IMG/VR virus record: IMGVR_UViG_3300030331_006276 | DNA: 64,000 nucleotides | From: a virus | Direction: 5' to 3' (one strand) | Shown here: positions 1 through 64,000 of the stretch, one piece after another | Layout of the letters: each line of letters begins with the position of its first letter | Position numbering within the stretch: the first letter of the stretch is position 1 | Translations under genes and position numbers: made by a program | Notes under the pieces: generated by a model | The model's database searches: none | Seen by the model: only the letters and a program-made list of their open reading frames with translations | Told to the model about the DNA's origin: nothing

Positions 1-354
1 GCTATTACACAACGCAATGGCATACCTATGAGCTCAAAAACTGATATATCACAATACTGGGAAATGTTAGCAAAAAGTGTTTTTGTAATATCACCACCTG
101 GTGGAGGTATTGATTGTCACCGTATATGGGAAGCACTTTATTTTAAAACTATACCAGTTATTCAATATCATTCAAGCTTTTCACAATTTAAACATTTACC
201 TATATTATTTGTAGAGTCGTGGGAAGATATAACAATACAGTATTTACGTAATAAGGCTTATACATTAGACGTAAATTGGGATATAGAAGAACTTAAACTT
301 GAATTTTGGAAAAATAGTTTAGTTGAAAATTATAAAACAGAAAGTAAAATATAA
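1..354 (+). CDS. Exostosin/GT47-like glycosyltransferase, C-terminal part (5'-truncated by window)
   Basis: Frame is open from base 1. SVFVISPPGGGIDCHRIWEALYFKTIPV matches the exostosin-type S.F...P.G.G....R.WEAL...IPV motif. Confidence 0.55.
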   Translation, partial: AITQRNGIPMSSKTDISQYWEMLAKSVFVISPPGGGIDCHRIWEALYFKTIPVIQYHSSFSQFKHLPILFVESWEDITIQYLRNKAYTLDVNWDIEELKLEFWKNSLVENYKTESKI

Positions 355-357
355 AGG

Positions 358-939
358 ATGATTATTAAAGAAGGTGTTTATGATGGTAAGTTAATACATG
401 AAAGATTTGCTTACAAATATTTTAGAAAGCAAGTCGCTCCCTATGGTAATATTGTTGCATTTAAAGCTCCGATGTATGTAAAAGAAGAGCTTATTGATCT
501 TGAAGATTCTTTGAGTAATGATTTTATCCATAGTCAAGATGCTATTAACTTTTGCTGGGAAATTCCTAATTTATGTCCTTTTGGAGCTGTTTCTTTTCAA
601 AGACTTTTTAATACTGCTATAGCAAATATTTTATCTAATATTATTAAAAAGCCTATTTTAGTAGATGGAGATGATTTACTTGTGCAAGATGAATTCGTTG
701 GTAGTGACGGTAAGGTTAGAAAATCTGGTAAAGTTAGTGTTTCTATTACCTATTCTAAAGATAATATTGCTGTAGGTCATACAGGTATTAATATTGTAGC
801 TGGTGAAAAAGCTCCTGGATTTGCTTATTCGTCAGATTTAAATGAAGAAACTGCTAACGAGTTTATGGGTGCAGTAATTGATTATTTTAATAATGAAGTT
901 GCAGATCAATTTATTGCTACTACTAAAGTAATTGTATGA
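358..939 (+). CDS. DUF366-like (BPL/LplA-fold) protein
   Basis: IHERFAYKYF...ELIDLED...INFCWEIP...FQRLF...VDGDDL...GKVSVSI...GHTGINI resembles DUF366. Confidence 0.5.
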   Translation: MIIKEGVYDGKLIHERFAYKYFRKQVAPYGNIVAFKAPMYVKEELIDLEDSLSNDFIHSQDAINFCWEIPNLCPFGAVSFQRLFNTAIANILSNIIKKPILVDGDDLLVQDEFVGSDGKVRKSGKVSVSITYSKDNIAVGHTGINIVAGEKAPGFAYSSDLNEETANEFMGAVIDYFNNEVADQFIATTKVIV

Positions 940-1298
940 ATTTTTTTCAACTGCAAAATAAACTATTTTATTCTAAGAAAGATAATGCTCAATATTTAGA
1001 CGCAGAAGGTGAGCAAGCGTTTGTACCTTTCTTGTTTAATAGATGGCTTTCGTTTTATAACAACGATATGTCTGTTTTTACTAATGAGACGTTAAATCGC
1101 TTTAGTACTATATTTGAAAATAAGCAAGACGCTTATAAATTATATTACTATTTGATACCTCGACTTAAATTTAAGAAAATATCTTATATTAAGAAAGTTA
1201 AAAAAGATAAGGATGAGGAGGAAAATTTAAACTTAATAGCTAAAAATAAAAATATTTCAGTTAGAGAGTTGAAAGAATATATTTCAAATTATGAGTAA
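936..1298 (+). CDS. Putative clamp-loader small subunit (T4 gp62-like)
   Basis: 120 aa. FVPFLFNRWLSF...NETLN...LIPRLKFKKISYIKK resembles the gp62 pattern. Confidence 0.45.
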   Translation: MNFFQLQNKLFYSKKDNAQYLDAEGEQAFVPFLFNRWLSFYNNDMSVFTNETLNRFSTIFENKQDAYKLYYYLIPRLKFKKISYIKKVKKDKDEEENLNLIAKNKNISVRELKEYISNYE

Positions 1299-2322
1299 AA
1301 CAGCATTAGTATTAGGAGCCGGTGGATTTATTGGTAATAGTTTAGTTTCGCGTTTAAAGCAGGAAGGGTATTGGGTAAGAGGTGTAGATCTTAAACTACC
1401 TGAATATAGTAAAACAGAAGCTGATGAATTTATTTCAGGTAACATTGGAGATTTAAGAAGTCAGTCAAATTGTGCTAAGGTAGTAAAATTTGATGGCGCT
1501 ACTAGTAATTTTCATGGAAGAGTTCCGGAACAGTATAAGGAAACGTTTGATGAAATCTATCAACTAGCTGCAGATATGGGAGGCGCTGGCTTTATTTTTA
1601 CAGGTGACAATGATGCTGATATTATGCATAATTCTGCAACTATTAATCTTAATATTTTGAATGCCGTTAAACAAATAAATGAATATAAAGGCGTTAATAA
1701 TACAAAGATATTTTATAGTAGTAGTGCTTGTATGTATCCTGAGCATAATCAACTAGATCCAGATAATCCTAATTGTGAAGAATCATCAGCATACCCTGCT
1801 GATCCCGATTCGGAATATGGATGGGAAAAGCTTTTTAGTGAACGTTTATTTTTAGCTTATAATAGAAATTACGATATACCGGTAAGAATAGCGCGCTTTC
1901 ATAATATATTTGGACCGTTAGGTACTTGGGATGGTGGTAGAGAAAAGGCACCTGCAGCTATATGTCGAAAAGTTATTGAAGCTGAAGATGAAATTGAAAT
2001 ATGGGGTGATGGAAAACAAACGAGAAGCTTTTTATATATTGATGAATGTGTAGAAGGAATTAGGCGACTAGTAGAATCAGATTTTATTGGACCTGTAAAT
2101 ATAGGTTCCGATGAAATGGTAACAATTAATCAACTTGTTGATATTGCTTGTAGTATCGAAAATAAAAATATTACTAAAAAGCATATTGATGGACCACTAG
2201 GTGTAGCTGGTAGAAATTCTGATAATAAACTTATTAAAGAAAAAATTGATTGGGCTCCAAACTATTCACTCGCTAAAGGTATTGAAAAGACCTATATGTG
2301 GATTAAAGAACAAATTAATTAA
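1291..2322 (+). CDS. NAD-dependent epimerase, GDP-mannose 3,5-epimerase-like
   Basis: GAGGFIG Rossmann motif, QLAADMGGAGFI, YGWEK (YxxxK), GREKAPAAICRK. Confidence 0.85.
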   Translation: MSKTALVLGAGGFIGNSLVSRLKQEGYWVRGVDLKLPEYSKTEADEFISGNIGDLRSQSNCAKVVKFDGATSNFHGRVPEQYKETFDEIYQLAADMGGAGFIFTGDNDADIMHNSATINLNILNAVKQINEYKGVNNTKIFYSSSACMYPEHNQLDPDNPNCEESSAYPADPDSEYGWEKLFSERLFLAYNRNYDIPVRIARFHNIFGPLGTWDGGREKAPAAICRKVIEAEDEIEIWGDGKQTRSFLYIDECVEGIRRLVESDFIGPVNIGSDEMVTINQLVDIACSIENKNITKKHIDGPLGVAGRNSDNKLIKEKIDWAPNYSLAKGIEKTYMWIKEQIN

Positions 2323-2324
2323 TT

Positions 2325-3233
2325 ATGAGTAAAGCATTAGTAACAGGCGGCGCAGGGTTTATAGGATCAAATTTAGTTGATAGACTTATAGACGAAGGAT
2401 ATGAAGTAGCTATAATTGATAACGAAAGCTCAACAGTTAATGCCCAATTTTATTGGAATCCCTTAGCTGAAAAACATGTTATCGATATAACAGATCAGAA
2501 AAAATGCAGTAAAGTTTTTTCTAGTTTTAAACCAGATTATGTTTTTCATTTAGCAGCTCATTCTAGAATACCAATTGCAATAAAAAATCCAATACAATCT
2601 TGTGATGTTAATGTAGTTGGTACGTGTAATATGTTACAACAAAGTAGAGAGCATGGCGTAAAGCGATTTATGTTTTCATCAACATCTTCAGTTTATGGAT
2701 TAAAAAATAAATGTCCGTTAAAAGAAGACATGCCAAGAGATTGCCTTAATCCATATTCAGTATCAAAAGCAGCTGCAGAAGAGTTATGTAAAATGTATTA
2801 TAATTTATTTGATCTTGAAACTGTTATTTTTAGATATTTTAATGTTTATGGTGAGCGTCAACCATTAAAAGGTCAATATGCACCTTTAATTGGTATCTTT
2901 CAAAAACAAAAAGATGCTGGAATACCAATGACTGTTGTAGGTGATGGTGAACAACGAAGAGATTTTACGTATGTTGGTGACATTGTAAAAGCTAATATAT
3001 TAGCAGCTGAAAGCGATAATTCAGATATTATTGGTGAAATATTTAACGTCGGTACAGGTAAAAATTATAGTGTGTTAGATGTGGCAAATATTATAGGAGG
3101 TGAAACAGAATTTATTCCTGATCGACCTGGAGAAGCAAGAGAAACGCTGGCTGACTTAACAAAAAGTAGAGATCTTCTTTCTTTTGAGCCAGATATTGAA
3201 TTAGAAGATTGGATAAAATCTTATGAAGCTTAA
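2325..3233 (+). CDS. NAD-dependent sugar epimerase/dehydratase (extended SDR)
   Basis: TGGAGFIG, FSSTSSVYG, YSVSK (YxxxK), RYFNVYG, GDGEQRRDFTYV. Confidence 0.85.
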   Translation: MSKALVTGGAGFIGSNLVDRLIDEGYEVAIIDNESSTVNAQFYWNPLAEKHVIDITDQKKCSKVFSSFKPDYVFHLAAHSRIPIAIKNPIQSCDVNVVGTCNMLQQSREHGVKRFMFSSTSSVYGLKNKCPLKEDMPRDCLNPYSVSKAAAEELCKMYYNLFDLETVIFRYFNVYGERQPLKGQYAPLIGIFQKQKDAGIPMTVVGDGEQRRDFTYVGDIVKANILAAESDNSDIIGEIFNVGTGKNYSVLDVANIIGGETEFIPDRPGEARETLADLTKSRDLLSFEPDIELEDWIKSYEA

Positions 3234-4047
3234 AGTAGGAATTGTAGGACATGGGTTTGTCGGTAAAGCAGTTGACTATGGTTTCTCAAATAATGTTAAA
3301 AAGAAGCTAATAGACCCAAATTATAATACAAGCTGCAAAGATTTACTAACTTTTAACCCGGATGTTGTTTTTATATGCGCACCTACTCCTATGGGTGACG
3401 ATGGAAGTATAGATGCGTCAGTAGTAGAGCAATGTTGTGTTGAGGTAAGTGAATTTACTAATGCATTAATTGTATTGAAGTCAACGGTAACACCAGATAT
3501 TGCCGGTAGACTATCAAAAAAGTTTAAAGACTTTGTATATAATCCAGAATTCTTAACTGAAAAAAATGCTAATGAAGATTTTGTAAATCAATTTATGCTG
3601 GTGTTAGGTGGTACGAGTTACAATACGCAAGAGCTTTTAGAGATTTATAATGACTATAGTATATGTCGACCTTGTCCAGTTTTTCATATGTCAGCTACCG
3701 AAGCTGCATTTGTAAAATACAGTATTAATACTTTTTTAGCTACAAAAGTAACGTTTTTTAATCAGTTATATGATATAGCAAAAGATCATAATGCTAACTA
3801 TAATGCAATTGTAAGTGCTGTAGGATCGGATCCACGTATTACACATTCTCATACAACAGTACCAGGCTTTGATAATAAACGTGGTTATGGTGGAGCATGC
3901 TTTCCTAAAGATACAGCTGCATTTAATGCTTTTGCAAAATGTTTCTCTGTTTTAAATGAAACTATTAAGGTTAATAATGAGTATAGAAAAAATTATAAGC
4001 TCGATAAAAGAGAAAAAGAGCAAAATGTTCATTATAAACCTATCTAA
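3223..4047 (+). CDS. UDP-glucose/GDP-mannose dehydrogenase family (lacks C-terminal domain)
   Basis: GHGFVG, NPEFLTE, EAAFVKYSINTFLATKVTF, GYGGACFPKD catalytic Cys motif. Only 274 aa. Confidence 0.85.
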   Translation: MKLKVGIVGHGFVGKAVDYGFSNNVKKKLIDPNYNTSCKDLLTFNPDVVFICAPTPMGDDGSIDASVVEQCCVEVSEFTNALIVLKSTVTPDIAGRLSKKFKDFVYNPEFLTEKNANEDFVNQFMLVLGGTSYNTQELLEIYNDYSICRPCPVFHMSATEAAFVKYSINTFLATKVTFFNQLYDIAKDHNANYNAIVSAVGSDPRITHSHTTVPGFDNKRGYGGACFPKDTAAFNAFAKCFSVLNETIKVNNEYRKNYKLDKREKEQNVHYKPI

Positions 4048-4083
4048 TATTGGATAAAAGGAACCATACTGTTAAATAGATTT

Positions 4084-4515
4084 ATGGCAATGGCATCAAT
4101 AGATAATTTAGCACCTACTAAAAGTTTGATTGACTTATCAAGTCCTGATAAAGGTGACTTTGGTTTAACAGATTATGATCTAACGTTTCTCTTTGACGAT
4201 ATTTTGTTAATCGAATATGTCGATCTAGCAGAAAATTTTGATAACGGAGGTGACGCTATTGAACGAAATGGCATCTTAATTCCAACTAATCAAATAACTA
4301 TGGCTTGGCGAAAAGGTAAAGTTGTATTATCTGGGCCAGATGCTAAATATGCTAAAGAAGGAGACATTGTTCTTTTTCCAAACAACATGGGTGTTACTAT
4401 TTCAGGTGTTTCCGTTCCAGGTAAGGGCACAGTTGAAAAAGGCATCTTTTTAAATGAAGAAAGAATGTTTGGAATTTGTAAAGTAAAAGATGATAATACA
4501 AAAGGCAGCTCTTGA
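4084..4515 (+). CDS. groES: GroES/Cpn10-like co-chaperonin (gp31 analogue)
   Basis: DDILLIE...NGILIP...GKVVLSGP...KEGDIVLF...FLNEERMFG follows the Cpn10 strand pattern. TAAATA at 4073-4078. Confidence 0.65.
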   Translation: MAMASIDNLAPTKSLIDLSSPDKGDFGLTDYDLTFLFDDILLIEYVDLAENFDNGGDAIERNGILIPTNQITMAWRKGKVVLSGPDAKYAKEGDIVLFPNNMGVTISGVSVPGKGTVEKGIFLNEERMFGICKVKDDNTKGSS

Positions 4516-4867
4516 CTCTCTTTTACTAGATAATGTTTGTGAAATAAGATTTACTCGTAGAATAATTAAACCTGGTCAAGCCCCTACGAGAAGAATGCTT
4601 TGTACAAAATCTCTACCTTTACTTAATTCTGTAAATGGTAGAATTTCATTAAACTATTTTCCTCCTAAAGGACCACCTAAAGCATATCTTGGTCCTGATA
4701 GATTAGCTGTTGCATGGGATATATTAATGCAAGATTATAGAAATATTAATACTTTGCAATGTGATCTAATACAACAAATTCCTGCTAATGATGATTTTTG
4801 GGTATATTTTAACGAAAATATATTTCCAATGTCAGCAGAACAAAAATTTAATTTTATGAATTCATGA
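4490..4867 (+). CDS. Hypothetical, WYL_2/DUF2693-like
   Basis: VCEIRFTRR...RRMLCT and AWDILMQDYRN resemble the T4-like V.F.K..G..R.M.CT / .D.....WRS family. Confidence 0.4.
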   Translation: MIIQKAALDSLLLDNVCEIRFTRRIIKPGQAPTRRMLCTKSLPLLNSVNGRISLNYFPPKGPPKAYLGPDRLAVAWDILMQDYRNINTLQCDLIQQIPANDDFWVYFNENIFPMSAEQKFNFMNS

Positions 4868-5214
4868 ATGTAAGTTTAGAAAAAGTAACAGATTTTTTAA
4901 AGCCTTTCTTATTACAAGACATTATAATAAGAACAGATAAAAAAATATTAAAAAGAGGCAAACTTAAAATATTTCAAATTAAACAATATTATATAAATTT
5001 AACTCTAGAATTTAATGACTCAATTAAATCTTATGAAATACCTTATCCATTTAAAATGCACCATGACGAAGATAAAGGTGTCTTAAATTACCATTTGAGT
5101 TCATTTATACCTCGTAGTCAATTGACTATGGTTAAATTTTTAGATAGTTCATCTAAATCTAAATTATATGATAACCTCGTGTATATATTGCCTTCTGAAA
5201 AAACTATAGTATAA
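4864..5214 (+). CDS. Hypothetical protein
   Basis: 116 aa ORF, overlap-coupled to the upstream gene; no motif recognised. Confidence 0.5.
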   Translation: MNVSLEKVTDFLKPFLLQDIIIRTDKKILKRGKLKIFQIKQYYINLTLEFNDSIKSYEIPYPFKMHHDEDKGVLNYHLSSFIPRSQLTMVKFLDSSSKSKLYDNLVYILPSEKTIV

Positions 5215-5215
5215 T
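5188..5215 (+). promoter_or_regulatory. Sigma70-like promoter for the helicase gene
   Basis: TTGCCT (5188-93), 16 nt, TATAAT (5210-15); GTG start 5 nt later. Confidence 0.55.
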
Positions 5216-5220
5216 AAAGT

Positions 5221-6852
5221 GTGTTAGGTGGTTTACTAAAAAGCTTTCCGGAAGGTTATACTCCGAACTCGGCGCAAGTAAAATTATTAAAAAATATTGA
5301 TCAAGCCTTTACTGATGGTTATAAATTTGTAATTTGTAATGCGCCTACTGGATCTGGTAAAAGCTTTATTTCAAAAACATTAGCAAATTCGTCTAAAGAA
5401 TGTTCTGAAAATTTTAAGGATCTAATAACATCCTATACTGCATTTAAAATTGATCAGACTGGGTCTTATATACATGAAGAAGAATGCGAAAATGAAAATG
5501 CATCTGGTACTTTTGCACTTACTATAACAAAAGCTTTGCAAGATCAATATAAAGATCTATTTAAAGATACTACTATTTTAAAAGGTAAGAGCAACTATAT
5601 TAGTACTATAGATTCTAATATTGATGTAGAGTTAGAGTCTTTAATTATGCCTAAAAATATATTAGAGGATCATAGACGTAGACATAAGTGTCCGTATCAT
5701 AATGATCGTAGAGATGCGCTTATTAATAAATTTGCAGCTTTGAATTATAATATGTTTTTCTCTTTACCTAATCATATTAAAAAAAGACAATATTTAGTTT
5801 GTGATGAAGCAGCTGAGCTTGAAGATCAATTAGTAAAAGAATTTTCATGCGATATAAATTTTGAAATGTTAAAAAGAATGGATATTATAGTAAGACCATT
5901 TTATTCAAAAAATAATGCTAATGTAATAAAGTGGATAAATAGTTTACTAATAGATCTAAGTGATAAAATAGAACAACTACGTGATAGTATTAATAATACT
6001 AACAATAAAAAATTTATAGTAGAAACTCGTCGGCAAATAGTTAGTATGAGAAATTTACATTCTAAACTTTCTTTAATTATTGATACTTGGTCAGAAAGTG
6101 AATATTTGTTTGAAACAAGTCAAGACGGTATTACCTTTATGCCGCTTAAAGTAAATAACCTTTCTAATCATTTATTTAAACATGCAGATAGAGTAATATT
6201 AATGTCAGCAACAATTATTGATCCTACTAATTTTTGTAAAAGTTTAGGAATAGATAAATTTAAATATGTTGAAGCTGAATCAACTTTTAATCCTGAACAA
6301 TCTCCTATTTACTGCAATACAAAAAATAAACTTAATTATCATAATTTAAAAAGATGTTTACCGAAAATTATTAAGCAAGTGCAAAGTATATGTGACCATC
6401 ATAAAGATGATAAAGGTATTATTCATACGCATAATAATACTATTACTTCCTTCTTGCATAAAAAATTAACTAATGAAAGATTTTTAATTAGAGAACCTGG
6501 AATACGTAATGAAGAGATTTTAGAGCAGCATTTATCTAGTAATAGATCTACTGTATTAATATCACCTTCTATGTCTCATGGTGTTGACTTGAAGGATGAT
6601 TTAGCAAGATTTCAAATTATTATTAAAGCACCTTATTTACCGACTAAAGATAAAAGAATAGAGAGATTAATGAAAGATGATTTTAATTGGTATTCAAATA
6701 AAATGCTATGTTCTGTTATTCAATCTTGTGGCCGTGGAGTAAGATCTAAAAAAGATTATTGTAAAACTTATATATTAGATGGAGCTATTGTTGAAAGTGT
6801 AATAAACAATATACATAAGTTACCAAAATATTTCATTGATAGGTTTGTATAA
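5221..6852 (+). CDS. DinG/XPD-family (SF2) helicase
   Basis: APTGSGKS Walker A, DEAAEL, ILMSATI, SMSHGVDL, IIIKAPY, QSCGRGVR motif VI. Confidence 0.8.
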   Translation: MLGGLLKSFPEGYTPNSAQVKLLKNIDQAFTDGYKFVICNAPTGSGKSFISKTLANSSKECSENFKDLITSYTAFKIDQTGSYIHEEECENENASGTFALTITKALQDQYKDLFKDTTILKGKSNYISTIDSNIDVELESLIMPKNILEDHRRRHKCPYHNDRRDALINKFAALNYNMFFSLPNHIKKRQYLVCDEAAELEDQLVKEFSCDINFEMLKRMDIIVRPFYSKNNANVIKWINSLLIDLSDKIEQLRDSINNTNNKKFIVETRRQIVSMRNLHSKLSLIIDTWSESEYLFETSQDGITFMPLKVNNLSNHLFKHADRVILMSATIIDPTNFCKSLGIDKFKYVEAESTFNPEQSPIYCNTKNKLNYHNLKRCLPKIIKQVQSICDHHKDDKGIIHTHNNTITSFLHKKLTNERFLIREPGIRNEEILEQHLSSNRSTVLISPSMSHGVDLKDDLARFQIIIKAPYLPTKDKRIERLMKDDFNWYSNKMLCSVIQSCGRGVRSKKDYCKTYILDGAIVESVINNIHKLPKYFIDRFV

Positions 6853-6867
6853 TAAATATATATACGA

Positions 6868-8103
6868 ATGAAGAACCGAGCATTTCATTTTGAAATAAAG
6901 GACTTACTTACACAGTTTGTAGCTGCGTTTGATGATACTGTTATTAGTAGATTTAATAAAGATAGAAACCCAGCAAGCAATATTGAAGTTCGATATGTCT
7001 TTGCACCTAAGCAAAGAGTAATGTACGATATAATAAACAAAGCTCAAAACTTAACATTACCTGTTGTTGCTGTAAATTTAACAGGCATATCAAGAGATAA
7101 CGATAGGGTCTTTAATAAATTAGCACCTTCACTTATACCAGCTCAAAAAGAAGAAAATCCTAAATCTGGTTCAAAATTCTTAATGCCAGTACCTGTTAAT
7201 TTAGAAGTTAGTATGTCTATACTTGCAAGATATATGCAAGATGTAGATCAAATAGTATCTAATTTTGTACCTTATAACAATCCATATATTATTCTTACGT
7301 GGGAAGTACCATCAGATTTTGGTGCACAATATCCACAAGAAATAAGAAGTGAAGTTTTATGGAATGGTAATCTTGCATACACAACACCTACTGATACAAC
7401 TTATAGTGATAAGTTTAGAGTGACAGTAGATACCTCTTTCACAATAAAAGGGTGGCTATTTCCAGAGCAAAAAGATACACAGGGTAGTGTTTATAAAATT
7501 GATAATAATTTTATTGCTGTTGATTTAGCTAATAAGATATATTCACCTTTAGATCCAACTGTGCCCGTACGTAATAATACATATCAGGAATTAGGATATG
7601 AAAAATTATCTAGCTTTCATACAGGGGTTTCAGCCGCTGAATCAAGATTACCTATTAATTATACAGAAACAATAACAGTTTCAGGCATACCAGAATTTAC
7701 AAATATTTTTTATTCTACTACAGGTGTCTTTCATGCGATAAATAATTTTCCTCTCGGTACAGTTACAAATATATTAACATGTACAAATCCTAATAGTGTT
7801 AATAGTAACTTTATATTGTATGGTAAACGATTTGAAGCGAGTAATAAGTTTTATTTAAGTTCATATATTGATAACTTCTTTACTGATTTTACAGCAATAA
7901 CTTCAGCAAAAATGGATACAATTAGTGGTTATGAATTAGAAGATAAATTTTATAAGGTTATAAATGATAATGTAGTAAACTTCTTCTTCCCGCTTTCGTC
8001 GCTTAGTGCAGCAAAAGCCGGGGAGTTTACAATTATTACTGGAAATGAAGCAGGGTGGGCAACTTCTTATCAAGCTAGTAGCTCTATCCTTAAATTAGTA
8101 TAA
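6868..8103 (+). CDS. gp15: Tail terminator/sheath stabiliser (T4 gp15-like) with C-terminal extension
   Basis: FHFEIKDLLTQFVAAFDD...IEVRYVFAPKQR...LPVVAV...PVPVNL...DQIVSNFVPY...FTIKGWLFP. TAAATA at 6853-58. Confidence 0.7.
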   Translation: MKNRAFHFEIKDLLTQFVAAFDDTVISRFNKDRNPASNIEVRYVFAPKQRVMYDIINKAQNLTLPVVAVNLTGISRDNDRVFNKLAPSLIPAQKEENPKSGSKFLMPVPVNLEVSMSILARYMQDVDQIVSNFVPYNNPYIILTWEVPSDFGAQYPQEIRSEVLWNGNLAYTTPTDTTYSDKFRVTVDTSFTIKGWLFPEQKDTQGSVYKIDNNFIAVDLANKIYSPLDPTVPVRNNTYQELGYEKLSSFHTGVSAAESRLPINYTETITVSGIPEFTNIFYSTTGVFHAINNFPLGTVTNILTCTNPNSVNSNFILYGKRFEASNKFYLSSYIDNFFTDFTAITSAKMDTISGYELEDKFYKVINDNVVNFFFPLSSLSAAKAGEFTIITGNEAGWATSYQASSSILKLV

Positions 8104-8106
8104 ATA
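8099..8106 (+). promoter_or_regulatory. T4-type late promoter TATAAATA
   Basis: Exact T4 late consensus 7 nt upstream of the portal ATG. Confidence 0.7.
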
Positions 8107-8113
8107 TATATAA

Positions 8114-9928
8114 ATGGCTGGAACAGGATCATCAACAAGCTCAGACCAAAATCGTTCTTATGTAACTAATGACGGACGCGCGTCTACTTTTGGCAGAAAC
8201 TTAATTCAATATATTCAAAATAGACTACCATATGCTACTGATGGTCGTGGTGAAAATGATTCATTGAATCCAAAATATAAGTTCTTTAAAAAGGCAGGTA
8301 TGAGAAGAGCAGAAGCTTTAGCTAAAGCTTCTGTTTCGTCATCTAACCCATATAACAATATACCTATAGGTGATTTTGCAAAAGATTCATCTTTTGGTGA
8401 TGTCATGTATGCAAACATACAAGATGATAAAGCTGGAAGACTTCGTGATTATAGAATAATGGCTGCATATTCTGAAATTTCAGATGCATTAGATGAAATT
8501 TGCGATGAAATGATTAACCCAAACGAGTCTGGATGGATTGCAGATTTAAGTTATAAGGATATTGATCTTACGTTAGATGAAAAGGCTGAAGTAGAAAAAC
8601 AATTTCATAGGTATATTGAATATTATGATCTTAAAAATAAAGGATGGCAATATTTTAGACAACTAATGGTTGAAGGTGAAGTTTTCTTTGAGCAAATTAT
8701 TCACGAAGGGTATGTTAAAGACGGTGTACTTGGTGTTATAAATTTACCTTCTGAAATAATTGATCCTGTATATAATAATATACAAAATATGCTAGTTAAG
8801 GGCTATATTTATAGAAAACCTATTTTTAGTCCTTCCCAGCCTAATAAAGTAGAAAAGGTTGAATTCATACCAATGGATCAAAACCAGATTATGTATGTTA
8901 ATTCTGGTGTATATAATGAAACTAAAAACTTTATTATTCCTTTCTTAGAAAATGCAAGACGGCCTTATAGACAGTTATCATTAATTGAAGATGCAATAGT
9001 TATATATCGCTTAGTTAGAGCACCTGAAAGATTAGTTTTTAATGTTGATGTGGGTAATATGCCACCTCCTAAAGCTGAAGCATATTTAAAAAAGCTTATT
9101 CAAAATTATTGGTCAAGAAAAACATTTGATATTGATCAAGGAGATGTAGTTAAAAAATTTAATCCGCAATCTATGCTTGATGCATTTTGGTTTGCTAAAC
9201 GACAAGGGTCTGAAGGTACAAATGTAAGTCAGTTAGCTGGAGGACAAAATTTAGGTGAGCTATCTGATTTAATGTATTTTATTAAAAAGCTTTATAGAGC
9301 TCTTAAAGTACCTTCAACTAGACTTGATCCGCAAGATCAAGTTGAAGCATCTGGTACATCTATCTTAAGAGAAGAACTTAAGTTTGCGCGCTTTGTAATT
9401 AGACAGCAGCAAAGATTTGCTGCTGGTCTTAAGAAAGGTTTTATTACTCATTTAACGTTAATGGGTATTTTTGAAAAATTAGAACTTAATGAACAAAATT
9501 TAGAGATTGAATTTAACGTACCTACTAATTTTTACGAGCTTAGAGAAAATCAAAGATTAGAACTTAAATCTGGAAATTATACTAATCTAGCTGGTAATGA
9601 GTTTGTATCCGCAACATATGCACAGAAAAAATATCTTGGATGGAAAGATAAAGATATCTTAGCTAATAGAGAGTTCTTAAGAAAGGATGCTGAATTACAA
9701 TGGGAGCTTAGTCAAATACAAGCAGCTGGACCCTCGTGGAAAGAACAAGCTGTTGCTGGTGAATTAGGTGAAGGTGAAGCTGCTGTAGGCGGAGAAGGAG
9801 CAGGTGTAGGTGGAGGCGCTGGTGGTGGCATACCGGAGTTTGGTGGTGGTCCAGCAGATACCGGTGAGGCTGATACAGAGGAAGTTGCAGAAACTGAAGT
9901 TGAAGTAGAAGAGCCAGCTGAAGTTTAA
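8114..9928 (+). CDS. gp20: Portal vertex protein
   Basis: EISDALDEI, LSLIEDAIVIYRLVRAPERLVFNVDVGNMPPPKAEAY, KKLYRALKVPSTRL, EELKFARF. Confidence 0.95.
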   Translation: MAGTGSSTSSDQNRSYVTNDGRASTFGRNLIQYIQNRLPYATDGRGENDSLNPKYKFFKKAGMRRAEALAKASVSSSNPYNNIPIGDFAKDSSFGDVMYANIQDDKAGRLRDYRIMAAYSEISDALDEICDEMINPNESGWIADLSYKDIDLTLDEKAEVEKQFHRYIEYYDLKNKGWQYFRQLMVEGEVFFEQIIHEGYVKDGVLGVINLPSEIIDPVYNNIQNMLVKGYIYRKPIFSPSQPNKVEKVEFIPMDQNQIMYVNSGVYNETKNFIIPFLENARRPYRQLSLIEDAIVIYRLVRAPERLVFNVDVGNMPPPKAEAYLKKLIQNYWSRKTFDIDQGDVVKKFNPQSMLDAFWFAKRQGSEGTNVSQLAGGQNLGELSDLMYFIKKLYRALKVPSTRLDPQDQVEASGTSILREELKFARFVIRQQQRFAAGLKKGFITHLTLMGIFEKLELNEQNLEIEFNVPTNFYELRENQRLELKSGNYTNLAGNEFVSATYAQKKYLGWKDKDILANREFLRKDAELQWELSQIQAAGPSWKEQAVAGELGEGEAAVGGEGAGVGGGAGGGIPEFGGGPADTGEADTEEVAETEVEVEEPAEV

Positions 9929-10587
9929 ACTGTAATTTCTAGTTGGGCAGATTGATCTGTTCCAGCTTTAGAACCAAGTGTCGCTTTTATAGGACTACCA
10001 GTATCTTGTGTAGGAGTATATAACACTAGTACGATAGAATTTCCTGACGACCAACCTGCTCGATTTACTATTTCTTGAATAATTGTTTTAATATCTGGAG
10101 TATCAAATCTATTACCATTTGTGGTATCAAACACTGTTGATTTTGGTAAAGTCACTCTAGCTGTCGTTCTATTACTACCAAGAGTGCTAGCACTAGAAGG
10201 TACACCCGCATTATTTACGTCTCTGCCAGCTATTTCAAAATCTTTACTTGCTGAACCGGATGATGATTTTTTAATTGGTTTTAGTATAGCTGATTGAACT
10301 GTTGCTCCTTGATCAATAGCTACATTAGTAAATCTAAAGTAACCTACGAAATATTGAATTTCACCCTCATCGTCTTGCGCTCCTATATTTACACCACTGT
10401 TACTAGAATTACTAAGTGATCCATTGAATTGAACATTTGATGAAAAGGTAGAGTTACTTACTGTGGAGCCGTCATCAGTATTATTAGCAATAGTATAAGT
10501 AGTAGTAGTACCGCTTGAAGAAGGTTTATTAATGCCTAATGAATCAAAAGACAATTTACCATATCTTGGTATACTAGGAATTGACAT
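9925..10587 (-). CDS. Putative virion decoration protein with DNRLRE/CBM-like beta module
   Basis: YFRFTNVAIDQGATVQSAIL...TPDIKTIIQEIVNRAGWSSGNSIVL resembles a module of bacterial surface proteins. S/T-rich N-terminus. Confidence 0.45.
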   Translation of the reverse strand: MSIPSIPRYGKLSFDSLGINKPSSSGTTTTYTIANNTDDGSTVSNSTFSSNVQFNGSLSNSSNSGVNIGAQDDEGEIQYFVGYFRFTNVAIDQGATVQSAILKPIKKSSSGSASKDFEIAGRDVNNAGVPSSASTLGSNRTTARVTLPKSTVFDTTNGNRFDTPDIKTIIQEIVNRAGWSSGNSIVLVLYTPTQDTGSPIKATLGSKAGTDQSAQLEITV

Positions 10588-10967
10588 TATCTAGATGGGT
10601 TATTACTAAAGAATTGAGCTCTATAGTAAATTGGGCCAGTAGATGTTGCCGTTGCAGATACCTCGTTAACATTTGTTAAACCTCTAAAAGTAAAGGAATC
10701 ATTATCCTCTAATACAAAACCTCGCGAGGCTCCAGCTCCTTTAGGCGATGAACCTGCAAATGGTCCAAAATTTTGATCATAAACTGTTAAATCTCCACCC
10801 GTTCTATTTACTATAATAACTTCTGAGCAAGGCTGACCGACTCCGTGTCCCCCGGTATCGACGCTAGATAAGCATGTTAAGGAGCTAGTAACTAGCATGC
10901 TAAATGATCTGCATTGATTAATATTAAAAAATGTACTTCCCGCATTAGATGTTGGTGTTGTCGCCAT
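10587..10967 (-). CDS. Hypothetical (likely structural) protein
   Basis: 126 aa, beta-rich. TAAATA (10978-73, minus strand) 5 nt before the ATG. Confidence 0.5.
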   Translation of the reverse strand: MATTPTSNAGSTFFNINQCRSFSMLVTSSLTCLSSVDTGGHGVGQPCSEVIIVNRTGGDLTVYDQNFGPFAGSSPKGAGASRGFVLEDNDSFTFRGLTNVNEVSATATSTGPIYYRAQFFSNNPSR

Positions 10968-10997
10968 ATATTTATTTATGCCTGAATAAATAATTTT

Positions 10998-12245
10998 ATG
11001 GCACTTGCATGCAATATTAAACCGCTTTCTGCTTTTTTATCAACAAATTTAAATAGTAAAATTAAAACTTATGATAATTTAGGAGATCGAATAAAGAGGT
11101 CTTTAGGATTTCCATTAGTTAGTTTAGAGATACATACTGATCAACTTAGACAAAATATACAATTAGCTGTTGAATATTATACAAAATACGCAGGCTATAC
11201 TAGAGAGTTTTTAATATTTGATTCTAATATGTATGAAACTAATAAAGGTATAAGATTAGATTTTTTATATACGCTTGCAAATGAAAATCTTGATACAAAG
11301 CGACAAAAAACAGATGGTACAAATCCTTTAGGACCCGGTGCGGAGTTTTATGGCTCACAATCTCCAACTATATTAAGTGGTGGTAATCAAAGTACAGGAC
11401 CAGCTCCTGGCGCTGGAGGTAATTTTGCACGTACAAATGCTTCAGTATTTGTTGCAATGTCAACTTTAAGTGCTGGTGCATTTACTGACTCAGTTCAATT
11501 ATCTTCAACCTTTGCTTATACAACAGCTGGAAGAGGCCCGGGTATACAAGCATTTGAGGTTTTTGATCGATCATTATATCAAGATATAACTTCATATAGA
11601 CCAACATTATCGTCGTTTTTTAAAGCTACACCTAAGCAAACAATAACTTTTGAAGGTAAAGATACAGATGGTTATTATTATCAAAATGTATTTGATTATG
11701 ATGTAATGGAATACAGAAAAGTCGTCGATGTTATTGATTTTGAAGAAGGTTCAACAACTGGCATTAATACTTTATTTACATTAGAACAAACACTTGCACA
11801 ACAAACATACTTTAGCTATGCACTTGGTAATTATGGTTTTGATTTAGTATCATGGTATACGCTTAAAAACTGGATTGATACAAGAGAAAAATTATTAGCA
11901 ATACGTAGAGATGTTAAATTTGATCCTAGAACGCAATACATGCAAATGTATCCACAACCAGGTAGTGATAGATTTTATGGTATAATAGGTTGTTATCTTG
12001 AAAAACCTATACGAGATGTTATTATGGAGCAATGGGTCTATGAATATGCATTAGCCTTAAGTATGATAACTATAGGACGTGTTAGAGGAAAGTTTGGTAA
12101 CGTACAATTACTCGGTGGAGGAGCATTAAATTATGATATGCTTCAAGAAGGCATAGGAAGAAAAGCAGAATTGGAAGGTAAATTATTAGAAGGTGCTTCA
12201 CCAGGCTTCGGCGATACGGAACCTCCAATGTTTTTTGTAGGATGA
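10998..12245 (+). CDS. gp13: Neck protein (T4 gp13-like)
   Basis: IKRSLGFPLVSLEI...QNIQLAVEYY, WVYEYALAL...GRVRGKFGNVQLLGGGALN, PPMFFVG C-terminus. Confidence 0.75.
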   Translation: MALACNIKPLSAFLSTNLNSKIKTYDNLGDRIKRSLGFPLVSLEIHTDQLRQNIQLAVEYYTKYAGYTREFLIFDSNMYETNKGIRLDFLYTLANENLDTKRQKTDGTNPLGPGAEFYGSQSPTILSGGNQSTGPAPGAGGNFARTNASVFVAMSTLSAGAFTDSVQLSSTFAYTTAGRGPGIQAFEVFDRSLYQDITSYRPTLSSFFKATPKQTITFEGKDTDGYYYQNVFDYDVMEYRKVVDVIDFEEGSTTGINTLFTLEQTLAQQTYFSYALGNYGFDLVSWYTLKNWIDTREKLLAIRRDVKFDPRTQYMQMYPQPGSDRFYGIIGCYLEKPIRDVIMEQWVYEYALALSMITIGRVRGKFGNVQLLGGGALNYDMLQEGIGRKAELEGKLLEGASPGFGDTEPPMFFVG

Positions 12246-12682
12246 GAAAAAAATGGCGGCAGGGTATTTTTAAACCTAATAATCCAAAAAAATTTATTGG
12301 TTCTAAAGCTATATATAGATCGGGATTAGAGTTAAAATTTTTTAGATTTTGTGATACTAATCCTAATGTTATAAAATGGGGAAGTGAAAATGTTGTAGTT
12401 CCATATAGAAGTCCTTTAGATAATAAGGTACACAAATATTATGTTGATAATTTTGTTTCTATTAAGGAAAACAATAAAGTATCTAACTATTTAGTTGAAA
12501 TAAAACCATCAAAACAGACTAAACCTCCTCAAACAAAGTATAGAAAAAAAGAACATTTATTATATGAACAGAAAATGTTTTTAACAAATCAAGCAAAATG
12601 GAAAGCTGCACGTCAATATTGTAAAAAATGTGGATTTACCTTTATAATTATTACAGAAAAGGAGCTTTATCGTAAGGGGTGA
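12242..12682 (+). CDS. gp4: Head completion nuclease (T4 gp4-like)
   Basis: GIFKPNNPKKF...YRSGLE...WGSE...PY...KYYVDNF...VEIKP...NQAKWKAA...IITE. Confidence 0.88.
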   Translation: MRKKWRQGIFKPNNPKKFIGSKAIYRSGLELKFFRFCDTNPNVIKWGSENVVVPYRSPLDNKVHKYYVDNFVSIKENNKVSNYLVEIKPSKQTKPPQTKYRKKEHLLYEQKMFLTNQAKWKAARQYCKKCGFTFIIITEKELYRKG

Positions 12683-12694
12683 CTAAATAATATT

Positions 12695-13360
12695 ATGGCA
12701 TTAAAACTTAACCTAGTTGTTGAAAAACCTGATATGGATGACAACTTCGAATACATTGAAGAAGAAGTAGATAGAAACTCACCTTCAAATTTATTTATAA
12801 AAGGCCCTTATATGATGGCTGAAGGGGTTAATAGAAATAATAGACTGTATCCTTTAAAAGAATTAGAAAGAGAAGCTACACGGTATGTTGAAGAAATGGT
12901 AACACCAGGCCGTGCAATGGGAGAACTTAATCATCCAACTACTGCAGATGTTGACCTTGAAAGAGCATGTCATATAGTAACCGAATTAACACAAGATGGA
13001 AATATTTTTTATGGTAAATCAAAAGTATTAACAACACCTTGCGGTCAAATAGTTAGATCTTTAATTAATGATGGAGTTAAAGTTGGAATGTCTTCACGAG
13101 CTCTCGGTACGCTTGAAGAAAGCAGCAATCATAGCACAGTTAAGAATATGAAACTGGTAGCTATTGACTGTGTAGCAGATCCATCATATCCTAAAGCTTT
13201 TGTTAATGGTATTTTAGAGTCTAAACAATGGGTTGTTGTTGATGATAATAAGTACGAAGAAGTATATGAAAATTTTGAAAAGTCTCTAGAAAGATTACCT
13301 AAAAAGGATGTAGATACCTTTTTACGTGATAGAATTCTTAGCTTTATTAAATCAATCTAA
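12695..13360 (+). CDS. gp21: Prohead core protease
   Basis: NRNNRLYP, GELNHP, GMSSRALG, DCVADPS, AFVNGILE. Confidence 0.9.
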   Translation: MALKLNLVVEKPDMDDNFEYIEEEVDRNSPSNLFIKGPYMMAEGVNRNNRLYPLKELEREATRYVEEMVTPGRAMGELNHPTTADVDLERACHIVTELTQDGNIFYGKSKVLTTPCGQIVRSLINDGVKVGMSSRALGTLEESSNHSTVKNMKLVAIDCVADPSYPKAFVNGILESKQWVVVDDNKYEEVYENFEKSLERLPKKDVDTFLRDRILSFIKSI

Positions 13361-13371
13361 TAAATAATATT

Positions 13372-13518
13372 ATGGGCAAAGAAAAATTAAAGATTATTAA
13401 GGTCATTGAGCATATTTCTAAGAAAAATTATGCCCAAGCACATAAATATTTAAAGAGCGTTATCGAAGATAAAATTACAAAAAGAATTGATCGCGCAACA
13501 GAAAAACCACTCTTTTAA
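13372..13518 (+). CDS. Small prohead core protein (gp67/68-like), absent from the ORF track
   Basis: Hand translation MGKEKLKIIKVIEHISKKNYAQAHKYLKSVIEDKITKRIDRATEKPLF* (48 aa). TAAATA 13361-66 lies 5 nt before the ATG; fills the gp21-gp22 gap. Confidence 0.65.
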   Translation: MGKEKLKIIKVIEHISKKNYAQAHKYLKSVIEDKITKRIDRATEKPLF

Positions 13519-13520
13519 AC

Positions 13521-14372
13521 ATGAAGAAATCAGAAGCATTACCAGAACAGGCAGCAGAAGTTTTAACAGAAGATTCCGTTAAAGAAATAGAAACTGCTAT
13601 CGAAGAAAAAATTCAATTATCAGTTGAAGCTGCTTTAACAGATCAAGATGAGCTTTATGCAGAAAAACTTGAGGAGTTAGTAGATGCAATTGATAAGGAC
13701 CATACAGATAAGCTTAATAGAGTTGTTGAAGCAGTAGATCATAATAACGCAAACAAACTTATTACTGTTGTAAAGCGTTATGAAAATGAGCTTAATGGTA
13801 GAGCTAATAAGTTTAAATCAACTTTAGTTGAAAGTATATCAGATTATTTAGAAGAGTATATTGATGAAGCTATTCCTATTCAATCTATAGAAGAAGCAAC
13901 AAAGAACAGAACATCTCGCGAAGTTCTTGCTAACTTAAGAAAAGTACTTGCTGTTGATTCTTCTCTTATGTCTGAATCTGTTAAAGAAGCAGTTGTTGAC
14001 GGAAAAGCACAAATTGACCAACTGGCAGATCAAGTTAAAGAGCTTCAAAAAGAAAATAAACTTCTTAAAGAAGCATATACAAAGACAAAATCTGATTTAT
14101 TACTAGAAACAAAGACGTCTCATTTGACTGGTAAGAAAAAAGAATATATGTTACGTATTCTTAGCGATAAAACACCTAAGTTTATTGAAGAAAATTTTGA
14201 ATATACTGAAAGACTTTTTGATAAAAAAGAAAAAGAAAGACTTAGTGTTATCAAAGAAGAGGCATTTACGCAGCGTAAAGTTAAAGCTGATGCCCCACAG
14301 CCAAAAATTTCAGAGAAGAAACAAGAGCCTACTAACCCTTACTTACAAGAGTTAAAAAGGACTCACAAATAA
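13521..14372 (+). CDS. gp22: Prohead scaffold protein
   Basis: Acidic, helical 283 aa protein directly upstream of the capsid gene. LVESISDYL; PYLQEL-type C-terminus. Confidence 0.75.
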   Translation: MKKSEALPEQAAEVLTEDSVKEIETAIEEKIQLSVEAALTDQDELYAEKLEELVDAIDKDHTDKLNRVVEAVDHNNANKLITVVKRYENELNGRANKFKSTLVESISDYLEEYIDEAIPIQSIEEATKNRTSREVLANLRKVLAVDSSLMSESVKEAVVDGKAQIDQLADQVKELQKENKLLKEAYTKTKSDLLLETKTSHLTGKKKEYMLRILSDKTPKFIEENFEYTERLFDKKEKERLSVIKEEAFTQRKVKADAPQPKISEKKQEPTNPYLQELKRTHK

Positions 14373-14390
14373 TTTCAACCCTGAACAATG

Positions 14391-14454
14391 AGGTGCTTGT
14401 CACCTGAGTAACTTGAGCTAGTTAATACTAAGCTCATGAGGTAAAATGAAAGGA
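14391..14454 (+). promoter_or_regulatory. Structured 5' leader and Shine-Dalgarno of the major capsid gene
   Basis: Hairpins AGGTG/CACCT (14391-14405) and TGAGCTAGT/ACT-A-AGCTCA (14414-14436). AGGA at 14451-54, 8 nt before the ATG. Confidence 0.5.
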
Positions 14455-14462
14455 AACGTCTA

Positions 14463-16028
14463 ATGAATAAACCACAATCATTTATTGATAGAGATAGAGC
14501 AGATTCACTTCTTGAGAAGTGGGCTCCTGTTCTTGAATACTCTTCCGATAGTGTGGCACCTATTGAGGACGATCATACCCGTTTAAATACTGCTATTCTT
14601 CTTGAGAACCAAGAGAAATGGTGTATTGAAGAAGCAAACACTGCCGGTCACGGTGGTAGCTTCGGTAGCGGAGATTCCACCACGAACATCTTTAACCCAC
14701 CCGGTACTGTTGGATCGGCTGATAATTATGCTCCTGGTGATGCTCGCCTTCCAAAAGTGCTCATTCCAATGATTCGTCGTACGTTCCCCGAGCTCATCAC
14801 TAACGAGATCGTTGGTGTTCAGCCTATGTCTGGTCCTGTTGGACTTGCGTTCGCACTTCGCTATGCCTATCAGTCCGATACCCTTGGTAGCGGTGTTGAT
14901 GGTAAGGGTAGTGTATCTTCCTCTGGAAACTCGCAAGTTTATCGTCCTGATCGTAGTGCTACTACCGGTCCTGGTTTCGTACCTGGTGACCATCCTACCC
15001 TTAGTGGCGGCAATGGCCTCTACTCTGGTTCTGGAGGTCTTCCTGGGGACGAGCTTGGATACCAGTTGCTTGATACTCGCTTCACCGGTTCGTCTTCGAC
15101 TCGGTTGAGTGGTACTCCAAATGGTACCGACTGGCAGTTTAACTCCAAAGATACTGGTGTTGCTCAAATTCTTTCCGCTTTCGAGATTACTGGTAACATT
15201 CCTCAGGTTGAGGTTAAGTTCGAGAAGACCGCTGTTGAGGCAGGCACACGCCGCCTTGGTGCACGTTGGTCCGTTGAGCTTGAGCAAGACCTTAAGAACA
15301 TGAACGGTATTGATATTGATGCTGAAATCACAAACGCTATGTCGTATGAGATTCAGGCTGAGATCGACCGTGAAATGCTCATGAGAATGATCCAGGCAGC
15401 TCTCGGAGCTGGACTGAATAAGGGCTACTCCATCTGGTCTCCTGCTTCTGCAGATGGCCGTTGGATGGTTGAGCGTAACAGGGACTTCTATCAGCGTCTT
15501 ATCATTGAAGCTAACCGTATTGCTGTCCGTAACAGACGTGGAGCTGCTAACTTTATTGTAGCTACTCCTCGTGTTTGCGCTATCCTTGAGATGCTCCCTG
15601 AATTCCAGTGGGTACCTGTACAGGGTGATGTTAACACGCAGCCTGTAGGAATCGCAAAGGTTGGTTCAGTCGGTGGAAGATTCAACGTTTACCGTGATAC
15701 CAGAACTGAAGTTCAGAACTCTAGTTTTTATACTAATCCCAACGTGGCAGAGTATGACAACGAAGTGGCTGGCACTGCAAACGTAGAGTATGCACTGCTT
15801 GGTTACAAGGGTCCTGAGTTCTACGATACTGGTATCATTTATTGTCCTTACATTCCTGTCATGGTTCAGAGAACTATCGGTCCTAACGATTTCGCACCAC
15901 GCGTTGGCTTGCTTACTCGTTATGGTGTTGTTGATAACATCTTCGGAGCGGATCTCTACTACCATGTCGTGCTTTGTCAGGGTCTTGGTACAGCGTTTAC
16001 GCCTGCTTCGCAGTCGGTGTACTTCTAA
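14463..16028 (+). CDS. gp23: Major capsid protein
   Basis: LLEKWAPVL, LIPMIRRTFP, GVQPMSGPVGLAFALR, WSVELEQDLK, EIQAEIDRE, YCPYIP, LLTRYG. Strong C-ending codon bias. Confidence 0.97.
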   Translation: MNKPQSFIDRDRADSLLEKWAPVLEYSSDSVAPIEDDHTRLNTAILLENQEKWCIEEANTAGHGGSFGSGDSTTNIFNPPGTVGSADNYAPGDARLPKVLIPMIRRTFPELITNEIVGVQPMSGPVGLAFALRYAYQSDTLGSGVDGKGSVSSSGNSQVYRPDRSATTGPGFVPGDHPTLSGGNGLYSGSGGLPGDELGYQLLDTRFTGSSSTRLSGTPNGTDWQFNSKDTGVAQILSAFEITGNIPQVEVKFEKTAVEAGTRRLGARWSVELEQDLKNMNGIDIDAEITNAMSYEIQAEIDREMLMRMIQAALGAGLNKGYSIWSPASADGRWMVERNRDFYQRLIIEANRIAVRNRRGAANFIVATPRVCAILEMLPEFQWVPVQGDVNTQPVGIAKVGSVGGRFNVYRDTRTEVQNSSFYTNPNVAEYDNEVAGTANVEYALLGYKGPEFYDTGIIYCPYIPVMVQRTIGPNDFAPRVGLLTRYGVVDNIFGADLYYHVVLCQGLGTAFTPASQSVYF

Positions 16029-16070
16029 TAGTACGTCGCTGATTAAGCAGCAGTCTAGAGACAATCTGAG

Positions 16071-16103
16071 AAACGGTGGAACGAAAGTTCCACCGTTTTT
16101 TTT
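16071..16103 (+). terminator. Rho-independent terminator after gp23
   Basis: AAACGGTGGAAC-GAAA-GTTCCACCGTTT followed by a T tract. Confidence 0.9.
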
Positions 16104-16147
16104 GTTTAAGTTTACGTAAATTATAACACATTTCAATAAATATTAAT

Positions 16148-16837
16148 ATGGCAAACGACCCACCAATCATTTCGTATCCTAACGGTTTCTTCGCATCAAA
16201 TACTGATCCAGGTCAAGGTGCGCATATTATGAATTTTCCTATAACCGACCCACCTGGTTTGTTGAGTTTTGTCCCACCTGTACCTAATGCAGTTGGTGGA
16301 AATTTGGCAAGATCATCCGGTTTTGATACTTTATCATCTGGATCAAATCAAGCTGATACATCTAGTGCTTTGATTGGTGTTTTATCATCACCTGGTAAAG
16401 GTCAACATTGGGGATGCCAAAAAGTTGGAACTCCAGGATTATCTGCTTATGGTATTTTATGGAGAGTGCCAGGTAAAACATTAGAAAATAATATTGGTAA
16501 CTATGCTACACGTAGTGCTGCAGGTGTTACAAATGGCACAACTCGAGTTATTATTCTTAGTACGCCTAATAGAGCCGGCAATCATGCTGGTCATAGAAAT
16601 ACTACTATTATTACTAGCATTTCAGCTGCTATTGATCTTGCAGTTTTATATAGAAATGGTTCTTCAGCAACATATACTATTTCTGCTGATGCTTCTATGA
16701 AAAATAGTTCTGGGCATAGTACAGCAGCATTTTATAATTCACTAGCCGCGGGAGTTTCTGCTACTGGTGATGAATATAACGTCGATACTAATGTTGGTCC
16801 AAATATTCGCCGCTTAGTACAGTTAGGCTATCGTTAA
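16148..16837 (+). CDS. Hypothetical late (likely virion) protein
   Basis: 229 aa, G/S/A/N-rich. TAAATA 16137-42 lies 5 nt before the ATG. Confidence 0.55.
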   Translation: MANDPPIISYPNGFFASNTDPGQGAHIMNFPITDPPGLLSFVPPVPNAVGGNLARSSGFDTLSSGSNQADTSSALIGVLSSPGKGQHWGCQKVGTPGLSAYGILWRVPGKTLENNIGNYATRSAAGVTNGTTRVIILSTPNRAGNHAGHRNTTIITSISAAIDLAVLYRNGSSATYTISADASMKNSSGHSTAAFYNSLAAGVSATGDEYNVDTNVGPNIRRLVQLGYR

Positions 16838-17497
16838 TTGCTTTAGATAACGCCTAAAATTCTTTTTAATGCCAAGTAATGCTTTCAAACCACTTGGAAA
16901 GTGTCTTACATATGGATTATGTTTAGTTACTTTTTCGTAGTTTTGAATTATATTATAAGGAACTATACAACTTATATCTCTTATATTATGAGTATTTAAT
17001 TCGTACATTTTTTGACATACTCCTTGCTCCCAATCAGAATAATTCTGTTTAAACATCCACTCATCATAAGTCCAAAATTTTAAAAGCTCCTTTACATTAG
17101 GTGTATTTTTTACTATAAAAACTCCTGTATTTATTGCTGGGTAATTAGAATCAATTTCAAGTGGAAACCCTTTGCATGTACCATCCTCGCTAAAAATTAT
17201 CTGCTTATCTTTATACTCATTAATTAGATCTTCAATAGGCCCTCTGTCTATATAAAAATGAGCATCAGCATCTATCCAAATAATATAATCGTAGTTATCT
17301 AAATGCTCTATAACCATGGGTAACTTTTCCCAGGCTAAGTCTTTTCTATTATGTCTTCTTTTTGAAGAAAACTTAAAATCATAACCATATTTTTCACAAT
17401 ATGCTTTGTTTATAGCATAACTCAACTTACCATACTTTTTAGCAACTACGCTATCAAACCACATTACTATGCATATCTTATTCTTCTGGCCTATCAT
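16823..17497 (-). CDS. Glycosyltransferase, GT34 (GMA12/MNN10)-like
   Basis: AWEKLPMV, YIIWIDADAHF (DxD), INTGVFIVKN, WEQG. Likely start MIGQKN at 17497, since the track start lies deep inside the fibre gene. Confidence 0.7.
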   Translation of the reverse strand: MIGQKNKICIVMWFDSVVAKKYGKLSYAINKAYCEKYGYDFKFSSKRRHNRKDLAWEKLPMVIEHLDNYDYIIWIDADAHFYIDRGPIEDLINEYKDKQIIFSEDGTCKGFPLEIDSNYPAINTGVFIVKNTPNVKELLKFWTYDEWMFKQNYSDWEQGVCQKMYELNTHNIRDISCIVPYNIIQNYEKVTKHNPYVRHFPSGLKALLGIKKNFRRYLKQLTIA

Positions 17498-20400
17498 ATT
17501 CAACTCTAATACTTCCTTCACTATCAGTAAGAGGATTTTGTAACATATGTATATCATGTCTTTCACCCAATACCATCCATGAAACAGTAGCAGTTGAATC
17601 TGTAACACAACTTTCAACTGTTAATGTATTACCTGAAACCGAACCTTTAACTGGGTCCCAGTTAGTTTCATTAGTAGTAAATGTTCTAAAGCATCTATTT
17701 AAAGCAGTTAATGTACCATCTGTCATACCATATAAATTATCAATATCAACAGTAGCTTTACCAGCTGTTAATTGTACAACTCCGCTATAGATATTATCAG
17801 CTTGAGGCGACTCAACAAATGAGTGTGATAACCGCTTACTACCGGATAAAGCAGGTAATGGATGCGCAATATCAAAGCAACCTGAAGATTTAGATAATGT
17901 ACCACCTACATGAACACTACCGGTAGTAATTATAGAACCCTGACCAGAGCAGCAACCACATGAACCTACTGCTACTACATAACTACTACTACACGATTGT
18001 CCTCCGAAACCAGCTCCGCAGACAAATGCTGTACCAGTAGAAAAGCATCCGCAAACATCTAGATTATCAGCAAAAGTTCCATCACCGCCTCCGAGAGTTA
18101 AAACAGTTCCAGTTGAATCTTGAATCAGCAATGAACCTCTTTTGTTCCCCATAATTGAACAACCTAAAGTATTATTAATAAAAAATTGTTCAGCATCTGG
18201 ACTAGGAGCAGTATTATAGATACTAAAGGCTGAGCATCCGGCTTCTCCTGCTACTATCTTAACTTCAGGATTAGATTTTAACAAACAAATAGCTCCAGTT
18301 GAGTCTGTACTATCACAACCAACTTTTACATTATTATTAAATATAGCAGTACCGGCATCTGACATATCTAATGTTAATGCTGTTATAGTTGATGAATCAT
18401 CTACTCCTTTGAAGATAATATCTTTATTATTGGTTTCTGATTTTATTACAAAATTAGAAGTATCTCGTTTAAATCTTCCAAACGCTGTACCATCATCTTT
18501 AAGAATTACATCAGCACCTCCTGCATCAATATTAATATCTCCTCCAGCATCAATAGTTAACTCACCACTATCTGATATAGTTGAATTAGAAAGACTAATA
18601 TCACCACATACTAACATATCACCAGTACGACCAATGCAAAATACTCTTGCAAGCGTTAAATCACAACCTATAGCAGTACAGCTATTACTGCTATCAGCAC
18701 AAAATAATAAACTACTGCTAGATATTTCTAATGCAGTATGACCACCACTAAAGTTTCCATATGTAGATACATAGGCTGAACTACCAGCTTTACCCTCAGC
18801 GCCGAAGCCTATAACAAAATTACCTGATGAGTGTCGTGTTGATATAACTCCTAATCTATTTTCACCTGAATAATTGGCTGCTAGCACTCTACCTCCTGTA
18901 GTTGCAGTTGCACCTATAGTAAAATCTGCTCTAGAGTGAACTGTTTCAACGCTAGCGTTACCTATTGAAACTGTATTATCTCCACAACCACAAGCACAAT
19001 AACCTATTACAGTTTCATTACTTGGACCGGATCCACTTGCTCTAGTACATGCCCCTAAATAAGTTGCTTGATCAGGAGATGTAACAGTATTACTACCATT
19101 TATTTGTCTTGTTCCTGCAAAAAACCCTAAAGATACATTGCATACGCCATCAGTATTTTTTTCTAATGCATGTGTACCTACAACTGTATTTGCACCACCT
19201 GTAGAGTCATTAGCAGCATTTGTACCTATTGCTACATTTCCCCCGCTAGTTGTATTGCATATTAATGCATTATTACCTATAGCTACTGTACAAAAACCAC
19301 TATTTTTTAAACCAGCTTGTCTACCTATAGTAACTATACAACCCCCGTCAGTGTTGCACATACCGGAAAATTCTCCTATATTAACATTACCACTTCCTGA
19401 AGTAATACAACTACCTGCGTGATAACCTAATGCAGTATTTCCTTGCGTACTGCTGTTTTTTAATGCATTATTACCTACAGCTGTATTTTGGTGACCGGTA
19501 TTAGCGCATAAAGCTCCAGTACCTATAGCTACGTTATCACCACATGTAGTATTACTTTTACCAGCATCACAACCAACACTGATATTTCTAGCACCGGTGG
19601 TGTTGCATGCTGCAGCATTTTTACCTAAAGCTATATTATCACTTGCAGTTGTATTACCCATAAGAGCCTGAAACCCTAATGAAATATTATTGCAACCTTC
19701 AGTATTACACCGCATTGAATGAAATCCTAGTCCAATATTGCAGTTACCGCAAGTATTACAATATACAGCTCCACATCCTAGAGCAATATTATTAAGACCT
19801 GTTGTATTGAATAAGAAGGTATTCATTCCTAATGCAATATTACAACAACCTGTAGTATTATTTAGAGCAGTTCCGCAACCTATTGCAATATTGCCTCCAC
19901 CCTCAGTATTACAATTTAACGTGTTTATTCCTATAGCTATGTTTTCATTTCCTGTTGTATTTTTTAATAAAGGTTGTCTACCTATTCCAACGTTAAAGCA
20001 ACCTTCAGTATTTGAACACAGAGGAAAAGATCCAATAGCTACATTACAGCAACCACAAGTATTATCACACAAAGCTTCAAGACCTAATCCAACGTTAAAG
20101 CTACCAGTTGTATTATTATATAAAGCTACATAACCTGCAGCTACATTATTACTACCAGTAGTATTTAACACAAGGGCATGATTTAAAGCAACATTTTGAC
20201 AACCTGTAGTGCAACATAATGCTTGTCTACCTATAGCTACGTTATAACACGAAGTAGTGTTGCACATACCAGCTCTCTCACCTATAGCTACATTATATTG
20301 ACCAGATGTATTGCATTTCAGAGCTAAACAGCCTATTCCAATATTATTAGAACCTGTATTATTTGCTAGGGCATCCCTTCCCATTCCAATATTATTAGAA

Positions 20401-23400
20401 CCTCTTCTGCCTGAATGCATAGCTTGGTGACCCATTGCTATGTTATCTTCACCAGTATCTAAACATGTTAATGAATTTCCAAATGCAATATTATGATTAC
20501 CAGCTGTAAGAGCAAACAACGCGGTATTACCAATAGCTACATTAGTATCCCCATCAGTATTATTATGCAAGGCACTTTTACCAATACCTACATTTTGATC
20601 ACCAGTAGTGATTTCCTGTAAAGCACTTCTACCGTAAGCAACATTATCAGTACCACTAGTTATACATCTCATCGCACAAAATCCTATACCTACGTTATAA
20701 CAACCAGTAACGTCACAACCAAACATAGCATCATGTCCTATAGCTACATTTTGACAACCTGTAGTAGCATTTTGTAAAGCTGCTTTACCAACTGCAACGT
20801 TACACCCACCGGTAGTGTTACTTTGTAAAGCTCTACAGCCTACAGCAACATTACCGGTAACTGTATTTTTACATAACGCAGCACACCCTATTGCAATGTT
20901 CACGCATCCTGAAACATTGCAAAGATTTGCATGAGTTCCTATTGCTATATTACCACTTGCATTAGTTTGAGCAAATGCTGCTGAGCTACCTATTGCTACA
21001 TTATTACCTCCACTACAATTTTGTTGTAATGCATTAGGTCCTAAGGCAACATTACTATTGCCAGTTGTCATATTTTTCGCAGTTTGCGTACCTATTGCTA
21101 CGTTATCTGATCCCTCGGTTAAGCCACATAAAGATCTAAATCCCATACCTATATTTTTAGCACCTGTAGTAAGTGCCCCAATGGTTTGACATCCAATAGC
21201 AATATTGCAATTACCAGTAGCACTACCGGAAGTACCCTGGCCAGCGCAACTACCTAAAAAGACATTATCAGCACCTGATGTCATGTTTACCCCCGCGGAT
21301 GCTCCGATATGTATATTTTTTGAACCGGTATTCACATTCCCCGCTTTACGACCGATCGCTACTGTTTCAGCACCTGTAGTATTACATATCATTGCGCCAC
21401 AACCTATAGCAACATTAAAATTACCTGTAGTATTCTTTATAAGAGTACAACAACCTAAACCTACATTACTACAACCATCTGTAGTACATAATAATGCACA
21501 CATTCCTATAGCAATATTATGAGAACCATTTGTGCTCAAGCACATATTTCTAAAACCTGCTGCAAAGTTAAAATTACCAGTAGTATTACACTTAAGTGCA
21601 TTAAAACCTAAAGCTATATTACATCCCCCGGTACACGTACACATTAACGATTGTGAACCCATTGCTATGTTATCTTTTCCAGTAGTAGCACAAAGCATTG
21701 AACATGTACCCATAGCAATATTACCCTGATTAGATTCTGTCATAGGGCCAGCGCCAGCACACGGCCCGATTGAAATATTACTAGTACCTGTTGTAGTACT
21801 TCCTCCAGCATTATTACCTAAAGATATATTTGATGATCCAGTTGTAAGATTTTGGTTAGCAAGACAACCTAATGATATATTATTACCACCTGTGCCGGCA
21901 GCTGCATCAGAAGTACTACCTCTCCCTGCACCGCATCCAATACCAATATTATGATTTGCCGATACTCTACCCAATGCGCAGTTTCCTATCCCTATACTAT
22001 TACTAGGAGCTGCAAAATCTCTGACACATGAATTGTCTACCATTAAAGCTCTACAGCCTACTGCTACGTTATTACACCCGGATATATTGTAATATAGACT
22101 TTGATACCCCACAGAAGTATTCCTTAGTCCACATACATTACAATATTGACTTTGAGATCCTAAAGCACTATTACAACTACCTGTAGTAATATCTTGAAGA
22201 GCATCTGGACCTACAGCAGCATTATGACAACCTGTAGTATTACTACACATTGCGCAAAAACCTAAAGCAACATTCTTTATTCCAGCTGTAGTATTGCGTA
22301 ATGTTGAGGTTCCTACAGCTACATTACATTTAGCTGATGCGCTTTGAAACATTGACCCTTCGCCTATAGCTACATTTTGACAACTAATATCTGTACAAAG
22401 CATTGTACAAGATCCTATAGCTATATTAGACTGACCGCATCTAGCATTTTGCATTGATCTATAACCTATAGAAACTGTCTTACTATTACTACCATCATTC
22501 TCAGAAAGAAGAGCTTGATGCCCTAGTGCAACATTAAAACAACCTACATTACACATAGCTGCTTGATGACCCACAGCAGTATTTTGTGTATTATTATTAC
22601 ATCGTAGAGCTCCGCATCCAATTGCAACATTTTGACTACAATTATTTTTTTCACCAGCAAAGTCTCCTACAAAAGTATTAGAGCAACCTCCTGAAGTCAT
22701 TTGATTACCTGCACATTGTCCTATAAGTACGTTTTGTCTACCTGTGGTGAGACACTCACCTGCATCAGTTCCGAAGAGTGTATTAGCTAATCCTCCACTA
22801 TTCCCAAAAAGCTGGCTGCAATATCTTTTAGCACTTATACTGCCATTTACTGTAAATTGCTGATTTGGTGTTGCAGTATTAATTCCTACGTTTTTAGTAC
22901 TAGTATCAGAATAAATTGTAGGATTACCAGATTCATCCGAAACATAAAAATCATTACCCGATGAAGCGGGTTTTATTTTAAAGCTATTGCTATAAGTCCC
23001 ACCAGTACCATGTGAACCTATTCTCCATGTTTCACTACCACCAGGCTTAAATAGTAAATGTGTATTTGTATCATAGCTACCATGCGCACTTTCAATAAAT
23101 GCTAAACCTGCGCCTCCATCATAATCTATACCTAAAGATACCGGATTAGCAGAATGAAATAACTCTAATGCAATAGTATTACCGGTAGTTTTTGATCCAA
23201 TTCTTAACTCATTAGTAGCAGGTCCCCCTCCACTACCTCCTATATAATAACCACAACTCGTACCATCTAAGCCTATATTTTTTGCGCTAAGACCACCGCG
23301 TGCACTTATATTGCCTGAGACTGTAAGCAGTTCACCAGGAGCTGTTGTGCCGATGCCGACGTTGCCGCCCTCAAGGATTGTCAATCTTTCGGTGACATTA

Positions 23401-24515
23401 CCACTTCCATTGACTCTTGTTGATAAAGCTAGGCCAGCTCCATAATCCCCAGCGGTAGCGTTCGTTTTCTTTGCTTCTATGCTTCCGAATACTGTTCTGG
23501 TCGTGCCTGTATATACCCCAAAAAAATCAATCTCTCCACCAACACCCGCTGCAACTGAAGCTGTATCGGCAACAGCTACTACACCGTTGGCACCTTTTGC
23601 GGCAGCGACCTCAAGCTTTAACGCCGGTGCCGTAGTGCCGATGCCCACGTTTCCTGATGAGTTAACGGTTAACCTCTTAGACCCATCCGTTTCTAAGTGA
23701 ATAGTATCTGTTTCAAAATTTATCTTAGTGTTTTCGTCCCCTGAGTGTCTTATGTCAGAAGATACCTCTACGCGATTTCCTATTACACCACCGCTACTCT
23801 TAATATCGCCACAAACATGTAAAGGTTTAGATGGATTAGTTGTTCCTATGCCTACATTTCCACCATCTTCGATATAAAAAGCTGATGTACCATCATCTTG
23901 AAAATCTACTATAGGCTGTGCACCTGTTTGATTTGCAAGAATAGCAGGACCCGTACCACTATTTTCTACAGATAATGCTGAAGTTAATGAAAATATTGTA
24001 TCTATACATGTTATATCTCCAGTTACTGATAAATTACCCTGTATAGTTGCATTGCATCTTAATATTGCATCACCATTTACATCAAATACTGCAGCAGGAG
24101 TTTGAGTTCTAATACCAACTTTATCATTTGTATCAATAAACAAAGATGTAGTACTACCGTTATCAGTACTAAACTCCATATCAACCCCGTTAGCATAAAA
24201 ATTTAAATCGCCACCTGTTCTACTAATTGAAGAATTTTCATTACCTATACAAATTACAGCTTCCCCTGATCCTCGAGATTCTAAACATATAGTTGCTCCT
24301 GAAGCTCCATCATCCACAACTAAGGATGTAGTAGCATCAGATCCTTGTATACGTACAACATCAGAGCAAAATTTTGCATCTCCTATCACCTCTAATTTAC
24401 AAGCAGGAGTATTTGTACCAATACCAACATTAGATGCAAAAAAACTAGAATCTGCACAAGCACTTAAACCCCCTGCTGCGCTAATTCCTCCTGTTGATGT
24501 TACTTTTATTGACAT
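17478..24515 (-). CDS. Giant Cys-rich tail fibre/adhesin (2345 aa)
   Basis: GNVGIGT.P..KL.V.G fibre motifs; long array of 17-aa NxAxGxxALxxNTTG repeats; C-terminal FDIAHPL...HSFVESP domain typical of fibre ends. Confidence 0.8.
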   Translation of the reverse strand: MSIKVTSTGGISAAGGLSACADSSFFASNVGIGTNTPACKLEVIGDAKFCSDVVRIQGSDATTSLVVDDGASGATICLESRGSGEAVICIGNENSSISRTGGDLNFYANGVDMEFSTDNGSTTSLFIDTNDKVGIRTQTPAAVFDVNGDAILRCNATIQGNLSVTGDITCIDTIFSLTSALSVENSGTGPAILANQTGAQPIVDFQDDGTSAFYIEDGGNVGIGTTNPSKPLHVCGDIKSSGGVIGNRVEVSSDIRHSGDENTKINFETDTIHLETDGSKRLTVNSSGNVGIGTTAPALKLEVAAAKGANGVVAVADTASVAAGVGGEIDFFGVYTGTTRTVFGSIEAKKTNATAGDYGAGLALSTRVNGSGNVTERLTILEGGNVGIGTTAPGELLTVSGNISARGGLSAKNIGLDGTSCGYYIGGSGGGPATNELRIGSKTTGNTIALELFHSANPVSLGIDYDGGAGLAFIESAHGSYDTNTHLLFKPGGSETWRIGSHGTGGTYSNSFKIKPASSGNDFYVSDESGNPTIYSDTSTKNVGINTATPNQQFTVNGSISAKRYCSQLFGNSGGLANTLFGTDAGECLTTGRQNVLIGQCAGNQMTSGGCSNTFVGDFAGEKNNCSQNVAIGCGALRCNNNTQNTAVGHQAAMCNVGCFNVALGHQALLSENDGSNSKTVSIGYRSMQNARCGQSNIAIGSCTMLCTDISCQNVAIGEGSMFQSASAKCNVAVGTSTLRNTTAGIKNVALGFCAMCSNTTGCHNAAVGPDALQDITTGSCNSALGSQSQYCNVCGLRNTSVGYQSLYYNISGCNNVAVGCRALMVDNSCVRDFAAPSNSIGIGNCALGRVSANHNIGIGCGAGRGSTSDAAAGTGGNNISLGCLANQNLTTGSSNISLGNNAGGSTTTGTSNISIGPCAGAGPMTESNQGNIAMGTCSMLCATTGKDNIAMGSQSLMCTCTGGCNIALGFNALKCNTTGNFNFAAGFRNMCLSTNGSHNIAIGMCALLCTTDGCSNVGLGCCTLIKNTTGNFNVAIGCGAMICNTTGAETVAIGRKAGNVNTGSKNIHIGASAGVNMTSGADNVFLGSCAGQGTSGSATGNCNIAIGCQTIGALTTGAKNIGMGFRSLCGLTEGSDNVAIGTQTAKNMTTGNSNVALGPNALQQNCSGGNNVAIGSSAAFAQTNASGNIAIGTHANLCNVSGCVNIAIGCAALCKNTVTGNVAVGCRALQSNTTGGCNVAVGKAALQNATTGCQNVAIGHDAMFGCDVTGCYNVGIGFCAMRCITSGTDNVAYGRSALQEITTGDQNVGIGKSALHNNTDGDTNVAIGNTALFALTAGNHNIAFGNSLTCLDTGEDNIAMGHQAMHSGRRGSNNIGMGRDALANNTGSNNIGIGCLALKCNTSGQYNVAIGERAGMCNTTSCYNVAIGRQALCCTTGCQNVALNHALVLNTTGSNNVAAGYVALYNNTTGSFNVGLGLEALCDNTCGCCNVAIGSFPLCSNTEGCFNVGIGRQPLLKNTTGNENIAIGINTLNCNTEGGGNIAIGCGTALNNTTGCCNIALGMNTFLFNTTGLNNIALGCGAVYCNTCGNCNIGLGFHSMRCNTEGCNNISLGFQALMGNTTASDNIALGKNAAACNTTGARNISVGCDAGKSNTTCGDNVAIGTGALCANTGHQNTAVGNNALKNSSTQGNTALGYHAGSCITSGSGNVNIGEFSGMCNTDGGCIVTIGRQAGLKNSGFCTVAIGNNALICNTTSGGNVAIGTNAANDSTGGANTVVGTHALEKNTDGVCNVSLGFFAGTRQINGSNTVTSPDQATYLGACTRASGSGPSNETVIGYCACGCGDNTVSIGNASVETVHSRADFTIGATATTGGRVLAANYSGENRLGVISTRHSSGNFVIGFGAEGKAGSSAYVSTYGNFSGGHTALEISSSSLLFCADSSNSCTAIGCDLTLARVFCIGRTGDMLVCGDISLSNSTISDSGELTIDAGGDINIDAGGADVILKDDGTAFGRFKRDTSNFVIKSETNNKDIIFKGVDDSSTITALTLDMSDAGTAIFNNNVKVGCDSTDSTGAICLLKSNPEVKIVAGEAGCSAFSIYNTAPSPDAEQFFINNTLGCSIMGNKRGSLLIQDSTGTVLTLGGGDGTFADNLDVCGCFSTGTAFVCGAGFGGQSCSSSYVVAVGSCGCCSGQGSIITTGSVHVGGTLSKSSGCFDIAHPLPALSGSKRLSHSFVESPQADNIYSGVVQLTAGKATVDIDNLYGMTDGTLTALNRCFRTFTTNETNWDPVKGSVSGNTLTVESCVTDSTATVSWMVLGERHDIHMLQNPLTDSEGSIRVEYDRPEE

Positions 24516-24537
24516 TAATATTAATATTTAATCTGGA

Positions 24538-27500
24538 TTACATCTTACGTATCATTGCTTTTACTACATGAGAGCTACCACATCCTGCTTCCATAGCTTG
24601 GGCTATAACAGTACCATGTAATGTATATTCAGCTTTTTTACCATGACCGGGCTTGCTAGATGTAGTTATATAATCTCCAATGCTAACTTCTCCAGTTATC
24701 AATACTGGCTCAGCTCCTAAAACTATAGGTTGACATGCACCTTTTTGAGCTACTCCAAATACTCTCCTATCATTTTCTACAGTTGAAAGAGTTAACTCAC
24801 CATCATCACCTATAGATACTAAAGATCCAGTTTCATAATTAGCTAATTTTTTATTAGCAGCTTTCTCCTCAAAGTATCCACCAGCTATAACGCAAGCAAA
24901 TATACCATTTCCAGACGCACTTATATTGCCTGTGACTGTAAGTTTTTCTCCTGGGCTAGTTGTTCCTATACCGACACAACCTTTCAATGCAGTAGTAGTA
25001 ATACAATCATTACCTAAAGTTACTGTATTATCTCCAATACCACAAGCATCGACACCTATAACTATTTCGTTAGTAGGTGTTGTTGTACAAAATCTACTTC
25101 TTGTTCCCAAAGCTATAGAATTACAAGCTTCAGTAACTACTGATGAAGCAGTACATCTTCCTGCATTGAGACCTAAAGCTAAACTACAGCAACCACAAGT
25201 ATTACCTGCCATGGCAGCAGCACCTAAAGCTATATTATAATTTCCTGTAGTATTACATCTTAAAGCTTCGCTTCCCCCAATCGCAATATTTGATATACCT
25301 GAAGTATTATTAAACAATGCAATGTTACCAAGCGCGATATTTTGATTTCCTGTACTATTATCAGTTAAAGCACAAATACCTGCTGCAAAATTATTCGTAC
25401 CAGTAGTATTATTTTTTAAAGCCTGTGATCCGAAAGCTATATTAAAATTACCGCAACTTTTATTTAAAGCATCCTGCCCTAAAGCAATTTGACAACAACC
25501 TCGTGTACCTGTTTTTATAGCATTACTACCTATAGCAATATTATGATCACCAGAAACATTAAAAAACATTGTGCAGTGACCTAAGGCAACATTTGAATGC
25601 CCAGTATCATTACACTTCATCACTTCTTTACCAACTGCTACGTTACAACCTCCAGTTGTATTACACGTTAACCCTAAATAGCCTAAAGCTACGTTATACT
25701 CTCCTTCAGTATTACATCTTAAAGAATTATCGCCTATAGCTACATTACGATAACCGCTAGTATTACCAAATAACGCGAATGTACCTATACCTATATTACT
25801 GCAACCAGATGAATTACATGCAAGAGGGAAACAACCAATAGCAATATTACAGCAACCTGTAGTTAGACTACATAATCCTCCAAGTCCTACAGATACATTA
25901 CAACCTCCAGTTGCGCCATCAGAACAACCAAATAACGTAAGACAACCAATACCAATGTTACTATTTGCTGTAGTAACATTTTGCAGCGATTGTTGACCAA
26001 ATGCTATATTATGATTTCCTGTTATCTTTTGTCCTGCAATAAATCCTGCAGCAATATTACCATTACCATATTTATTACATTGAAGTGTATTAGAACCAAC
26101 AGCAAAGTTATGGCAACCTCCTATAATACCGCAACCAGCTACATTACCAGCAGCAAAGTTATTAGAACCAGAAACATTCTTAAATAAAGTTACATTACCG
26201 GCCGCAAAGTTATGAGTTCCATCTACATTACATAATAAACTTTGCATACCAAGCGCGACATTACAACTACCAGTTGTATTGCTAGTTAAAATTTGCGCAC
26301 CTATAGCGACATTTCTAGTTCCAGTAGTATTACTAGTCATAGTATTACTACCTATACTAACATTACAGCAACCTGTAGTATTGTTACATAAAGCGAAAGC
26401 ACCTATAGCTGTATTATTACAGCCCTCAGTATTTTTAAATAAAGTTAAACAACCTATAGCTGTATTAAGATTTCCACAGGTATTATCTTTTAAAGCATTA
26501 ACACCTATAGCAACGTTATTAGACCCTGTAGTATTGCAAATTAGAGCACTAGCACCCACTGCAAAGTTTTGAGAGCCAGTAGTATTACTTCTTAAAGCAT
26601 TTTGACCTATACCGTAGTTATGAGCTCCAGTAGATACATGACATAATACTTCAGACCCTAATGCTACATTATTACTACTACAGGTTGCGCACCTCATAGC
26701 AGAGGGACCTAATGCAATATTATTATTACCACAACAATTATTACATAGAGTCATCACACCTAGAGCAACATTCGAAGATCCAGAGGAATTATTTCTTAAT
26801 GAGCAAGGCCCCATAGCTATATTACATTGTGCAGTGGTATTACAGCAAAGGGCATGATTACCTATACCTATATTAAAATTACCTGTAGTGTTATTTAAAA
26901 GAGCTTGACAACCTATAGCTGTATTACCACTTGAATCATCATTACTACATAAAGCGCTAGCTCCCGCTGCAAAGTTATGAGAACCAGTACTATTGCAACA
27001 AAGAGTACATGACCCTAGTGCTACGTTACATTTACCTGTAGTATTATTGCGTAGAGCACTTCTACCTATACCAACATTACCTTTAGCAGTAGTATTACAA
27101 CATAAAGCTTCTTGACCTATAGCAATATTACAACAACCACAAGTAAGGCTCTTAAGAGCCTTAGTGCCTATAGCAATATTATAGCAAGCAACCTCTTGGG
27201 AAAAAAGAGCACATTGCCCTATGGATACATTATCACAACCATTGGTATTACAAAATAGCGCAAAACCACCTAACGCTACATTACAAAAACCGCAAGTATT
27301 ACTTTTTAAAGTTTCCTTACCAATTGCTATATTACAACTACCGCAAATATTTGCGGTTAAAGTTAATGCACCTAATCCTACATTACAGTTACCAGTAGTA
27401 TTTTCCTTTAAGGAGCTTTTACCTATAGCTATATTACCAGACCCGGTAGTACTACTTTCTAAAGCCGATTTACCAAAAGCGGTATTATCGCATCCAGTAG

Positions 27501-30500
27501 TATTAGAACACAAAGCTTCAGCTCCTATAGCAATATTACATTTACCTGTAGTATTGCCAGCTAATGCTTTACAGCCTATAGCAGCATTAAAACACCCACC
27601 AAAGTTACTATATAAGGAGCATTTACCAGCAGCAAAATTATTAACACCAGAAAGGGAAGAGTATATAGCTTGATACCCTAACGCAATATTATTAGACCCT
27701 GTAGTATTACCACATAAAGCCTGATATCCCATAGCATTATTACAACTACCTGTGGTGTTGCAGTATAAAGCTTGTAGTCCTATAGCATTATTACTATCTC
27801 CTGTTGTATTACCAAATAATGCAGATCGTCCTAGAGAATTATTATTACACCCAGTAGTATTAGTCCATAAAGCAAACTTTCCAATAGCATTATTATAACA
27901 GCCTGTAGTATTAGATTTTAAATTGCAACAACCTATAGCAATATTTTCACATCCTGTTGTATTACCAAATAATGCACCCAATCCTATAGCAGTATTATGA
28001 CACCCACCAAAGTTACTATATAAGGAGCATTTACCAGCAGCAAAATTATTAGTACCGGAGTTAGCGAGATATAAACTTTGATTTCCAAGCGCGACATTAT
28101 CAGTACCAGTTTTGTTGCCAGCTAAAGCATTCGATCCAATACCTGTGTTATCAGTACCAGTTGTATTTAAACATACAGCGTTACTACCTAATGCAACGTT
28201 GTTACTACCTCCAGTAGCGTCTCTCATTGATCTATAACCAACGGAAAAGTTATGTGATCCTCCCGTCTGGTTTTGTTGAGAGCAAAGACCTAAAGCAGTA
28301 TTACAACCACCGGTTTGATTTTGACAAAGAGCATTTTGACCTATTCCTATATTATATGAACCGGTAGTATTTTTAAATAAAGCTCTCTGACCTAAAGCTG
28401 TATTATGACAACCCGATGAAAAATTTTCTAAAGTATTACTACCTAAAGCAATATTTTCACAACCAGTAGCATTTACTCCTCTACCAGCGCAGTCACCTAT
28501 TCCTATATTACAACTACCTGTAGTATTACAAAATAATGCTTGATTACCTATCCCAACATTACTACTACCTGTTGTAGTGTTTCTCATTACATTAGGACCA
28601 ATTCCAACGCTACCACTACGACAGTGATTAAGTGCCATAACGCAATGACCTATAGCAACATTGCAAGATCCACTACCACCTAAAGTAGTAAAACCAAATC
28701 CTATATTATGACTTCCACTTGTATTAGTAGATAAAGTATTTCGTCCCATGGCTATATTACAACCACCTGTAGTATTAGCGCATAAAGCTATATGACCTAA
28801 TGCAATATTACAGCTACCTGTAGTATTACCACGTAAAGTCATTCTACCTATAGCTACATTACCACCAGCAGTTGTATTGCTTAGTAAAGCTTCAGGACCT
28901 ATAGCAGTATTAAAATCACCTTCATTATTTTGTAAAGTAGTAATACCAATACCTATATTACAGGTCCCCTCAGTACCATTAATCATGGATGATGAACCTA
29001 ATGCAATATTATCACAACCAGTATCATTACAAGCCATCGCAAGACGACCTATAGCAACGTTATGTCCTCCTGTAGTATTGCTTTTTAAAGCTTGCTGACC
29101 TACAGCAACATTTGAAGATCCTATACGATTTAAACATAGAGTGTGATCACCTACCCCTACGTTAAAACAGCCACCATAGTTATTACGTAATGAGCTACAA
29201 CCTAAAGCTGTATTATGACAACCAGAAACAGCGTTACACATAGTATTTCTACCCATAGCTATGTTGCAACCACCGCAAATATTGTTATGCATTGCTCCGC
29301 CACCTAAAGCAATATTATGACTTCCTTCAGTATTCAATCTCATGGTCAGGCGACCCATAGCTATATTTTGACTTCCCGTAGTATTACTACATAAAGCTGA
29401 ACGATTTATTCCAATGTTATCACCCCCCGTAGTATTACACATTAAAGCTTCTGCACCTCCTGCAAAGTTAAAACAACCAGAAATATTGTTTTGCATTGCT
29501 TGTCGTCCTAAAGCTACATTACATCCACCGCAAGTATTAGAGAATAACGCAAAAAAACCAACCGCAACGTTACCACAAGCAGTCGTATTACATTTTAAAG
29601 CATCGCAGCCTACAGCTACATTACGACAACCAGAAGTATTGCTACTAAAAGCACATGTACCTATACTAACATTACAACCTTTATCGCTACAAATACCTTT
29701 TGAGCTTAATGCTCCATTTACAGTAAACTTTACTCCAGGCGCTGAAGTACCAATACCAACAGTTTCTTCTGAACCATCTACGAATAATAAATGTGTATCA
29801 GTGTTACCTTCAACTCTAAAATCATTTGAAGCTCCAACATCATTAATTACTACTCCACTATTATTTGCAATTAACCTTTCTTCATTACCGGTACATAGCT
29901 GAATCGTATCAGTATCAAAACGAAGCGACGTATCAAGATCACCAACATGCATTAAGCAGTTAGCCATTGCCATAGTATTACAAAATACTGCTGGTTGAGT
30001 AAATGTCTTATTACCATCTATAGTTTGGGATCCTGTAGTTCTTACAACTGTACTATCTACACAAACACATGCGCAACCTGTACCATTATTAACTGTAATA
30101 CCATCACAACCAACTACGTCAGTAACAGTACCAACATTACTAGTAGTACAAAATATATCAGCTAGATCGCGACCAGCTGACACTATACCTCTGGTAGTGT
30201 CGGTTATATGTAAACTAGCGCCGCTTAAAGCACCACTAGCGCATATATTACCACAAACTTCTAGTTCTTCTGTTGGAGTATTAACTCCTATACCTACATT
30301 ATTTGAGCTAGTAATAGTTAAAGCAGGAAAGCTACCAGGTTTTGCTATGGTGAAATGACTATGGTTAACGCCTCCAGAACCAGAAGCTATTCTCCATGTC
30401 TCACCATTAGGTCTGTTTGAAAGTCTGATACCTGTTTTATCAGCACCATCTATACCGCCTCCCATAGAACCTGATAAATGAAGTTTTGCTGTAGGAGCAG

Positions 30501-33500
30501 TTGCTCCTATACCAACGAAGCCACCACTTAAAACTGTTAGCAAATTTCCATCATCACCACTATCATCAGAAATATTAAACAGGTCACCAGTTTGAGAACT
30601 AGCTCCTACAATAGATAATGGAATACGAGCTGGGCTTTCTGCAGTAAATGTAAACTGATTAAAAGCATCAAATGTAAGGCCAGAAGTACTCCCACTACCT
30701 ATCCCTCCACCATATGAATCTCCACTACGGATATTAATGGATCTTGTAGCATCTAGTCGAGTGTTACCAGTATTACGTACATACAACTGCGCATTTTCAC
30801 CACTCTTATCATCAAACCCGTTAATTTTTAGAGCATTATCATCAGCACCTTGTGAGATTTCAAGTTTAGTAGAGGGGCTATCTGTACCAATACCTATTGC
30901 ACCATCATCAGCAAATACAATATCATCTCCATTAGAATCTATAAAGTGAGCAATAGGCTGTGTACCTCCTTGCTTTACAAATAATGCAGGTCCAGTACCA
31001 GTGTTAGTAACGGAAAGCGCTGATGTAGTTGATACTGTTGTCTCAACACACGTAAAGTCTCCAGTTACAGAAAGATTACCATAAATGGTAGAGTCACCGG
31101 TTACTAATGAATCACCAGCAACATGAAGTTCGGTTGCAGGACTACTAGTGCCTATACCTACATTACCAGCGCAATTTATTACAAATCTATTAGTCCCGTT
31201 TTCTTGGAAGCATATTAGATCAGCAGCACCTGATGAAATATCCCTGTTAACAAAAAACTGCGTAGCATTTCGAGCTCTTCCAGTAAAACCAATGCAATCA
31301 GTAAAACTATCGCCTATATGAAGAGTAGTGTTATTAGCTATTGGTGTAGCTGATGATATAATGGCAAGACCATTACCACCTGATTTAGATCCACTTACAA
31401 TAACTTGAGGTGCGTTAAGACAAATTTGACTTGATGCTGCTACCTCAGCACAGAAACTTGAGTCAAGTTTTAGTTTATTACCATCAACTGAAGTGATCGT
31501 GCTGCATTGGCTAGGAGTGCTCTCATGAGACATATCAATACAACCTTCAGGCAATCTTACTGTACTACCGTCTATAAGACAAATATCACCATTAGCACTT
31601 ATATTGCCAGATACAGTAAGCTTATCACCTGGCGCTGAAGTACCAATACCAACATTACCAGCAGCTTGTATTCTGAATTTTTCGACTCCGCCTCCTTGCC
31701 AAACTAAGCTACCACCATTTATTAACTTTGATGTACCGTAGTTAAACTCTACCCCACCGGCATTAGTTAATTTTATATTTGGTGTAGAAGTATCACCAAT
31801 TATACAGCCCCCATCTATAGCTACGTTACATGTAAACAGAACATTACCGTTTGTAGCACTTAATCCTCCATTAGCGCTTATATTACCCGCTACAGTAAGT
31901 TTTTCGTTTGGTGTAGTTGTACCAATACCAACATTACCACCCTTACAAACATAGAACATGTTGTCACCAGCCCCTACACTACCGCCAGTGTCTATCCTAT
32001 AATCCCCGCCTGTAGTAGCTCCTGTCGAAATACAATCACTACCTTGCTGAAAACGAATTTGTCCCTGATTACTTGACCCGCCAATTGTTACTAACTGGGT
32101 ACCGCTTCTATGAAACTGAGCCAAAGTACCACCGGTAGAATTAACATGCAGTGGCGCTTCTGGTGCTACTGTACCAATACCCACTCTACCATTAAAATAA
32201 TTAAAGGCGGAGCCTGTTGCACTTAATCCTCCATTAGCGCTTATATTACCTGAGACAGTAAGTTTTTCTCCAGGCGCTGAAGTACCAATACCAACTTTAT
32301 CTGCTGAACCGTCAACAAACAATGCATGTGTATCTGCATCACCTTCAACTCTGAAGTCGTTGGGATTGCCATTGTCATTAATTATGATACCGCCGTTACA
32401 CGCACGTATATGCTCTTCACCTCCTGTGCTTACTACGGCTATATCATTAGCTAGTTGTATAAAAGTATTGCTATCACCATCATGTATAATTTTATTTGCT
32501 ACGCATATATCATCACTAAAAGTTTTTGCACCCGCAATACATTGTGTACCACTTGTACGAACAACAGTCGAGTCAACACAAACACACGCACAACCAGTGC
32601 CATTATTAACAGTAATTCCATCACAACCAACTACGTCAGTAACAGTACCAACATTACTTGTTGTACAAAATATATCTGCTAAATCACGACCAGCTGAAAC
32701 TATACCTCTGGTAGTATCAGTTGTATGTAAGCTAGCGCCGCTTAAAGCACCACTAGCGCATATATTACCATCTACAGTAAGTTTTTCAGTAGGCGACTGG
32801 TTGCCAATCCCTACATTTGAAGTATCAGAATCTAACGTAAAGAAAAAGTCACTATTATCTCTAGAATAAAATTCAATCTTACCTGGTGTTGAGCCGTCAT
32901 CAGGCATATACCATTGTAAAGATCCATTATTAAGCATTAACAACTCATGTCGAGGGTTACCTCCTGTATATGAATCATTTCCTATAGCAAACGCAAATTT
33001 ACCTTGATTCGCTACATTTACTTGTAACCGAGCTTGTGGGCTCGTAGTTCCAATGCCAGTATCACCAGCATCTGTAATTATTGCTCTATTTGTACCACTA
33101 TTATTTTTAAATAAAATACTACCACCTGCGGTACCAGCAGTTACTTGATTAACAACAGCAGCATTACCAACAAGACTTGCTGAAGATTTTATATCACCAA
33201 TAACGTCTAGAGGTTTAGAGGGACTAGTAGTACCAATACCAACATTACAAGCAAAATAACCAACACCGTTTGTAGCACTAAGACCACCACAAGCGCTTAT
33301 GTTACCAGCAACAGTTAGTTTTTGACCTGGTGCTGTATTACCGATACCTACATTACCTCCATTAAAGTATGAAACTCCATTTGTCTCTAGTCTTATAGTC
33401 TCTACTGCAGATGCATTAAAAATAGAAAATCTGGGATGATTGCTATTAAATGCGGAGTCAAGTACCTTACGGTTAGAGTTATCCGTGTTTGTTATAGAAA

Positions 33501-36500
33501 ATGGTGACTGACTATTTGTCGACCAGACTTCTAATCTAGATCCATCCAAAGTTCCATCTGCTTCACCGACTAGTAAATTACAATATACATTTGCAGTTGT
33601 AGAGTCGACTTCAATAATATCATTTGTACCAAGAGTCGCGGCTCTACTTATCTTAAAATTATTAGAAGCATCGTCATCAATACCCATGGAGTAATCAGAT
33701 CCACTATCTAATTTAAAATGAAGAAAAGGATCTCCATTACCATTATCAGATTCTATTCTCAATTGAGACTCGCTAGAATTACTACTAACATGAAGAAGGC
33801 TTTCCGGTCTATTTGTCCCGATACCTACATTACAATCAAAATAACCGGCGCCTTCTGTAGCGCTAAGACCACCGCAAGCACTTATGTTACCAGCTACAGT
33901 AAGTTTTTGTCCTGGTGATGAAGTACCGATACCAACTTTATCTGCTGAACCATCAACAAACAATGCATGTGTATCTCCATCTCCTTCAACTCTAAAGTCA
34001 TTTGCATTACCTGGTTGATTAATAATTACACCCGTAGTATCAGCTCTTATAGCCTCTTCACCACCAACACATGTTATTATAAGGTCATCAGAAAATGCTA
34101 TCCTGGTATCAGTATCACCTGTATGGAAAATGCTACCACCTACGCATATACTATCACAAAAGTTTTTAGTACCACCTATAGTTTGCGCACCAGTAGTTCT
34201 TACAACAGTAGAATCAACACATACACATGCACAACCTGTACCATTATTAACTGTAATACCATCACAACCTACAACTTCGGTAACAGTACCTGGATTACTT
34301 GTAGTACAAAATATATCTGCTAAATCGCGGCCGGCTGATACTATACCTCTTGTAGTGTCAGTTGTATGTAAGCTAGTACTGCTTAAAGAACCACTAGCGC
34401 ATATGTTTTGTGATGAGTCAATAGTTAGTGCATTAGTACCATTAGTAGTAAATCCTAAACAATTAGCTCCAACTCTAAACATGCCAGTATCAGTATCATC
34501 ACTAAAGGTATACGATGGTGCAGCTGCACTTCCATTTCTATTGAAAATACCAGTGCCAGCATAAATCTTTAATCCTGTTGATTGAAAGTTGGCGATCCAA
34601 CTCCCCCCTATGGCGACATTCAACTCCCCTGCTGTCCTGTTAAATAAGCCAGTGTCTGTGTCAGAAGAGAAGGTGAGCGACGGGCTACCTGCACTGCCAG
34701 CTGGTATAGTTAAAATATTACCTACACACACATTACCAGTTGTGTGTAAACTAGCACCGCTTAAAGACCCACATGCGCTTATGTTACCAGCAACAGTAAG
34801 TTTTTCGTTTGGATTATTCGTTCCTATACCAACGTCACCAGCTATTTGCAACGATCCTCCTCCTGTATTTACGGCGTTAAAGTCGTAGCCAATACCTAAT
34901 TTACCATTGGAAGGGTTAATGAAATTGACGGCATTTGTGTTAGCATTAAGAAGGATTTTTGAACTCCCACGCTCATATAACCTAAGCGCTCCATCTTCAG
35001 TGCTTTCAACGGAAAGTTTTGCTGCTAATCTATCGCTCCCGTCATAAAGAGCTAATGCTTTGCTGTCACCTTTCAGTGTTAACAAATCTGGTGGGCTAGT
35101 GCACCCTATACCAACATTACACGAAAAAAGAACATTTCCGTTAGTAGCGCTAAGACCACCATTAGCACTTACGCTTCCAGCTACAGTTAGTTGCGTACTG
35201 CTTTGACAAGCTATGCTGTTACCAATTGTATCTGTATCAGACCAAACTGGTATAAAGTTAGCTGTACCGGTACCATCAACATTACCTGAACTAGTTGCAA
35301 AGATATCAGCTAGATCTCTTCCAGCAGAAACAAAACCTCCATTGGTAGAGTTAGCACTAACAGAACAAGCTTGAACTGCATTACAAGCGCTTATGTTACC
35401 AGCTACTGTAAGCTTTTTATTTGGCGCTGTAGTACCTATACCAACTTTACCGGATGATGGCATTAGTACATTATAGGTTAATTGATTAACTCTAAATAAA
35501 TGAGTACCGTTACCTGCTTCTACTCTTAATCCATCAAAATTACCACTTGAACCACCACCACAAAATACTGCTAAATCTCTATCAATTGTTTTAAGAGCCG
35601 ATACTTGCAAATATGATGACGGTCGGTTTGTGTTAATTCCAACGTTACAAGCGAAAAAATTAGGAGCTTTTGTTGCGCTGAGGCCACCGCACGCACTTAT
35701 GTTACCAGAAACAGTAAGTTTTTGTCCTGGGCTCGTACTACCTATACCTACATTACCATCTCCATTGAAGAACATCTCTCTACGACCATCGGTAGAGTTA
35801 AAAATAGTTAAGCCACCACCTAGATTTCTAAATTCGTATGTATCATCCCCAGCTCTTTGTAAAACAAAACCGTATTGAGTTCCCGAGCCTTCTACTTTTA
35901 CACTACCATCTTTTACATGTAATGATGTAGTTGGACCAGTAGTACCTATACCAACATTGCATGCAAAGAAATTTTTTGCTTCTGAAGCACTAAGGCCACC
36001 GCATGCACTAATATTACCTTTTACAGTAACATTGCTATTAAATGTAGCAGCTCCGCAATTAGACATATCAAGTCTTAAAGCTTCAAAATTTCCAGAAGAA
36101 GCACCACAAAAGACCATGTCCTTATTATTAGATTTGGCATGTATTATTAAATTACAACTATTATTTGTAATTCTTCCATACTCAACACCATTATCTTTAA
36201 GTTTAATATTTCCGCCATCGCCATCGAGAATAATATCACCACCTGCATCTATAGTTAAATCACCTCCGTCAGATATGGTTGAATCATTTAGAGTTATATC
36301 ATCTACTGTTAAAGAACATAAAGTACCTAATGATGTTACACAGGGTTGTGCAGCAGTTTGTAATGTGCCAGTGATATTTGTACCAATAATATTTGTACCT
36401 TGAATATCACCACAAGCAGATATATCACCAACAACAGTAAGTTTTTCATTTGGTGTTGCAGTGCCAATACCAATATTGCCTCCATCAGTTATAGCAATAA

Positions 36501-37968
36501 AGCCTCTTTCAATTAATCCGGTATTTAAATAATGACCAAACTTAGCTACATTATTACTTCTATCAAATCTTATAGCAGCATATCTAAAGTTACCATCAAT
36601 TGCTGAAACACCAGCAAGGGAGTATCTATCATTTCCATCTGTGCTAAATGACAGAATATTTCCTACTGCCTGAAGTTGTGCAATACTGGACGGACTCGTT
36701 GTACCAATACCGACTTTACCATTTATAGTAATGCCTGTATCAATAGCTGATATTACACTATCACCTAAAGTATCCGTATCATTCCATTGTGATATCTTAA
36801 ACTTTGTACCCGACCCATCAACATTACCTGAGCTTGTAGCAAAGATGTCTGCTAAATCTCTTCCAGCGGAAACAAAACCATTGTGTGTTGATCTAGCACT
36901 AAGACCATCGAAAGCAGTAATACCGCGAGATGTAGTTATATTATTAGAAAATGTTTTAATACCACCTATAGTTTGTGTACCAGTAGTTCGAACTACAGAA
37001 CTATTAACACCAACGGTATTTGCATTTACAGTTATACCGTCACCAAAACCAACACCAAGGGAAACATCACCTGTACTTCCTCCTCCAGTTAACCCCGGTC
37101 CAGCAGTAACGCTAGTTATATCACCAATATTAGTTGTAAATATATCTGCAAGATCTCGACCAGCTGAAACAATACCATTATTTGTTGATGTTGCACTTAT
37201 TGAATTACCTACTAAAGTATTACTGCAAACTGAAGTTGTACCACATATAGCAGGGCTACAAACTGAAGTTGTACCGCATATAGCAGGACCACAAATTGCA
37301 GTTGTACCACATATAGCAGGACTACAAACTGAAGTTGTACCACATATAGCTGGACTACAAATTGCAACACTTGCGCTTAAAGACCCTGTGGTTCTAGTCA
37401 TATTAGAACCACCACTTAGTAAACTATCAGTTAGAACTGTAGATCCTGACCATGCTGGTATAAAGTTTGTAGTACCTGATCCACATACACTTCCAGAGGA
37501 AGCAGTAGTTACAAATATATCTGCAAGATCTCGACCAGCTGAAACAATACCATTATTTGTTGATGTGGCACTTAATGATAGACCTTTAATAAAACCTGTA
37601 GAACTTACATTACCAGCAATAGTAAGCTTTTCATTTGGTAATGCAGTATTAATACCTAAATTACCACTATCTGCAAAATTTATTACTCCCCCCTCTTGAT
37701 CAACAAATTCTGCGATAGGTTGATTTGCACCTTTTTGTCTTACATATAAAGCTGGTCCAGTACCATTATTAATAACTGACAGAGCAGAAGTCGACGTTAC
37801 AATAGTTTTCGTAAATGTGGCAGATGTTGCTTCAAACTCTGTTGCAGTTAATTTAGTAAACGTTGCGTTAGTACCAGTAAGAGCATTCAAGAAAGCATTA
37901 CCACCCACAGACAAATCCTGTGTGATAGTTGCACCATTCTTTACCTTAAAATCTTTGTTTAATGCCAT
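24538..37968 (-). CDS. Giant Cys-rich tail fibre/adhesin (4476 aa) with putative autocleaving C-terminal chaperone
   Basis: MALNKDFKVKNG start; many GNVGIGT motifs; 7x SAGRDLADIF; about 4.7 kb of 17-aa repeats. C-terminal GGYFEE...IGDYITTSSKPGHG resembles peptidase-G2-type chaperones. Confidence 0.8.
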   Translation of the reverse strand: MALNKDFKVKNGATITQDLSVGGNAFLNALTGTNATFTKLTATEFEATSATFTKTIVTSTSALSVINNGTGPALYVRQKGANQPIAEFVDQEGGVINFADSGNLGINTALPNEKLTIAGNVSSTGFIKGLSLSATSTNNGIVSAGRDLADIFVTTASSGSVCGSGTTNFIPAWSGSTVLTDSLLSGGSNMTRTTGSLSASVAICSPAICGTTSVCSPAICGTTAICGPAICGTTSVCSPAICGTTSVCSNTLVGNSISATSTNNGIVSAGRDLADIFTTNIGDITSVTAGPGLTGGGSTGDVSLGVGFGDGITVNANTVGVNSSVVRTTGTQTIGGIKTFSNNITTSRGITAFDGLSARSTHNGFVSAGRDLADIFATSSGNVDGSGTKFKISQWNDTDTLGDSVISAIDTGITINGKVGIGTTSPSSIAQLQAVGNILSFSTDGNDRYSLAGVSAIDGNFRYAAIRFDRSNNVAKFGHYLNTGLIERGFIAITDGGNIGIGTATPNEKLTVVGDISACGDIQGTNIIGTNITGTLQTAAQPCVTSLGTLCSLTVDDITLNDSTISDGGDLTIDAGGDIILDGDGGNIKLKDNGVEYGRITNNSCNLIIHAKSNNKDMVFCGASSGNFEALRLDMSNCGAATFNSNVTVKGNISACGGLSASEAKNFFACNVGIGTTGPTTSLHVKDGSVKVEGSGTQYGFVLQRAGDDTYEFRNLGGGLTIFNSTDGRREMFFNGDGNVGIGSTSPGQKLTVSGNISACGGLSATKAPNFFACNVGINTNRPSSYLQVSALKTIDRDLAVFCGGGSSGNFDGLRVEAGNGTHLFRVNQLTYNVLMPSSGKVGIGTTAPNKKLTVAGNISACNAVQACSVSANSTNGGFVSAGRDLADIFATSSGNVDGTGTANFIPVWSDTDTIGNSIACQSSTQLTVAGSVSANGGLSATNGNVLFSCNVGIGCTSPPDLLTLKGDSKALALYDGSDRLAAKLSVESTEDGALRLYERGSSKILLNANTNAVNFINPSNGKLGIGYDFNAVNTGGGSLQIAGDVGIGTNNPNEKLTVAGNISACGSLSGASLHTTGNVCVGNILTIPAGSAGSPSLTFSSDTDTGLFNRTAGELNVAIGGSWIANFQSTGLKIYAGTGIFNRNGSAAAPSYTFSDDTDTGMFRVGANCLGFTTNGTNALTIDSSQNICASGSLSSTSLHTTDTTRGIVSAGRDLADIFCTTSNPGTVTEVVGCDGITVNNGTGCACVCVDSTVVRTTGAQTIGGTKNFCDSICVGGSIFHTGDTDTRIAFSDDLIITCVGGEEAIRADTTGVIINQPGNANDFRVEGDGDTHALFVDGSADKVGIGTSSPGQKLTVAGNISACGGLSATEGAGYFDCNVGIGTNRPESLLHVSSNSSESQLRIESDNGNGDPFLHFKLDSGSDYSMGIDDDASNNFKISRAATLGTNDIIEVDSTTANVYCNLLVGEADGTLDGSRLEVWSTNSQSPFSITNTDNSNRKVLDSAFNSNHPRFSIFNASAVETIRLETNGVSYFNGGNVGIGNTAPGQKLTVAGNISACGGLSATNGVGYFACNVGIGTTSPSKPLDVIGDIKSSASLVGNAAVVNQVTAGTAGGSILFKNNSGTNRAIITDAGDTGIGTTSPQARLQVNVANQGKFAFAIGNDSYTGGNPRHELLMLNNGSLQWYMPDDGSTPGKIEFYSRDNSDFFFTLDSDTSNVGIGNQSPTEKLTVDGNICASGALSGASLHTTDTTRGIVSAGRDLADIFCTTSNVGTVTDVVGCDGITVNNGTGCACVCVDSTVVRTSGTQCIAGAKTFSDDICVANKIIHDGDSNTFIQLANDIAVVSTGGEEHIRACNGGIIINDNGNPNDFRVEGDADTHALFVDGSADKVGIGTSAPGEKLTVSGNISANGGLSATGSAFNYFNGRVGIGTVAPEAPLHVNSTGGTLAQFHRSGTQLVTIGGSSNQGQIRFQQGSDCISTGATTGGDYRIDTGGSVGAGDNMFYVCKGGNVGIGTTTPNEKLTVAGNISANGGLSATNGNVLFTCNVAIDGGCIIGDTSTPNIKLTNAGGVEFNYGTSKLINGGSLVWQGGGVEKFRIQAAGNVGIGTSAPGDKLTVSGNISANGDICLIDGSTVRLPEGCIDMSHESTPSQCSTITSVDGNKLKLDSSFCAEVAASSQICLNAPQVIVSGSKSGGNGLAIISSATPIANNTTLHIGDSFTDCIGFTGRARNATQFFVNRDISSGAADLICFQENGTNRFVINCAGNVGIGTSSPATELHVAGDSLVTGDSTIYGNLSVTGDFTCVETTVSTTSALSVTNTGTGPALFVKQGGTQPIAHFIDSNGDDIVFADDGAIGIGTDSPSTKLEISQGADDNALKINGFDDKSGENAQLYVRNTGNTRLDATRSINIRSGDSYGGGIGSGSTSGLTFDAFNQFTFTAESPARIPLSIVGASSQTGDLFNISDDSGDDGNLLTVLSGGFVGIGATAPTAKLHLSGSMGGGIDGADKTGIRLSNRPNGETWRIASGSGGVNHSHFTIAKPGSFPALTITSSNNVGIGVNTPTEELEVCGNICASGALSGASLHITDTTRGIVSAGRDLADIFCTTSNVGTVTDVVGCDGITVNNGTGCACVCVDSTVVRTTGSQTIDGNKTFTQPAVFCNTMAMANCLMHVGDLDTSLRFDTDTIQLCTGNEERLIANNSGVVINDVGASNDFRVEGNTDTHLLFVDGSEETVGIGTSAPGVKFTVNGALSSKGICSDKGCNVSIGTCAFSSNTSGCRNVAVGCDALKCNTTACGNVAVGFFALFSNTCGGCNVALGRQAMQNNISGCFNFAGGAEALMCNTTGGDNIGINRSALCSNTTGSQNIAMGRLTMRLNTEGSHNIALGGGAMHNNICGGCNIAMGRNTMCNAVSGCHNTALGCSSLRNNYGGCFNVGVGDHTLCLNRIGSSNVAVGQQALKSNTTGGHNVAIGRLAMACNDTGCDNIALGSSSMINGTEGTCNIGIGITTLQNNEGDFNTAIGPEALLSNTTAGGNVAIGRMTLRGNTTGSCNIALGHIALCANTTGGCNIAMGRNTLSTNTSGSHNIGFGFTTLGGSGSCNVAIGHCVMALNHCRSGSVGIGPNVMRNTTTGSSNVGIGNQALFCNTTGSCNIGIGDCAGRGVNATGCENIALGSNTLENFSSGCHNTALGQRALFKNTTGSYNIGIGQNALCQNQTGGCNTALGLCSQQNQTGGSHNFSVGYRSMRDATGGSNNVALGSNAVCLNTTGTDNTGIGSNALAGNKTGTDNVALGNQSLYLANSGTNNFAAGKCSLYSNFGGCHNTAIGLGALFGNTTGCENIAIGCCNLKSNTTGCYNNAIGKFALWTNTTGCNNNSLGRSALFGNTTGDSNNAIGLQALYCNTTGSCNNAMGYQALCGNTTGSNNIALGYQAIYSSLSGVNNFAAGKCSLYSNFGGCFNAAIGCKALAGNTTGKCNIAIGAEALCSNTTGCDNTAFGKSALESSTTGSGNIAIGKSSLKENTTGNCNVGLGALTLTANICGSCNIAIGKETLKSNTCGFCNVALGGFALFCNTNGCDNVSIGQCALFSQEVACYNIAIGTKALKSLTCGCCNIAIGQEALCCNTTAKGNVGIGRSALRNNTTGKCNVALGSCTLCCNSTGSHNFAAGASALCSNDDSSGNTAIGCQALLNNTTGNFNIGIGNHALCCNTTAQCNIAMGPCSLRNNSSGSSNVALGVMTLCNNCCGNNNIALGPSAMRCATCSSNNVALGSEVLCHVSTGAHNYGIGQNALRSNTTGSQNFAVGASALICNTTGSNNVAIGVNALKDNTCGNLNTAIGCLTLFKNTEGCNNTAIGAFALCNNTTGCCNVSIGSNTMTSNTTGTRNVAIGAQILTSNTTGSCNVALGMQSLLCNVDGTHNFAAGNVTLFKNVSGSNNFAAGNVAGCGIIGGCHNFAVGSNTLQCNKYGNGNIAAGFIAGQKITGNHNIAFGQQSLQNVTTANSNIGIGCLTLFGCSDGATGGCNVSVGLGGLCSLTTGCCNIAIGCFPLACNSSGCSNIGIGTFALFGNTSGYRNVAIGDNSLRCNTEGEYNVALGYLGLTCNTTGGCNVAVGKEVMKCNDTGHSNVALGHCTMFFNVSGDHNIAIGSNAIKTGTRGCCQIALGQDALNKSCGNFNIAFGSQALKNNTTGTNNFAAGICALTDNSTGNQNIALGNIALFNNTSGISNIAIGGSEALRCNTTGNYNIALGAAAMAGNTCGCCSLALGLNAGRCTASSVVTEACNSIALGTRSRFCTTTPTNEIVIGVDACGIGDNTVTLGNDCITTTALKGCVGIGTTSPGEKLTVTGNISASGNGIFACVIAGGYFEEKAANKKLANYETGSLVSIGDDGELTLSTVENDRRVFGVAQKGACQPIVLGAEPVLITGEVSIGDYITTSSKPGHGKKAEYTLHGTVIAQAMEAGCGSSHVVKAMIRKM
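37138..37566. repeat. 54-bp perfect direct repeats (37138-37191, 37513-37566) flanking a tandem array
   Basis: Both copies read AAATATATCTGCAAGATCTCGACCAGCTGAAACAATACCATTATTTGTTGATGT; spacing 375 bp. Confidence 0.85.
37225..37356. repeat. 4 x 33-bp tandem repeat encoding (S/G)PAICGTT(S/A)(V/I)C
   Basis: Units at 37225, 37258, 37291 and 37324, read directly. Confidence 0.9.
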
Positions 37969-37970
37969 AT

Positions 37971-37994
37971 CTACGAGTTCACTTTCCCCCGTAA
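37971..37994 (-). promoter_or_regulatory. Hairpin with purine-rich loop in the leader of the 4476-aa fibre gene
   Basis: Minus strand UUACGGG-GGAAAGUGAA-CUCGUAG ends 2 nt before the ATG. TAAATA at 38003-37998. Confidence 0.5.
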
Positions 37995-38017
37995 ATATAT
38001 TTATGTTGCGTTATGAT

Positions 38018-38701
38018 TTAATAATGCGCAACACCATATATTGTTACAGTACAATTGGCTGTTGTTGTAATAACAAGATCTATTGTTGAAGAAATAGCTG
38101 TTGTTACTTCAGAAAGAAGAGATGTAGCTTGCGCATCCACTATACCATACGTCGTACCATCAGCTACACTTGCTCCATCATGTGTTACTAATATTTCAAA
38201 AGCTGTTCGCGCAGGTGTATTATTTGAAAGAGTAACTATGTATTTAGCAGTTTTAAAATCTGTTTTATTAAATGTATTTACAGTATTGACTCCAGTAGAT
38301 AAAGGACCTGTAAATACACTTGTCTTTGAAAAAACAATATTATTTGCTGCATATTCAATAATATCCCCCCTTACAATTAAATCACCACTAACTTCATTAT
38401 TATTAAAGGTAAAATCTTCCCCTGCGGTCATTTCATCCCACGTTGCATTACCGTCTCCTGTCGTCTTTAAAAAAAGACCTGCGGGCTGATTACTTGATTT
38501 TATATCAACACCCTCAACATGAACTTGCGAACTTGATAGTATATTACCGTTCCAAGAACCAAAGTAATCAACTGCAGAAACACTACCAGATAAAACACTT
38601 ATATTACCGGCTACAGTTAGTTTTTCGTCAGGAATAATTCCTAAACCAACATTACCTTCAAAATAACTTCTTCCGTCGTATGTTCTTATGGGCTTAGCCA
38701 T
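38018..38701 (-). CDS. Short tail-fibre-associated protein
   Basis: GNVGLGIIPDEKLTVAGNIS fibre motif; FKTAKYIV...FEILVTHDG...TTYG module. TAAATA upstream. Confidence 0.6.
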   Translation of the reverse strand: MAKPIRTYDGRSYFEGNVGLGIIPDEKLTVAGNISVLSGSVSAVDYFGSWNGNILSSSQVHVEGVDIKSSNQPAGLFLKTTGDGNATWDEMTAGEDFTFNNNEVSGDLIVRGDIIEYAANNIVFSKTSVFTGPLSTGVNTVNTFNKTDFKTAKYIVTLSNNTPARTAFEILVTHDGASVADGTTYGIVDAQATSLLSEVTTAISSTIDLVITTTANCTVTIYGVAHY

Positions 38702-39477
38702 TAAACATATTTAATCGGTATGCCTGATCTCTCAACAAATCCTCGTTGTTTGATATATGATGAGCTTGAAACTGCTAGATCGGCGCGTTTATCAGCAATA
38801 GGTCCAACTCGTGGCATATTTGGATTACCGTAAAAATGATAAACATACAATATATCACTAATATGTTTAACAGCAGAATAATCACCATCTCTTTGTCTTA
38901 GTTTATATAATAATGGTAAAATATAAGCGTGGTCAGTTCCCATTTGAAACCATTTATTATCATGATCTAAAAAATTAGCTTTAGGAATTGATAAAAGAGC
39001 TTTTACTTTAAAGGTTGACATATGGCTAGTAATCCAATCATCTTTATATGGATCCCAATCTTTTGAAGGTATAGATTTCGAAATACCAGGTTTATCATCA
39101 CTAGATAATCTATAGTTTGAATAAACGTATTCTAATTTTGGATTTTCATCATATGTCTTTTTTACAATAGATAGAGCGTCTTTTTTAGCTAACCAATCAT
39201 CACTATCAACTGCGCAAATAATATCTTCCGGATCTTTACTACAAGCATGATCAACAATATTTTTTAATCTATAATTTCGTGTTTCATTTTGAATTATTTT
39301 AATATATGAATTGCGATCTTTACACTTGTTTAATATATCTACAGTTTCTTGATCCGACATATCATCAACGATTATATGACTATCAGGTTGTAGCGTTTGT
39401 CTTTCAACGCTATCGATACAATTTAGAAGAAATGGACCGGGATTTCTCCCTGGAGATATAACATGTATCTTACTCAT
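38701..39477 (-). CDS. Glycosyltransferase family 2
   Basis: CIDSVERQT...IIVDDMSD...CAVDSDDW (DxD). Confidence 0.8.
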   Translation of the reverse strand: MSKIHVISPGRNPGPFLLNCIDSVERQTLQPDSHIIVDDMSDQETVDILNKCKDRNSYIKIIQNETRNYRLKNIVDHACSKDPEDIICAVDSDDWLAKKDALSIVKKTYDENPKLEYVYSNYRLSSDDKPGISKSIPSKDWDPYKDDWITSHMSTFKVKALLSIPKANFLDHDNKWFQMGTDHAYILPLLYKLRQRDGDYSAVKHISDILYVYHFYGNPNMPRVGPIADKRADLAVSSSSYIKQRGFVERSGIPIKYV

Positions 39478-40403
39478 TATTGTTTAGGAGTCTTAATATG
39501 AGGTACATCAACCATACTTAAAGTATGATGCATAAGTCTTTCATGTGATACTCTTTCAGGGTTAATATCAAGACCACCTCTACGAGCATATAGACAACGA
39601 ACAGCTAATTCATCAGGACTAATTGTATCCATAAGCCTTTTATAAATAGCTTCACAAATTTCTTCATGAAAATGACATTCATCTCTAAATGAAACGATAT
39701 ATTGCAATAACGAGATAGGATCAACAGTATTTTTACCTTTCATATAGATATAAACATCACCCCAATCAGGTTGCGAAGTTACCCTACAGTTTGACTTTAG
39801 CAATGAACTATGATAATAAACCTCTTCAGAAGGTGCATCTTCAATCTCTACTAGTAAATCAGGATCTTCTTGATATACAGAAAACTCAATATCTTCTACA
39901 GGATAATCATCTTCAAGAGTAATATACTTAGGGTGATTCCATTCTGCCTTAGCAGAAAAAATATTCGTATCACTAAGAACGTATTCGTTAGAATGAACTT
40001 TAACTTGAACTTCTGTTTCTAGATATTTACTTAAATCACTAGCAGCGCGCTTACTAATTTCTTGTCTAACTTCTTCAGCAGTATCGCCAAGTTTAGTCAT
40101 ATTAAAAGAGTTAAAATATAACTTAATAGATTTAGACTCAACAATATATTTACTAGAGCAAGGATAAACGCATTTAGCAACTCCTGTTACAGGAAGACCG
40201 TGATTAGTTAAAGCAGATACTTCATACGCATTCCAAGTATCATAACCTAAGAAAGGTAGTTGATCGTCATCAATATTAAGATGAGTTCTATTAGACTGAC
40301 GAGGCTCTCTAACTAAGAGTTTAGGATCGTAAGTAGATTTATATTTAGAAATAGCACCTAGATGCTTACTAATATTACTATTATCAAGAATTGCGTTAGC
40401 CAT
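39477..40403 (-). CDS. queF: NADPH-dependent 7-cyano-7-deazaguanine reductase (bimodular QueF)
   Basis: QueF motif VESKSIKLYFNSFN; catalytic SNCRVTSQPDWG; FHEEICE; YARRGGLDINP. Start adjusted to MANAILD. Confidence 0.92.
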   Translation of the reverse strand: MANAILDNSNISKHLGAISKYKSTYDPKLLVREPRQSNRTHLNIDDDQLPFLGYDTWNAYEVSALTNHGLPVTGVAKCVYPCSSKYIVESKSIKLYFNSFNMTKLGDTAEEVRQEISKRAASDLSKYLETEVQVKVHSNEYVLSDTNIFSAKAEWNHPKYITLEDDYPVEDIEFSVYQEDPDLLVEIEDAPSEEVYYHSSLLKSNCRVTSQPDWGDVYIYMKGKNTVDPISLLQYIVSFRDECHFHEEICEAIYKRLMDTISPDELAVRCLYARRGGLDINPERVSHERLMHHTLSMVDVPHIKTPKQ

Positions 40404-40404
40404 A

Positions 40405-41001
40405 TTAAATTTTAATATCAAGGTTTAGTTTATCAAGAGTACTCTTAATAGTTTCTAATCTTTCTTTAACAGAACCTTCCAAGTATACTACTCGAGGTCC
40501 TTTCTCAATAATACTATACTGCAAGTACATATCAAAAAGACCAATAATATCTTCTCTAAAATGCTTATCGATACTTCTTTCTCCATCATCTACTAACTCA
40601 ACATCATCAGGACTAGTATAAAAAATAACATCATACTCGTTCCTAAGCTTTCTATAGATAAGATCACATGCATCGTAAGTAGTTCTATTTATCTTTCCTT
40701 TATCTAAAAGATAATGACTATAAACTATACCGTCTAAAGCGCATCTATCTAATATTTTATTAACACTTCTTATTAAATTATCCGTTCTACCTTTATAGAT
40801 ATTACGAATATGCTCAGTCATAATTAACATCTGAGTCATATCATCCCCACCTTCATTAATAGGAACTTCGTATTCACGCTTTACTAATCTAGTTACTTCG
40901 GGAATAAATTCAAAAGAATGACTACCTAAATTTTTACACTTTAAATGCTCAAGTAAAGTAGTTTTACCCGTACTTTGAGCTCCAGTAAACGAAAAGATCA
41001 T
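40405..41001 (-). CDS. P-loop nucleotide/nucleoside kinase (AAA_28-like)
   Basis: FTGAQSTGKTT Walker A; ILDRCALDG; YDVIFY. Confidence 0.75.
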   Translation of the reverse strand: MIFSFTGAQSTGKTTLLEHLKCKNLGSHSFEFIPEVTRLVKREYEVPINEGGDDMTQMLIMTEHIRNIYKGRTDNLIRSVNKILDRCALDGIVYSHYLLDKGKINRTTYDACDLIYRKLRNEYDVIFYTSPDDVELVDDGERSIDKHFREDIIGLFDMYLQYSIIEKGPRVVYLEGSVKERLETIKSTLDKLNLDIKI

Positions 41002-41561
41002 ATAGTATTATATAAACGTTCCTTTAAAAAACTATACCAAGCATTTAATGATGTTTTTCTTAATGCATTGTACGTATCATCTAACGTTAAAATACTAGCA
41101 GTTGAAGTCTCACATACTGTCTCTACATTACCGGCATCTACTTCTTCTACAACTTTATGAACTACACTACCAACTTTATAGTACTTATGAAGATCGTCCC
41201 ACGCTCTTTTCTGCGGATCTTTTCCTTTTAGTTCTGGATACTTAGTAATAAGACCTGGATGACCATTATAGATATTATATCTTTCGCATTTATCTGGAGG
41301 GACTATTCTTAACCAACCATTAAGAGTTATAATAGTAGGTTCTATATCATCTACTACTTCGTCTAAAATATCTAAAGTTTTACTATCTTTACCAAAAGTA
41401 GTAAGCCATTTATATTCAACTCCTTTCAATATATTTTGAATTTTGCTAGGATGATTATTCGAAATAATTAAATCAGGTTTTCGTTGTATCTGTTCAGATA
41501 TATCTATGATCTCTTGACCAGTTTGAGAAAACAATGCTATCCATTTATTATATTTTTTCAT
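40998..41561 (-). CDS. PurN-like formyltransferase (candidate DpdN)
   Basis: ALFSQTG, LNGWLRIV, YNGHPGL (NxHP), GSVVHKVVEEVDAG (HxV..xDxG). Confidence 0.75.
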   Translation of the reverse strand: MKKYNKWIALFSQTGQEIIDISEQIQRKPDLIISNNHPSKIQNILKGVEYKWLTTFGKDSKTLDILDEVVDDIEPTIITLNGWLRIVPPDKCERYNIYNGHPGLITKYPELKGKDPQKRAWDDLHKYYKVGSVVHKVVEEVDAGNVETVCETSTASILTLDDTYNALRKTSLNAWYSFLKERLYNTI

Positions 41562-41562
41562 A

Positions 41563-41745
41563 TTATCTATTCTTAAATATCCATCTATCTACCCAGAAGA
41601 AAATATTAGCACCTACAAACTGAAAAGCAATAACACTAGTAGCAATACTCCAATTTAAATAGTCTTGAAAAAACCAAAGACAGGGATAGCAAATTATAAA
41701 ACCTAATTGCCATCTTATATTGTACTTAAGATATCTTTTTAGCAT
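41563..41745 (-). CDS. Small GtrA-like membrane protein
   Basis: Two hydrophobic segments; ends FFWVDRWIFK. Confidence 0.45.
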   Translation of the reverse strand: MLKRYLKYNIRWQLGFIICYPCLWFFQDYLNWSIATSVIAFQFVGANIFFWVDRWIFKNR

Positions 41746-42126
41746 CTATAGGTATTTTAACGCCGTAAAGTTAATAAGCAAGTGGATAGTATTATCACAT
41801 GCAACTAAAAGCCATAAGGATAACCATTGCGGGACGTCTTTATGATACCCCGTCTCTTTACAATCTTCCCATTTATGCCAATACTTTTTAGGAGCTAATC
41901 GACTCTTAGCAAAGACTACATAGCGCGCTAATCTAAACCGATCAATAAAAAAATGAGTAACGCATATAACTGCAAATGCTTCAGCAGAGGGACATAGAAT
42001 TAAAAACGGTAACGAGTAAGTAACAGCATGTGCTGCAGCGGCTTTACTGCATTTCGTTTTATTGAGGGCCATCCAGTCGCTTTGAAGAAGATAGTCACCA
42101 ATTAGATGTAATATCAATTGGAGCAT
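41746..42126 (-). CDS. DUF3307-like membrane protein
   Basis: HLIGDYLLQSDWMALNK...HAVTY...THFFIDR...DNTIH. Confidence 0.7.
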   Translation of the reverse strand: MLQLILHLIGDYLLQSDWMALNKTKCSKAAAAHAVTYSLPFLILCPSAEAFAVICVTHFFIDRFRLARYVVFAKSRLAPKKYWHKWEDCKETGYHKDVPQWLSLWLLVACDNTIHLLINFTALKYL

Positions 42127-42135
42127 TTATTTATT

Positions 42136-42163
42136 ATTTTATACTCATACATCTAATTTTCAA
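42136..42163 (-). promoter_or_regulatory. Sigma70-like promoter for the DUF3307-to-queF-to-GT2 gene run
   Basis: TTGAAA (42163-58), 16 nt, TAAAAT (42141-36). Confidence 0.5.
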
Positions 42164-42183
42164 GGTCTTTATTAAATAATTTT

Positions 42184-42465
42184 GTGGATGATTTTTTTAA
42201 ATTAGTTACCGAGGTAGGCTTTCCAATAGCTGGCGCTGTTGTATGTGGAACTTTTGTATTTATTATTCTTAAATTTATACTTAGTGAGATAACAAGCTCA
42301 GTTAAAGGCCTTGGTGGAATGATAAAATCATTAGAAAATAGAGTACAAACTATGAATAATGATATAGTTAAAATAGATACATTAGTTTCTTATGCTTTTA
42401 ATAAACACCCTAATTTAGATAGATTAGCTGCAAATGAAGGAAAGGAGGACGCAAGGAAAGACTAA
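42184..42465 (+). CDS. Small membrane protein A (GFP-TM-coiled coil)
   Basis: EVGFPIAGAVVCGTFVFIIL TM followed by MNNDIVKIDT coiled coil. TAAATA 5 nt before the GTG. Confidence 0.7.
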   Translation: MDDFFKLVTEVGFPIAGAVVCGTFVFIILKFILSEITSSVKGLGGMIKSLENRVQTMNNDIVKIDTLVSYAFNKHPNLDRLAANEGKEDARKD

Positions 42466-42752
42466 TGACAGAAACAATAGTAAAACTTATAAATGATTTT
42501 GGATTTCCAATATTCGCTGCTTTTGGTTTAGGTTATTTCGTTTATTATACATGGAATTGGGTAGTAAAAGAAATTAAACCTGTATTAGAAGAATCTACTG
42601 GAACACTTATAGGCTTAATAGATAGGATAAGAATGTTAGATAATGATATGATTAGACTTAATACAAAAATACAGATGATTCTCCAGGAAAAAGAGCAAAT
42701 AGAAAAAGAAAATTTAAAAAGAAATAGACGTATTTTGGATACAAAGCTCTAG
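42465..42752 (+). CDS. Small membrane protein B, paralog of A
   Basis: DFGFPIFAAFGLGYFVYY TM followed by LDNDMIRLNT. ATG overlaps the upstream stop. Confidence 0.7.
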   Translation: MTETIVKLINDFGFPIFAAFGLGYFVYYTWNWVVKEIKPVLEESTGTLIGLIDRIRMLDNDMIRLNTKIQMILQEKEQIEKENLKRNRRILDTKL

Positions 42753-42782
42753 CAATATATATTAATGTAGGTAAATAGTGTT

Positions 42783-43256
42783 ATGAAATATATTTTATTG
42801 TTATTTCTTTTTTGTAGCAGCGCTTTAGCTGATCAATTAACGTTTAAGTTTAAGTCACCTTCGTTTAATGGTATCGGCTATAGCTCGCATAAAATTAATT
42901 TAGAGAATATTTCAGCTGCTAGAAAAAAGACTATAAAAGATGAAATTCGGTCATTACAGATTCAAGCTAATCTAGCTGCACAAAGAACTCCTTTGAATGT
43001 TTTTATGACTAATCTTCAGTCACGAATTTATTCAGAGCTTTCTAAGCAAGTTACTGAGCAGTTATTTGCTGATACGGGTTCAGATTCTGGTTCATTTGAT
43101 TTAGATGGGAATACTATTTCATGGTATAGAATTTCAAATCAAATTAATTTAACCGTTACAGATACTGACGGTGACATTACTGAAATTTTGATTCCAATAG
43201 GATCGCTCTTACTGCCAGAGCCTACAACTAATGAAGAAACTACTACTACTGACTAG
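42783..43256 (+). CDS. csgF: Curli assembly CsgF-like protein
   Basis: Signal peptide, then LTFKFKSPSFNG...LQSRIYSELS...GSFDLDGNTI. Adjacent to csgG. Confidence 0.7.
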   Translation: MKYILLLFLFCSSALADQLTFKFKSPSFNGIGYSSHKINLENISAARKKTIKDEIRSLQIQANLAAQRTPLNVFMTNLQSRIYSELSKQVTEQLFADTGSDSGSFDLDGNTISWYRISNQINLTVTDTDGDITEILIPIGSLLLPEPTTNEETTTTD

Positions 43257-44028
43257 CTTAAGCTTATTGCTTTTAGGTGGTTGTAGTACTTTTCAAAATG
43301 GTCCAGATCAGCTTCCTATAGTAGCGCCTACTCCTCTTAATATAGAGCTAAATGAATTACCTATATTAGATGGTGATCCTATATATGTTGGAGTATCAGA
43401 TTTTAAAGACCTTACTGGTCAACGTAAACAATCAGATAATTACGCGAGTTTTTCTTCTGCTGTTACTCAAGGAGCAGAAGCATGGTTAATTGAATCTTTA
43501 TTAGAAACTGGTGATTGGTTTAAAGTTTTAGAGAGAGGTCAACTTGATAGTATTATGCGTGAACGCGCAGTAGTACAACAAACTAGAGAAGATTTTACTG
43601 ATGATGATGAAACGGGACTTAAACCTATGCTTTTCGCTGGGCTACTTATTCATGGTGGTATTATTGGATACGATACTAACTATGTTACTGGTGGTGTTGG
43701 AGCTTCATATTTAGGATTAGGAGCAGCTGAACAACATAGAAAAGATGTAGTAACTGTTTCTATAAGATTTGTTAGTACTTTAACAAGTGAAATTTTATTA
43801 TCTTCAACAGTATCTAAAACTATATATTCTACTTCATTAGGTAGCGATGTATTTAAATATGTTAAAAATGATATTAATCCGCTTGAAATAGAGTATGGAT
43901 TTGCAAAAAATGAAATGGTCTCAGTAGCTACTAGAGCAGCTATAGATTTAGCTATTATTAATTTAATTAATAAAGGCGAAGAAAAGGGTATGTGGAAATT
44001 TATAAATACCCCAGCAGAAGATAATTAA
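43231..44028 (+). CDS. csgG: Curli secretion channel CsgG-like lipoprotein
   Basis: Lipobox LGGC; FKDLTGQRK...SSAVTQGAEAWL...WFKVLER...ERAVV...GGIIGYDTN...DVVTVSIR. Confidence 0.88.
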   Translation: MKKLLLLTSLSLLLLGGCSTFQNGPDQLPIVAPTPLNIELNELPILDGDPIYVGVSDFKDLTGQRKQSDNYASFSSAVTQGAEAWLIESLLETGDWFKVLERGQLDSIMRERAVVQQTREDFTDDDETGLKPMLFAGLLIHGGIIGYDTNYVTGGVGASYLGLGAAEQHRKDVVTVSIRFVSTLTSEILLSSTVSKTIYSTSLGSDVFKYVKNDINPLEIEYGFAKNEMVSVATRAAIDLAIINLINKGEEKGMWKFINTPAEDN

Positions 44029-44055
44029 ATTACTGTTTTTTTAATAAATACTTTT

Positions 44056-44835
44056 ATGAAAACAAAAGTATTCCTTTTTAGTATACTTGCTTCAGCAGGC
44101 TTAACTCTGGGTAGTAATGAAATCTATTTAGATCAAGTTGGAAGTGCAGGTATTTTTAATATATCGCAAATTGGTTCTTCTAATAAATTAGGTGAAGGAA
44201 CTAATAGATCACGAATTGAAGGTGAAGAAGTTGTATTTAATGTTGCAACTATTGGTAATCAAAACTTAGTAGATATTGATTCTATTGGTAATGAAGAAGA
44301 AGTAAATCTTCAAGTTGAAGGTGATGCTAATGAATTTGTATTAGCTTTAGAAGGAGATCAAAATACTGTAAATGCTTTTGTAGCTGGTGATTCTAATAAT
44401 GTATTGATTGCTGGTAATCAAGAAGATACACAAAAAGCTACTGTTAATAATGGATTAATTAATTTAAATGTTGAAGGATCTACAAATGATGTTGAGTTGC
44501 TTTTATTTGATACTTCATATACCTTTACTGATTATTTTATAGGTGGTTCTTTAAATACTATTAGCTCATATCAAGAAGGTCACGGAGGTCTAATTGGTCA
44601 CTCTCAATTAGTTGATGTTTTCGGAAGTAGTAATAATTTATTAGTATCGCAAGTAGGTTCCGAAAGTCAATTCTTAGAACTTTCAATCTTAGGTAATGAA
44701 AACAATTATCAAATATTCCAAACTGATGGAGCGTTTGACCCAACATTTATGCCTGAGCAAACTGGCAACTCTGTTACTCCTGTTAATGAGTTCTCTAATC
44801 CAGATGGTCCCCCTCAGGGCAACGTTAATCCTTAG
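44056..44835 (+). CDS. Curlin-like secreted repeat protein
   Basis: Signal peptide, NEIYLDQVGS, and repeated xGxxNxxxxxxx units (GNQN, GDAN, GDQN, GDSN, GSTN, GSLN, GSSN, GNEN). TAAATA 5 nt before the ATG. Confidence 0.65.
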   Translation: MKTKVFLFSILASAGLTLGSNEIYLDQVGSAGIFNISQIGSSNKLGEGTNRSRIEGEEVVFNVATIGNQNLVDIDSIGNEEEVNLQVEGDANEFVLALEGDQNTVNAFVAGDSNNVLIAGNQEDTQKATVNNGLINLNVEGSTNDVELLLFDTSYTFTDYFIGGSLNTISSYQEGHGGLIGHSQLVDVFGSSNNLLVSQVGSESQFLELSILGNENNYQIFQTDGAFDPTFMPEQTGNSVTPVNEFSNPDGPPQGNVNP

Positions 44836-45724
44836 TATACTTTGTTTATTTGTTAGTACTAGTTTAGCTAAAGTTGGTAACGTAACTGCTCAAACAAGAG
44901 CAGCTCAGATCACCCGTAAAGGTGATAAGATTTTAACGGAAGTTGATACTCCTGTTGAAATGCGCGATCTTATACAGACGTTAAAAGGTAGAACTGATAT
45001 TAAATTTGTAGACGATACTAAGGTAAGTGTTACTGAATACTCTAAGCTTATTATAGATGAGTTTGTTTATAATCCGGAAAAGAAAACTGGTAAATTATCT
45101 CTTAAGGCTGCTTTAGGTACTATAAGATATTCTTCAGGTAAAATAGCTAGAAACTCTGGACAAAATGTAAAGATAAAATCTCCTACTGCATCAGTTTCGG
45201 TTAGAGGTACAGATTTTACTATGAATGTTCAAGAAGATGGAGCAAGTAGTTTTATACTTTTACCATCAGTAGATGACTCTGGTAAAAGTTATGTAGGTTC
45301 AATTGATGTATCTACTCTGGGAGGCAAGGTTACTTTAAATCAAGCTTATCAAGCTACTACAGTAACTACTGCTATTGCTCCTCCTACTCCACCTCAAATT
45401 ATAAAACAAGACGGACCAGGAGAGCCTAAGAAAAAAGATAATGTTGATAACGAAAATAACGCAGTAGAAAATGAAAATGAAGATAAAGAAAAAGATGATT
45501 TTGACGATATAAAAATTAAAAGAAAAGAAAAACAAATAATGAATACGTTTTTAAAAATGGAAGATGGTAGATATGTTTTCTTCTCTAAAGATAAAGATAA
45601 TATGATATCATTAATTGTTGAAGATGGTAGTAATGTTACTGTTAATTATGATAATAAAGGTAGTGTTATAAACGCTAAGTTTAATTCTGGTAACAACGTT
45701 CAATTTAATATAAAACAGCAATGA
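44804..45724 (+). CDS. FecR-domain protein
   Basis: IKFVDDTKVSV...IDEFVYNP...SPTASVSVRGTDF. Likely start MVPLR (44804) gives a signal/TM segment; track start is 44696. Confidence 0.8.
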   Translation: MVPLRATLILSILCLFVSTSLAKVGNVTAQTRAAQITRKGDKILTEVDTPVEMRDLIQTLKGRTDIKFVDDTKVSVTEYSKLIIDEFVYNPEKKTGKLSLKAALGTIRYSSGKIARNSGQNVKIKSPTASVSVRGTDFTMNVQEDGASSFILLPSVDDSGKSYVGSIDVSTLGGKVTLNQAYQATTVTTAIAPPTPPQIIKQDGPGEPKKKDNVDNENNAVENENEDKEKDDFDDIKIKRKEKQIMNTFLKMEDGRYVFFSKDKDNMISLIVEDGSNVTVNYDNKGSVINAKFNSGNNVQFNIKQQ

Positions 45725-47778
45725 AATTTTTTAATATTAACAACTATGCTATATGCTTAGTTATAACAGTACTTTTAGCTTGTATAAGAATTCTTGATCC
45801 GTTTTTTATAGAAACTGCAAGACTAAAAGGTTTAGATTATTATCAAAATAAACAAGATAAAGTAAAATCTGAAAATATAGCTATTATAGAAATAGACGAA
45901 GATAGTTTAGATGAATATGGACAATGGCCTTGGAAACGAGATTTAATAGCTCAAGGTATTATAAAAGCTTATGAAAGTGGAGCTCAATTAGTTGTAGTGC
46001 CTATATTATTTGCAGAAAAAGATAGACTAGGCGGTGATCAAGAGCTTATAGACTTGCTTGCTGAAGCTCCGGTGATTATAGGTCAATCAGCAAGTACTAA
46101 AGGTAAAGGTGAACCTGTACCTAGAGGGTTAGCTACCATAGGTGAAAGTTTAGATGGTTGGTTGTATGACTATCCAGAAGCAATTGGCCCTGTAAAAGAA
46201 CTCGGTGAAGTAGCCGCGGGAGTAGGAATGATATTAACAGCTCCTGAACTCGATGGAGTAGTTAGAAGAATGCCTTTAGTTATTCAAATTAAAGGAGAAG
46301 CTTATCCAACTATACCTTTAGAAGTTATAAGGTTATTTGCTGGTGAACAGTCTTATCAAGCTAAGGTAAATTTAGCAGGGGTAGAAGCTATAAGAGTACC
46401 AGGTTTTGATCCTATAGTAACTGATGAAAACTCTAGAGTATGGATTAATTTTAAATATGAATTTGACAAAGTTTCATTTAAAGATGCTGATTGGTCAGCT
46501 GTGCAAGATAAGATAGCTATAATAGGTTTAACAGGAGAGGGTTTAGCAAATACTATAGCTACTTCTACAGGTATAAGTTATGGACATGAAGTTAATAGTC
46601 ATGCTTTACAAATGATTATAGATGAATCACGATTAGTTAGACCTGCTGAAGCTAAATTATTTGAAGTTGTAATTACTGCTGCTTTTTGCTCTCTTCTTAT
46701 ATTGGGAGCACTATTTTTATCATATAAATTTAGCTTTATAATTATAGTTCTTTCTTTAGCTGCTGGTCCTATAGCAGGAAATATTTTATTTGATAAACAT
46801 GGATGGTTAATCGATTATACTTGGCCTTTTGCTTGTATTTTTATAGTATGGTCATGCGCTACTTTTCTTCGTTATATAGCTGAAAGTAAAAGTAAAAAAT
46901 TGATTAAAAAGCAATTTGAACATTATCTTGCTCCTCCTATAGTAAAGCTTCTACAAAAAGATCCTTCGCAACTTAAACTAGGAGGCGATACTAGAGAGCT
47001 TTCTATACTCTTTAGTGATCTAAGAGGATTCACTACTATTAGTGAACATTTTAAATCTAATCCGCAAGGTTTAACTGAGTTAGTTAATAGATATTTAACA
47101 CCCATGACCGGTTGTGTAATCGACTATCAAGGTACAGTAGATAAATTTATTGGAGATGCTTTAATGGCTTTTTGGAACGCGCCTTTAGATATAAAGGATC
47201 ATAGAATTCATTCTATTCGATGTGGATTAAAAATGTTTGATCTATTAGCTGAACTTAATCGTGAAGTAATGAATGAAGGTATTAGCGAGCTAAAAATTGG
47301 AGTAGGTATTAATACAGGTGATGTTGTAGTTGGTAATATGGGTTCAGAGCAAAGATTTGATTATACTTGTTTAGGTGATGCAGTTAATTTATCATCTAGA
47401 TTAGAAGGCCAAACTAAAGAGTATAGAGTAGGTTTAATAGTAGGTGAAAATACTACATTAGGAATTACTTCTGTTTTTAATTTTGTTGAATTAGATAAAA
47501 TAGCAGTTAAAGGTAAAAAAGAAGGTATAAAAATATTTACAGTACTAAATGATACGGGATTAGCAGCTCATGGAGGCAATCCAAAAAAGCATAATATGTT
47601 TTTAGAATTATATAGATCACGTAAATGGAAATTAGCTTTAGAAAAAGCTAATGAAAATAAAAAAACTTATCCTGAATTAGTAGACTATTATGATATGATG
47701 ATTGAAAGGATAGAGCATCTTAAATTAGATGACCCTGGCAAAGATTGGGATACAATCTTTAGAGCTACTTCGAAATGA
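45721..47778 (+). CDS. CHASE2-domain class III adenylyl cyclase
   Basis: IIEIDEDSL..YGQWPWKR (CHASE2); three TMs; FSDLRGFT, VDKFIGDALMAFW, GINTG, RFDYTCLGDAVNLSSRLE. Confidence 0.92.
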   Translation: MKFFNINNYAICLVITVLLACIRILDPFFIETARLKGLDYYQNKQDKVKSENIAIIEIDEDSLDEYGQWPWKRDLIAQGIIKAYESGAQLVVVPILFAEKDRLGGDQELIDLLAEAPVIIGQSASTKGKGEPVPRGLATIGESLDGWLYDYPEAIGPVKELGEVAAGVGMILTAPELDGVVRRMPLVIQIKGEAYPTIPLEVIRLFAGEQSYQAKVNLAGVEAIRVPGFDPIVTDENSRVWINFKYEFDKVSFKDADWSAVQDKIAIIGLTGEGLANTIATSTGISYGHEVNSHALQMIIDESRLVRPAEAKLFEVVITAAFCSLLILGALFLSYKFSFIIIVLSLAAGPIAGNILFDKHGWLIDYTWPFACIFIVWSCATFLRYIAESKSKKLIKKQFEHYLAPPIVKLLQKDPSQLKLGGDTRELSILFSDLRGFTTISEHFKSNPQGLTELVNRYLTPMTGCVIDYQGTVDKFIGDALMAFWNAPLDIKDHRIHSIRCGLKMFDLLAELNREVMNEGISELKIGVGINTGDVVVGNMGSEQRFDYTCLGDAVNLSSRLEGQTKEYRVGLIVGENTTLGITSVFNFVELDKIAVKGKKEGIKIFTVLNDTGLAAHGGNPKKHNMFLELYRSRKWKLALEKANENKKTYPELVDYYDMMIERIEHLKLDDPGKDWDTIFRATSK

Positions 47779-47935
47779 TAAAGGAACAAATAGCCCATGC
47801 AGGACCTACTGTTAAAAATGTTCCAAGTATCCAAAAACCTAAGTATAACAAAAACCTCTTTAATGTACTATTTACTAAAGGAAAAAATTCCCTATCATTA
47901 GCTTTAGTAATAATCATTTGCTGATTATCTTTCAC
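47765..47935 (-). CDS. Small membrane peptide, absent from the ORF track
   Basis: Hand translation VKDNQQMIITKANDREFFPLVNSTLKRFLLYLGFWILGTFLTVGPAWAICSFIISK* (56 aa); starts 8 nt after the dpdA-like stop. Confidence 0.45.
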   Translation of the reverse strand: MKDNQQMIITKANDREFFPLVNSTLKRFLLYLGFWILGTFLTVGPAWAICSFIISK

Positions 47936-47943
47936 TAATTTAT

Positions 47944-48756
47944 TTAATCTAAAAGAAGCTTTTTAAACTCAGAAGTATTATATAGAATATCTGCTCGCTG
48001 CTCTGCAGTAGCTTCAACTTTAATAAGATCAGCTAATAACACAGAAGGTTTATCTACTAAGCCAATACCTTTAAGATATCGTTCCCCAACAATACCAGCA
48101 ACTACAGGGTTAGAAGTATCTAAAGATCTTATACCTTTAATCCATTTATAATCTTTAAACTCACATGCTAGAGAACAACCAAGTAAATGATGAGGCTTAT
48201 TATAATTCCATACACCATCTTCAGTAAGCATTTTAATAAGACGCCTTCTACCTTTATATTGCCTATGTAATATTTGTTGTTTATAACTATAACGAGATCC
48301 AGAAACTAAAGAAGCAACTCCTTGATACCATGAATAGTCAAAAGAGATAGCAATATAATCAGCATTTTCATTCATATACTTATAACAATCAACTATTTCT
48401 TGATAGGTAGTACCTTGTACAACACCTATTTTTAAACCAGGTAGATCAGGATAGTTAAGACAAAACTTATGAAAAGAAGATATGGTAGCTTGACTATCTT
48501 CTAATACATCAGGCACTACATAATAAGTAGGTTTAAGCTCTTCAACATACTCAGCAAATTTTTTAGAATCGAAGGCCTTTCCAAGCTCAAAGATAGAGTT
48601 ATCAAGCAATACCTCTCTACCAAGAGTTAAAGAAACTTTAAAGAAGTTGTAATACTCAGGATATTTTTCAAATAGATGAACTAAAGCATAATCATAATCG
48701 TTATAATTACGCGATTCATCTAACATCGAAATAGGAGATTCATGACTTACTAGCAT
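47944..48756 (-). CDS. TGT-fold protein, DpdA (DpdA3)-like
   Basis: LLDNSIFE, VPDVLED, GVVQG, HHLLG and RSLDTS parallel the TGT D-S-G, VQG, H-x-LG and D-S/T motifs. Confidence 0.6.
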   Translation of the reverse strand: MLVSHESPISMLDESRNYNDYDYALVHLFEKYPEYYNFFKVSLTLGREVLLDNSIFELGKAFDSKKFAEYVEELKPTYYVVPDVLEDSQATISSFHKFCLNYPDLPGLKIGVVQGTTYQEIVDCYKYMNENADYIAISFDYSWYQGVASLVSGSRYSYKQQILHRQYKGRRRLIKMLTEDGVWNYNKPHHLLGCSLACEFKDYKWIKGIRSLDTSNPVVAGIVGERYLKGIGLVDKPSVLLADLIKVEATAEQRADILYNTSEFKKLLLD

Positions 48757-48761
48757 ACCTT

Positions 48762-48789
48762 ATTATAGGTACTTGAGTTAAAGATTCAA
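48762..48789 (-). promoter_or_regulatory. Sigma70-like promoter for the dpdA-like gene
   Basis: TTGAAT (48789-84), 16 nt, TATAAT (48767-62); ATG 5 nt later. Confidence 0.55.
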
Positions 48790-48804
48790 CGATTAAATAT
48801 ATTT

Positions 48805-49566
48805 GTGAGTGGTTTTGTAAGAGGCTCTAATTTAGGAAATGAATATAAAAGAGATGAGCAATCTTTTTTTAAAGGCATTGTTGTAAAAAATAGTGATCCA
48901 GAGCAACTACTCCGTGTTAAGGTCTATATTCCTGAAGTATCTAATCAACCTTTAGAAAATTGGTTAAAAGCATACGAGGATAGCAGTATTAATATTCGTT
49001 TTCCTGGGACAAATATTCCAGGATCTAGTTGGTCAGATACTAAAATTTTTGAAGACATATCAAAATTCTTACCTTGGGCTGAACCTGTTCTTCCAATTTT
49101 AGGGGAGAGTGGTCCTATGCGTTATAACGGTCCATCTGAATTAGGTATAAATTCTGAGACAAATTATAAAGAAGGGTGGCAAACTAATGATGAAACACCA
49201 CCTACAATAGAAGAAGGGTCGTTTGCACCAGCATATGCTTATGAAAATCTTGAAACAAATATAGGCGATGCATATACAAATCCAACAGACAATTTTACAG
49301 TAAATAATAATCCCTATGGTCAAGACTTTCAACCAATTAACTATACTAATGCACCAGCTGGTAATTATAGTATACCGAGAGTTGGAGCACATGTATGGGT
49401 ATTTCACTATAGAGGTAATTTAAATTTTCCAGTATATTTTGGTGGAAGAGTAAGTTATAGAGATACTGGACCAATCTTTGCTGATGGACCAGCTCCGGAA
49501 GGAGGGGGACCTGCTCCAAGTCAAGACTATCCAGATGAATTTGAAAATAAACCAGCAGTATCTTAA
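48805..49566 (+). CDS. Baseplate spike gp5/VgrG-type OB-fold protein
   Basis: FKGIVVKNSDPEQLLRVKVYIP...PWAEP...IPRVGAHVWVF...PVYFGG. Confidence 0.75.
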   Translation: MSGFVRGSNLGNEYKRDEQSFFKGIVVKNSDPEQLLRVKVYIPEVSNQPLENWLKAYEDSSINIRFPGTNIPGSSWSDTKIFEDISKFLPWAEPVLPILGESGPMRYNGPSELGINSETNYKEGWQTNDETPPTIEEGSFAPAYAYENLETNIGDAYTNPTDNFTVNNNPYGQDFQPINYTNAPAGNYSIPRVGAHVWVFHYRGNLNFPVYFGGRVSYRDTGPIFADGPAPEGGGPAPSQDYPDEFENKPAVS

Positions 49567-51335
49567 TGAGTAGACAAGAAGCATCAGAACAAGAATATAG
49601 AAATAAGTTTGTTTGGAAACAAAAAGGCGGAGCTATAGAGATAAACAACTCTGATAATAGAGAAGCAGTTAATATATCACATTTTTCTGGCTCTAATGTT
49701 AAAATTAACAATAACGTTAACAGTGAATTAGCTACTAATAACAAACAAACTAAAGTTAATAATGATAGTTTTGAAACAGTATTAAATGATAAAAATGTAT
49801 ATACTGGTAAAGACTATATTGAAAGAGTTGTTGAAAATACTTACAAATATAAAGGCTTTAGTAATCAAGATGAAATTGATGCAGCAGAAGAATGGAAAGA
49901 ATTATATAGACCTATAGCTGAAAATAATGCCCAGTTTGAAATATTAAGAGGTGGTAAGAGTTACCCTAATGGAGTTGATACACCACAATCGGGAGGACGA
50001 GCTCCTAACTCTACAGTTCGTCAAGAACATTATGTTATAAATGATAGGTACCCAGGTTACGGTCTTCCTCCTATAGTAGATTTTGAAACAGATCAAGTAG
50101 AAGGGTATACACCTGTATCTCCGACAGTTAATCCCGGGGTACTGTTTGGCGTTAACCCTACTATTGCAGATATTGATACAGGTTCTGGACCTGGTGGATA
50201 TGCTTCAAACTCTGATGGTGTTGTAAAATATGGTCCAGCAGAAAATGCTGCTACAGAAGGCGGTGAATGGGCTTCAAACCCTGTACATACACGTTTACCG
50301 GATGATCTTCTAAAATTACAAGATGATCTTAATCCTGTTGAACAACGAATGGGTAATGGTGGCGATGAAGAAGAGTTTACTTATAGAAATAAGCTCGAAG
50401 TTGTTGGTGCTTCTACTAACGATTACCCATCAATACGTATTGATCCAGAAGGAAGATCTCAACCATCTGAAGTTAATGTAGGTATTGATACATCTTATGT
50501 TAATGTTGATAGTGTACCACATGTTGAGGAAGTAGATAATTCAAGCGCTTTTCCAGTTGGAAACTATACATTAAATGTTGGTAATAAGTATGACGTTATT
50601 GTAGGTTCAGGCGGTATACAGCTTAAAACTAGCGGGCCAATAGAGATAGGAGGTACGTCTTTAAAAGTATCTGCACATAAAATTAATTTACAGTCTGCTG
50701 CAGGTGTAAATATATCAAGTGAAAATTTAGTAGAGTTACAATCAGCAAAATCTATCTCATTGAGATCGAATAGACAAATTTTAATTGAACCGGGATTAGG
50801 GGTAAAGAATAATACTGTTATAGGTGGTTCGACTTATACTGAAGGTGAAACATATTTACATCATGTTACAGCCCCAGCTGAAGTTCAAAGAACAGAAGAA
50901 ACTATTGTCTTTTCAAAACTACTTAAAGATTTAAAATTTAAAGCTACAATAAAAGGATTTTCGCAATTAGAAGATCTCTTTACAGGTTCTACAACAGTTA
51001 CAATTACTTTAAAAGAGGATAGTAATGAAGGGTTTGTTGAAGCAGCACCGCATAGCCATCACTTTAAAAATTTACCATTAAGATTAACGGATGGTAATCG
51101 TAGTGTACGTACAATTGCACAAGGTGAAGGTATTAATATTAATGGGTATCAAGCGCAAGCGCAGCCTATTGTTCATGAATATAAAGAACCTACAAATGCA
51201 CCGACACCGCCTCGCGCTTTAACAGTAGAAGATGCTTTTGTTGATCCACACGATAGAACAAGATTGGAACCGGAAGGTCAAATATTACCAGAGCCGGCTG
51301 ATATACCAAAAGACGGAACAAATCCCGTTACATAA
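49566..51335 (+). CDS. gp5-like beta-helix spike, C-terminal part
   Basis: GGAIEINN...ISHFSGS, GNYTLNVGNKYDVIVG beta-strand repeats, PHSHHF tip-like motif. TAATG coupling to the upstream gene. Confidence 0.6.
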   Translation: MSRQEASEQEYRNKFVWKQKGGAIEINNSDNREAVNISHFSGSNVKINNNVNSELATNNKQTKVNNDSFETVLNDKNVYTGKDYIERVVENTYKYKGFSNQDEIDAAEEWKELYRPIAENNAQFEILRGGKSYPNGVDTPQSGGRAPNSTVRQEHYVINDRYPGYGLPPIVDFETDQVEGYTPVSPTVNPGVLFGVNPTIADIDTGSGPGGYASNSDGVVKYGPAENAATEGGEWASNPVHTRLPDDLLKLQDDLNPVEQRMGNGGDEEEFTYRNKLEVVGASTNDYPSIRIDPEGRSQPSEVNVGIDTSYVNVDSVPHVEEVDNSSAFPVGNYTLNVGNKYDVIVGSGGIQLKTSGPIEIGGTSLKVSAHKINLQSAAGVNISSENLVELQSAKSISLRSNRQILIEPGLGVKNNTVIGGSTYTEGETYLHHVTAPAEVQRTEETIVFSKLLKDLKFKATIKGFSQLEDLFTGSTTVTITLKEDSNEGFVEAAPHSHHFKNLPLRLTDGNRSVRTIAQGEGININGYQAQAQPIVHEYKEPTNAPTPPRALTVEDAFVDPHDRTRLEPEGQILPEPADIPKDGTNPVT

Positions 51336-51954
51336 TTTCGTCAACTAATCCTAATTCTAAACACGTCTTGCTATCAAACCACAAATCGTGCTTTAAAATT
51401 TCACTTAGCTTTTTCATAGGTACGTTAGTATGTGCTTTATAAATGGATTTAATAGTCTCCATTAAATGAGTATTGTTAACCATATCATCTTCAAGCTCGT
51501 TGTACTTACCGTAGGTAGTCGAACTTAACTGATGTATAAGCATCTTTGAATATTTACCCATTGATCTTTTTTTACAAGCAACAGATATAATAGTTGCAGC
51601 AGATGCAGCAGCTCCTTCAATTATAGAATGTACATCACTTTTTAAATTTCTAATAACATCTACAGTAGCTAGACCAGCAAATAAAGACCCTCCATAAGAA
51701 TTAATATGAAGATTAATAACAGGATTAATATCCAAAAATACATTTGTAATAACTAGTTTTTTATCTAATTCATTTAAAGTCGCGTTTAGCTCAAGTGCAT
51801 TAGCTTCTGTAATATCACCGTAAAAATAAATATTATTTTCTACTACTCTTGTTACTGCTCCAGAAGAAGCAGGAGCCGCGTTAATAATATATTGTGGTGA
51901 TGATGAAGGCTGTTCTTCAGTTTCTTCTTCTTGATTTATATATTTCCATTTCAT
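51328..51954 (-). CDS. clpP: ClpP-family serine protease
   Basis: IYFYGDI, LHINSYGGS, AASAAT (Ser), LIHQ (His), HDLWF (Asp). Start adjusted to MKWKY. Confidence 0.8.
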   Translation of the reverse strand: MKWKYINQEEETEEQPSSSPQYIINAAPASSGAVTRVVENNIYFYGDITEANALELNATLNELDKKLVITNVFLDINPVINLHINSYGGSLFAGLATVDVIRNLKSDVHSIIEGAAASAATIISVACKKRSMGKYSKMLIHQLSSTTYGKYNELEDDMVNNTHLMETIKSIYKAHTNVPMKKLSEILKHDLWFDSKTCLELGLVDEIM

Positions 51955-51967
51955 TTTTAAAAAATTT

Positions 51968-53614
51968 TTAACCTTCACAGGAAGAACATTCATTCAATGA
52001 ACGCGCTAGCTCTTGCGCAGGATTTGCACTTCGTTGATAGTATAGAGACTTAATACCATTTTCCCAAGCCCATACAATAAGTTCATTTACTTCTTTAGGT
52101 TTAGTCTTAGGTGGTACTTGCATATTAATAGATTGACCTTGATCAATATATGGTTGTCGTTGAGCTGCTTGTATAAGTATTTCTTTTTGAGATATCTCAC
52201 CAAAAGTTTTAAATACCTCCTTTTCGTGATCTGTTAAAAATTTTAAATGTTGAACTGATCCTCCCTTTTGCAAAATACTTCTCCATGTAGAAACATCATC
52301 TTTTTCATAACTTTGAAGTACTTTAGTAAGTTCCGGATTTTTATAGGTAAATTTACCTTTAGCTAAATCTTTTGTAAAATAGTTACTATTAAGAGGTTCA
52401 ATAGAAGGACTAATTTGACCCAATATAAAAGAACTACTAGTAGTTGGAGCTACAGCAACTAAACAGCTATTGCGTAGACCATAACCTTCCATCAGAGAAG
52501 GTACTCCATACTCTATTGCCATTTCCTTTGAGGCTGCTGTAGTTCTTTCCTGAATAGTTTTAAAGATAAGAGAGTTTTGTAGTTTAGCTTCCATAGACTC
52601 AAAAGCAATATTTTCTTGCTGTAAATATGAATGCCAACCTAATACTCCAACTCCTAAAGCTCTTTGCGTTACTGCAAACTTATGAGGCGATTCCATATTT
52701 TTAACCCCTCTAGTTTTATTAATAAACTCAGTCATAACCGCATCGAGAAAGTATGTTAGAGTTTCTATAGCATCAGTTTCGACAATCTCTTTCCATTTAG
52801 CAAGATTGAGAGAAGAGAGATCGCATACAAAAGATTCATCTTCTTCCGCAGATAAAAAGATCTCAGTACATAAGTTTGAAGCATGAATACGTTTGTCTTT
52901 ATCTTTATATACTTGTGGAGCGTTGTTATTAGCATTATCGGAAAAAAATATATACGGGTATCCAGATTCATAACGCTTCTTTATAATTTTACCCCATAAA
53001 TTACGCTTCTTTTTATCACCTGCTATCATTGAATTCATCCATTCATCACTTACTGTAACTCCTATAGACAAATCTTGAATAGCATTACCCTCGCCTCTAA
53101 TACCTAAAAATTCTTCTATATCGCCATGATCAATAGGAAGATAAGCAGCAAAAGAACCCCTTCGTACATTGCTTTGTGAAATGTAATTAGTTAAGGCATC
53201 AAAAACAGTTAGTTGGTGATGTACTCCTGTAGATGTACCTCCTGTAGATATTTTAGCTCCTCTATGTCTTACATCTCCAAAATATGCAGATGTGCCCCCT
53301 CCCACTTTTGACATAGTGCCTACTTCAGCTATCTTACCTAAAATTTGTTCCATATCATCCGGAATGTAGGATCCAAAGCAAGAAATAGGCAGACCTCTAT
53401 CTCTGCCAAAATTTGACCAAATAGGAGATGAAAGAGAGTAGAAACCTCTATGCATATAATCTATAAATTTTTCTGCCCACCCATCAATGCCTAAATATTC
53501 TTGCGCTTTGTACGCAATATCTTCTATTCGTTTTTCGGGATCTTCACCGGGCAGTAAGTATCCTCTTTCAAGAAACTTACGAGAATCTTCGTTAAGCCAA
53601 TATATGTCACTCAT
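51968..53614 (-). CDS. nrdA: Ribonucleotide reductase class I large subunit (no ATP cone)
   Basis: GLPISCF, SNLCTEI, VCDLSSLN, AVAPTTSSS, IDQGQS, KSLYY, C-terminal CSSC. Confidence 0.93.
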   Translation of the reverse strand: MSDIYWLNEDSRKFLERGYLLPGEDPEKRIEDIAYKAQEYLGIDGWAEKFIDYMHRGFYSLSSPIWSNFGRDRGLPISCFGSYIPDDMEQILGKIAEVGTMSKVGGGTSAYFGDVRHRGAKISTGGTSTGVHHQLTVFDALTNYISQSNVRRGSFAAYLPIDHGDIEEFLGIRGEGNAIQDLSIGVTVSDEWMNSMIAGDKKKRNLWGKIIKKRYESGYPYIFFSDNANNNAPQVYKDKDKRIHASNLCTEIFLSAEEDESFVCDLSSLNLAKWKEIVETDAIETLTYFLDAVMTEFINKTRGVKNMESPHKFAVTQRALGVGVLGWHSYLQQENIAFESMEAKLQNSLIFKTIQERTTAASKEMAIEYGVPSLMEGYGLRNSCLVAVAPTTSSSFILGQISPSIEPLNSNYFTKDLAKGKFTYKNPELTKVLQSYEKDDVSTWRSILQKGGSVQHLKFLTDHEKEVFKTFGEISQKEILIQAAQRQPYIDQGQSINMQVPPKTKPKEVNELIVWAWENGIKSLYYQRSANPAQELARSLNECSSCEG

Positions 53615-53628
53615 AATAATTAAATCTT

Positions 53629-54612
53629 CTAGAATAGATCATCTTCGTCAAATGACTGACTTTTCTTAGAATACTCTACAGGACGAGAGTGAAAGAAATC
53701 AGTCATATTGTTACCGAGAAGCTCTTCTTCAAACCACATTGTAGCCTCTAGAAGTTCATTATCAACGTCAAATACAGGTTTAAATCCTATTTGTTCAAGA
53801 GAAGAATTAATTCTATTCTTTATAAATTCTTTAACAGTTAGAGCATCAAGCCCAGGCTCTTTAATACCATTAATCATCCAATCAACTATCTTGGCTTCAG
53901 AATTATATGCTTCAACTGCTTCTCCTCTAATTCTTTCCTCTAGCTCTTCATCGAATAATTCCGGCATTTCATCTCTGATAGTATTAATAATTTTTATACC
54001 TACTAAAGCATGAATATTTTCTTCATTACGGGTATACTTAACTTGCTGATCAGTATCTTTTAATACATTTTTAAATCTAGCAAACCAATTTATTACATAA
54101 AATTGAGAAAATAAAGAAACGTTTTCAACAAATAAAGTAAATAGAGTTAATGCATATAGATATTGCTTTTTAGAACTGCTATAAAACTTATGAGTATATT
54201 TTCTGAGATACTTAACTCGACCTTGAATAAAGTCGAGTTTTAAATTTTCCTCAAAAATATCTTCCATATCAAGTACTGTTAAAAGTCTTTCATATGCATT
54301 GTTATGTATTACCTCAGTATTAGCCATAACATAACCTAAATCTTGAAGAGCAGGGTGAGGTAAATTTTCACCTAACTTAGCCCAAAAACTTTTAACTGCA
54401 ACTTCAATTTGACCAATAGCAGATAATACTCTTACAATAATTTCTCTTTCTTGCTCAGAAAGCTGCGTTTTAAATTGTTGGACATCAGACGTAAAAGAAA
54501 ACTCTTTATCGGTCCAGAAACCATTATGCATAGCTTCAATAAATTGTTCTGTCCAGGGGTAAAGATTAGGCTTGCGAGATAGCTGCTCTGTGAATATAGT
54601 ATTCCCGTCCAT
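53629..54612 (-). CDS. nrdB: Ribonucleotide reductase class I small subunit
   Basis: FWTDKEF, EVIHNNAY, ENVSLFSQF, EENIH, DFFHSRPVEY. Confidence 0.93.
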   Translation of the reverse strand: MDGNTIFTEQLSRKPNLYPWTEQFIEAMHNGFWTDKEFSFTSDVQQFKTQLSEQEREIIVRVLSAIGQIEVAVKSFWAKLGENLPHPALQDLGYVMANTEVIHNNAYERLLTVLDMEDIFEENLKLDFIQGRVKYLRKYTHKFYSSSKKQYLYALTLFTLFVENVSLFSQFYVINWFARFKNVLKDTDQQVKYTRNEENIHALVGIKIINTIRDEMPELFDEELEERIRGEAVEAYNSEAKIVDWMINGIKEPGLDALTVKEFIKNRINSSLEQIGFKPVFDVDNELLEATMWFEEELLGNNMTDFFHSRPVEYSKKSQSFDEDDLF

Positions 54613-54635
54613 TCTTAATATTCCTATATTAAAGA

Positions 54636-54869
54636 TTAAACAGGTACTGTTGTTTTAAGACCACCACCAGGTAGAGAGAAGGTTTTTACTTGCTTTTTTC
54701 CTCCTGCGCTTTCTACCGTAACTGTCATTAAATGACCCGACATATATGGTTGTGAAACTATATTACCACCAACAGTAATAACTCTATATAACTTCCCTGT
54801 TCCTGCTTCGAATATTTTTACTGTACTATTCGAGCCCTGCTGTGCGATAAATTGTTTAGTCTTGTTCAT
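54636..54869 (-). CDS. Hypothetical protein
   Basis: 77 aa, beta-rich, co-oriented within the PRT-nrd gene run. Confidence 0.55.
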   Translation of the reverse strand: MNKTKQFIAQQGSNSTVKIFEAGTGKLYRVITVGGNIVSQPYMSGHLMTVTVESAGGKKQVKTFSLPGGGLKTTVPV

Positions 54870-55224
54870 AGTTTCTGATATTATTTATAAAAGTAGTTAC
54901 CTCAGGATCGGATTTATGTGTAGCAAAGTTTAAAGTATTTGAGATTTTTTTAGCAGTTTGCGATGCTTGAACTTTATGAAATTCAATAAGTTCTGCAACC
55001 TCGGGAGAATCTGCATTTGGAAGACCTTCAATATCTACATTTAATATATTTCTTATTTCTTGTATTGAGTATCCTTTATTCAAATAATTTTTTGCTTTCT
55101 GTGTTATAAAATATTTCTTCAAGTTTGCTTCGTCCGTATAATCAGATACTTTTTTATCATAGTAATCTTGACCATACGTATAACTCTTCCCAGTAATTAA
55201 ACACGTAATTTTTCTACTAGCCAT
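54856..55224 (-). CDS. Hypothetical protein
   Basis: Likely start MASRKITCLITG; the track start overlaps the PRTase. Confidence 0.55.
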   Translation of the reverse strand: MASRKITCLITGKSYTYGQDYYDKKVSDYTDEANLKKYFITQKAKNYLNKGYSIQEIRNILNVDIEGLPNADSPEVAELIEFHKVQASQTAKKISNTLNFATHKSDPEVTTFINNIRNYEQD

Positions 55225-55240
55225 ACCTTTATATTTTAAT

Positions 55241-55687
55241 CTATTCCCACGGAAAAACAATCCACTTGTCATCAGGTACTACCAGTCCATAATGATCTAT
55301 CCTATCAGTATGTTTTTCTTTAGTATAAATGCACGCTGTAGTATAGTTAATAGCTCCAAGTCCTAATCGTGTAGTAACTTCTTTCATAGTATCACCTGTA
55401 TCACAAATATCATCAACAATAAGAATATGCAAATTATCATTGTTTTCAGATAGTTCATAGAAATTTATAGACTGGGTTAAATGAAAATTTTCAGTCTTTT
55501 TTGTACCTTCGTACGAGCTAATACCATAAGATAAAAGAGGTTTATCTAATACATAACTAATTATTGTGGCTGGAATTAAACCACCTCTCGCAAGCCCAAC
55601 AACATGAGTAATGTTATCTTTCAGCCTTTCTGCTATTGTACGTGCATAAAAATTAATTTCATTATAAGAAACTAAAAATTCTTTCAT
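55241..55687 (-). CDS. Purine phosphoribosyltransferase (Gpt/Hpt-like)
   Basis: VGLARGGLIPA, PRPP loop ILIVDDICDTGDT, WIVFPWE end. Confidence 0.85.
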   Translation of the reverse strand: MKEFLVSYNEINFYARTIAERLKDNITHVVGLARGGLIPATIISYVLDKPLLSYGISSYEGTKKTENFHLTQSINFYELSENNDNLHILIVDDICDTGDTMKEVTTRLGLGAINYTTACIYTKEKHTDRIDHYGLVVPDDKWIVFPWE

Positions 55688-55693
55688 ATACAA

Positions 55694-55721
55694 ATTATAT
55701 TATTAACCTTTTATTTTTCAA
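55694..55721 (-). promoter_or_regulatory. Sigma70-like promoter for the PRT-nrdB-nrdA-clpP run
   Basis: TTGAAA (55721-16), 16 nt, TATAAT (55699-94); ATG 6 nt later. Confidence 0.6.
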
Positions 55722-55742
55722 TCGTTTGCAATAAATATATAC

Positions 55743-56135
55743 GTGAGCAACGACTTTGAAAAGATACAACAGATTTACGAAGAAGGCTTTCGAGGTCAAT
55801 ACGCACAGTTAAGAAACTATGGTCCAAATTTAAAATATACTCCTGGTGAAGCTCCTCCAGGTTATACGTTAACTAATACACCTGGGCACCTACCTTTTCA
55901 AAATCCTTACTCTGGTTATCAACGCCCTGCTGGTGGTGAAGGAGCGTTACAAGGAATAACTGCCCCTATCGATGAAGAAATTAAAGCAGTTCAGATCTTA
56001 AATAAAGATGTTATTCAAAAAATTGAAGAGTTACAAGAGGAAGCAGATGAAGATGGAATGGGCTATGCAAATATACTTTTAGGTAGATTAAAGGAATATA
56101 TTAAAGATGATCTTACTCCGAAGGGTACACCTTAG
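55743..56135 (+). CDS. Hypothetical late protein
   Basis: GTG start 5 nt after TAAATA (55732-37). Confidence 0.55.
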   Translation: MSNDFEKIQQIYEEGFRGQYAQLRNYGPNLKYTPGEAPPGYTLTNTPGHLPFQNPYSGYQRPAGGEGALQGITAPIDEEIKAVQILNKDVIQKIEELQEEADEDGMGYANILLGRLKEYIKDDLTPKGTP

Positions 56136-56391
56136 ATAATAATATACTATTAATAAGGTATAAAAAATAACAAGTGGCGCTACTGTATAAAGCAAATATT
56201 ATACAATTATAATTAGTTAAAGCGCCTATACTTAACCCAGTCCAAAAACCTGTACATAACGAACAATTAAGTAAATTTTTAAAAAAAGAAATCTTACAAA
56301 GGCGATCTCTAAAAAAGTTTAAAATTTTACCCTCCATTAATATATAACAGAGGCCATAAGATGCAAAAGTATAAAATAATAAATTAGCCAT
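56113..56391 (-). CDS. DUF1360-like membrane protein
   Basis: LLNCSLCTGFWTG CxxC..W motif with flanking TMs. Confidence 0.55.
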   Translation of the reverse strand: MANLLFYTFASYGLCYILMEGKILNFFRDRLCKISFFKNLLNCSLCTGFWTGLSIGALTNYNCIIFALYSSATCYFLYLINSILLSKVYPSE

Positions 56392-56584
56392 TTAAGAGCT
56401 GTTGATCGTCGTCAATGGTATTAACAGCATCGCCCATAAGTTTGAGCTCTTCTTTTTTCACAACAATAGCATTACCATCATCATCAGTTACCTTATAGTG
56501 GTCGTCGTCAATTTTTTCAACAACCGGGCAACCAGACTTCCCGCAACATACTCTTACACTACTTTCTGTGAGTCTTTTAATCAT
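56384..56584 (-). CDS. Small Cys-containing hypothetical protein
   Basis: MIKRLTE...VCCGKSGCP. TAAATA 5 nt before the ATG at 56584. Confidence 0.55.
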   Translation of the reverse strand: MIKRLTESSVRVCCGKSGCPVVEKIDDDHYKVTDDDGNAIVVKKEELKLMGDAVNTIDDDQQLLNG

Positions 56585-56588
56585 ATAA

Positions 56589-57329
56589 TTATTTATTAAA
56601 AGCTGCTTGTAATGCACTTTTTATTCGATCTTCTGCACGAGAATCTACATCATCTTTTCTACCTGGAGAAATTTCTCTATGTGTAGTTACGGTTGATAAA
56701 TCTTTAGGCCATCCCCATTTTTCAAATCTTGGTACTAACCACTCAATAGCTGAAGCAACTTCATCATCAGTTAATTCCCTTGTATTAGTATTACCGCTAA
56801 ATGATAACCCAAGTAAAAAACCATTACAATTAGTTCTACCATTAAAATTAGATTTACCTGCGTGCCAACATCTACGATCATCATCAGCAAAAATTGTTCT
56901 TTCTCCATTTGTATCTATAATGCAATGGTATGATACTTGTGACTTAGATTGACATATCCAGCTTACTGACCCAGCATAAGAACCAGATGAATGATGTAGT
57001 ACAACTCCTTCAGGTCTAATTTTAGAGGAAGAAATATTAGGTGAGGGTTTACTTACTTCTGGATACGATCCATCAACAGCACTCGAGGTAATTTCTACAA
57101 CAGCAGGTTTTTCAGTTAACCCTAGTGCTTCTAAAATAGTATTTGCTGTATTGGGTCCATAAGCTCCATCTACTAAAGAATCTGTTTTCTTTTGAATTAT
57201 TTTTGTTAATTCTTCTTTTGTAAAATTTAATTTACTAATAATTTTTGTAGCGGTATTTTTACCATACACACCATCTGCTGTCGCTCCAACAGCTTCTTGA
57301 ATTTTTTTTGTTGTATCTTTAAGTGCCAT
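56589..57329 (-). CDS. N-acetylmuramoyl-L-alanine amidase (Amidase_2) with PG-binding repeats; endolysin
   Basis: DGVYGKNT/DGAYGPNT repeats; VVLHHS, VSYHCII, CWHAG, HREISPGRK.D. Confidence 0.85.
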   Translation of the reverse strand: MALKDTTKKIQEAVGATADGVYGKNTATKIISKLNFTKEELTKIIQKKTDSLVDGAYGPNTANTILEALGLTEKPAVVEITSSAVDGSYPEVSKPSPNISSSKIRPEGVVLHHSSGSYAGSVSWICQSKSQVSYHCIIDTNGERTIFADDDRRCWHAGKSNFNGRTNCNGFLLGLSFSGNTNTRELTDDEVASAIEWLVPRFEKWGWPKDLSTVTTHREISPGRKDDVDSRAEDRIKSALQAAFNK

Positions 57330-57382
57330 ATAATTATTTATTTAACATGTTGTAAAATGTACTATTGCGGATAAATACTTTT

Positions 57383-57640
57383 ATGGATATGATACTTGAC
57401 TTTATTAGTGAAAAGCCTTGGTTCGGTTTAGTAGCAGCTATTATTGCTGCTGCTGCTGCTTTTTGTGCTGCAACACCAACACCTAAAGAAGGTACTTGGG
57501 TTTCAAAAATTTACAAAGCTGTAGAATTTTTAGCACTCAATATCGGTAAAGCAAAAGCAAAAGCCGCAGTAGAAGAAAAAGTTGAAGATACTGTAAAAGA
57601 TGCAGTTGCTGACGCTGTTAAAAAAGCTACTAAAAAGTAA
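57383..57640 (+). CDS. Holin-like membrane protein
   Basis: Hydrophobic WFGLVAAIIAAAAAFCAATP, a second segment, and a charged tail. TAAATA 57372-77 then ATG 57383; divergent from the amidase. Confidence 0.5.
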   Translation: MDMILDFISEKPWFGLVAAIIAAAAAFCAATPTPKEGTWVSKIYKAVEFLALNIGKAKAKAAVEEKVEDTVKDAVADAVKKATKK

Positions 57641-57646
57641 TTAACT

Positions 57647-57919
57647 ATGGCTGGTGGTTTAATAAAAGGTGCTTTACGTGCCTTAGTAGCGTACTTTGAA
57701 TTAAGAAATAGAACGCATTATCACCGAGTAGTTACTGAATCTAGAGACAAACAAAAAAAACTTATTAATGAAATTGAAACATTACGCACTGCTGGTGACG
57801 TCGATTCTAATGATAGGGCTGACATCTTGCGGGACGAGCTCCTCGACGAAAAGCGGCACCTTGAACATCTATCAGCCTTCTACCTTAAATCTGTCGAAGG
57901 GAGTTCCGATACAAAGTAA
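57647..57919 (+). CDS. Putative i-spanin
   Basis: Short N-terminal apolar segment plus coiled coil; overlapped by a lipoprotein ORF. Confidence 0.45.
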   Translation: MAGGLIKGALRALVAYFELRNRTHYHRVVTESRDKQKKLINEIETLRTAGDVDSNDRADILRDELLDEKRHLEHLSAFYLKSVEGSSDTK

Positions 57920-58019
57920 AGAAGGAGTTTACACTCCACAAACAGATGAAGTATGGCATTCTGATGCCCGATTTCGAAAGCTTGAAAGACAGCTTTATTT
58001 CGCACCTTCAGGTAAATAA
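57768..58019 (+). CDS. Putative o-spanin lipoprotein
   Basis: Signal peptide with lipobox LTSC (Cys21); 152-nt overlap with the upstream ORF in another frame. Confidence 0.55.
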   Translation: MKLKHYALLVTSILMIGLTSCGTSSSTKSGTLNIYQPSTLNLSKGVPIQSKEGVYTPQTDEVWHSDARFRKLERQLYFAPSGK

Positions 58020-58219
58020 TGGGTAAAGGAGACAAACCTAGACCGTTATCAATAACATATAAAAAATATAGCGATAACTGGGAAGCTATATTTGGTAAAA
58101 AACAAGATGATGTTATTGAGGAAGAAGCTCTTTGGGATGAAGAGAAAAGTGAAAAGCGTATTGACATTATAGGTAAAAACGGTAATGACGGTCTTCATTA
58201 TGATAAAATAGATGAATGA
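58019..58219 (+). CDS. Conserved-looking small phage protein
   Basis: MGKGDKPRP...Y..NWEAIFG pattern. Confidence 0.55.
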   Translation: MGKGDKPRPLSITYKKYSDNWEAIFGKKQDDVIEEEALWDEEKSEKRIDIIGKNGNDGLHYDKIDE

Positions 58220-58415
58220 TTTAGAAGAGCTTATACTACCACAAGATCTTAAAATGTGGGCTAAAAGTGCAGGTCGTAAATTTTTAGAAGCGCAAGAAAA
58301 AATAAAAAGCTTATCTACAAAAAATATATCTGCTAGTGCTTATTGGATTAAAGATAGTAATGTTGCAATTTTAACTGAAGATGGTAAAATGTATACGTAT
58401 GGCAAAAAAGACTAA
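58212..58415 (+). CDS. Hypothetical protein
   Basis: 67 aa, overlap-coupled. Confidence 0.5.
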   Translation: MNDLEELILPQDLKMWAKSAGRKFLEAQEKIKSLSTKNISASAYWIKDSNVAILTEDGKMYTYGKKD

Positions 58416-58539
58416 CAGCACAACTTGGAAAGTAAACGATAAGAAACCCAAAAAAACACGCCAGGGTATAAGTAGAAATTCTAAGGGGCATAAAAAATAT
58501 CGCGGTCAAGGAGGCCGGCCAAAACGAAGAAATAAGTAG
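58399..58539 (+). CDS. Small, highly basic peptide (KKTRQG...YRGQG), absent from the ORF track
   Basis: Hand translation MAKKTNSTTWKVNDKKPKKTRQGISRNSKGHKKYRGQGGRPKRRNK* (46 aa); fills the gap before the next promoter. Confidence 0.65.
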   Translation: MAKKTNSTTWKVNDKKPKKTRQGISRNSKGHKKYRGQGGRPKRRNK

Positions 58540-58557
58540 TTTTCTACGTTAAAGACA

Positions 58558-58565
58558 TATAAATA
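58558..58565 (+). promoter_or_regulatory. T4-type late promoter TATAAATA
   Basis: Exact consensus, 5 nt before ATG 58571. Confidence 0.7.
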
Positions 58566-58570
58566 TTGTT

Positions 58571-60313
58571 ATGGTTAAAGCTATAACAATATTTTTGTGT
58601 TTATTTTGTTCAAATATATTAGCTGATCAATCTATTAACTATAGTAGAGAAATAGATAAAATAATTGCTAATGATTTAAGGAATAAAAAAATTGAATTGC
58701 CTGTTGTTGTTAATCCATACGTATTTGTTAGAAGAGCATATATCGATATAGCAGGTAGAATACCAACATATGAAGAGTGGAAAGCATTTTTAAAAAGACC
58801 TGATCGTAAAAAACTAATTGAGGATCTACAAAATTCAAAAGGTTATACAGAAAATATGTTTAACTTTTATGCTGATCTTTTAAGAATTAAAAGAAGGCTA
58901 TCTAATAATATAGATGGTGATACGTATATATCATGGGTAAAAGATGAAATAGCTAACAATACCCCATATGATAAATTTATTACCAAGCTACTAACAGCAA
59001 AAGGTAATATATGGAGTAATCCTGAAGTAGGTTACTTTCTTAGAGATGATGGCATGCTGCTAGATAATGTAAGTAATACTTTTCAAGCTTTTGCTGGTAT
59101 GAATATAAATTGTGCTCAGTGTCATGATCATCCGTTTGATGATTGGACGCAAATGGATTATTATAATATGACAGCATTTTTTACACAACTTAATACAAGA
59201 GGGGATAAAGAAAGTAAAAAACAATTTCAAAGGTTAAGAAAAGAAGCTGAAGTATTAGATAAATCAGGTAAACAAAAAGGAGCTATAAATAGAGTTGGTC
59301 AATTTTATAGACATGGTTATCAACCTACTATAGTTGAAGATAAAAATAAAGAACTCAAACTTCCACATGATTATAAGTATAGAGATGCAGATCCAGGAGA
59401 AGTAGTTAAAGCAGAAACAGCTCTAGGAGATAGAGTAAAAGAAAAACGTAAAAGAGAAGGTCTTAGAGAAAGCTTTGCTGTATGGTTAACTAGTGAGAAT
59501 CATCCTACATTCGCTGCTAATATAGTAAATCGTTTATGGAATAGAGCATTTGGATTTCCTCTTATAGATAATTTAAATGAGGTTGCTTTATTTGATGAAT
59601 TAAAAGAAAGTCGTAATACAAGATTGACAGAATATTTAATTCGTACTATAAAAGAAGTAAATTACGATATAAAGAAATTTAATTCAATACTTTATAATAC
59701 TAAATTTTATCAAGCTAAAATAGATACCGAAAATAAATTTCAAGGCCCGGTATTGAGAAGAATGACTAGTGCTCAATTATGGGATTCAATAGTTACTCTA
59801 TATCAAGGTGATCCAGATAAATGGCAACCAAAAGATAAAAAACAAGATTATATTAATTTATTCTCTAACTTAGAATCAATTACTGCTGAAGAAGCTCTTA
59901 AAAAATGGGATGAATATGGTAAGATAAAAGGAAGTTATTATAATGGTGCTCCAAAAATAAAAGGTCAATTAGTAGTTAGATCTTCTCAAATATTTGAAGG
60001 TAAACATTCTAACTTTATGAGAGAGTTTGGAAGATCAGATAGAGAGCTTATTGAGACAGGAAATGAACAGCCTAATATTACGCAAATTTTAAACTTAATG
60101 AATGGCGAAATAACAAAAGCTTTACAGGATACTAATAGTTATATTGCTAATCAAGCTAAAGACGTAGAGCGAGATATAGGAATGAATATTATTTTTGTAT
60201 CTTATATTGGTAGAGCTCCTAATGATAGAGAAAGAGAATTATTTAAAGATGCCACTTTTGCAGATATAGTATGGATATTAATTAACTCGCATGAATTTAA
60301 ACTTATAAACTAA
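58571..60313 (+). CDS. DUF1549/DUF1553 (PSD1-type) protein with CxxCH motif
   Basis: Signal peptide; RRAYIDIAGRIPT; INCAQCHDHPFD; NIVNRLWNRAFG; RRMTSAQLWDS; QILNLMNG. Confidence 0.88.
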   Translation: MVKAITIFLCLFCSNILADQSINYSREIDKIIANDLRNKKIELPVVVNPYVFVRRAYIDIAGRIPTYEEWKAFLKRPDRKKLIEDLQNSKGYTENMFNFYADLLRIKRRLSNNIDGDTYISWVKDEIANNTPYDKFITKLLTAKGNIWSNPEVGYFLRDDGMLLDNVSNTFQAFAGMNINCAQCHDHPFDDWTQMDYYNMTAFFTQLNTRGDKESKKQFQRLRKEAEVLDKSGKQKGAINRVGQFYRHGYQPTIVEDKNKELKLPHDYKYRDADPGEVVKAETALGDRVKEKRKREGLRESFAVWLTSENHPTFAANIVNRLWNRAFGFPLIDNLNEVALFDELKESRNTRLTEYLIRTIKEVNYDIKKFNSILYNTKFYQAKIDTENKFQGPVLRRMTSAQLWDSIVTLYQGDPDKWQPKDKKQDYINLFSNLESITAEEALKKWDEYGKIKGSYYNGAPKIKGQLVVRSSQIFEGKHSNFMREFGRSDRELIETGNEQPNITQILNLMNGEITKALQDTNSYIANQAKDVERDIGMNIIFVSYIGRAPNDRERELFKDATFADIVWILINSHEFKLIN

Positions 60314-61515
60314 TGAAAAGAAGAACATTTATACACACCCTCGCAGCATCTACATACGGCTTAAAAGCAATAGATGCAAAAGAAGTTCCTATAGCTTCAA
60401 AAGCTAAAAATGTAATTTATATTTGTTTAGATGGGGGCATGAGCCATATCGATACTTTCGACCCTAAAGATGATAAAGATGTAATGGGTAATACTACAAA
60501 AATTAGTACCAATGTTAGTGGTATTGAATTAGGTAATCGATTACCAAAATTAGCTAATATAGTAGATAAGATGTCAATTATACGCTCTACTACCTCTAAG
60601 ACAGGGGCTCACGAGCAAGCTCAATATTTAAATAGAACTTCTTATAGACAAATAGGTTCTATAGTACATCCAAGCTTAGGGTCGTGGGTAGCACATATTC
60701 AAGATAGAGAAAGAGATATACCTGATTATGTTTTGATATCAGGTTCATCAGCTCACCCTAACTCGGGCTTTTTGCCAAAAGTAAAGTCTCCTCTACCTAT
60801 AGTGGATCCTCAGGGGGGTTTAAAAAATAGTAAAGTAGATAGTAAACTTGAAGAGCGTATGCGTATACTACGAGAGCTTAATAGCAGCTTAAAGGCTCCG
60901 CTTGCTTCAGAGTATAATCAGTTCTATGATAATACTGTTAGATTTTTAAAGTCTAAAGATTTAGAGCTATTTGATTTAACTAAAGAAAGTTCAGACATTC
61001 GTGCGAAATATGGGGATACTAGATTAGGTCAAGGTTGCTTACTAGCTAAGAGACTTATTAAAGGTGATATAAAATTTATAGAGATTAATAATGGAGGATG
61101 GGATACGCATGTTGATAACTTTACTAAGTTAGATAATAAGCTTAAAGAAGTAGATGATGCACTAAGCGCATTAGTTTTAGATTTAGATAGTGAAGGTTTA
61201 TTAGATTCAACTCTTATTGCTTTAGTAACTGAATTTGGAAGAACTCCAAATATTAACGTTAATGAAGGTAGAGATCACCATCCTCAATGTTACTCTACTG
61301 TTCTTATAGGTGCTGGGGTGAAGGGTGGTTATATAGCTGGAGAAACTAATAAAACTGCTTCTAAAGTAACCAAAGATCCTTATACTATATCTGATATAAA
61401 TGCTACTATAGCTCATTTACTAGGTATACAAACTGAAGAAGATAGATTATCACCTAGTGGTCGTCCATTTAAAGTTGCTAATAAGGGGGATGTTATAAAA
61501 GATATATTAGGATAA
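60313..61515 (+). CDS. DUF1501 family protein (Tat-exported)
   Basis: MKRRTF twin-Arg; LDGGMSHIDTFDPK; GGWDTH; TEFGRTP.IN...GRDHHP. Confidence 0.9.
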   Translation: MKRRTFIHTLAASTYGLKAIDAKEVPIASKAKNVIYICLDGGMSHIDTFDPKDDKDVMGNTTKISTNVSGIELGNRLPKLANIVDKMSIIRSTTSKTGAHEQAQYLNRTSYRQIGSIVHPSLGSWVAHIQDRERDIPDYVLISGSSAHPNSGFLPKVKSPLPIVDPQGGLKNSKVDSKLEERMRILRELNSSLKAPLASEYNQFYDNTVRFLKSKDLELFDLTKESSDIRAKYGDTRLGQGCLLAKRLIKGDIKFIEINNGGWDTHVDNFTKLDNKLKEVDDALSALVLDLDSEGLLDSTLIALVTEFGRTPNINVNEGRDHHPQCYSTVLIGAGVKGGYIAGETNKTASKVTKDPYTISDINATIAHLLGIQTEEDRLSPSGRPFKVANKGDVIKDILG

Positions 61516-61516
61516 T

Positions 61517-61759
61517 ATGAGGAAAGGTACAACGCTAATTGAAAATATAACTGTAATTTTATGTATTGCTGTTTTAATTTCAATTTTAGTACCTGCAGCA
61601 GGAAAAGTCTATTATATTTTTCAGCGTATGATGATTGATGATAAACTATATACAGATAAAGAAGATCCTAATAATTATATTAAAAGAGAAAGTGATGGTC
61701 TTTTTTATCACTTAAACTATCATAATAAAAAAAGCGGCTTTCGCGGAGAAGGCTTCTAG
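61517..61759 (+). CDS. Prepilin-like (class III signal) small protein
   Basis: MRKG|TTLIE (Glu at +5) followed by hydrophobic NITVILCIAVLISILVPA. Confidence 0.55.
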   Translation: MRKGTTLIENITVILCIAVLISILVPAAGKVYYIFQRMMIDDKLYTDKEDPNNYIKRESDGLFYHLNYHNKKSGFRGEGF

Positions 61760-61801
61760 TTCAATAAAAAAAGCGGCCCGCGAACGGACCGCTTCTAGTT
61801 C
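61724..61801. repeat. 39-bp tandem duplication with identical flanks and a different 13-nt core
   Basis: AATAAAAAAAGCGGC-[TTTCGCGGAGAAG or CCGCGAACGGACC]-GCTTCTAGTTC at 61724-62 and 61763-801. Confidence 0.8.
61766..61794 (-). terminator. Rho-independent terminator of the beta-barrel gene
   Basis: Minus strand AAGCGGUCCG-UUCG-CGGGCCGCUU followed by a U tract. Confidence 0.85.
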
Positions 61802-61815
61802 TTTATTGAAGTTAT

Positions 61816-62289
61816 TTAAAACTTAAACGATACACCAACACGAAGCTCGGTATCATTATCGGACGCTTCAAAATCATAACCGAAGGTATATGTAGCAAAA
61901 ACTGCTTTTCCTTCAGCGAAAGGATAAGAAACACCAGCACCGATACGAACGTCAAATCCGACATCATCTGTATCAATCCAGTTAAGTCCAACACCGCCTA
62001 CAGCAGAAACAGTAGCTCCATAAACCTCACCAATATCGTAACCGACATTAAGGTCAAGAACAACATCATCACCGTTCCAACCAAGGACAGGCTTTAGATC
62101 GACTTCCACTCCAGCAAGAGCGATTGGAGCAGTTGCTCCAAGCGAGAACGTAAGATCGCCATCCTTTTTAGTGGCTCCAACGTTCCAGTCAGTTAGTTCA
62201 ACACCTGCGACAGTTGCCGCTGTAGCAGGTCCAGCAAATGCCACAAAAGCGAAAGCCATTGCAGCAAGTAATGTAGTTACTTTTTTCAT
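61816..62289 (-). CDS. Small outer-membrane beta-barrel protein
   Basis: Signal peptide MKKVTTLLAAMAFAFVAFA, alternating amphipathic strands, terminal VGVSFKF. C-ending codon bias like gp23. Confidence 0.78.
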   Translation of the reverse strand: MKKVTTLLAAMAFAFVAFAGPATAATVAGVELTDWNVGATKKDGDLTFSLGATAPIALAGVEVDLKPVLGWNGDDVVLDLNVGYDIGEVYGATVSAVGGVGLNWIDTDDVGFDVRIGAGVSYPFAEGKAVFATYTFGYDFEASDNDTELRVGVSFKF

Positions 62290-62294
62290 ATACA

Positions 62295-62327
62295 TATTTA
62301 TTATAATAACAAAAAATTTATAGTCAA
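62295..62327 (-). promoter_or_regulatory. Overlapping sigma70-like and late promoters of the beta-barrel gene
   Basis: TTGACT (62327-22), 16 nt, TATAAT (62305-00). TAAATA (62300-62295) lies 5 nt before the ATG. Confidence 0.6.
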
Positions 62328-62335
62328 CTAATTTA

Positions 62336-62677
62336 TTACTTATTCGGAATAACATAGCTGTCATCTGCAACAGGAAAGCTTGGAGGATTAGTTATAACTG
62401 ATTCAACTTGAGAATTAAACACATTATCCCAACCACCTGATATAGTGCTTAAAAGAGTAATAAGCTGGGCTCTTGTCCAAGAGCTTTCCTTTTTAGGTAC
62501 AAATGCACCAAATTCAGAATCAACTGCAGTAGATACAATATTAGAACTGAAAACAGATTCATAGAAATCAGCTTGTCCGGAAACAGAATTAGTATAGGTC
62601 ATACCTAATTCCCATTCAACCACTTTACCACCACTTAAATACGGTACTGCAACATTAAAAGTTTTTGTAATAGCCAT
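62336..62677 (-). CDS. Hypothetical late protein
   Basis: 113 aa. TAAATA 5 nt before the ATG. Confidence 0.55.
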   Translation of the reverse strand: MAITKTFNVAVPYLSGGKVVEWELGMTYTNSVSGQADFYESVFSSNIVSTAVDSEFGAFVPKKESSWTRAQLITLLSTISGGWDNVFNSQVESVITNPPSFPVADDSYVIPNK

Positions 62678-62688
62678 AAACTTATTTA

Positions 62689-63495
62689 TTATTTACTAGC
62701 AAGTATACCAGCATTACGCTCCATTCTCTTTACTACACCATCTCTCCCTTTTGCTTTTCTTCTTTTATATTCTTTATGATCAAGATATTCATTAGCTGCA
62801 GCTTTGTTTTTACCTTTTTTAAGTAAATCTACCCATTGCATTTTAGGGAGTAAATCACCTCGATAACTAATATCAACCAATACTGCTGCTTGCTCGTTAC
62901 TTAAATTATCAATTTCAAATATATCTTTAACTCTATCTAAATGAAAAGAGAGTTGCTTATCAAATAGCTTTTCTGCAAATTGTGGAGATATAGAACTACC
63001 ATACTTTTTTACCCACTTATTTTTAGCTGCTCTTGTACCATCACCAATTTTATGACCAATACCTATAGTATAAATACCCACATCATCTGTATAAGGTCTT
63101 AAAAATTTTCTATTTCTAGGGTCTCCTATATCTGTACCATAAATTTCAGACGGCTTGATTAAATTACTAGCTAAATTTTTTATCTTACTTTCCGATCTTT
63201 CTGGAGGTGCCTCTTGAATTTTACGGTTAGGTTTAACCTTAACAGGTTCAGGCGGTGTATCTTCTATCTGTTTAAGTTCAGCTTCATACTGTTTAAACAC
63301 CCTATCTACTGCTCTTTTAAAACTCGGAGCTTCAATATGTTCATCAGCTACTTTTAACGCGGTTATTTTTTGCTCAATTGGAGCTGGATCGTTATTAAGA
63401 ATATTTTCGATCTTTTGAGCCGAATAAGGAGCAGTACCTACTGCAATAAGTCCAAGAAGAATCTCTTTCATACCTTCATCAAATTGTTGAGTCAC
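62689..63495 (-). CDS. GH24 (T4-type) lysozyme with long N-terminal extension
   Basis: PYTDDVGIYTIGIGH, QAAVLVDISYRG, AAANEYLD, KRMERNA. GTG start 5 nt after TAAATA; the track start overlaps the tmRNA. Confidence 0.75.
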   Translation of the reverse strand: MTQQFDEGMKEILLGLIAVGTAPYSAQKIENILNNDPAPIEQKITALKVADEHIEAPSFKRAVDRVFKQYEAELKQIEDTPPEPVKVKPNRKIQEAPPERSESKIKNLASNLIKPSEIYGTDIGDPRNRKFLRPYTDDVGIYTIGIGHKIGDGTRAAKNKWVKKYGSSISPQFAEKLFDKQLSFHLDRVKDIFEIDNLSNEQAAVLVDISYRGDLLPKMQWVDLLKKGKNKAAANEYLDHKEYKRRKAKGRDGVVKRMERNAGILASK

Positions 63496-63524
63496 GTATA
63501 TATTTATTATAAAGAGGTTCCTAT

Positions 63525-63935
63525 TGGTGGAGGTGAGGGGGATCGAACCCCTGTCCATTAAGTTATCATAATAACTTTCTACATACTTAGATATATTCTA
63601 TTTTAAGGATATACGGTTATATCAACCATCCTACATTTCTTTAAATTAGTAATGCTCTAATCTAGCTGTTTATTACGCTAATCGCTATATTAACAACTCA
63701 TTTCGTTACCCAAACACTTTAATGAGAATCCATGCTTGTTTGTTATGCGGCGAGAAGCGCATCTTCTTGAACCAAGAACGCGTCTGGGTTGTTGAAGATG
63801 GCTTCTGCTTCCGCAAGAAGGTCTGCTTCTTCTTGTTCTGCAGTTAGGTTTTTAATCGGCTTTTAACGTGGCCAACCGATCAACCACGATATGCGAGCTA
63901 TAAATCCTACATAATGTCGAATCCATGGCACCCCC
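63525..63935 (-). ncRNA. ssrA: tmRNA (411 nt)
   Basis: 5' GGGGGUG pairs with 3' CACCUCC-ACCA, with a G3:U Ala identity pair. GGAUUCGAC; T-arm GGGGUUCGAUCCCC; PK1 CGUGG/CCACG + UCGGU/GCCGA; UAACU before the resume codon. Confidence 0.95.
63743..63841 (-). other. tmRNA tag reading frame AEQEEADLLAEAEAIFNNPDAFLVQEDALLAA*
   Basis: 32 codons from GCA at 63841 to TAA at 63745-43; ends in LAA. Confidence 0.85.
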
Positions 63936-64000
63936 AAAAATTTTATTTCTTTTTGCTATCTTTTTTACCTTTCTTTCTTTCAAGCTTGGCGCGCTGCCCT

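What the first reader, a model, noticed from the sequence alone, without database searches (positions are those of the whole stretch)
17478..37968. Two giant fibres with about ten-fold cysteine enrichment at interchangeable positions
In a hand-counted 90-aa stretch of the repeat array (SNTSGCRN...LCSNTTG), 9 residues are Cys; gp23 has 4 in 521. Cys swaps freely with other residues in the same motif: NISACG versus NISANG, NISARG and NISASG. A Cys-free module (GDGITVNANTVGVNSSVVRTTG) recurs as GCDGITVNNGTGCACVCVDSTVVRTTG (seen). The 17-aa NxAxGxxALxxNTTG arrays span roughly 25.0-29.7 kb and 19.1-22.8 kb, i.e. about 90 and 70 units. Proteins assembled in a reducing cytoplasm rarely carry hundreds of Cys (established). 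Inference: selection for surface thiols, for disulfide stapling after lysis, metal loading, thiol-mediated adhesion or chemical modification. This is a strong candidate for undescribed virion chemistry.
Basis: partly seen in the sequence, partly recalled or inferred. Interest (0 to 1): 0.78.

Follow-up and report, generated by a model that had tools for sequence, protein, structure and literature searches.

The report
Cysteine-studded giant fibres of marine phage
Two giant fibre proteins of an uncultured marine T4-like phage carry 324 cysteines at their variable, probably surface, positions, whereas most related phage fibres have almost none, so selection has favoured surface thiols for a chemistry still unidentified.

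Summary
ORF A (24538-37968, minus strand, 4476 aa) has 201 Cys (4.49%). ORF B (17478-24515, minus strand, 2345 aa) has 123 Cys (5.25%). The other 45 ORFs of the window average 0.91%.

Both proteins contain clean 17-residue repeat arrays of about 88 and 68 units. Cys is 7.8% in the arrays. It is absent from the conserved positions and makes up 18.5% of seven variable positions. Base composition predicts 3-4%.

The repeat family is very large (47,562 representatives) and normally avoids Cys. The median of the top 150 homologues is 0.17%, and 2,340 repeat units from Cys-poor homologues have about 0%. The distribution is bimodal: 12% of those homologues carry 2-5.6% Cys, at the same variable positions.

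A syntenic sister phage keeps the trait although its fibre middles share only about 34% identity. Two jumbo-phage contigs, probably unrelated, have three adjacent Cys-rich fibre genes each.

Cys positions show no pairing signal, and CC doublets are under-represented. No thiol-handling enzyme lies in the window.

My best reading, with moderate confidence, is stochastic disulfide stapling of the fibres after release into seawater. Metal binding, enzymatic modification and thiol-based adhesion remain open. The scan had already noted the sister phage's 3044-aa fibre on other DNA.

The parts
24538..37968 (-). Fibre A: 4476-aa giant mosaic fibre protein with 201 Cys (4.49%)
   Evidence: ORF and translation. 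PHROG 23837, 4636 and 6002, annotated 'virion structural / tail spike', at E 1e-163 to 1e-230, and four BppL_N motifs. Cys counts.
17478..24515 (-). Fibre B: 2345-aa giant fibre protein with 123 Cys (5.25%)
   Evidence: ORF and translation. Same PHROGs as A. Residues 189-319 match the trimeric beta-helix region of the Bdellovibrio MAT fibre Bd2133, PDB 8OND, at E 1e-7.
25183..29673 (-). 17-residue repeat array of A (residues 2766-4262, about 88 units; consensus N-[VI]-A-[IL]-G-x-x-A-L-x-x-N-T-T-G-x-x), about 7.5% Cys
   Evidence: Segmentation and per-position table. AlphaFold2 model of residues 3580-3783 is a beta-solenoid, pLDDT 75. VIA-align Z 12-15 to parallel beta-helices and tailspikes.
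19140..22631 (-). 17-residue repeat array of B (residues 629-1792, about 68 units), about 8% Cys
   Evidence: This stretch was the query that found 47,562 family representatives.
37369..37968 (-). Conserved N-terminal domain of A (residues 1-200), presumed to attach to the virion; only 1 Cys
   Evidence: 74% identical to fibre 1 of the sister phage L013, while the middle of the protein is 32-36% identical. 0.5% Cys.
37219..37371 (-). Short 11-residue Cys repeat (PAICGTTSVCS, about 4.5 copies) at A residues about 200-250
   Evidence: Read from the translation.
34183..34335 (-). First of three BppL_N-like modules in A that carry a CxCxC insertion. The other two are at 32542-32694 and 30025-30177. 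The Cys-free copy is at A residues about 270-330.
   Evidence: Motif positions 1246, 1793 and 2632. Pfam BppL_N hits.
17481..18818 (-). Non-repeat C-terminal domain of B (residues 1900-2345), 19 Cys (4.3%)
   Evidence: The last 196 residues are 72% identical to fibre 2 of L013. About 28 marine homologues at 42-76% identity have no Cys at the window's Cys positions.
38018..38701 (-). 227-aa ORF of unknown function directly upstream of fibre A. Its position is conserved in the sister phage (228 aa).
   Evidence: No PHROG or Pfam match. Synteny in L013. It has only 1 Cys, so it is not a CxxC oxidoreductase.
38701..39477 (-). GT2-family glycosyltransferase upstream of the fibre pair. It could belong to the fibre module or to the queF DNA-modification operon.
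   Evidence: Pfam Glycos_transf_2, E 6.5e-13. Also present in L013 but absent in L010, where QueF abuts the fibre.
16823..17617 (-). GT34-like glycosyltransferase directly downstream of fibre B. The listed TTG start overlaps B, so the true start is probably further downstream.
   Evidence: Pfam Glyco_transf_34, E 1.8e-13. Also called on TARA contigs that carry the identical gp23.

Best explanation
These are two giant virion fibre (adhesin) proteins of an uncultured marine T4-like phage. Most of each protein is a long beta-solenoid rod built from 17-residue rungs, about 42 nm and 33 nm for the two arrays at 4.8 A per rung. By analogy with related fibres they are probably trimers.

In this phage lineage the usual strong avoidance of cysteine in such fibres has flipped to positive selection. 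Cys fills about one in five of the variable, outward-facing positions. That is about 1.3 Cys per rung per chain and 324 per pair of monomers. The number is kept between relatives, but the exact positions are not.

Most likely mechanism (inferred, not shown): the thiols stay reduced while the fibres fold in the host cytoplasm. After lysis into oxygenated seawater they oxidise. Neighbouring Cys on adjacent rungs, on the other chains of the trimer and perhaps on neighbouring fibres then form a dense, stochastic network of disulfides. This would covalently staple the very long rods against unfolding, shear and proteases during a long wait for a rare host.
For: Shown:
- The proteins belong to a phage fibre family. 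Part of B matches the solved trimeric MAT fibre 8OND.
- The array model is a beta-solenoid.
- Cys is 4.5-5.3% overall, against 0.91% in the other genes of the window and a 0.17% median in the top 150 homologues.
- Cys occurs only at variable positions, where it is 18.5% against 2.8-3.8% expected from base composition. 2,340 units from Cys-poor homologues have about 0%.
- The conserved N-terminal attachment domain is not enriched (0.5%).
- Cys replaces T, S, N, A, V, G and Y in otherwise conserved domains.
- The sister phage L013 has the same synteny and keeps 2.6% and 4.6% Cys (7.1% in array units), although its fibre middles are about 34% identical.
- An 80%-identical C-terminal variant has the same count, 10 versus 10, with 3 positions exchanged on each side.
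- Independent contigs show three adjacent Cys-rich fibre genes among Cys-normal neighbours.
- The phage occurs in TARA Oceans metagenomes.

Consistent with stapling rather than metal clusters:
- Sequence-adjacent CC doublets, which cannot pair with each other, are under-represented, with odds ratios of 0.4-0.6.
- Redox-dependent disulfide bonding of fibres to the baseplate is documented in cyanophage Pam3 (PMC9942802).
Against: - Over 879 units from 38 Cys-rich proteins, no pair of positions, within a rung or between adjacent rungs, co-varies beyond multiple-testing noise. Architectural disulfides normally show fixed paired positions, so many Cys would be left unpaired.
- No coordinates were available. 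Neither the distances between Cys nor their exposure were measured.
- Whether the source water was oxic is not known.
- Some Cys-rich homologues come from non-marine MAGs.
- No thiol oxidase or isomerase is encoded in the window.
Confidence: 0.4

Rival explanations
1. Metal loading: the surface thiolates bind soft metals such as Zn, Cu, Cd or Fe. This could stabilise the fibre or, as in the 'Ferrojan Horse' idea, present a metal to a host uptake receptor.
For: The density of surface Cys is high. CxCxC modules occur three times in A and once in B, and could form a nine-Cys site on a three-fold axis. A 14-17 CxxC pattern is somewhat enriched in the window's own units, 7 against 2.6 expected. Iron-binding tail fibres have been proposed for marine phages (papers listed, titles only read).
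Against: Thiolate clusters of the metallothionein type need CC, CxC or CxxC motifs. In the arrays CC doublets are under-represented, and no spacing is enriched in the pooled set of 879 units. Positions turn over freely, which does not fit defined coordination sites.
Confidence: 0.15
2. Enzymatic modification of the Cys: radical-SAM thioether cross-links, S-glycosylation by the flanking glycosyltransferases, or another covalent decoration.
For: Glycosyltransferases flank the fibre pair: GT2 at 38701-39477 and GT34-like at 16823-17617. GT2 plus the 227-aa ORF are syntenic in the sister phage. Sugar-nucleotide enzymes lie at 1291-4047. A related phage record (G001, 154.6 kb) encodes a radical-SAM protein with weak similarity to SPASM or twitch peptide maturases. 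Earlier notes of this scan describe radical-SAM cassettes beside Cys-repeat fibre parts in other phages (unchecked here).
Against: There is no radical-SAM gene in the 64-kb window or in the other fetched loci. The relative's enzyme scores far below every curated cut-off and lies 17-25 kb from its fibres. GT2 is missing next to the fibre in L010 and may serve the queF DNA-modification operon. Cys spacing is not the CXXX pattern.
Confidence: 0.13
3. Thiol-disulfide exchange adhesion: the fibre Cys, or their disulfides, form transient covalent bonds with Cys-bearing surface proteins of the host, which is possibly a PVC-group bacterium.
For: Cys lies on the variable part of the fibres, the part expected to determine host range. 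The window carries DUF1549/DUF1553 and DUF1501 genes typical of Planctomycetes and Verrucomicrobia. The DUF1501 gene is 100% identical to a contig binned with a Roseibacillus (Verrucomicrobia) MAG. From memory, not tested: planctomycete envelopes are cystine-rich.
Against: Cys is spread along the whole 30-40 nm shafts and in non-tip domains, not concentrated at a binding tip. Free thiols would not survive long in oxic water. The host is unknown. Cys-rich homologues also occur in phages from other habitats.
Confidence: 0.1
4. No function: Cys accumulates through mutational bias or relaxed selection at unconstrained surface positions, for instance in low-oxygen water where thiols do no harm.
For: Cys positions are interchangeable and uncorrelated. 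Tyr falls from 11% to 3% at variable positions, and Tyr to Cys is a single A-to-G change. The oxygen status of the source samples is not known.
Against: The neutral expectation is 2.8-3.8%, against 18.5% observed. Other genes of the same phage have 0.91%. The count is maintained in diverged sister fibres. The distribution among homologues is bimodal, not continuous. In other Cys-rich homologues Tyr is not depleted.
Confidence: 0.05

Closest known systems
Phage fibre or 'virion structural protein' family with 17-residue N-x-A-x-G...N-T-T-G repeats (PHROG 23837, 4636, 6002). Examples are the giant fibre-like proteins of Prochlorococcus phages P-SSM2 and P-SSM5, and the tail fibres of pelagiphages HTVC111P and HTVC112P, roseophages CRP-1 and CRP-7, and SPO1-like Bacillus phages.
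   Same: Same repeat, same conserved positions, same giant mosaic architecture. HMM E-values 1e-130 to 1e-230. tblastn matches at 28-36% identity. 47,562 representatives in metagenomes.
   Different: Typical members are almost free of Cys: median 0.17%, and 0% in 2,340 units. The window's proteins have 4.5-5.3% overall and 18.5% at the variable positions.
Bdellovibrio bacteriovorus MAT (mosaic adhesive trimer) fibres, e.g. Bd2133, PDB 8OND (Caulton et al. 2024, PMC10769870)
   Same: B residues 189-319 align to the trimeric beta-helix region of Bd2133 at E 1e-7. Both are long, modular, trimeric adhesive fibres with G-I-G-T type beta-helix modules.
   Different: MAT fibres are bacterial, about 1000 aa long and exported. 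The paper mentions neither cysteine nor disulfide. MAT fibres have no 17-residue array.
YadA-like heads of trimeric autotransporter adhesins (Pfam PF05658; UspA1, CbpF)
   Same: Short N-x-x-A-x-G-type solenoid rungs. The highest sequence identity among the listed structural matches was to CbpF (20%), with 12% to UspA1, at Z 10.8-11.8. Some homologues carry PF05658 or are named 'trimeric autotransporter adhesin' by their source.
   Different: A and B do not reach PF05658 at E 0.01. They have 17-residue, not 14-residue, rungs. They have no membrane anchor. They are phage proteins made in the cytoplasm.
Disulfide-linked tail fibres of cyanophage Pam3 (PMC9942802)
   Same: A phage whose fibre attachment depends on disulfides and is sensitive to DTT. 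It is a precedent for redox chemistry in a virion made in a reducing cytoplasm.
   Different: Pam3 uses a few defined Cys at the junction of fibre and wedge. Here hundreds of Cys without fixed positions cover the fibre shafts.
Disulfide-braced beta-helical repeat proteins such as the Tenebrio antifreeze protein (recalled from memory, not tested against a model)
   Same: A Cys-rich, Thr/Asn/Gly-rich beta-solenoid with one short repeat per rung.
   Different: There the Cys are invariant, in fixed pairs, inside the coil. Here they are absent from conserved positions and variable in place.

Membership tests
Phage 17-residue-repeat fibre family (PHROG 23837 / 4636 / 6002) | Significant match to the family profiles | tested here: met
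   E 5.9e-230, 1.6e-181 and 2.5e-163 for A. E 2e-154, 2.8e-130 and 2.3e-131 for B.
Phage 17-residue-repeat fibre family (PHROG 23837 / 4636 / 6002) | Tandem 17-residue units with conserved N1, G5, A8, L9, N12, T13, T14 and G15 | tested here: met
   115 anchor pairs are spaced exactly 17 residues apart. The per-position table agrees with 2,340 homologue units.
Phage 17-residue-repeat fibre family (PHROG 23837 / 4636 / 6002) | Presence in the virion as a fibre or spike | not testable with these tools
   Rests only on the annotation of homologues and the position beside the head module.
Trimeric autotransporter adhesin, YadA-like head (PF05658) with anchor | Profile match to Hep_Hag / YadA_head | tested here: not met
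   The Pfam scan at E <= 0.01 gave only BppL_N for A and nothing for B.
Trimeric autotransporter adhesin, YadA-like head (PF05658) with anchor | Structural similarity of the rungs to solved TAA heads | tested here: inconclusive
   VIA-align Z 10.8-11.8 at rmsd about 8 A to UspA1 and CbpF. Generic right-handed beta-helices score higher, Z 13-15.
Trimeric autotransporter adhesin, YadA-like head (PF05658) with anchor | C-terminal outer-membrane anchor and signal peptide | tested here: not met
   No anchor domain in Pfam. The N-termini read from the translations have no hydrophobic signal segment (by inspection, no predictor was run).
Bdellovibrio-type MAT trimeric fibres | Sequence homology to the solved trimeric beta-helix modules | tested here: met
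   B residues 189-319 against 8OND residues 105-240, E 1.1e-7.
Bdellovibrio-type MAT trimeric fibres | C-terminal S74 intramolecular chaperone, or the alternative MAT tip domains | tested here: not met
   No Peptidase_S74 in A or B. Several homologues do carry it.
Architecturally disulfide-braced repeat proteins (fixed Cys pairs) | Cys at invariant, pairwise-correlated repeat positions | tested here: not met
   Occupancy is 10-26% at seven positions. No pair survives correction over 92 tests on 879 units.
Metallothionein-like thiolate-cluster proteins | Enrichment of CC, CxC or CxxC motifs | tested here: not met
   CC doublets at positions 16-17, 10-11 and 6-7 have odds ratios of 0.4-0.6. Only four isolated CxCxC modules exist.
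CXXX-repeat radical-SAM target system (TIGR04114 / TIGR04115), as noted elsewhere in this scan | Cys at every fourth residue next to radical-SAM maturases | tested here: not met
   The spacing is not CXXX. There is no Radical_SAM hit among the window's ORFs and no tblastn hit to the relative's enzymes.

The most novel reading that the evidence does not exclude
Several phage lineages have independently switched their giant fibres from near-total avoidance of cysteine to a dense coat of thiols whose number is selected but whose positions are not. This lineage, a marine T4-like group that possibly infects Verrucomicrobia, is one of them. That would imply a virion surface chemistry not described for any phage. 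Candidates are self-curing covalent cross-linking of fibres, or of a fibre mesh, on exposure to oxygen, redox-gated adsorption, or bulk loading with metal or glycan. Other notes of the scan report a candidate late selenoprotein in the same genome, which might handle these thiols.
Probability: 0.3. Interest if true: 0.85.

Novelty: new variant of a known kind. Interest (0 to 1): 0.66.

Why it matters
Phage fibres fold in a reducing cytoplasm and then work outside the cell. This family shows that they normally exclude cysteine almost completely. A recurrent, bimodal switch to about 5% Cys, and about 18% of exposed repeat positions, in giant fibres means that thiol chemistry is being used on the virion surface.

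If the thiols cross-link after release, this would be a simple way to harden very long adhesins and slow virion decay in the sea. Virion decay is a key parameter in marine virus ecology. It would also offer a natural design for self-stapling beta-solenoid nanofibres.

If the thiols instead bind metals or carry modifications, this bears on trace-metal cycling by viruses or on an unknown post-translational pathway. The hypothesis is directly testable on recombinant array segments, without the uncultured phage.

Tried and rejected
- **Trimer prediction.** Complex prediction with three copies of the array segment (alignment A2) was unreachable seven times. No trimer model and no verdict exist.
- **Cys geometry.** Structure prediction returns no coordinates, so solvent exposure and Cys-Cys distances could not be computed. 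Exposure is inferred from sequence variability only.
- **Fold search.** Foldseek against the PDB gave nothing below E 0.1. Sequence and profile searches of the PDB with A and with the array alignment gave nothing.
- **Close relatives.** Megablast against GenBank phages found none. No whole genome is held for this window.
- **First pseudo-alignment.** The alignment of overlapping array segments was useless, because MAFFT aligned the true overlaps. It was replaced by non-overlapping segments.
- **Sulfhydryl oxidase.** The search for Erv1/ALR in related viral records found none, but the control genomes did not match either, so this is uninformative.
- **Source samples.** A paper search for the TARA sample identifiers, to learn depth and oxygen, found nothing.
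- **Literature.** Searches for Cys-rich giant phage fibres found no description.
- **Near-identical variants.** Comparison of 98.6% identical fibres (L011 against L012) was too close to tell how well Cys is conserved.
- **tRNA-Cys.** No tRNA gene lies in the window.
- **Alternative genetic code or artefact.** Rejected. Both ORFs are open under table 11, and the other genes have normal Cys content.
Full report
**What is there**

The region holds two adjacent minus-strand ORFs. A is 24538-37968 (4476 aa) and B is 17478-24515 (2345 aa). They lie just beyond a T4-type head module: gp3-like sheath stabiliser, portal, head-closure, prohead protease, scaffold and gp23. Both match PHROG families 23837, 4636 and 6002, annotated 'virion structural protein / tail spike', at E 1e-130 to 1e-230. 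A has four BppL_N motifs. B residues 189-319 align to the trimeric beta-helix part of the Bdellovibrio MAT fibre Bd2133, PDB 8OND, at E 1e-7.

The phage is only distantly related to sequenced phages. Its gp23 is 33% identical to that of cyanomyoviruses, and there is no megablast match. The identical gp23 occurs on TARA Oceans contigs, so the phage is marine.

**The repeat arrays**

A residues 2766-4262 (nt 25183-29673) and B residues 629-1792 (nt 19140-22631) are almost uninterrupted arrays of a 17-residue unit, about 88 and 68 units. Positions 1-5 (N, V/I, A, I/L, G), 8-9 (A, L), 12-15 (N, T, T, G) are conserved. Positions 6, 7, 10, 11, 16 and 17, and partly 14, are variable.

An AlphaFold2 model of twelve units, built on an alignment of the window's own non-overlapping array segments, has pLDDT 75 and pTM 0.74. 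It is a beta-solenoid with one rung per unit. VIA-align gives Z 12-15 to parallel beta-helices of autotransporter passengers and phage tailspikes. Among the listed matches the highest sequence identity (20%) is to the CbpF trimeric-autotransporter head. Foldseek and PDB sequence searches gave nothing specific. At 4.8 A per rung, an established figure for beta-solenoids, the arrays would be rods of roughly 42 and 33 nm. This is an inference.

**The cysteine observation**

- A has 201 Cys (4.49%) and B has 123 (5.25%).
- The 45 other ORFs of the window have 116 Cys in 12,791 residues (0.91%). gp23 has 4 in 521.
- Within 113 clean units Cys is 7.8%, about 1.33 per unit. It never occurs at positions 1-5, 8, 9 or 12. 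It is the commonest residue at positions 6, 10, 11, 16 and 17, at 13-26%.
- Cys is also raised outside the arrays: an 11-residue PAICGTTSVCS repeat, three CxCxC modules, and the C-terminal domain of B at 4.3%.
- It is not raised in the conserved N-terminal 200 residues of A (0.5%).

**Is it more than composition?**

Random codons with the window's or the arrays' base composition would give 2.8-3.8% Cys. The variable positions have 18.5%. The rest of the phage proteome is normal.

**Comparison with relatives**

This is the most informative result. A full scan of 1.84 billion representatives with B's array found 47,562 family members at E <= 0.001.

- Among the best 150 the median Cys content is 0.17%, and 115 have under 0.5%. 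The closest giant homologues (2,000-5,300 aa) have 0-0.5%.
- In 2,340 units from Cys-poor homologues, Cys is 0.0-0.3% at every position. That is well below the neutral expectation, so the family normally selects against Cys.
- The distribution is bimodal. Eighteen of the 150 have 2-5.6% Cys, at the same variable positions.
- A second, independent homologue set, found through the N-terminal domain, gives the same picture: median 0.16%, with the nearest relatives at 2-4.6%.
- In the window Cys mainly displaces Tyr (11.1% down to 3.0%), Ala and Ser.

**Heritability and turnover**

A sister phage, L013 (86-kb JGI contig), has the same gene order: QueF, GT2, a 228-aa ORF, fibre 1, fibre 2, one further gene on the opposite strand (258 aa; no family match on record), then gp23. 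The ends of its fibres are 72-74% identical to A's N-terminus and B's C-terminus, and the middles are 32-36% identical. The fibres still have 2.58% and 4.60% Cys (7.1% in array units), while the neighbouring genes have 0-2.3%. More distant relatives in IMG/VR have 2-3.5%.

In the C-terminal domain of B, about 28 marine homologous modules at 42-76% identity contain no Cys where the window has one. They have T, S, N, A, V or G instead. Up to 16% of all differences are 'window = Cys'.

An 80%-identical variant, L019, has the same number of Cys (10 against 10), but three positions differ on each side. In the conserved segments shared with L013, 17 of the window's 23 Cys are shared, against about 66% overall identity. 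The amount of Cys is therefore maintained while positions drift.

**Recurrence elsewhere**

Two Cys-rich homologues lie on 363-kb and 372-kb contigs, which look like jumbo phages. In each, three adjacent fibre-like genes have 3.5-5.5% Cys, while the flanking genes have 0-2.1%, most of them under 1.3%. The nearest sequence neighbours of many Cys-rich proteins are Cys-free proteins at 40-46% identity. The trait is therefore labile and probably arose several times. A formal tree was not built, because the repeats make alignment unreliable.

**Tests that bear on mechanism**

- Pairing: within rungs and between adjacent rungs, no pair of positions is significantly coupled. This holds in the window and in 879 units from 38 Cys-rich proteins, where the best p is 0.004 over 92 tests. 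CC doublets are under-represented, with odds ratios of 0.4-0.6. This argues against a fixed disulfide architecture and against metallothionein-like clusters. It is compatible with a dense random network: at about 18% occupancy most Cys would have a Cys neighbour on an adjacent rung or chain (inference).
- Enzymes: no thioredoxin-fold, Dsb, Erv or radical-SAM gene lies in the window. There is no tRNA gene.
- Glycosyltransferases flank the pair (GT2 and GT34-like), and sugar-nucleotide enzymes lie at 1291-4047. However, GT2 is missing next to the fibre in L010.
- A relative's 154.6-kb record encodes two radical-SAM proteins. One is weakly SPASM- or twitch-like. Both score far below the curated cut-offs and lie 17-25 kb from the fibres. 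Neither has a homologue in the window.
- Neither protein has an evident signal peptide (read).
That the variable positions are exposed is inferred, not measured.

**Interpretation**

Firmly supported: these are giant phage fibre proteins, and in this lineage Cys at variable positions is positively selected as a bulk property.

Most likely mechanism (about 0.4): oxidative, stochastic disulfide stapling after release, which would stabilise very long rods. Cyanophage Pam3, with its DTT-sensitive fibre-baseplate disulfides, is the nearest documented precedent (PMC9942802).

Rivals:
- metal loading (0.15)
- enzymatic modification (0.13)
- thiol-exchange adhesion to a host (0.10), possibly a verrucomicrobium, given PVC-type genes and a 100% identical contig in a Roseibacillus MAG
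- neutrality (0.05)

**Novelty**

The protein family is known and very large. The Cys-rich state is not described in any paper I could find. The scan had already flagged the sister phage's 3044-aa fibre (P0153 on L013) as Cys-rich on other DNA. I classify this as a new variant of a known kind, of fairly high interest. The contrast with thousands of Cys-free homologous units is stark, and the hypothesis can be tested on recombinant fragments.

Noticed in passing
window 63525-63935 (-): A full-length tmRNA gene (Rfam RF00023, 133.7 bits, model positions 1-374 of 374), also called by ARAGORN with an unusually long tag peptide. It sits next to a lysozyme-like gene in the phage.
   Followed up: partly
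window 16823-17617 (-), 38701-39477 (-), 1291-4047 (+): Glycosyltransferases (GT34-like and GT2) flank the fibre pair, and three sugar-nucleotide enzymes lie in the window. Most repeat units carry an N-T-T sequon at positions 12-14, so the fibres may be glycosylated. No HMW1C-type N-glycosyltransferase was seen.
   Followed up: partly
window 58571-61515 (+); L015: A DUF1549/DUF1553 and DUF1501 gene pair typical of Planctomycetes and Verrucomicrobia. The DUF1501 gene is 100% identical to contig PBAI01000036.1, binned as a Roseibacillus sp. MAG. This is either a host hint or a phage contig binned by mistake.
   Followed up: partly
window 42783-47778 (+): The phage encodes CsgF and CsgG (curli secretion channel), a FecR-domain protein and a CHASE2 adenylate/guanylate cyclase in one block.
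   Followed up: no
window 39477-41561 (-): QueF-like nitrile reductase, a P-loop kinase and a PurN-like formyltransferase directly upstream of the fibre module, probably for 7-deazaguanine DNA modification. QueF-then-fibre synteny is conserved in L010 and L013.
   Followed up: no
L049:1369-2592 and L051:829-2364 (related viral record G001, 154.6 kb): A relative encodes a 407-aa radical-SAM protein with weak SPASM- or twitch-maturase similarity, and a 511-aa B12-binding radical-SAM protein next to sugar-nucleotide genes and PDH E1-like fragments. Whether the window's phage has them is unknown, since they are not in the window.
   Followed up: partly
L001:3641-16070 and L003:5662-15346: On two jumbo-phage-sized contigs, three adjacent fibre-like genes each have 3.5-5.5% Cys, while most flanking genes have 0-1.3% (one homing-endonuclease-like gene has 2.1%). 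One of these contigs is deposited as a 'Candidatus Paceibacterota' MAG and looks like a phage (homing endonucleases, family B DNA polymerase).
   Followed up: partly
window 51328-51993 (-): A ClpP-family protease gene next to class I ribonucleotide reductase genes in the phage.
   Followed up: no

Follow-up and report, generated by a model that had tools for sequence, protein, structure and literature searches.

Several descriptions of a curli region in pelagiphages appeared between 2020 and 2022 (PMC7029224; PMC9004378; PMC9599517), and the same block, with genes for a FecR protein and an adenylate cyclase included, has been published for both podo- and myo-pelagiphages (PMC9599517). According to the literature, the host itself has no curli genes. 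The DNA analysed here is a stretch of 64 000 nucleotides (IMG/VR record IMGVR_UViG_3300030331_006276; hereafter the window) from an uncultured, SAR11-type, T4-like phage. A block of seven genes at positions 42184–47778 is a copy of this already known viral type VIII secretion (curli) region and not a new system; the curli regions of the pelagiphages HTVC008M (KC465899, 7562–13807) and Melnitz (MZ577097, 50118–56876), phages of the same host group, contain identical families in identical order and likewise lack CsgE. A first-pass annotation of the window, made without database searches, had correctly noted csgF and csgG as genes of SAR11 myophages (PMC7029224). The published account (PMC9599517) does not mention CHASE2 and labels the small proteins of the region histidine kinases, and both points are revised here. 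In addition, we identify the FecR and CHASE2-cyclase genes as a bacterial pair and a threonine as the partner of the ATP-specifying lysine of the cyclase, and report that searches of the window and of related phage genomes revealed neither a cAMP receptor nor CsgE.

An ORF check confirmed seven intact ORFs on the plus strand at the coordinates first assigned to them, in the order two small membrane paralogues, CsgF, CsgG, a curlin-type repeat protein, a FecR protein and a CHASE2 cyclase. Four junctions are overlaps (1, 26, 32 and 4 nt) and two are gaps (30 and 27 nt), in agreement with the description of the genes as contiguous and mostly overlap-coupled; matches to Pfam and PHROGs supported the gene identities. 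Late-type TAAATA signals on the plus strand were located at 42173–42178, 42772–42777 and 44045–44050 (the last as ATAAATA), each 5 nt upstream of a start codon, namely the GTG of the first membrane protein gene and the ATG codons of csgF and the repeat-protein gene. Across the window, the first start codon lay exactly 5 nt after TAAATA in 13 of 94 long ORFs with other offsets almost empty, and the three sites in the module, which had been read as late promoters, are not due to chance. The same signal precedes genes for a head protease, for an adaptor and for two endolysin-like proteins, and the module sits behind signals common to head and lysis genes.

The first two genes, ORF1 (42184–42465, plus strand; 93 amino acids; phrog_18771, 1e-27) and ORF2 (42465–42752, plus strand; 95 amino acids; phrog_18771, 2.7e-30), encode paralogues, as first annotated, since both match the same PHROG; their identity is 23%. 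A Pfam search with ORF1 found no family. The label 'histidine kinase' (PMC9599517) failed its tests, ORF2 having no His residue at all. The two proteins look like frequent, holin-like accessories of the module that are not histidine kinases. The csgF gene (42783–43256, plus strand) encodes a CsgF homologue of 157 amino acids with a signal peptide (Pfam CsgF, 2.1e-17, spanning profile positions 5–132 of 132), and in a BLASTP comparison with E. coli CsgF its mature N-terminus, LTFKFKSPSFNG, aligned with MTFQFRNPNFGG. The csgG gene (43231–44028, plus strand) encodes a CsgG homologue of 265 amino acids, a lipoprotein with the lipobox LLGGC (Pfam CsgG, 4.4e-47); structures of E. coli CsgG aligned over its full length (1.6e-39), and the NCBIfam CsgG match (3e-42) was under the equivalog cut-off. 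The phage encodes, by sequence, a CsgG outer-membrane lipoprotein channel and a CsgF cap or adaptor. Relative to the E. coli CsgBAC/CsgDEFG system (type VIII secretion), the likeness of CsgG is full-length, including the lipobox, and the N-terminal motif of CsgF is kept, whereas the constriction loop of CsgG shares just the Phe, with other residues in place of Tyr and Asn and one residue inserted. CsgE, CsgC and CsgD of E. coli have no counterpart in the phage block, the search for CsgE agreeing with the absence noted at first pass, while the FecR-fold protein and the CHASE2 cyclase are additions of the phage.

The repeat-protein gene (44056–44835, plus strand) encodes a secreted protein of 259 amino acids, whose predicted fold is a beta-solenoid with some nine rungs and a GxxN motif. 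Its AF2 model was all-beta (pLDDT 81.8) and was matched by beta-helix structures with Z scores up to 16; superposition with the E. coli CsgA fibril (8enq) aligned 111 of 111 residues at Z 12.7, but with an rmsd of 8.6, and hhalign against E. coli CsgA gave a probability of 30%. The label 'curlin-like' holds for the family, in which 17 of 26 aligned members matched Pfam Curlin_rpt, but the copy in the window did not itself match this model. As in E. coli curli, the phage encodes a Sec-exported, Gln/Asn/Gly-rich beta-solenoid subunit of curlin type, although one that is much more divergent and longer.

The gene for the FecR-domain protein (44804–45724, plus strand; Pfam FecR, 6.9e-9) most likely starts at 44804 (MVPLRATL..., with a signal peptide) and not at 44696, since the PHROG and homologue alignments begin there. 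From this start the predicted product is a Sec-exported FecR-fold protein of 306 amino acids, with a FecR/PupR-like beta domain (residues 21–200), a charged disordered linker (204–245) and a small C-terminal beta domain (246–305). Using VIA-align, the AF2 model (pLDDT 81.9) matched 6ovk (Z 15.4) and 4m0n (Z 14.2), and the match with the PupR cell-surface signalling domain had Z 15.4. The first sub-domain (residues 21–115) superposed on the RIN periplasmic retention domain of LapA/MpIBP-type adhesins (5ix9; PMC5550230; bioRxiv 10.1101/198937) over 73 of 76 residues (rmsd 2.1, Z 10.7), a comparison of a predicted model with one NMR structure only. The likeness to these adhesins extends to the layout, in which a long disordered linker connects a folded periplasmic domain with another domain, and in bacterial relatives RTX adhesins have a FecR domain at their N-terminus. 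Unlike the type I secreted adhesins, the phage protein is small and has a Sec signal peptide, the outer-membrane channel is CsgG in place of a TolC-like pore, and a LapG/LapD-type protease or c-di-GMP receptor is absent from the phage.

The last gene (45721–47778, plus strand) encodes a CHASE2 class IIIb adenylate cyclase of 685 amino acids (Pfam CHASE2, 3.4e-36; Guanylate_cyc, 5.3e-21), comprising a transmembrane helix, a periplasmic CHASE2 domain, a transmembrane bundle, a cytoplasmic cyclase domain and a conserved C-terminal tail. Solved cyclases matched it at 2.5e-38 to 1.9e-30, and the catalytic set is complete: D433 and D479 (metal), K475, T549, N556 and R560. The metal Asp residues, Lys475, Asn556 and Arg560 had been assigned correctly, but the partner of Lys475 is Thr549 and not Asp547 of RFDYT; P. 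aeruginosa CyaB aligns its DKFVGD and DYT with the phage cyclase, Lys475/Thr549 corresponding to the class IIIb adenine pair. The enzyme, predicted to lie in the inner membrane with CHASE2 as its periplasmic sensor domain, looks catalytically competent and is expected to make cAMP. In the Melnitz clade, Ser replaces the transition-state Asn (Asp/Ser there versus Thr/Asn in the window copy) and therefore catalysis may differ in importance between lineages.

In a survey of 88 IMG/VR viral loci, with partner genes scored where the flank allowed, CsgG was accompanied by CsgF in 82 of 82 loci, by FecR in 69 of 69 and by the cyclase in 44 of 44, and the genes thus co-occur as a unit. Two of these genes also form a pair in bacteria: an HMM of the phage FecR protein had matches at 30 of 80 bacterial loci with a CHASE2 cyclase, 20 of them lying no more than 400 nt from the cyclase gene, and Pfam confirmed FecR followed by the CHASE2 cyclase in two loci (L161 and L158). 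As in the phage, bacterial FecR genes are immediate neighbours of the CHASE2 gene and usually precede it. HMMs for CsgG, CsgF, curlin and the small membrane proteins matched none of the 80 loci, in contrast to the phage block; FecR and the CHASE2 cyclase are a bacterial gene pair found without any curli genes. In bacteria a FecR domain often forms the N-terminus of a giant adhesin: such proteins, their further domains being cadherin-like, Big_9, VWA or RTX, adjoin the cyclase in L093, L099, L101, L102, L104, L117 and L103, whereas the phage protein is short and stands alone; CsgG was absent from four of five such genomes searched. The nearest bacterial cyclases are alphaproteobacterial (29–37% identity across the whole length), and in Alphaproteobacteria the FecR domain occurs beside the cyclase either alone or heading giant secreted adhesins. 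FecR-CHASE2 pairings have been published for a Campylobacterota cyclase cluster (PMC9239204), the Burkholderia BiofilmReg CHASE2 kinase operon (PMC5192318) and S. meliloti cyaD1-smc02177 (PMC5498481), and NsrA, acting through CyaD1/D2/K and cAMP on Clr (PMC13001267), sets a precedent for CHASE2 cyclases that receive input from an outer-membrane protein.

Taking the block as a whole, we lean towards a viral curli region with a FecR-CHASE2 sensor pair that reports the state of the fibre or channel as cAMP. Late in infection, the host would gain a CsgG-CsgF pore for the export of a fibre subunit resembling curlin; the FecR-fold protein and the CHASE2 cyclase, probably acquired from Alphaproteobacteria as a pair, would sense the secreted fibre or its channel from the periplasm, and the cyclase would turn this report into cytoplasmic cAMP. 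Such outside-to-inside signalling from pore and curlin through FecR and CHASE2 to cAMP is plausible by analogy, but its earlier description as a complete circuit was an overstatement, because comparative data back only the FecR-CHASE2 link and no cAMP receiver was found. A search for cNMP-binding proteins in the window, Melnitz, HTVC008M and three related contigs found none, as the first-pass annotation had noted for the window, whereas at 13 of 80 bacterial loci such a gene lies no further than 8 kb from the cyclase; this counts against signalling, as do the little time that a late-expressed sensor has to work via transcription and the little transcriptional regulation reported for SAR11 (PMC11102524). 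The Ser of the Melnitz clade, the absence of clumping in Melnitz-infected cells (PMC9004378) and the lack of a Curlin_rpt match in the window copy also weigh against this explanation.

The fibre and the cyclase might instead do two separate jobs from one operon, curli fibres serving aggregation ('sibling capture') or a superinfection shield, as in published fibre hypotheses (PMC7029224; PMC9599517), and the cyclase raising host cAMP for metabolic take-over with no sensing of the fibre. The occurrence of the FecR-cyclase pair in bacteria without curli fits this, as does the spacing between the FecR and cyclase genes, which ranges in phages from 0 to 5.4 kb, with genes inserted. However, co-occurrence of the cyclase is complete where scorable, across phages whose CsgG is 42–50% identical to that in the window, and bacterial FecR domains form a physical part of secreted adhesins beside the cyclase, which points to a surface protein and a cyclase that are functionally connected. 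The absence of Melnitz clumping also speaks against aggregation, and we consider separate roles unlikely.

Somewhat more doubtful than separate roles is lysis timing, as proposed for Melnitz (PMC9004378), with a gated CsgG(-CsgF) outer-membrane hole and holin-like ORF1 and ORF2 depolarising or opening the envelope late, timed by the cyclase and FecR. Both proteins have the build of holins, with a short N-terminus, one transmembrane helix (residues 15–33 in ORF1, followed by a coiled-coil) and a charged C-terminus. ORF2 matched a holin PHROG weakly (0.0068), and the Atlas cluster closest to it bears the automatic name 'holin family'. The CsgE gate is absent and the endolysin-like genes carry the identical late signal, but some 9 and 15 kb separate these genes from the module, the case for holins is weak, and the transmembrane pair, present in 23 of 30 fully flanked viral loci, is missing from 7. 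Furthermore, a role as a pore only leaves the conserved CsgF, curlin-type protein and FecR unexplained, and the outer membrane is not energised, so a pore in it alone cannot depolarise the cell.

Compared with these readings, it is highly improbable that an ungated CsgG pore admits nutrients, cofactors or iron complexes to the periplasm with FecR as an iron-related regulator, a suggestion (PMC7029224; PMC9599517) in keeping with the missing CsgE gate, given that of FecR the protein has the beta domain alone, after a signal peptide, and no cytoplasmic anti-sigma part, that the module is without FecI or FecA, that the bacterial partner of the domain is CHASE2 and not an iron transporter, and that the curlin-type protein would be unexplained. 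Equally remote is a cyclase making cGMP or, as in Pycsar, cCMP/cUMP in defence or counter-defence: PADLOC PycC models matched the catalytic domain (best 1.3e-25), but what these models detect is the class III fold in general, the nearest matches among solved structures are adenylate cyclases and the Cya2 scaffold, the Lys/Thr pair is that of adenine specificity, and searches found neither a Pycsar-type effector nor a cNMP-binding gene. The window copy is a compact form that differs from the published pelagiphage regions: its FecR gene abuts the cyclase gene, and a second curlin-repeat gene is absent; the gap between FecR and cyclase is zero in 8 of 61 loci. The window cyclase is 40–41% identical to those of the isolates Melnitz and HTVC008M, and its identity to metagenomic copies reaches 92%.

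The seven ORFs at 42184-47778 lie on the plus strand, with minus-strand genes flanking both sides, and are best read as a curli-type secretion unit, expressed late, to which a sensor pair taken over from the adhesin-secretion loci of bacteria has been attached. They are predicted to encode two small membrane proteins (ORF1 and ORF2), CsgF (ORF3), CsgG (ORF4), a curlin-like repeat protein (ORF5), a FecR-domain protein (ORF6) and a CHASE2 class III adenylate cyclase (ORF7). Neighbouring genes overlap by 1, 26, 32 and 4 nt, indicating tight packing, and the first-pass annotation of a seven-gene late module was confirmed with small corrections. The three TAAATA-N5 sites it claimed are real; they are located at 42173, 42772 and 44045 and read TTAAATA, GTAAATA and ATAAATA in full. 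Among the 94 long ORFs of the window, 13 have TAAATA with precisely 5 nt between its end and the first start codon; other offsets are almost empty, and the core with its fixed N5 spacing is strongly non-random. Further examples across the window are at 10998, 12695, 16148, 48805 and 58571 on the plus strand and at 63495, 62677, 62289 and 57329 on the minus strand. TAAATA-N5 also precedes genes for a protease of head maturation, for a protein resembling an adaptor and for two endolysin-like proteins, and because of these carriers it marks a class of structural and lysis genes. At 56589-57329 and 62689-63495 on the minus strand, 9-15 kb from the module, are two genes with TAAATA-N5 that belong to PHROG lysis families and resemble endolysins or amidases.

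The -10 element of T4-type late promoters is TATAAATA, at -13 to -6. This full consensus is under-represented in the window (9 observed vs 17.75 expected) and was therefore of little use for searching, unlike the shorter core at its fixed spacing. If TAAATA represents a -10 box of the T4 type, we infer that transcripts start at or next to the start codon, and many late mRNAs would have little or no leader. Within the module, neither sigma-70-like promoters nor terminators were enriched over shuffled sequences.

ORF4 was identified as CsgG by Pfam (4.4e-47, 160.5 bits against a cut-off of 20.8). It carries a lipoprotein signal with an LLGGC lipobox, and residues 2-260 align with the solved E. 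coli CsgG (3x2r) at 1.6e-39 over the full length, lipobox included. Of the E. coli constriction-loop residues Tyr51, Asn55 and Phe56, only the Phe is positionally conserved in the ORF4 alignment; the loop, SDNYASF, has a one-residue insertion, with Asn, Tyr and Phe still within it. ORF3 matches CsgF over the whole Pfam profile (2.1e-17, 63.9 bits against a cut-off of 25.8), and a phmmer comparison of PDB CsgF chains with ORF3 returned no match. The N-terminal motif following the signal peptide of ORF3 is retained, LTFKFKSPSFNG aligning with MTFQFRNPNFGG of E. coli; in CsgF this motif is the part that inserts into CsgG. No CsgE was found among the module genes by Pfam, leaving the E. coli-type curli set incomplete, and a search for PF10627 in five related phage records was likewise negative, with the E. 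coli control positive.

The assignment of ORF5 (259 amino acids) depends on its relatives. A signal peptide is present, and GxxN motifs recur every ~22-27 residues; the protein gave no family match of its own, including none to Pfam Curlin_rpt at E <= 1, and hhalign against E. coli CsgA returned a probability of 30%. Pfam Curlin_rpt is matched by 17 of 26 aligned family members (best 4.2e-8), the copy in the window not being among them, and ORF5 is for this reason a divergent curlin-type protein by family membership and not by its own score. An AF2 model built with 25 viral homologues (pLDDT 81.8) is a beta-solenoid of regular strands, and ORF5 is thus predicted to be a secreted beta-solenoid of strand-turn-strand repeats. 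Foldseek found no PDB match to the model at E <= 0.001. Using VIA-align, the model matched the E. coli CsgA fibril with Z 12.7 (111/111 residues aligned, rmsd 8.6) and many generic beta-helices with Z up to 16, so that fold alone cannot separate curlin from other solenoids. A curlin role would entail export of ORF5 through CsgG and its assembly into amyloid.

The module is already known, a curli-type block having been published. A csgF/csgG operon was described in pelagimyophages, for which 'sibling capture' was proposed (Zaragoza-Solas et al., 2020; PMC7029224), a pore for lysis timing was proposed for phage Melnitz, in which no clumping was seen (Buchholz et al., 2022; PMC9004378), and a 2022 mSystems paper found the block in podo- and myo-pelagiphages (PMC9599517). 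The genes listed in the latter are one or two 'histidine kinases', CsgF, CsgG, CsgA/B, FecR, sometimes a second CsgA/B, and an adenylate cyclase; CsgE is absent, CHASE2 is never mentioned, the block is expressed in metatranscriptomes, and gene ratios are near 1:1 at 65 stations (PMC9599517). The nearest isolates to the window are Methylophilales phage Melnitz (MZ577097) and Pelagibacter phage HTVC008M (KC465899), with cyclases 40-41% identical and the gene order identical. With homologous CsgF, CsgG, curlin-repeat, FecR and cyclase genes together in a genome of pelagiphage type, the block belongs to the pelagiphage viral T8SS region.

Co-occurrence was assessed by scoring the window proteins against 88 IMG/VR loci with a CsgG profile, comprising the best 80 of at least 585 matches and 8 from a single-protein search and hence not a random sample; only loci with enough flank were counted. 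CsgF was located upstream of CsgG in 82/82 viral loci, FecR within 3 kb downstream in 69/69 and the cyclase within 8 kb in 44/44. Of 30 fully flanked loci, 23 contained the family of small membrane proteins, in some cases downstream or placed between csgF and csgG. In the window the arrangement is compact, with FecR abutting the cyclase, as in 8 of 61 loci; in non-compact loci 0.4-5.4 kb are inserted between these genes, often including a second repeat protein.

ORF1 (93 amino acids) and ORF2 (95 amino acids) both match phrog_18771 and are on that basis paralogues (23% identical in alignment A4), with no Pfam family assigned. Their family consists of proteins of 81-132 amino acids in which a single TM helix is combined with a coiled-coil and a charged tail. 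In the published block the small proteins are labelled 'histidine kinases' (PMC9599517). That label fails: there is a single TM helix, ORF2 contains no histidine at all, the family alignment has no conserved His column, and HisKA, HATPase_c and HAMP gave no match in 23 family members even at E <= 1. A weak PHROG match and an automatic Atlas name hint at a holin-like role, which we treat only as a lead.

ORF7 contains a CHASE2 domain (3.4e-36, 125.6 bits over residues 16-328) and a class III cyclase domain (Pfam, 5.3e-21). With TM segments at residues 4-32, 316-334 and 369-387, CHASE2 is placed between the N-terminal TM segment and the TM bundle, which is followed by the output domain. The metal-binding residues D433 and D479 are present together with K475, T549, N556 and R560, and ORF7 is accordingly predicted to be a class III adenylate cyclase with the full catalytic set. 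This upholds most of the residues proposed initially (D433, D479, K475, N556 and R560); the second specificity residue had been given as Asp547 and is instead Thr549. K475 and Thr549 form the Lys/Thr pair of class IIIb, as in the aligned P. aeruginosa CyaB. Cyclases of the Melnitz clade (L001:10566-12614, alignment A2) have Asp at position 549 and Ser in place of the transition-state Asn556, and the clade of the window keeps Thr and Asn. More than 6,800 related cyclases were found in the protein collection at E <= 1e-10. Identity as a Pycsar defence cyclase was rejected, since PADLOC matches to the PycC HMM cover the generic catalytic fold only and no cNMP-binding gene was found in the window, nor any cNMP-binding domain in five related phage records. 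The same sequences therefore yielded no candidate for a cAMP receptor encoded by the phage. A viral fragment (L020:510-1196, minus strand; IMG/VR UViG_3300021963_008368) does encode a membrane-anchored cNMP_binding protein (Pfam 7.9e-18) divergently from csgF of a curli module. Its three homologues in other viral fragments, which are only 4-11% complete, are not beside a module, and the link of such genes to csgF does not recur.

The FecR domain of ORF6 (PF04773) scored 6.9e-9 and 36.5 bits against a cut-off of 24. The gene most likely starts at 44804 rather than at the listed 44696 (a 342-aa ORF), because the signal peptide and the PHROG and homologue alignments begin there. An AF2 model with 28 homologues (pLDDT 81.9) comprises a beta domain (residues 21-200), a charged disordered linker (204-245), longer and acidic in most homologues, and a small C-terminal beta domain (246-305). 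In VIA-align comparisons the first domain resembled the cell-surface signalling domain of PupR (6ovk, Z 15.4) and the periplasmic domain of an anti-sigma protein from Bacteroidetes (4m0n, Z 14.2). Residues 21-115 also matched RIN of the MpIBP adhesin (5ix9) with Z 10.7 over 73/76 residues, the next unrelated match having Z 5.2; RIN is the periplasmic retention or 'plug' domain of that adhesin (PMC5550230). As the aligned range falls in the N-terminal sub-domain, 5ix9 was rejected as a match to the C-terminal domain, for which only Ig-like matches were obtained (Z 3-4). In both known contexts the FecR/RIN-type fold lies on the periplasmic side of a protein of the outer membrane, an analogy that does not itself show FecR touching CsgG. 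ORF6 is not an anti-sigma protein of the FecIRA type, as its FecR domain follows nothing but a cleavable signal peptide, in place of the cytoplasmic anti-sigma domain and TM helix that such proteins have. The FecI and FecA partners are missing too, the module containing neither a sigma factor nor a TonB-dependent receptor; ORF6 shares the FecR domain, not the FecIRA system. The conserved C-terminal '...G..N.I.I.Q' of FecR was considered as a curlin-like repeat and discarded (hhalign probability of 2.8% against the repeat family). The FecR protein (44804-45724) gave a weak NCBIfam match (1.4e-6, far under the cut-off) to the model for Lsa33, a surface adhesin of Leptospira and a further case of a FecR-domain protein with an adhesin annotation.

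Bacterial relatives were compared using the best 80 relatives of the cyclase, mostly from Alphaproteobacteria and 29-37% identical over the whole length. The phage FecR HMM matched 30 of these 80 loci, 20 of them within 400 nt of the cyclase, mostly upstream and on the same strand; HMMs of CsgG, CsgF, the repeat protein and the small membrane proteins matched none of the 80, and four of five such genomes were without any CsgG. By Pfam, FecR followed by a CHASE2 cyclase was found in Sulfurimonas and Devosiaceae genomes, the Sulfurimonas pair being preceded by a TPR protein and followed by a 1591-aa FG-GAP/cadherin protein. In Bradyrhizobium, Methylobacterium, Tardiphaga and Roseobacter, FecR forms the N-terminus of proteins of 1200-2000 amino acids encoded directly beside the CHASE2 cyclase, and these giant proteins carry cadherin-like, Big_9, VWA and RTX domains. 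Loci of this kind include L093, L099, L101, L102, L104:3688-7833 and L117:3526-7734. Neighbouring FecR-domain and CHASE2 genes are also on record in Campylobacterota (PMC9239204), Burkholderia (PMC5192318) and S. meliloti (PMC5498481), and the outer-membrane barrel NsrA feeds CHASE2 cyclases (PMC13001267).

The marine alphaproteobacterial SAG AG-337-E20 has the cyclase inside a type I secretion locus (L103:4080-18193, L172:4735-7668). One strand encodes a C39 ABC exporter, an HlyD with an N-terminal cNMP-binding domain, the cyclase and a 145-aa cNMP-binding protein; the other encodes HlyD, ABC and a 977-aa RTX protein with an N-terminus matching the phage FecR HMM (1e-19). At least 10 relatives share the spacing of these cNMP genes, and gene content of this type suggests that adhesin secretion may be controlled by cAMP at such loci. 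Overall, 13 of the 80 bacterial loci had cNMP-binding genes no more than 8 kb from the cyclase, encoding CRP-like, EAL, SulP-STAS and HlyD fusion proteins.

An outside-to-inside relay from pore and curlin through FecR and CHASE2 to cAMP had been proposed for the module. This proposal is partly supported: its FecR-CHASE2 half has good comparative backing, and the step from CsgG/curlin to FecR and any cAMP read-out are conjectural. A wider proposal, which we put forward tentatively and consider rather unlikely, is that FecR acts as a periplasmic reporter resembling a retention module and that bacteria possess a general FecR/CHASE2 fibre-sensing device, re-wired by pelagiphages to curli. FecR would keep its folded N-terminal domain in the periplasm, under the channel of the outer membrane; the disordered linker and the C-terminal domain of FecR would make contact with CsgG or the fibre, or be threaded through, and the CHASE2 domain would read whether the folded domain is engaged. 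If true, a FecR domain with CHASE2 would be a general, undescribed bacterial sensor of a secreted surface fibre or adhesin being in place, its outputs would include secretion components that bind cAMP, for example the cNMP-HlyD fusion of AG-337-E20 (L103), and pelagiphages would have re-wired it, away from type I adhesins and towards a curli system, as a sensor of the infected cell's surface state. No paper linking FecR with adhesin retention modules was found in the literature searched.

As a secretion unit with a sensor pair, the block would give a streamlined host, reportedly without curli genes, a new channel for secretion together with a fibre and an enzyme making a second messenger, and its function would show how these phages alter the surface, the aggregation or the lysis of the cell. 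Few biological entities in the sea are as abundant as SAR11 and its phages, and the block is widespread, having been found at every one of 65 ocean virome stations (PMC9599517). Two circulating annotations, 'iron regulator FecR' and 'histidine kinase', are corrected here. The pairing of bacterial FecR-adhesins with CHASE2 and nearby cAMP-binding proteins turns the vague notion of 'regulatory genes next to curli' into a specific, testable link; the residual interest lies in this link to adhesins and retention modules, which makes the function testable.

The minus-strand genes bracketing the module, at 39477-41561 and 47944-48756, resemble a 7-deazaguanine set, with QueF-like, P-loop kinase-like and formyltransferase-like members and a tgt/DpdA-like gene downstream.
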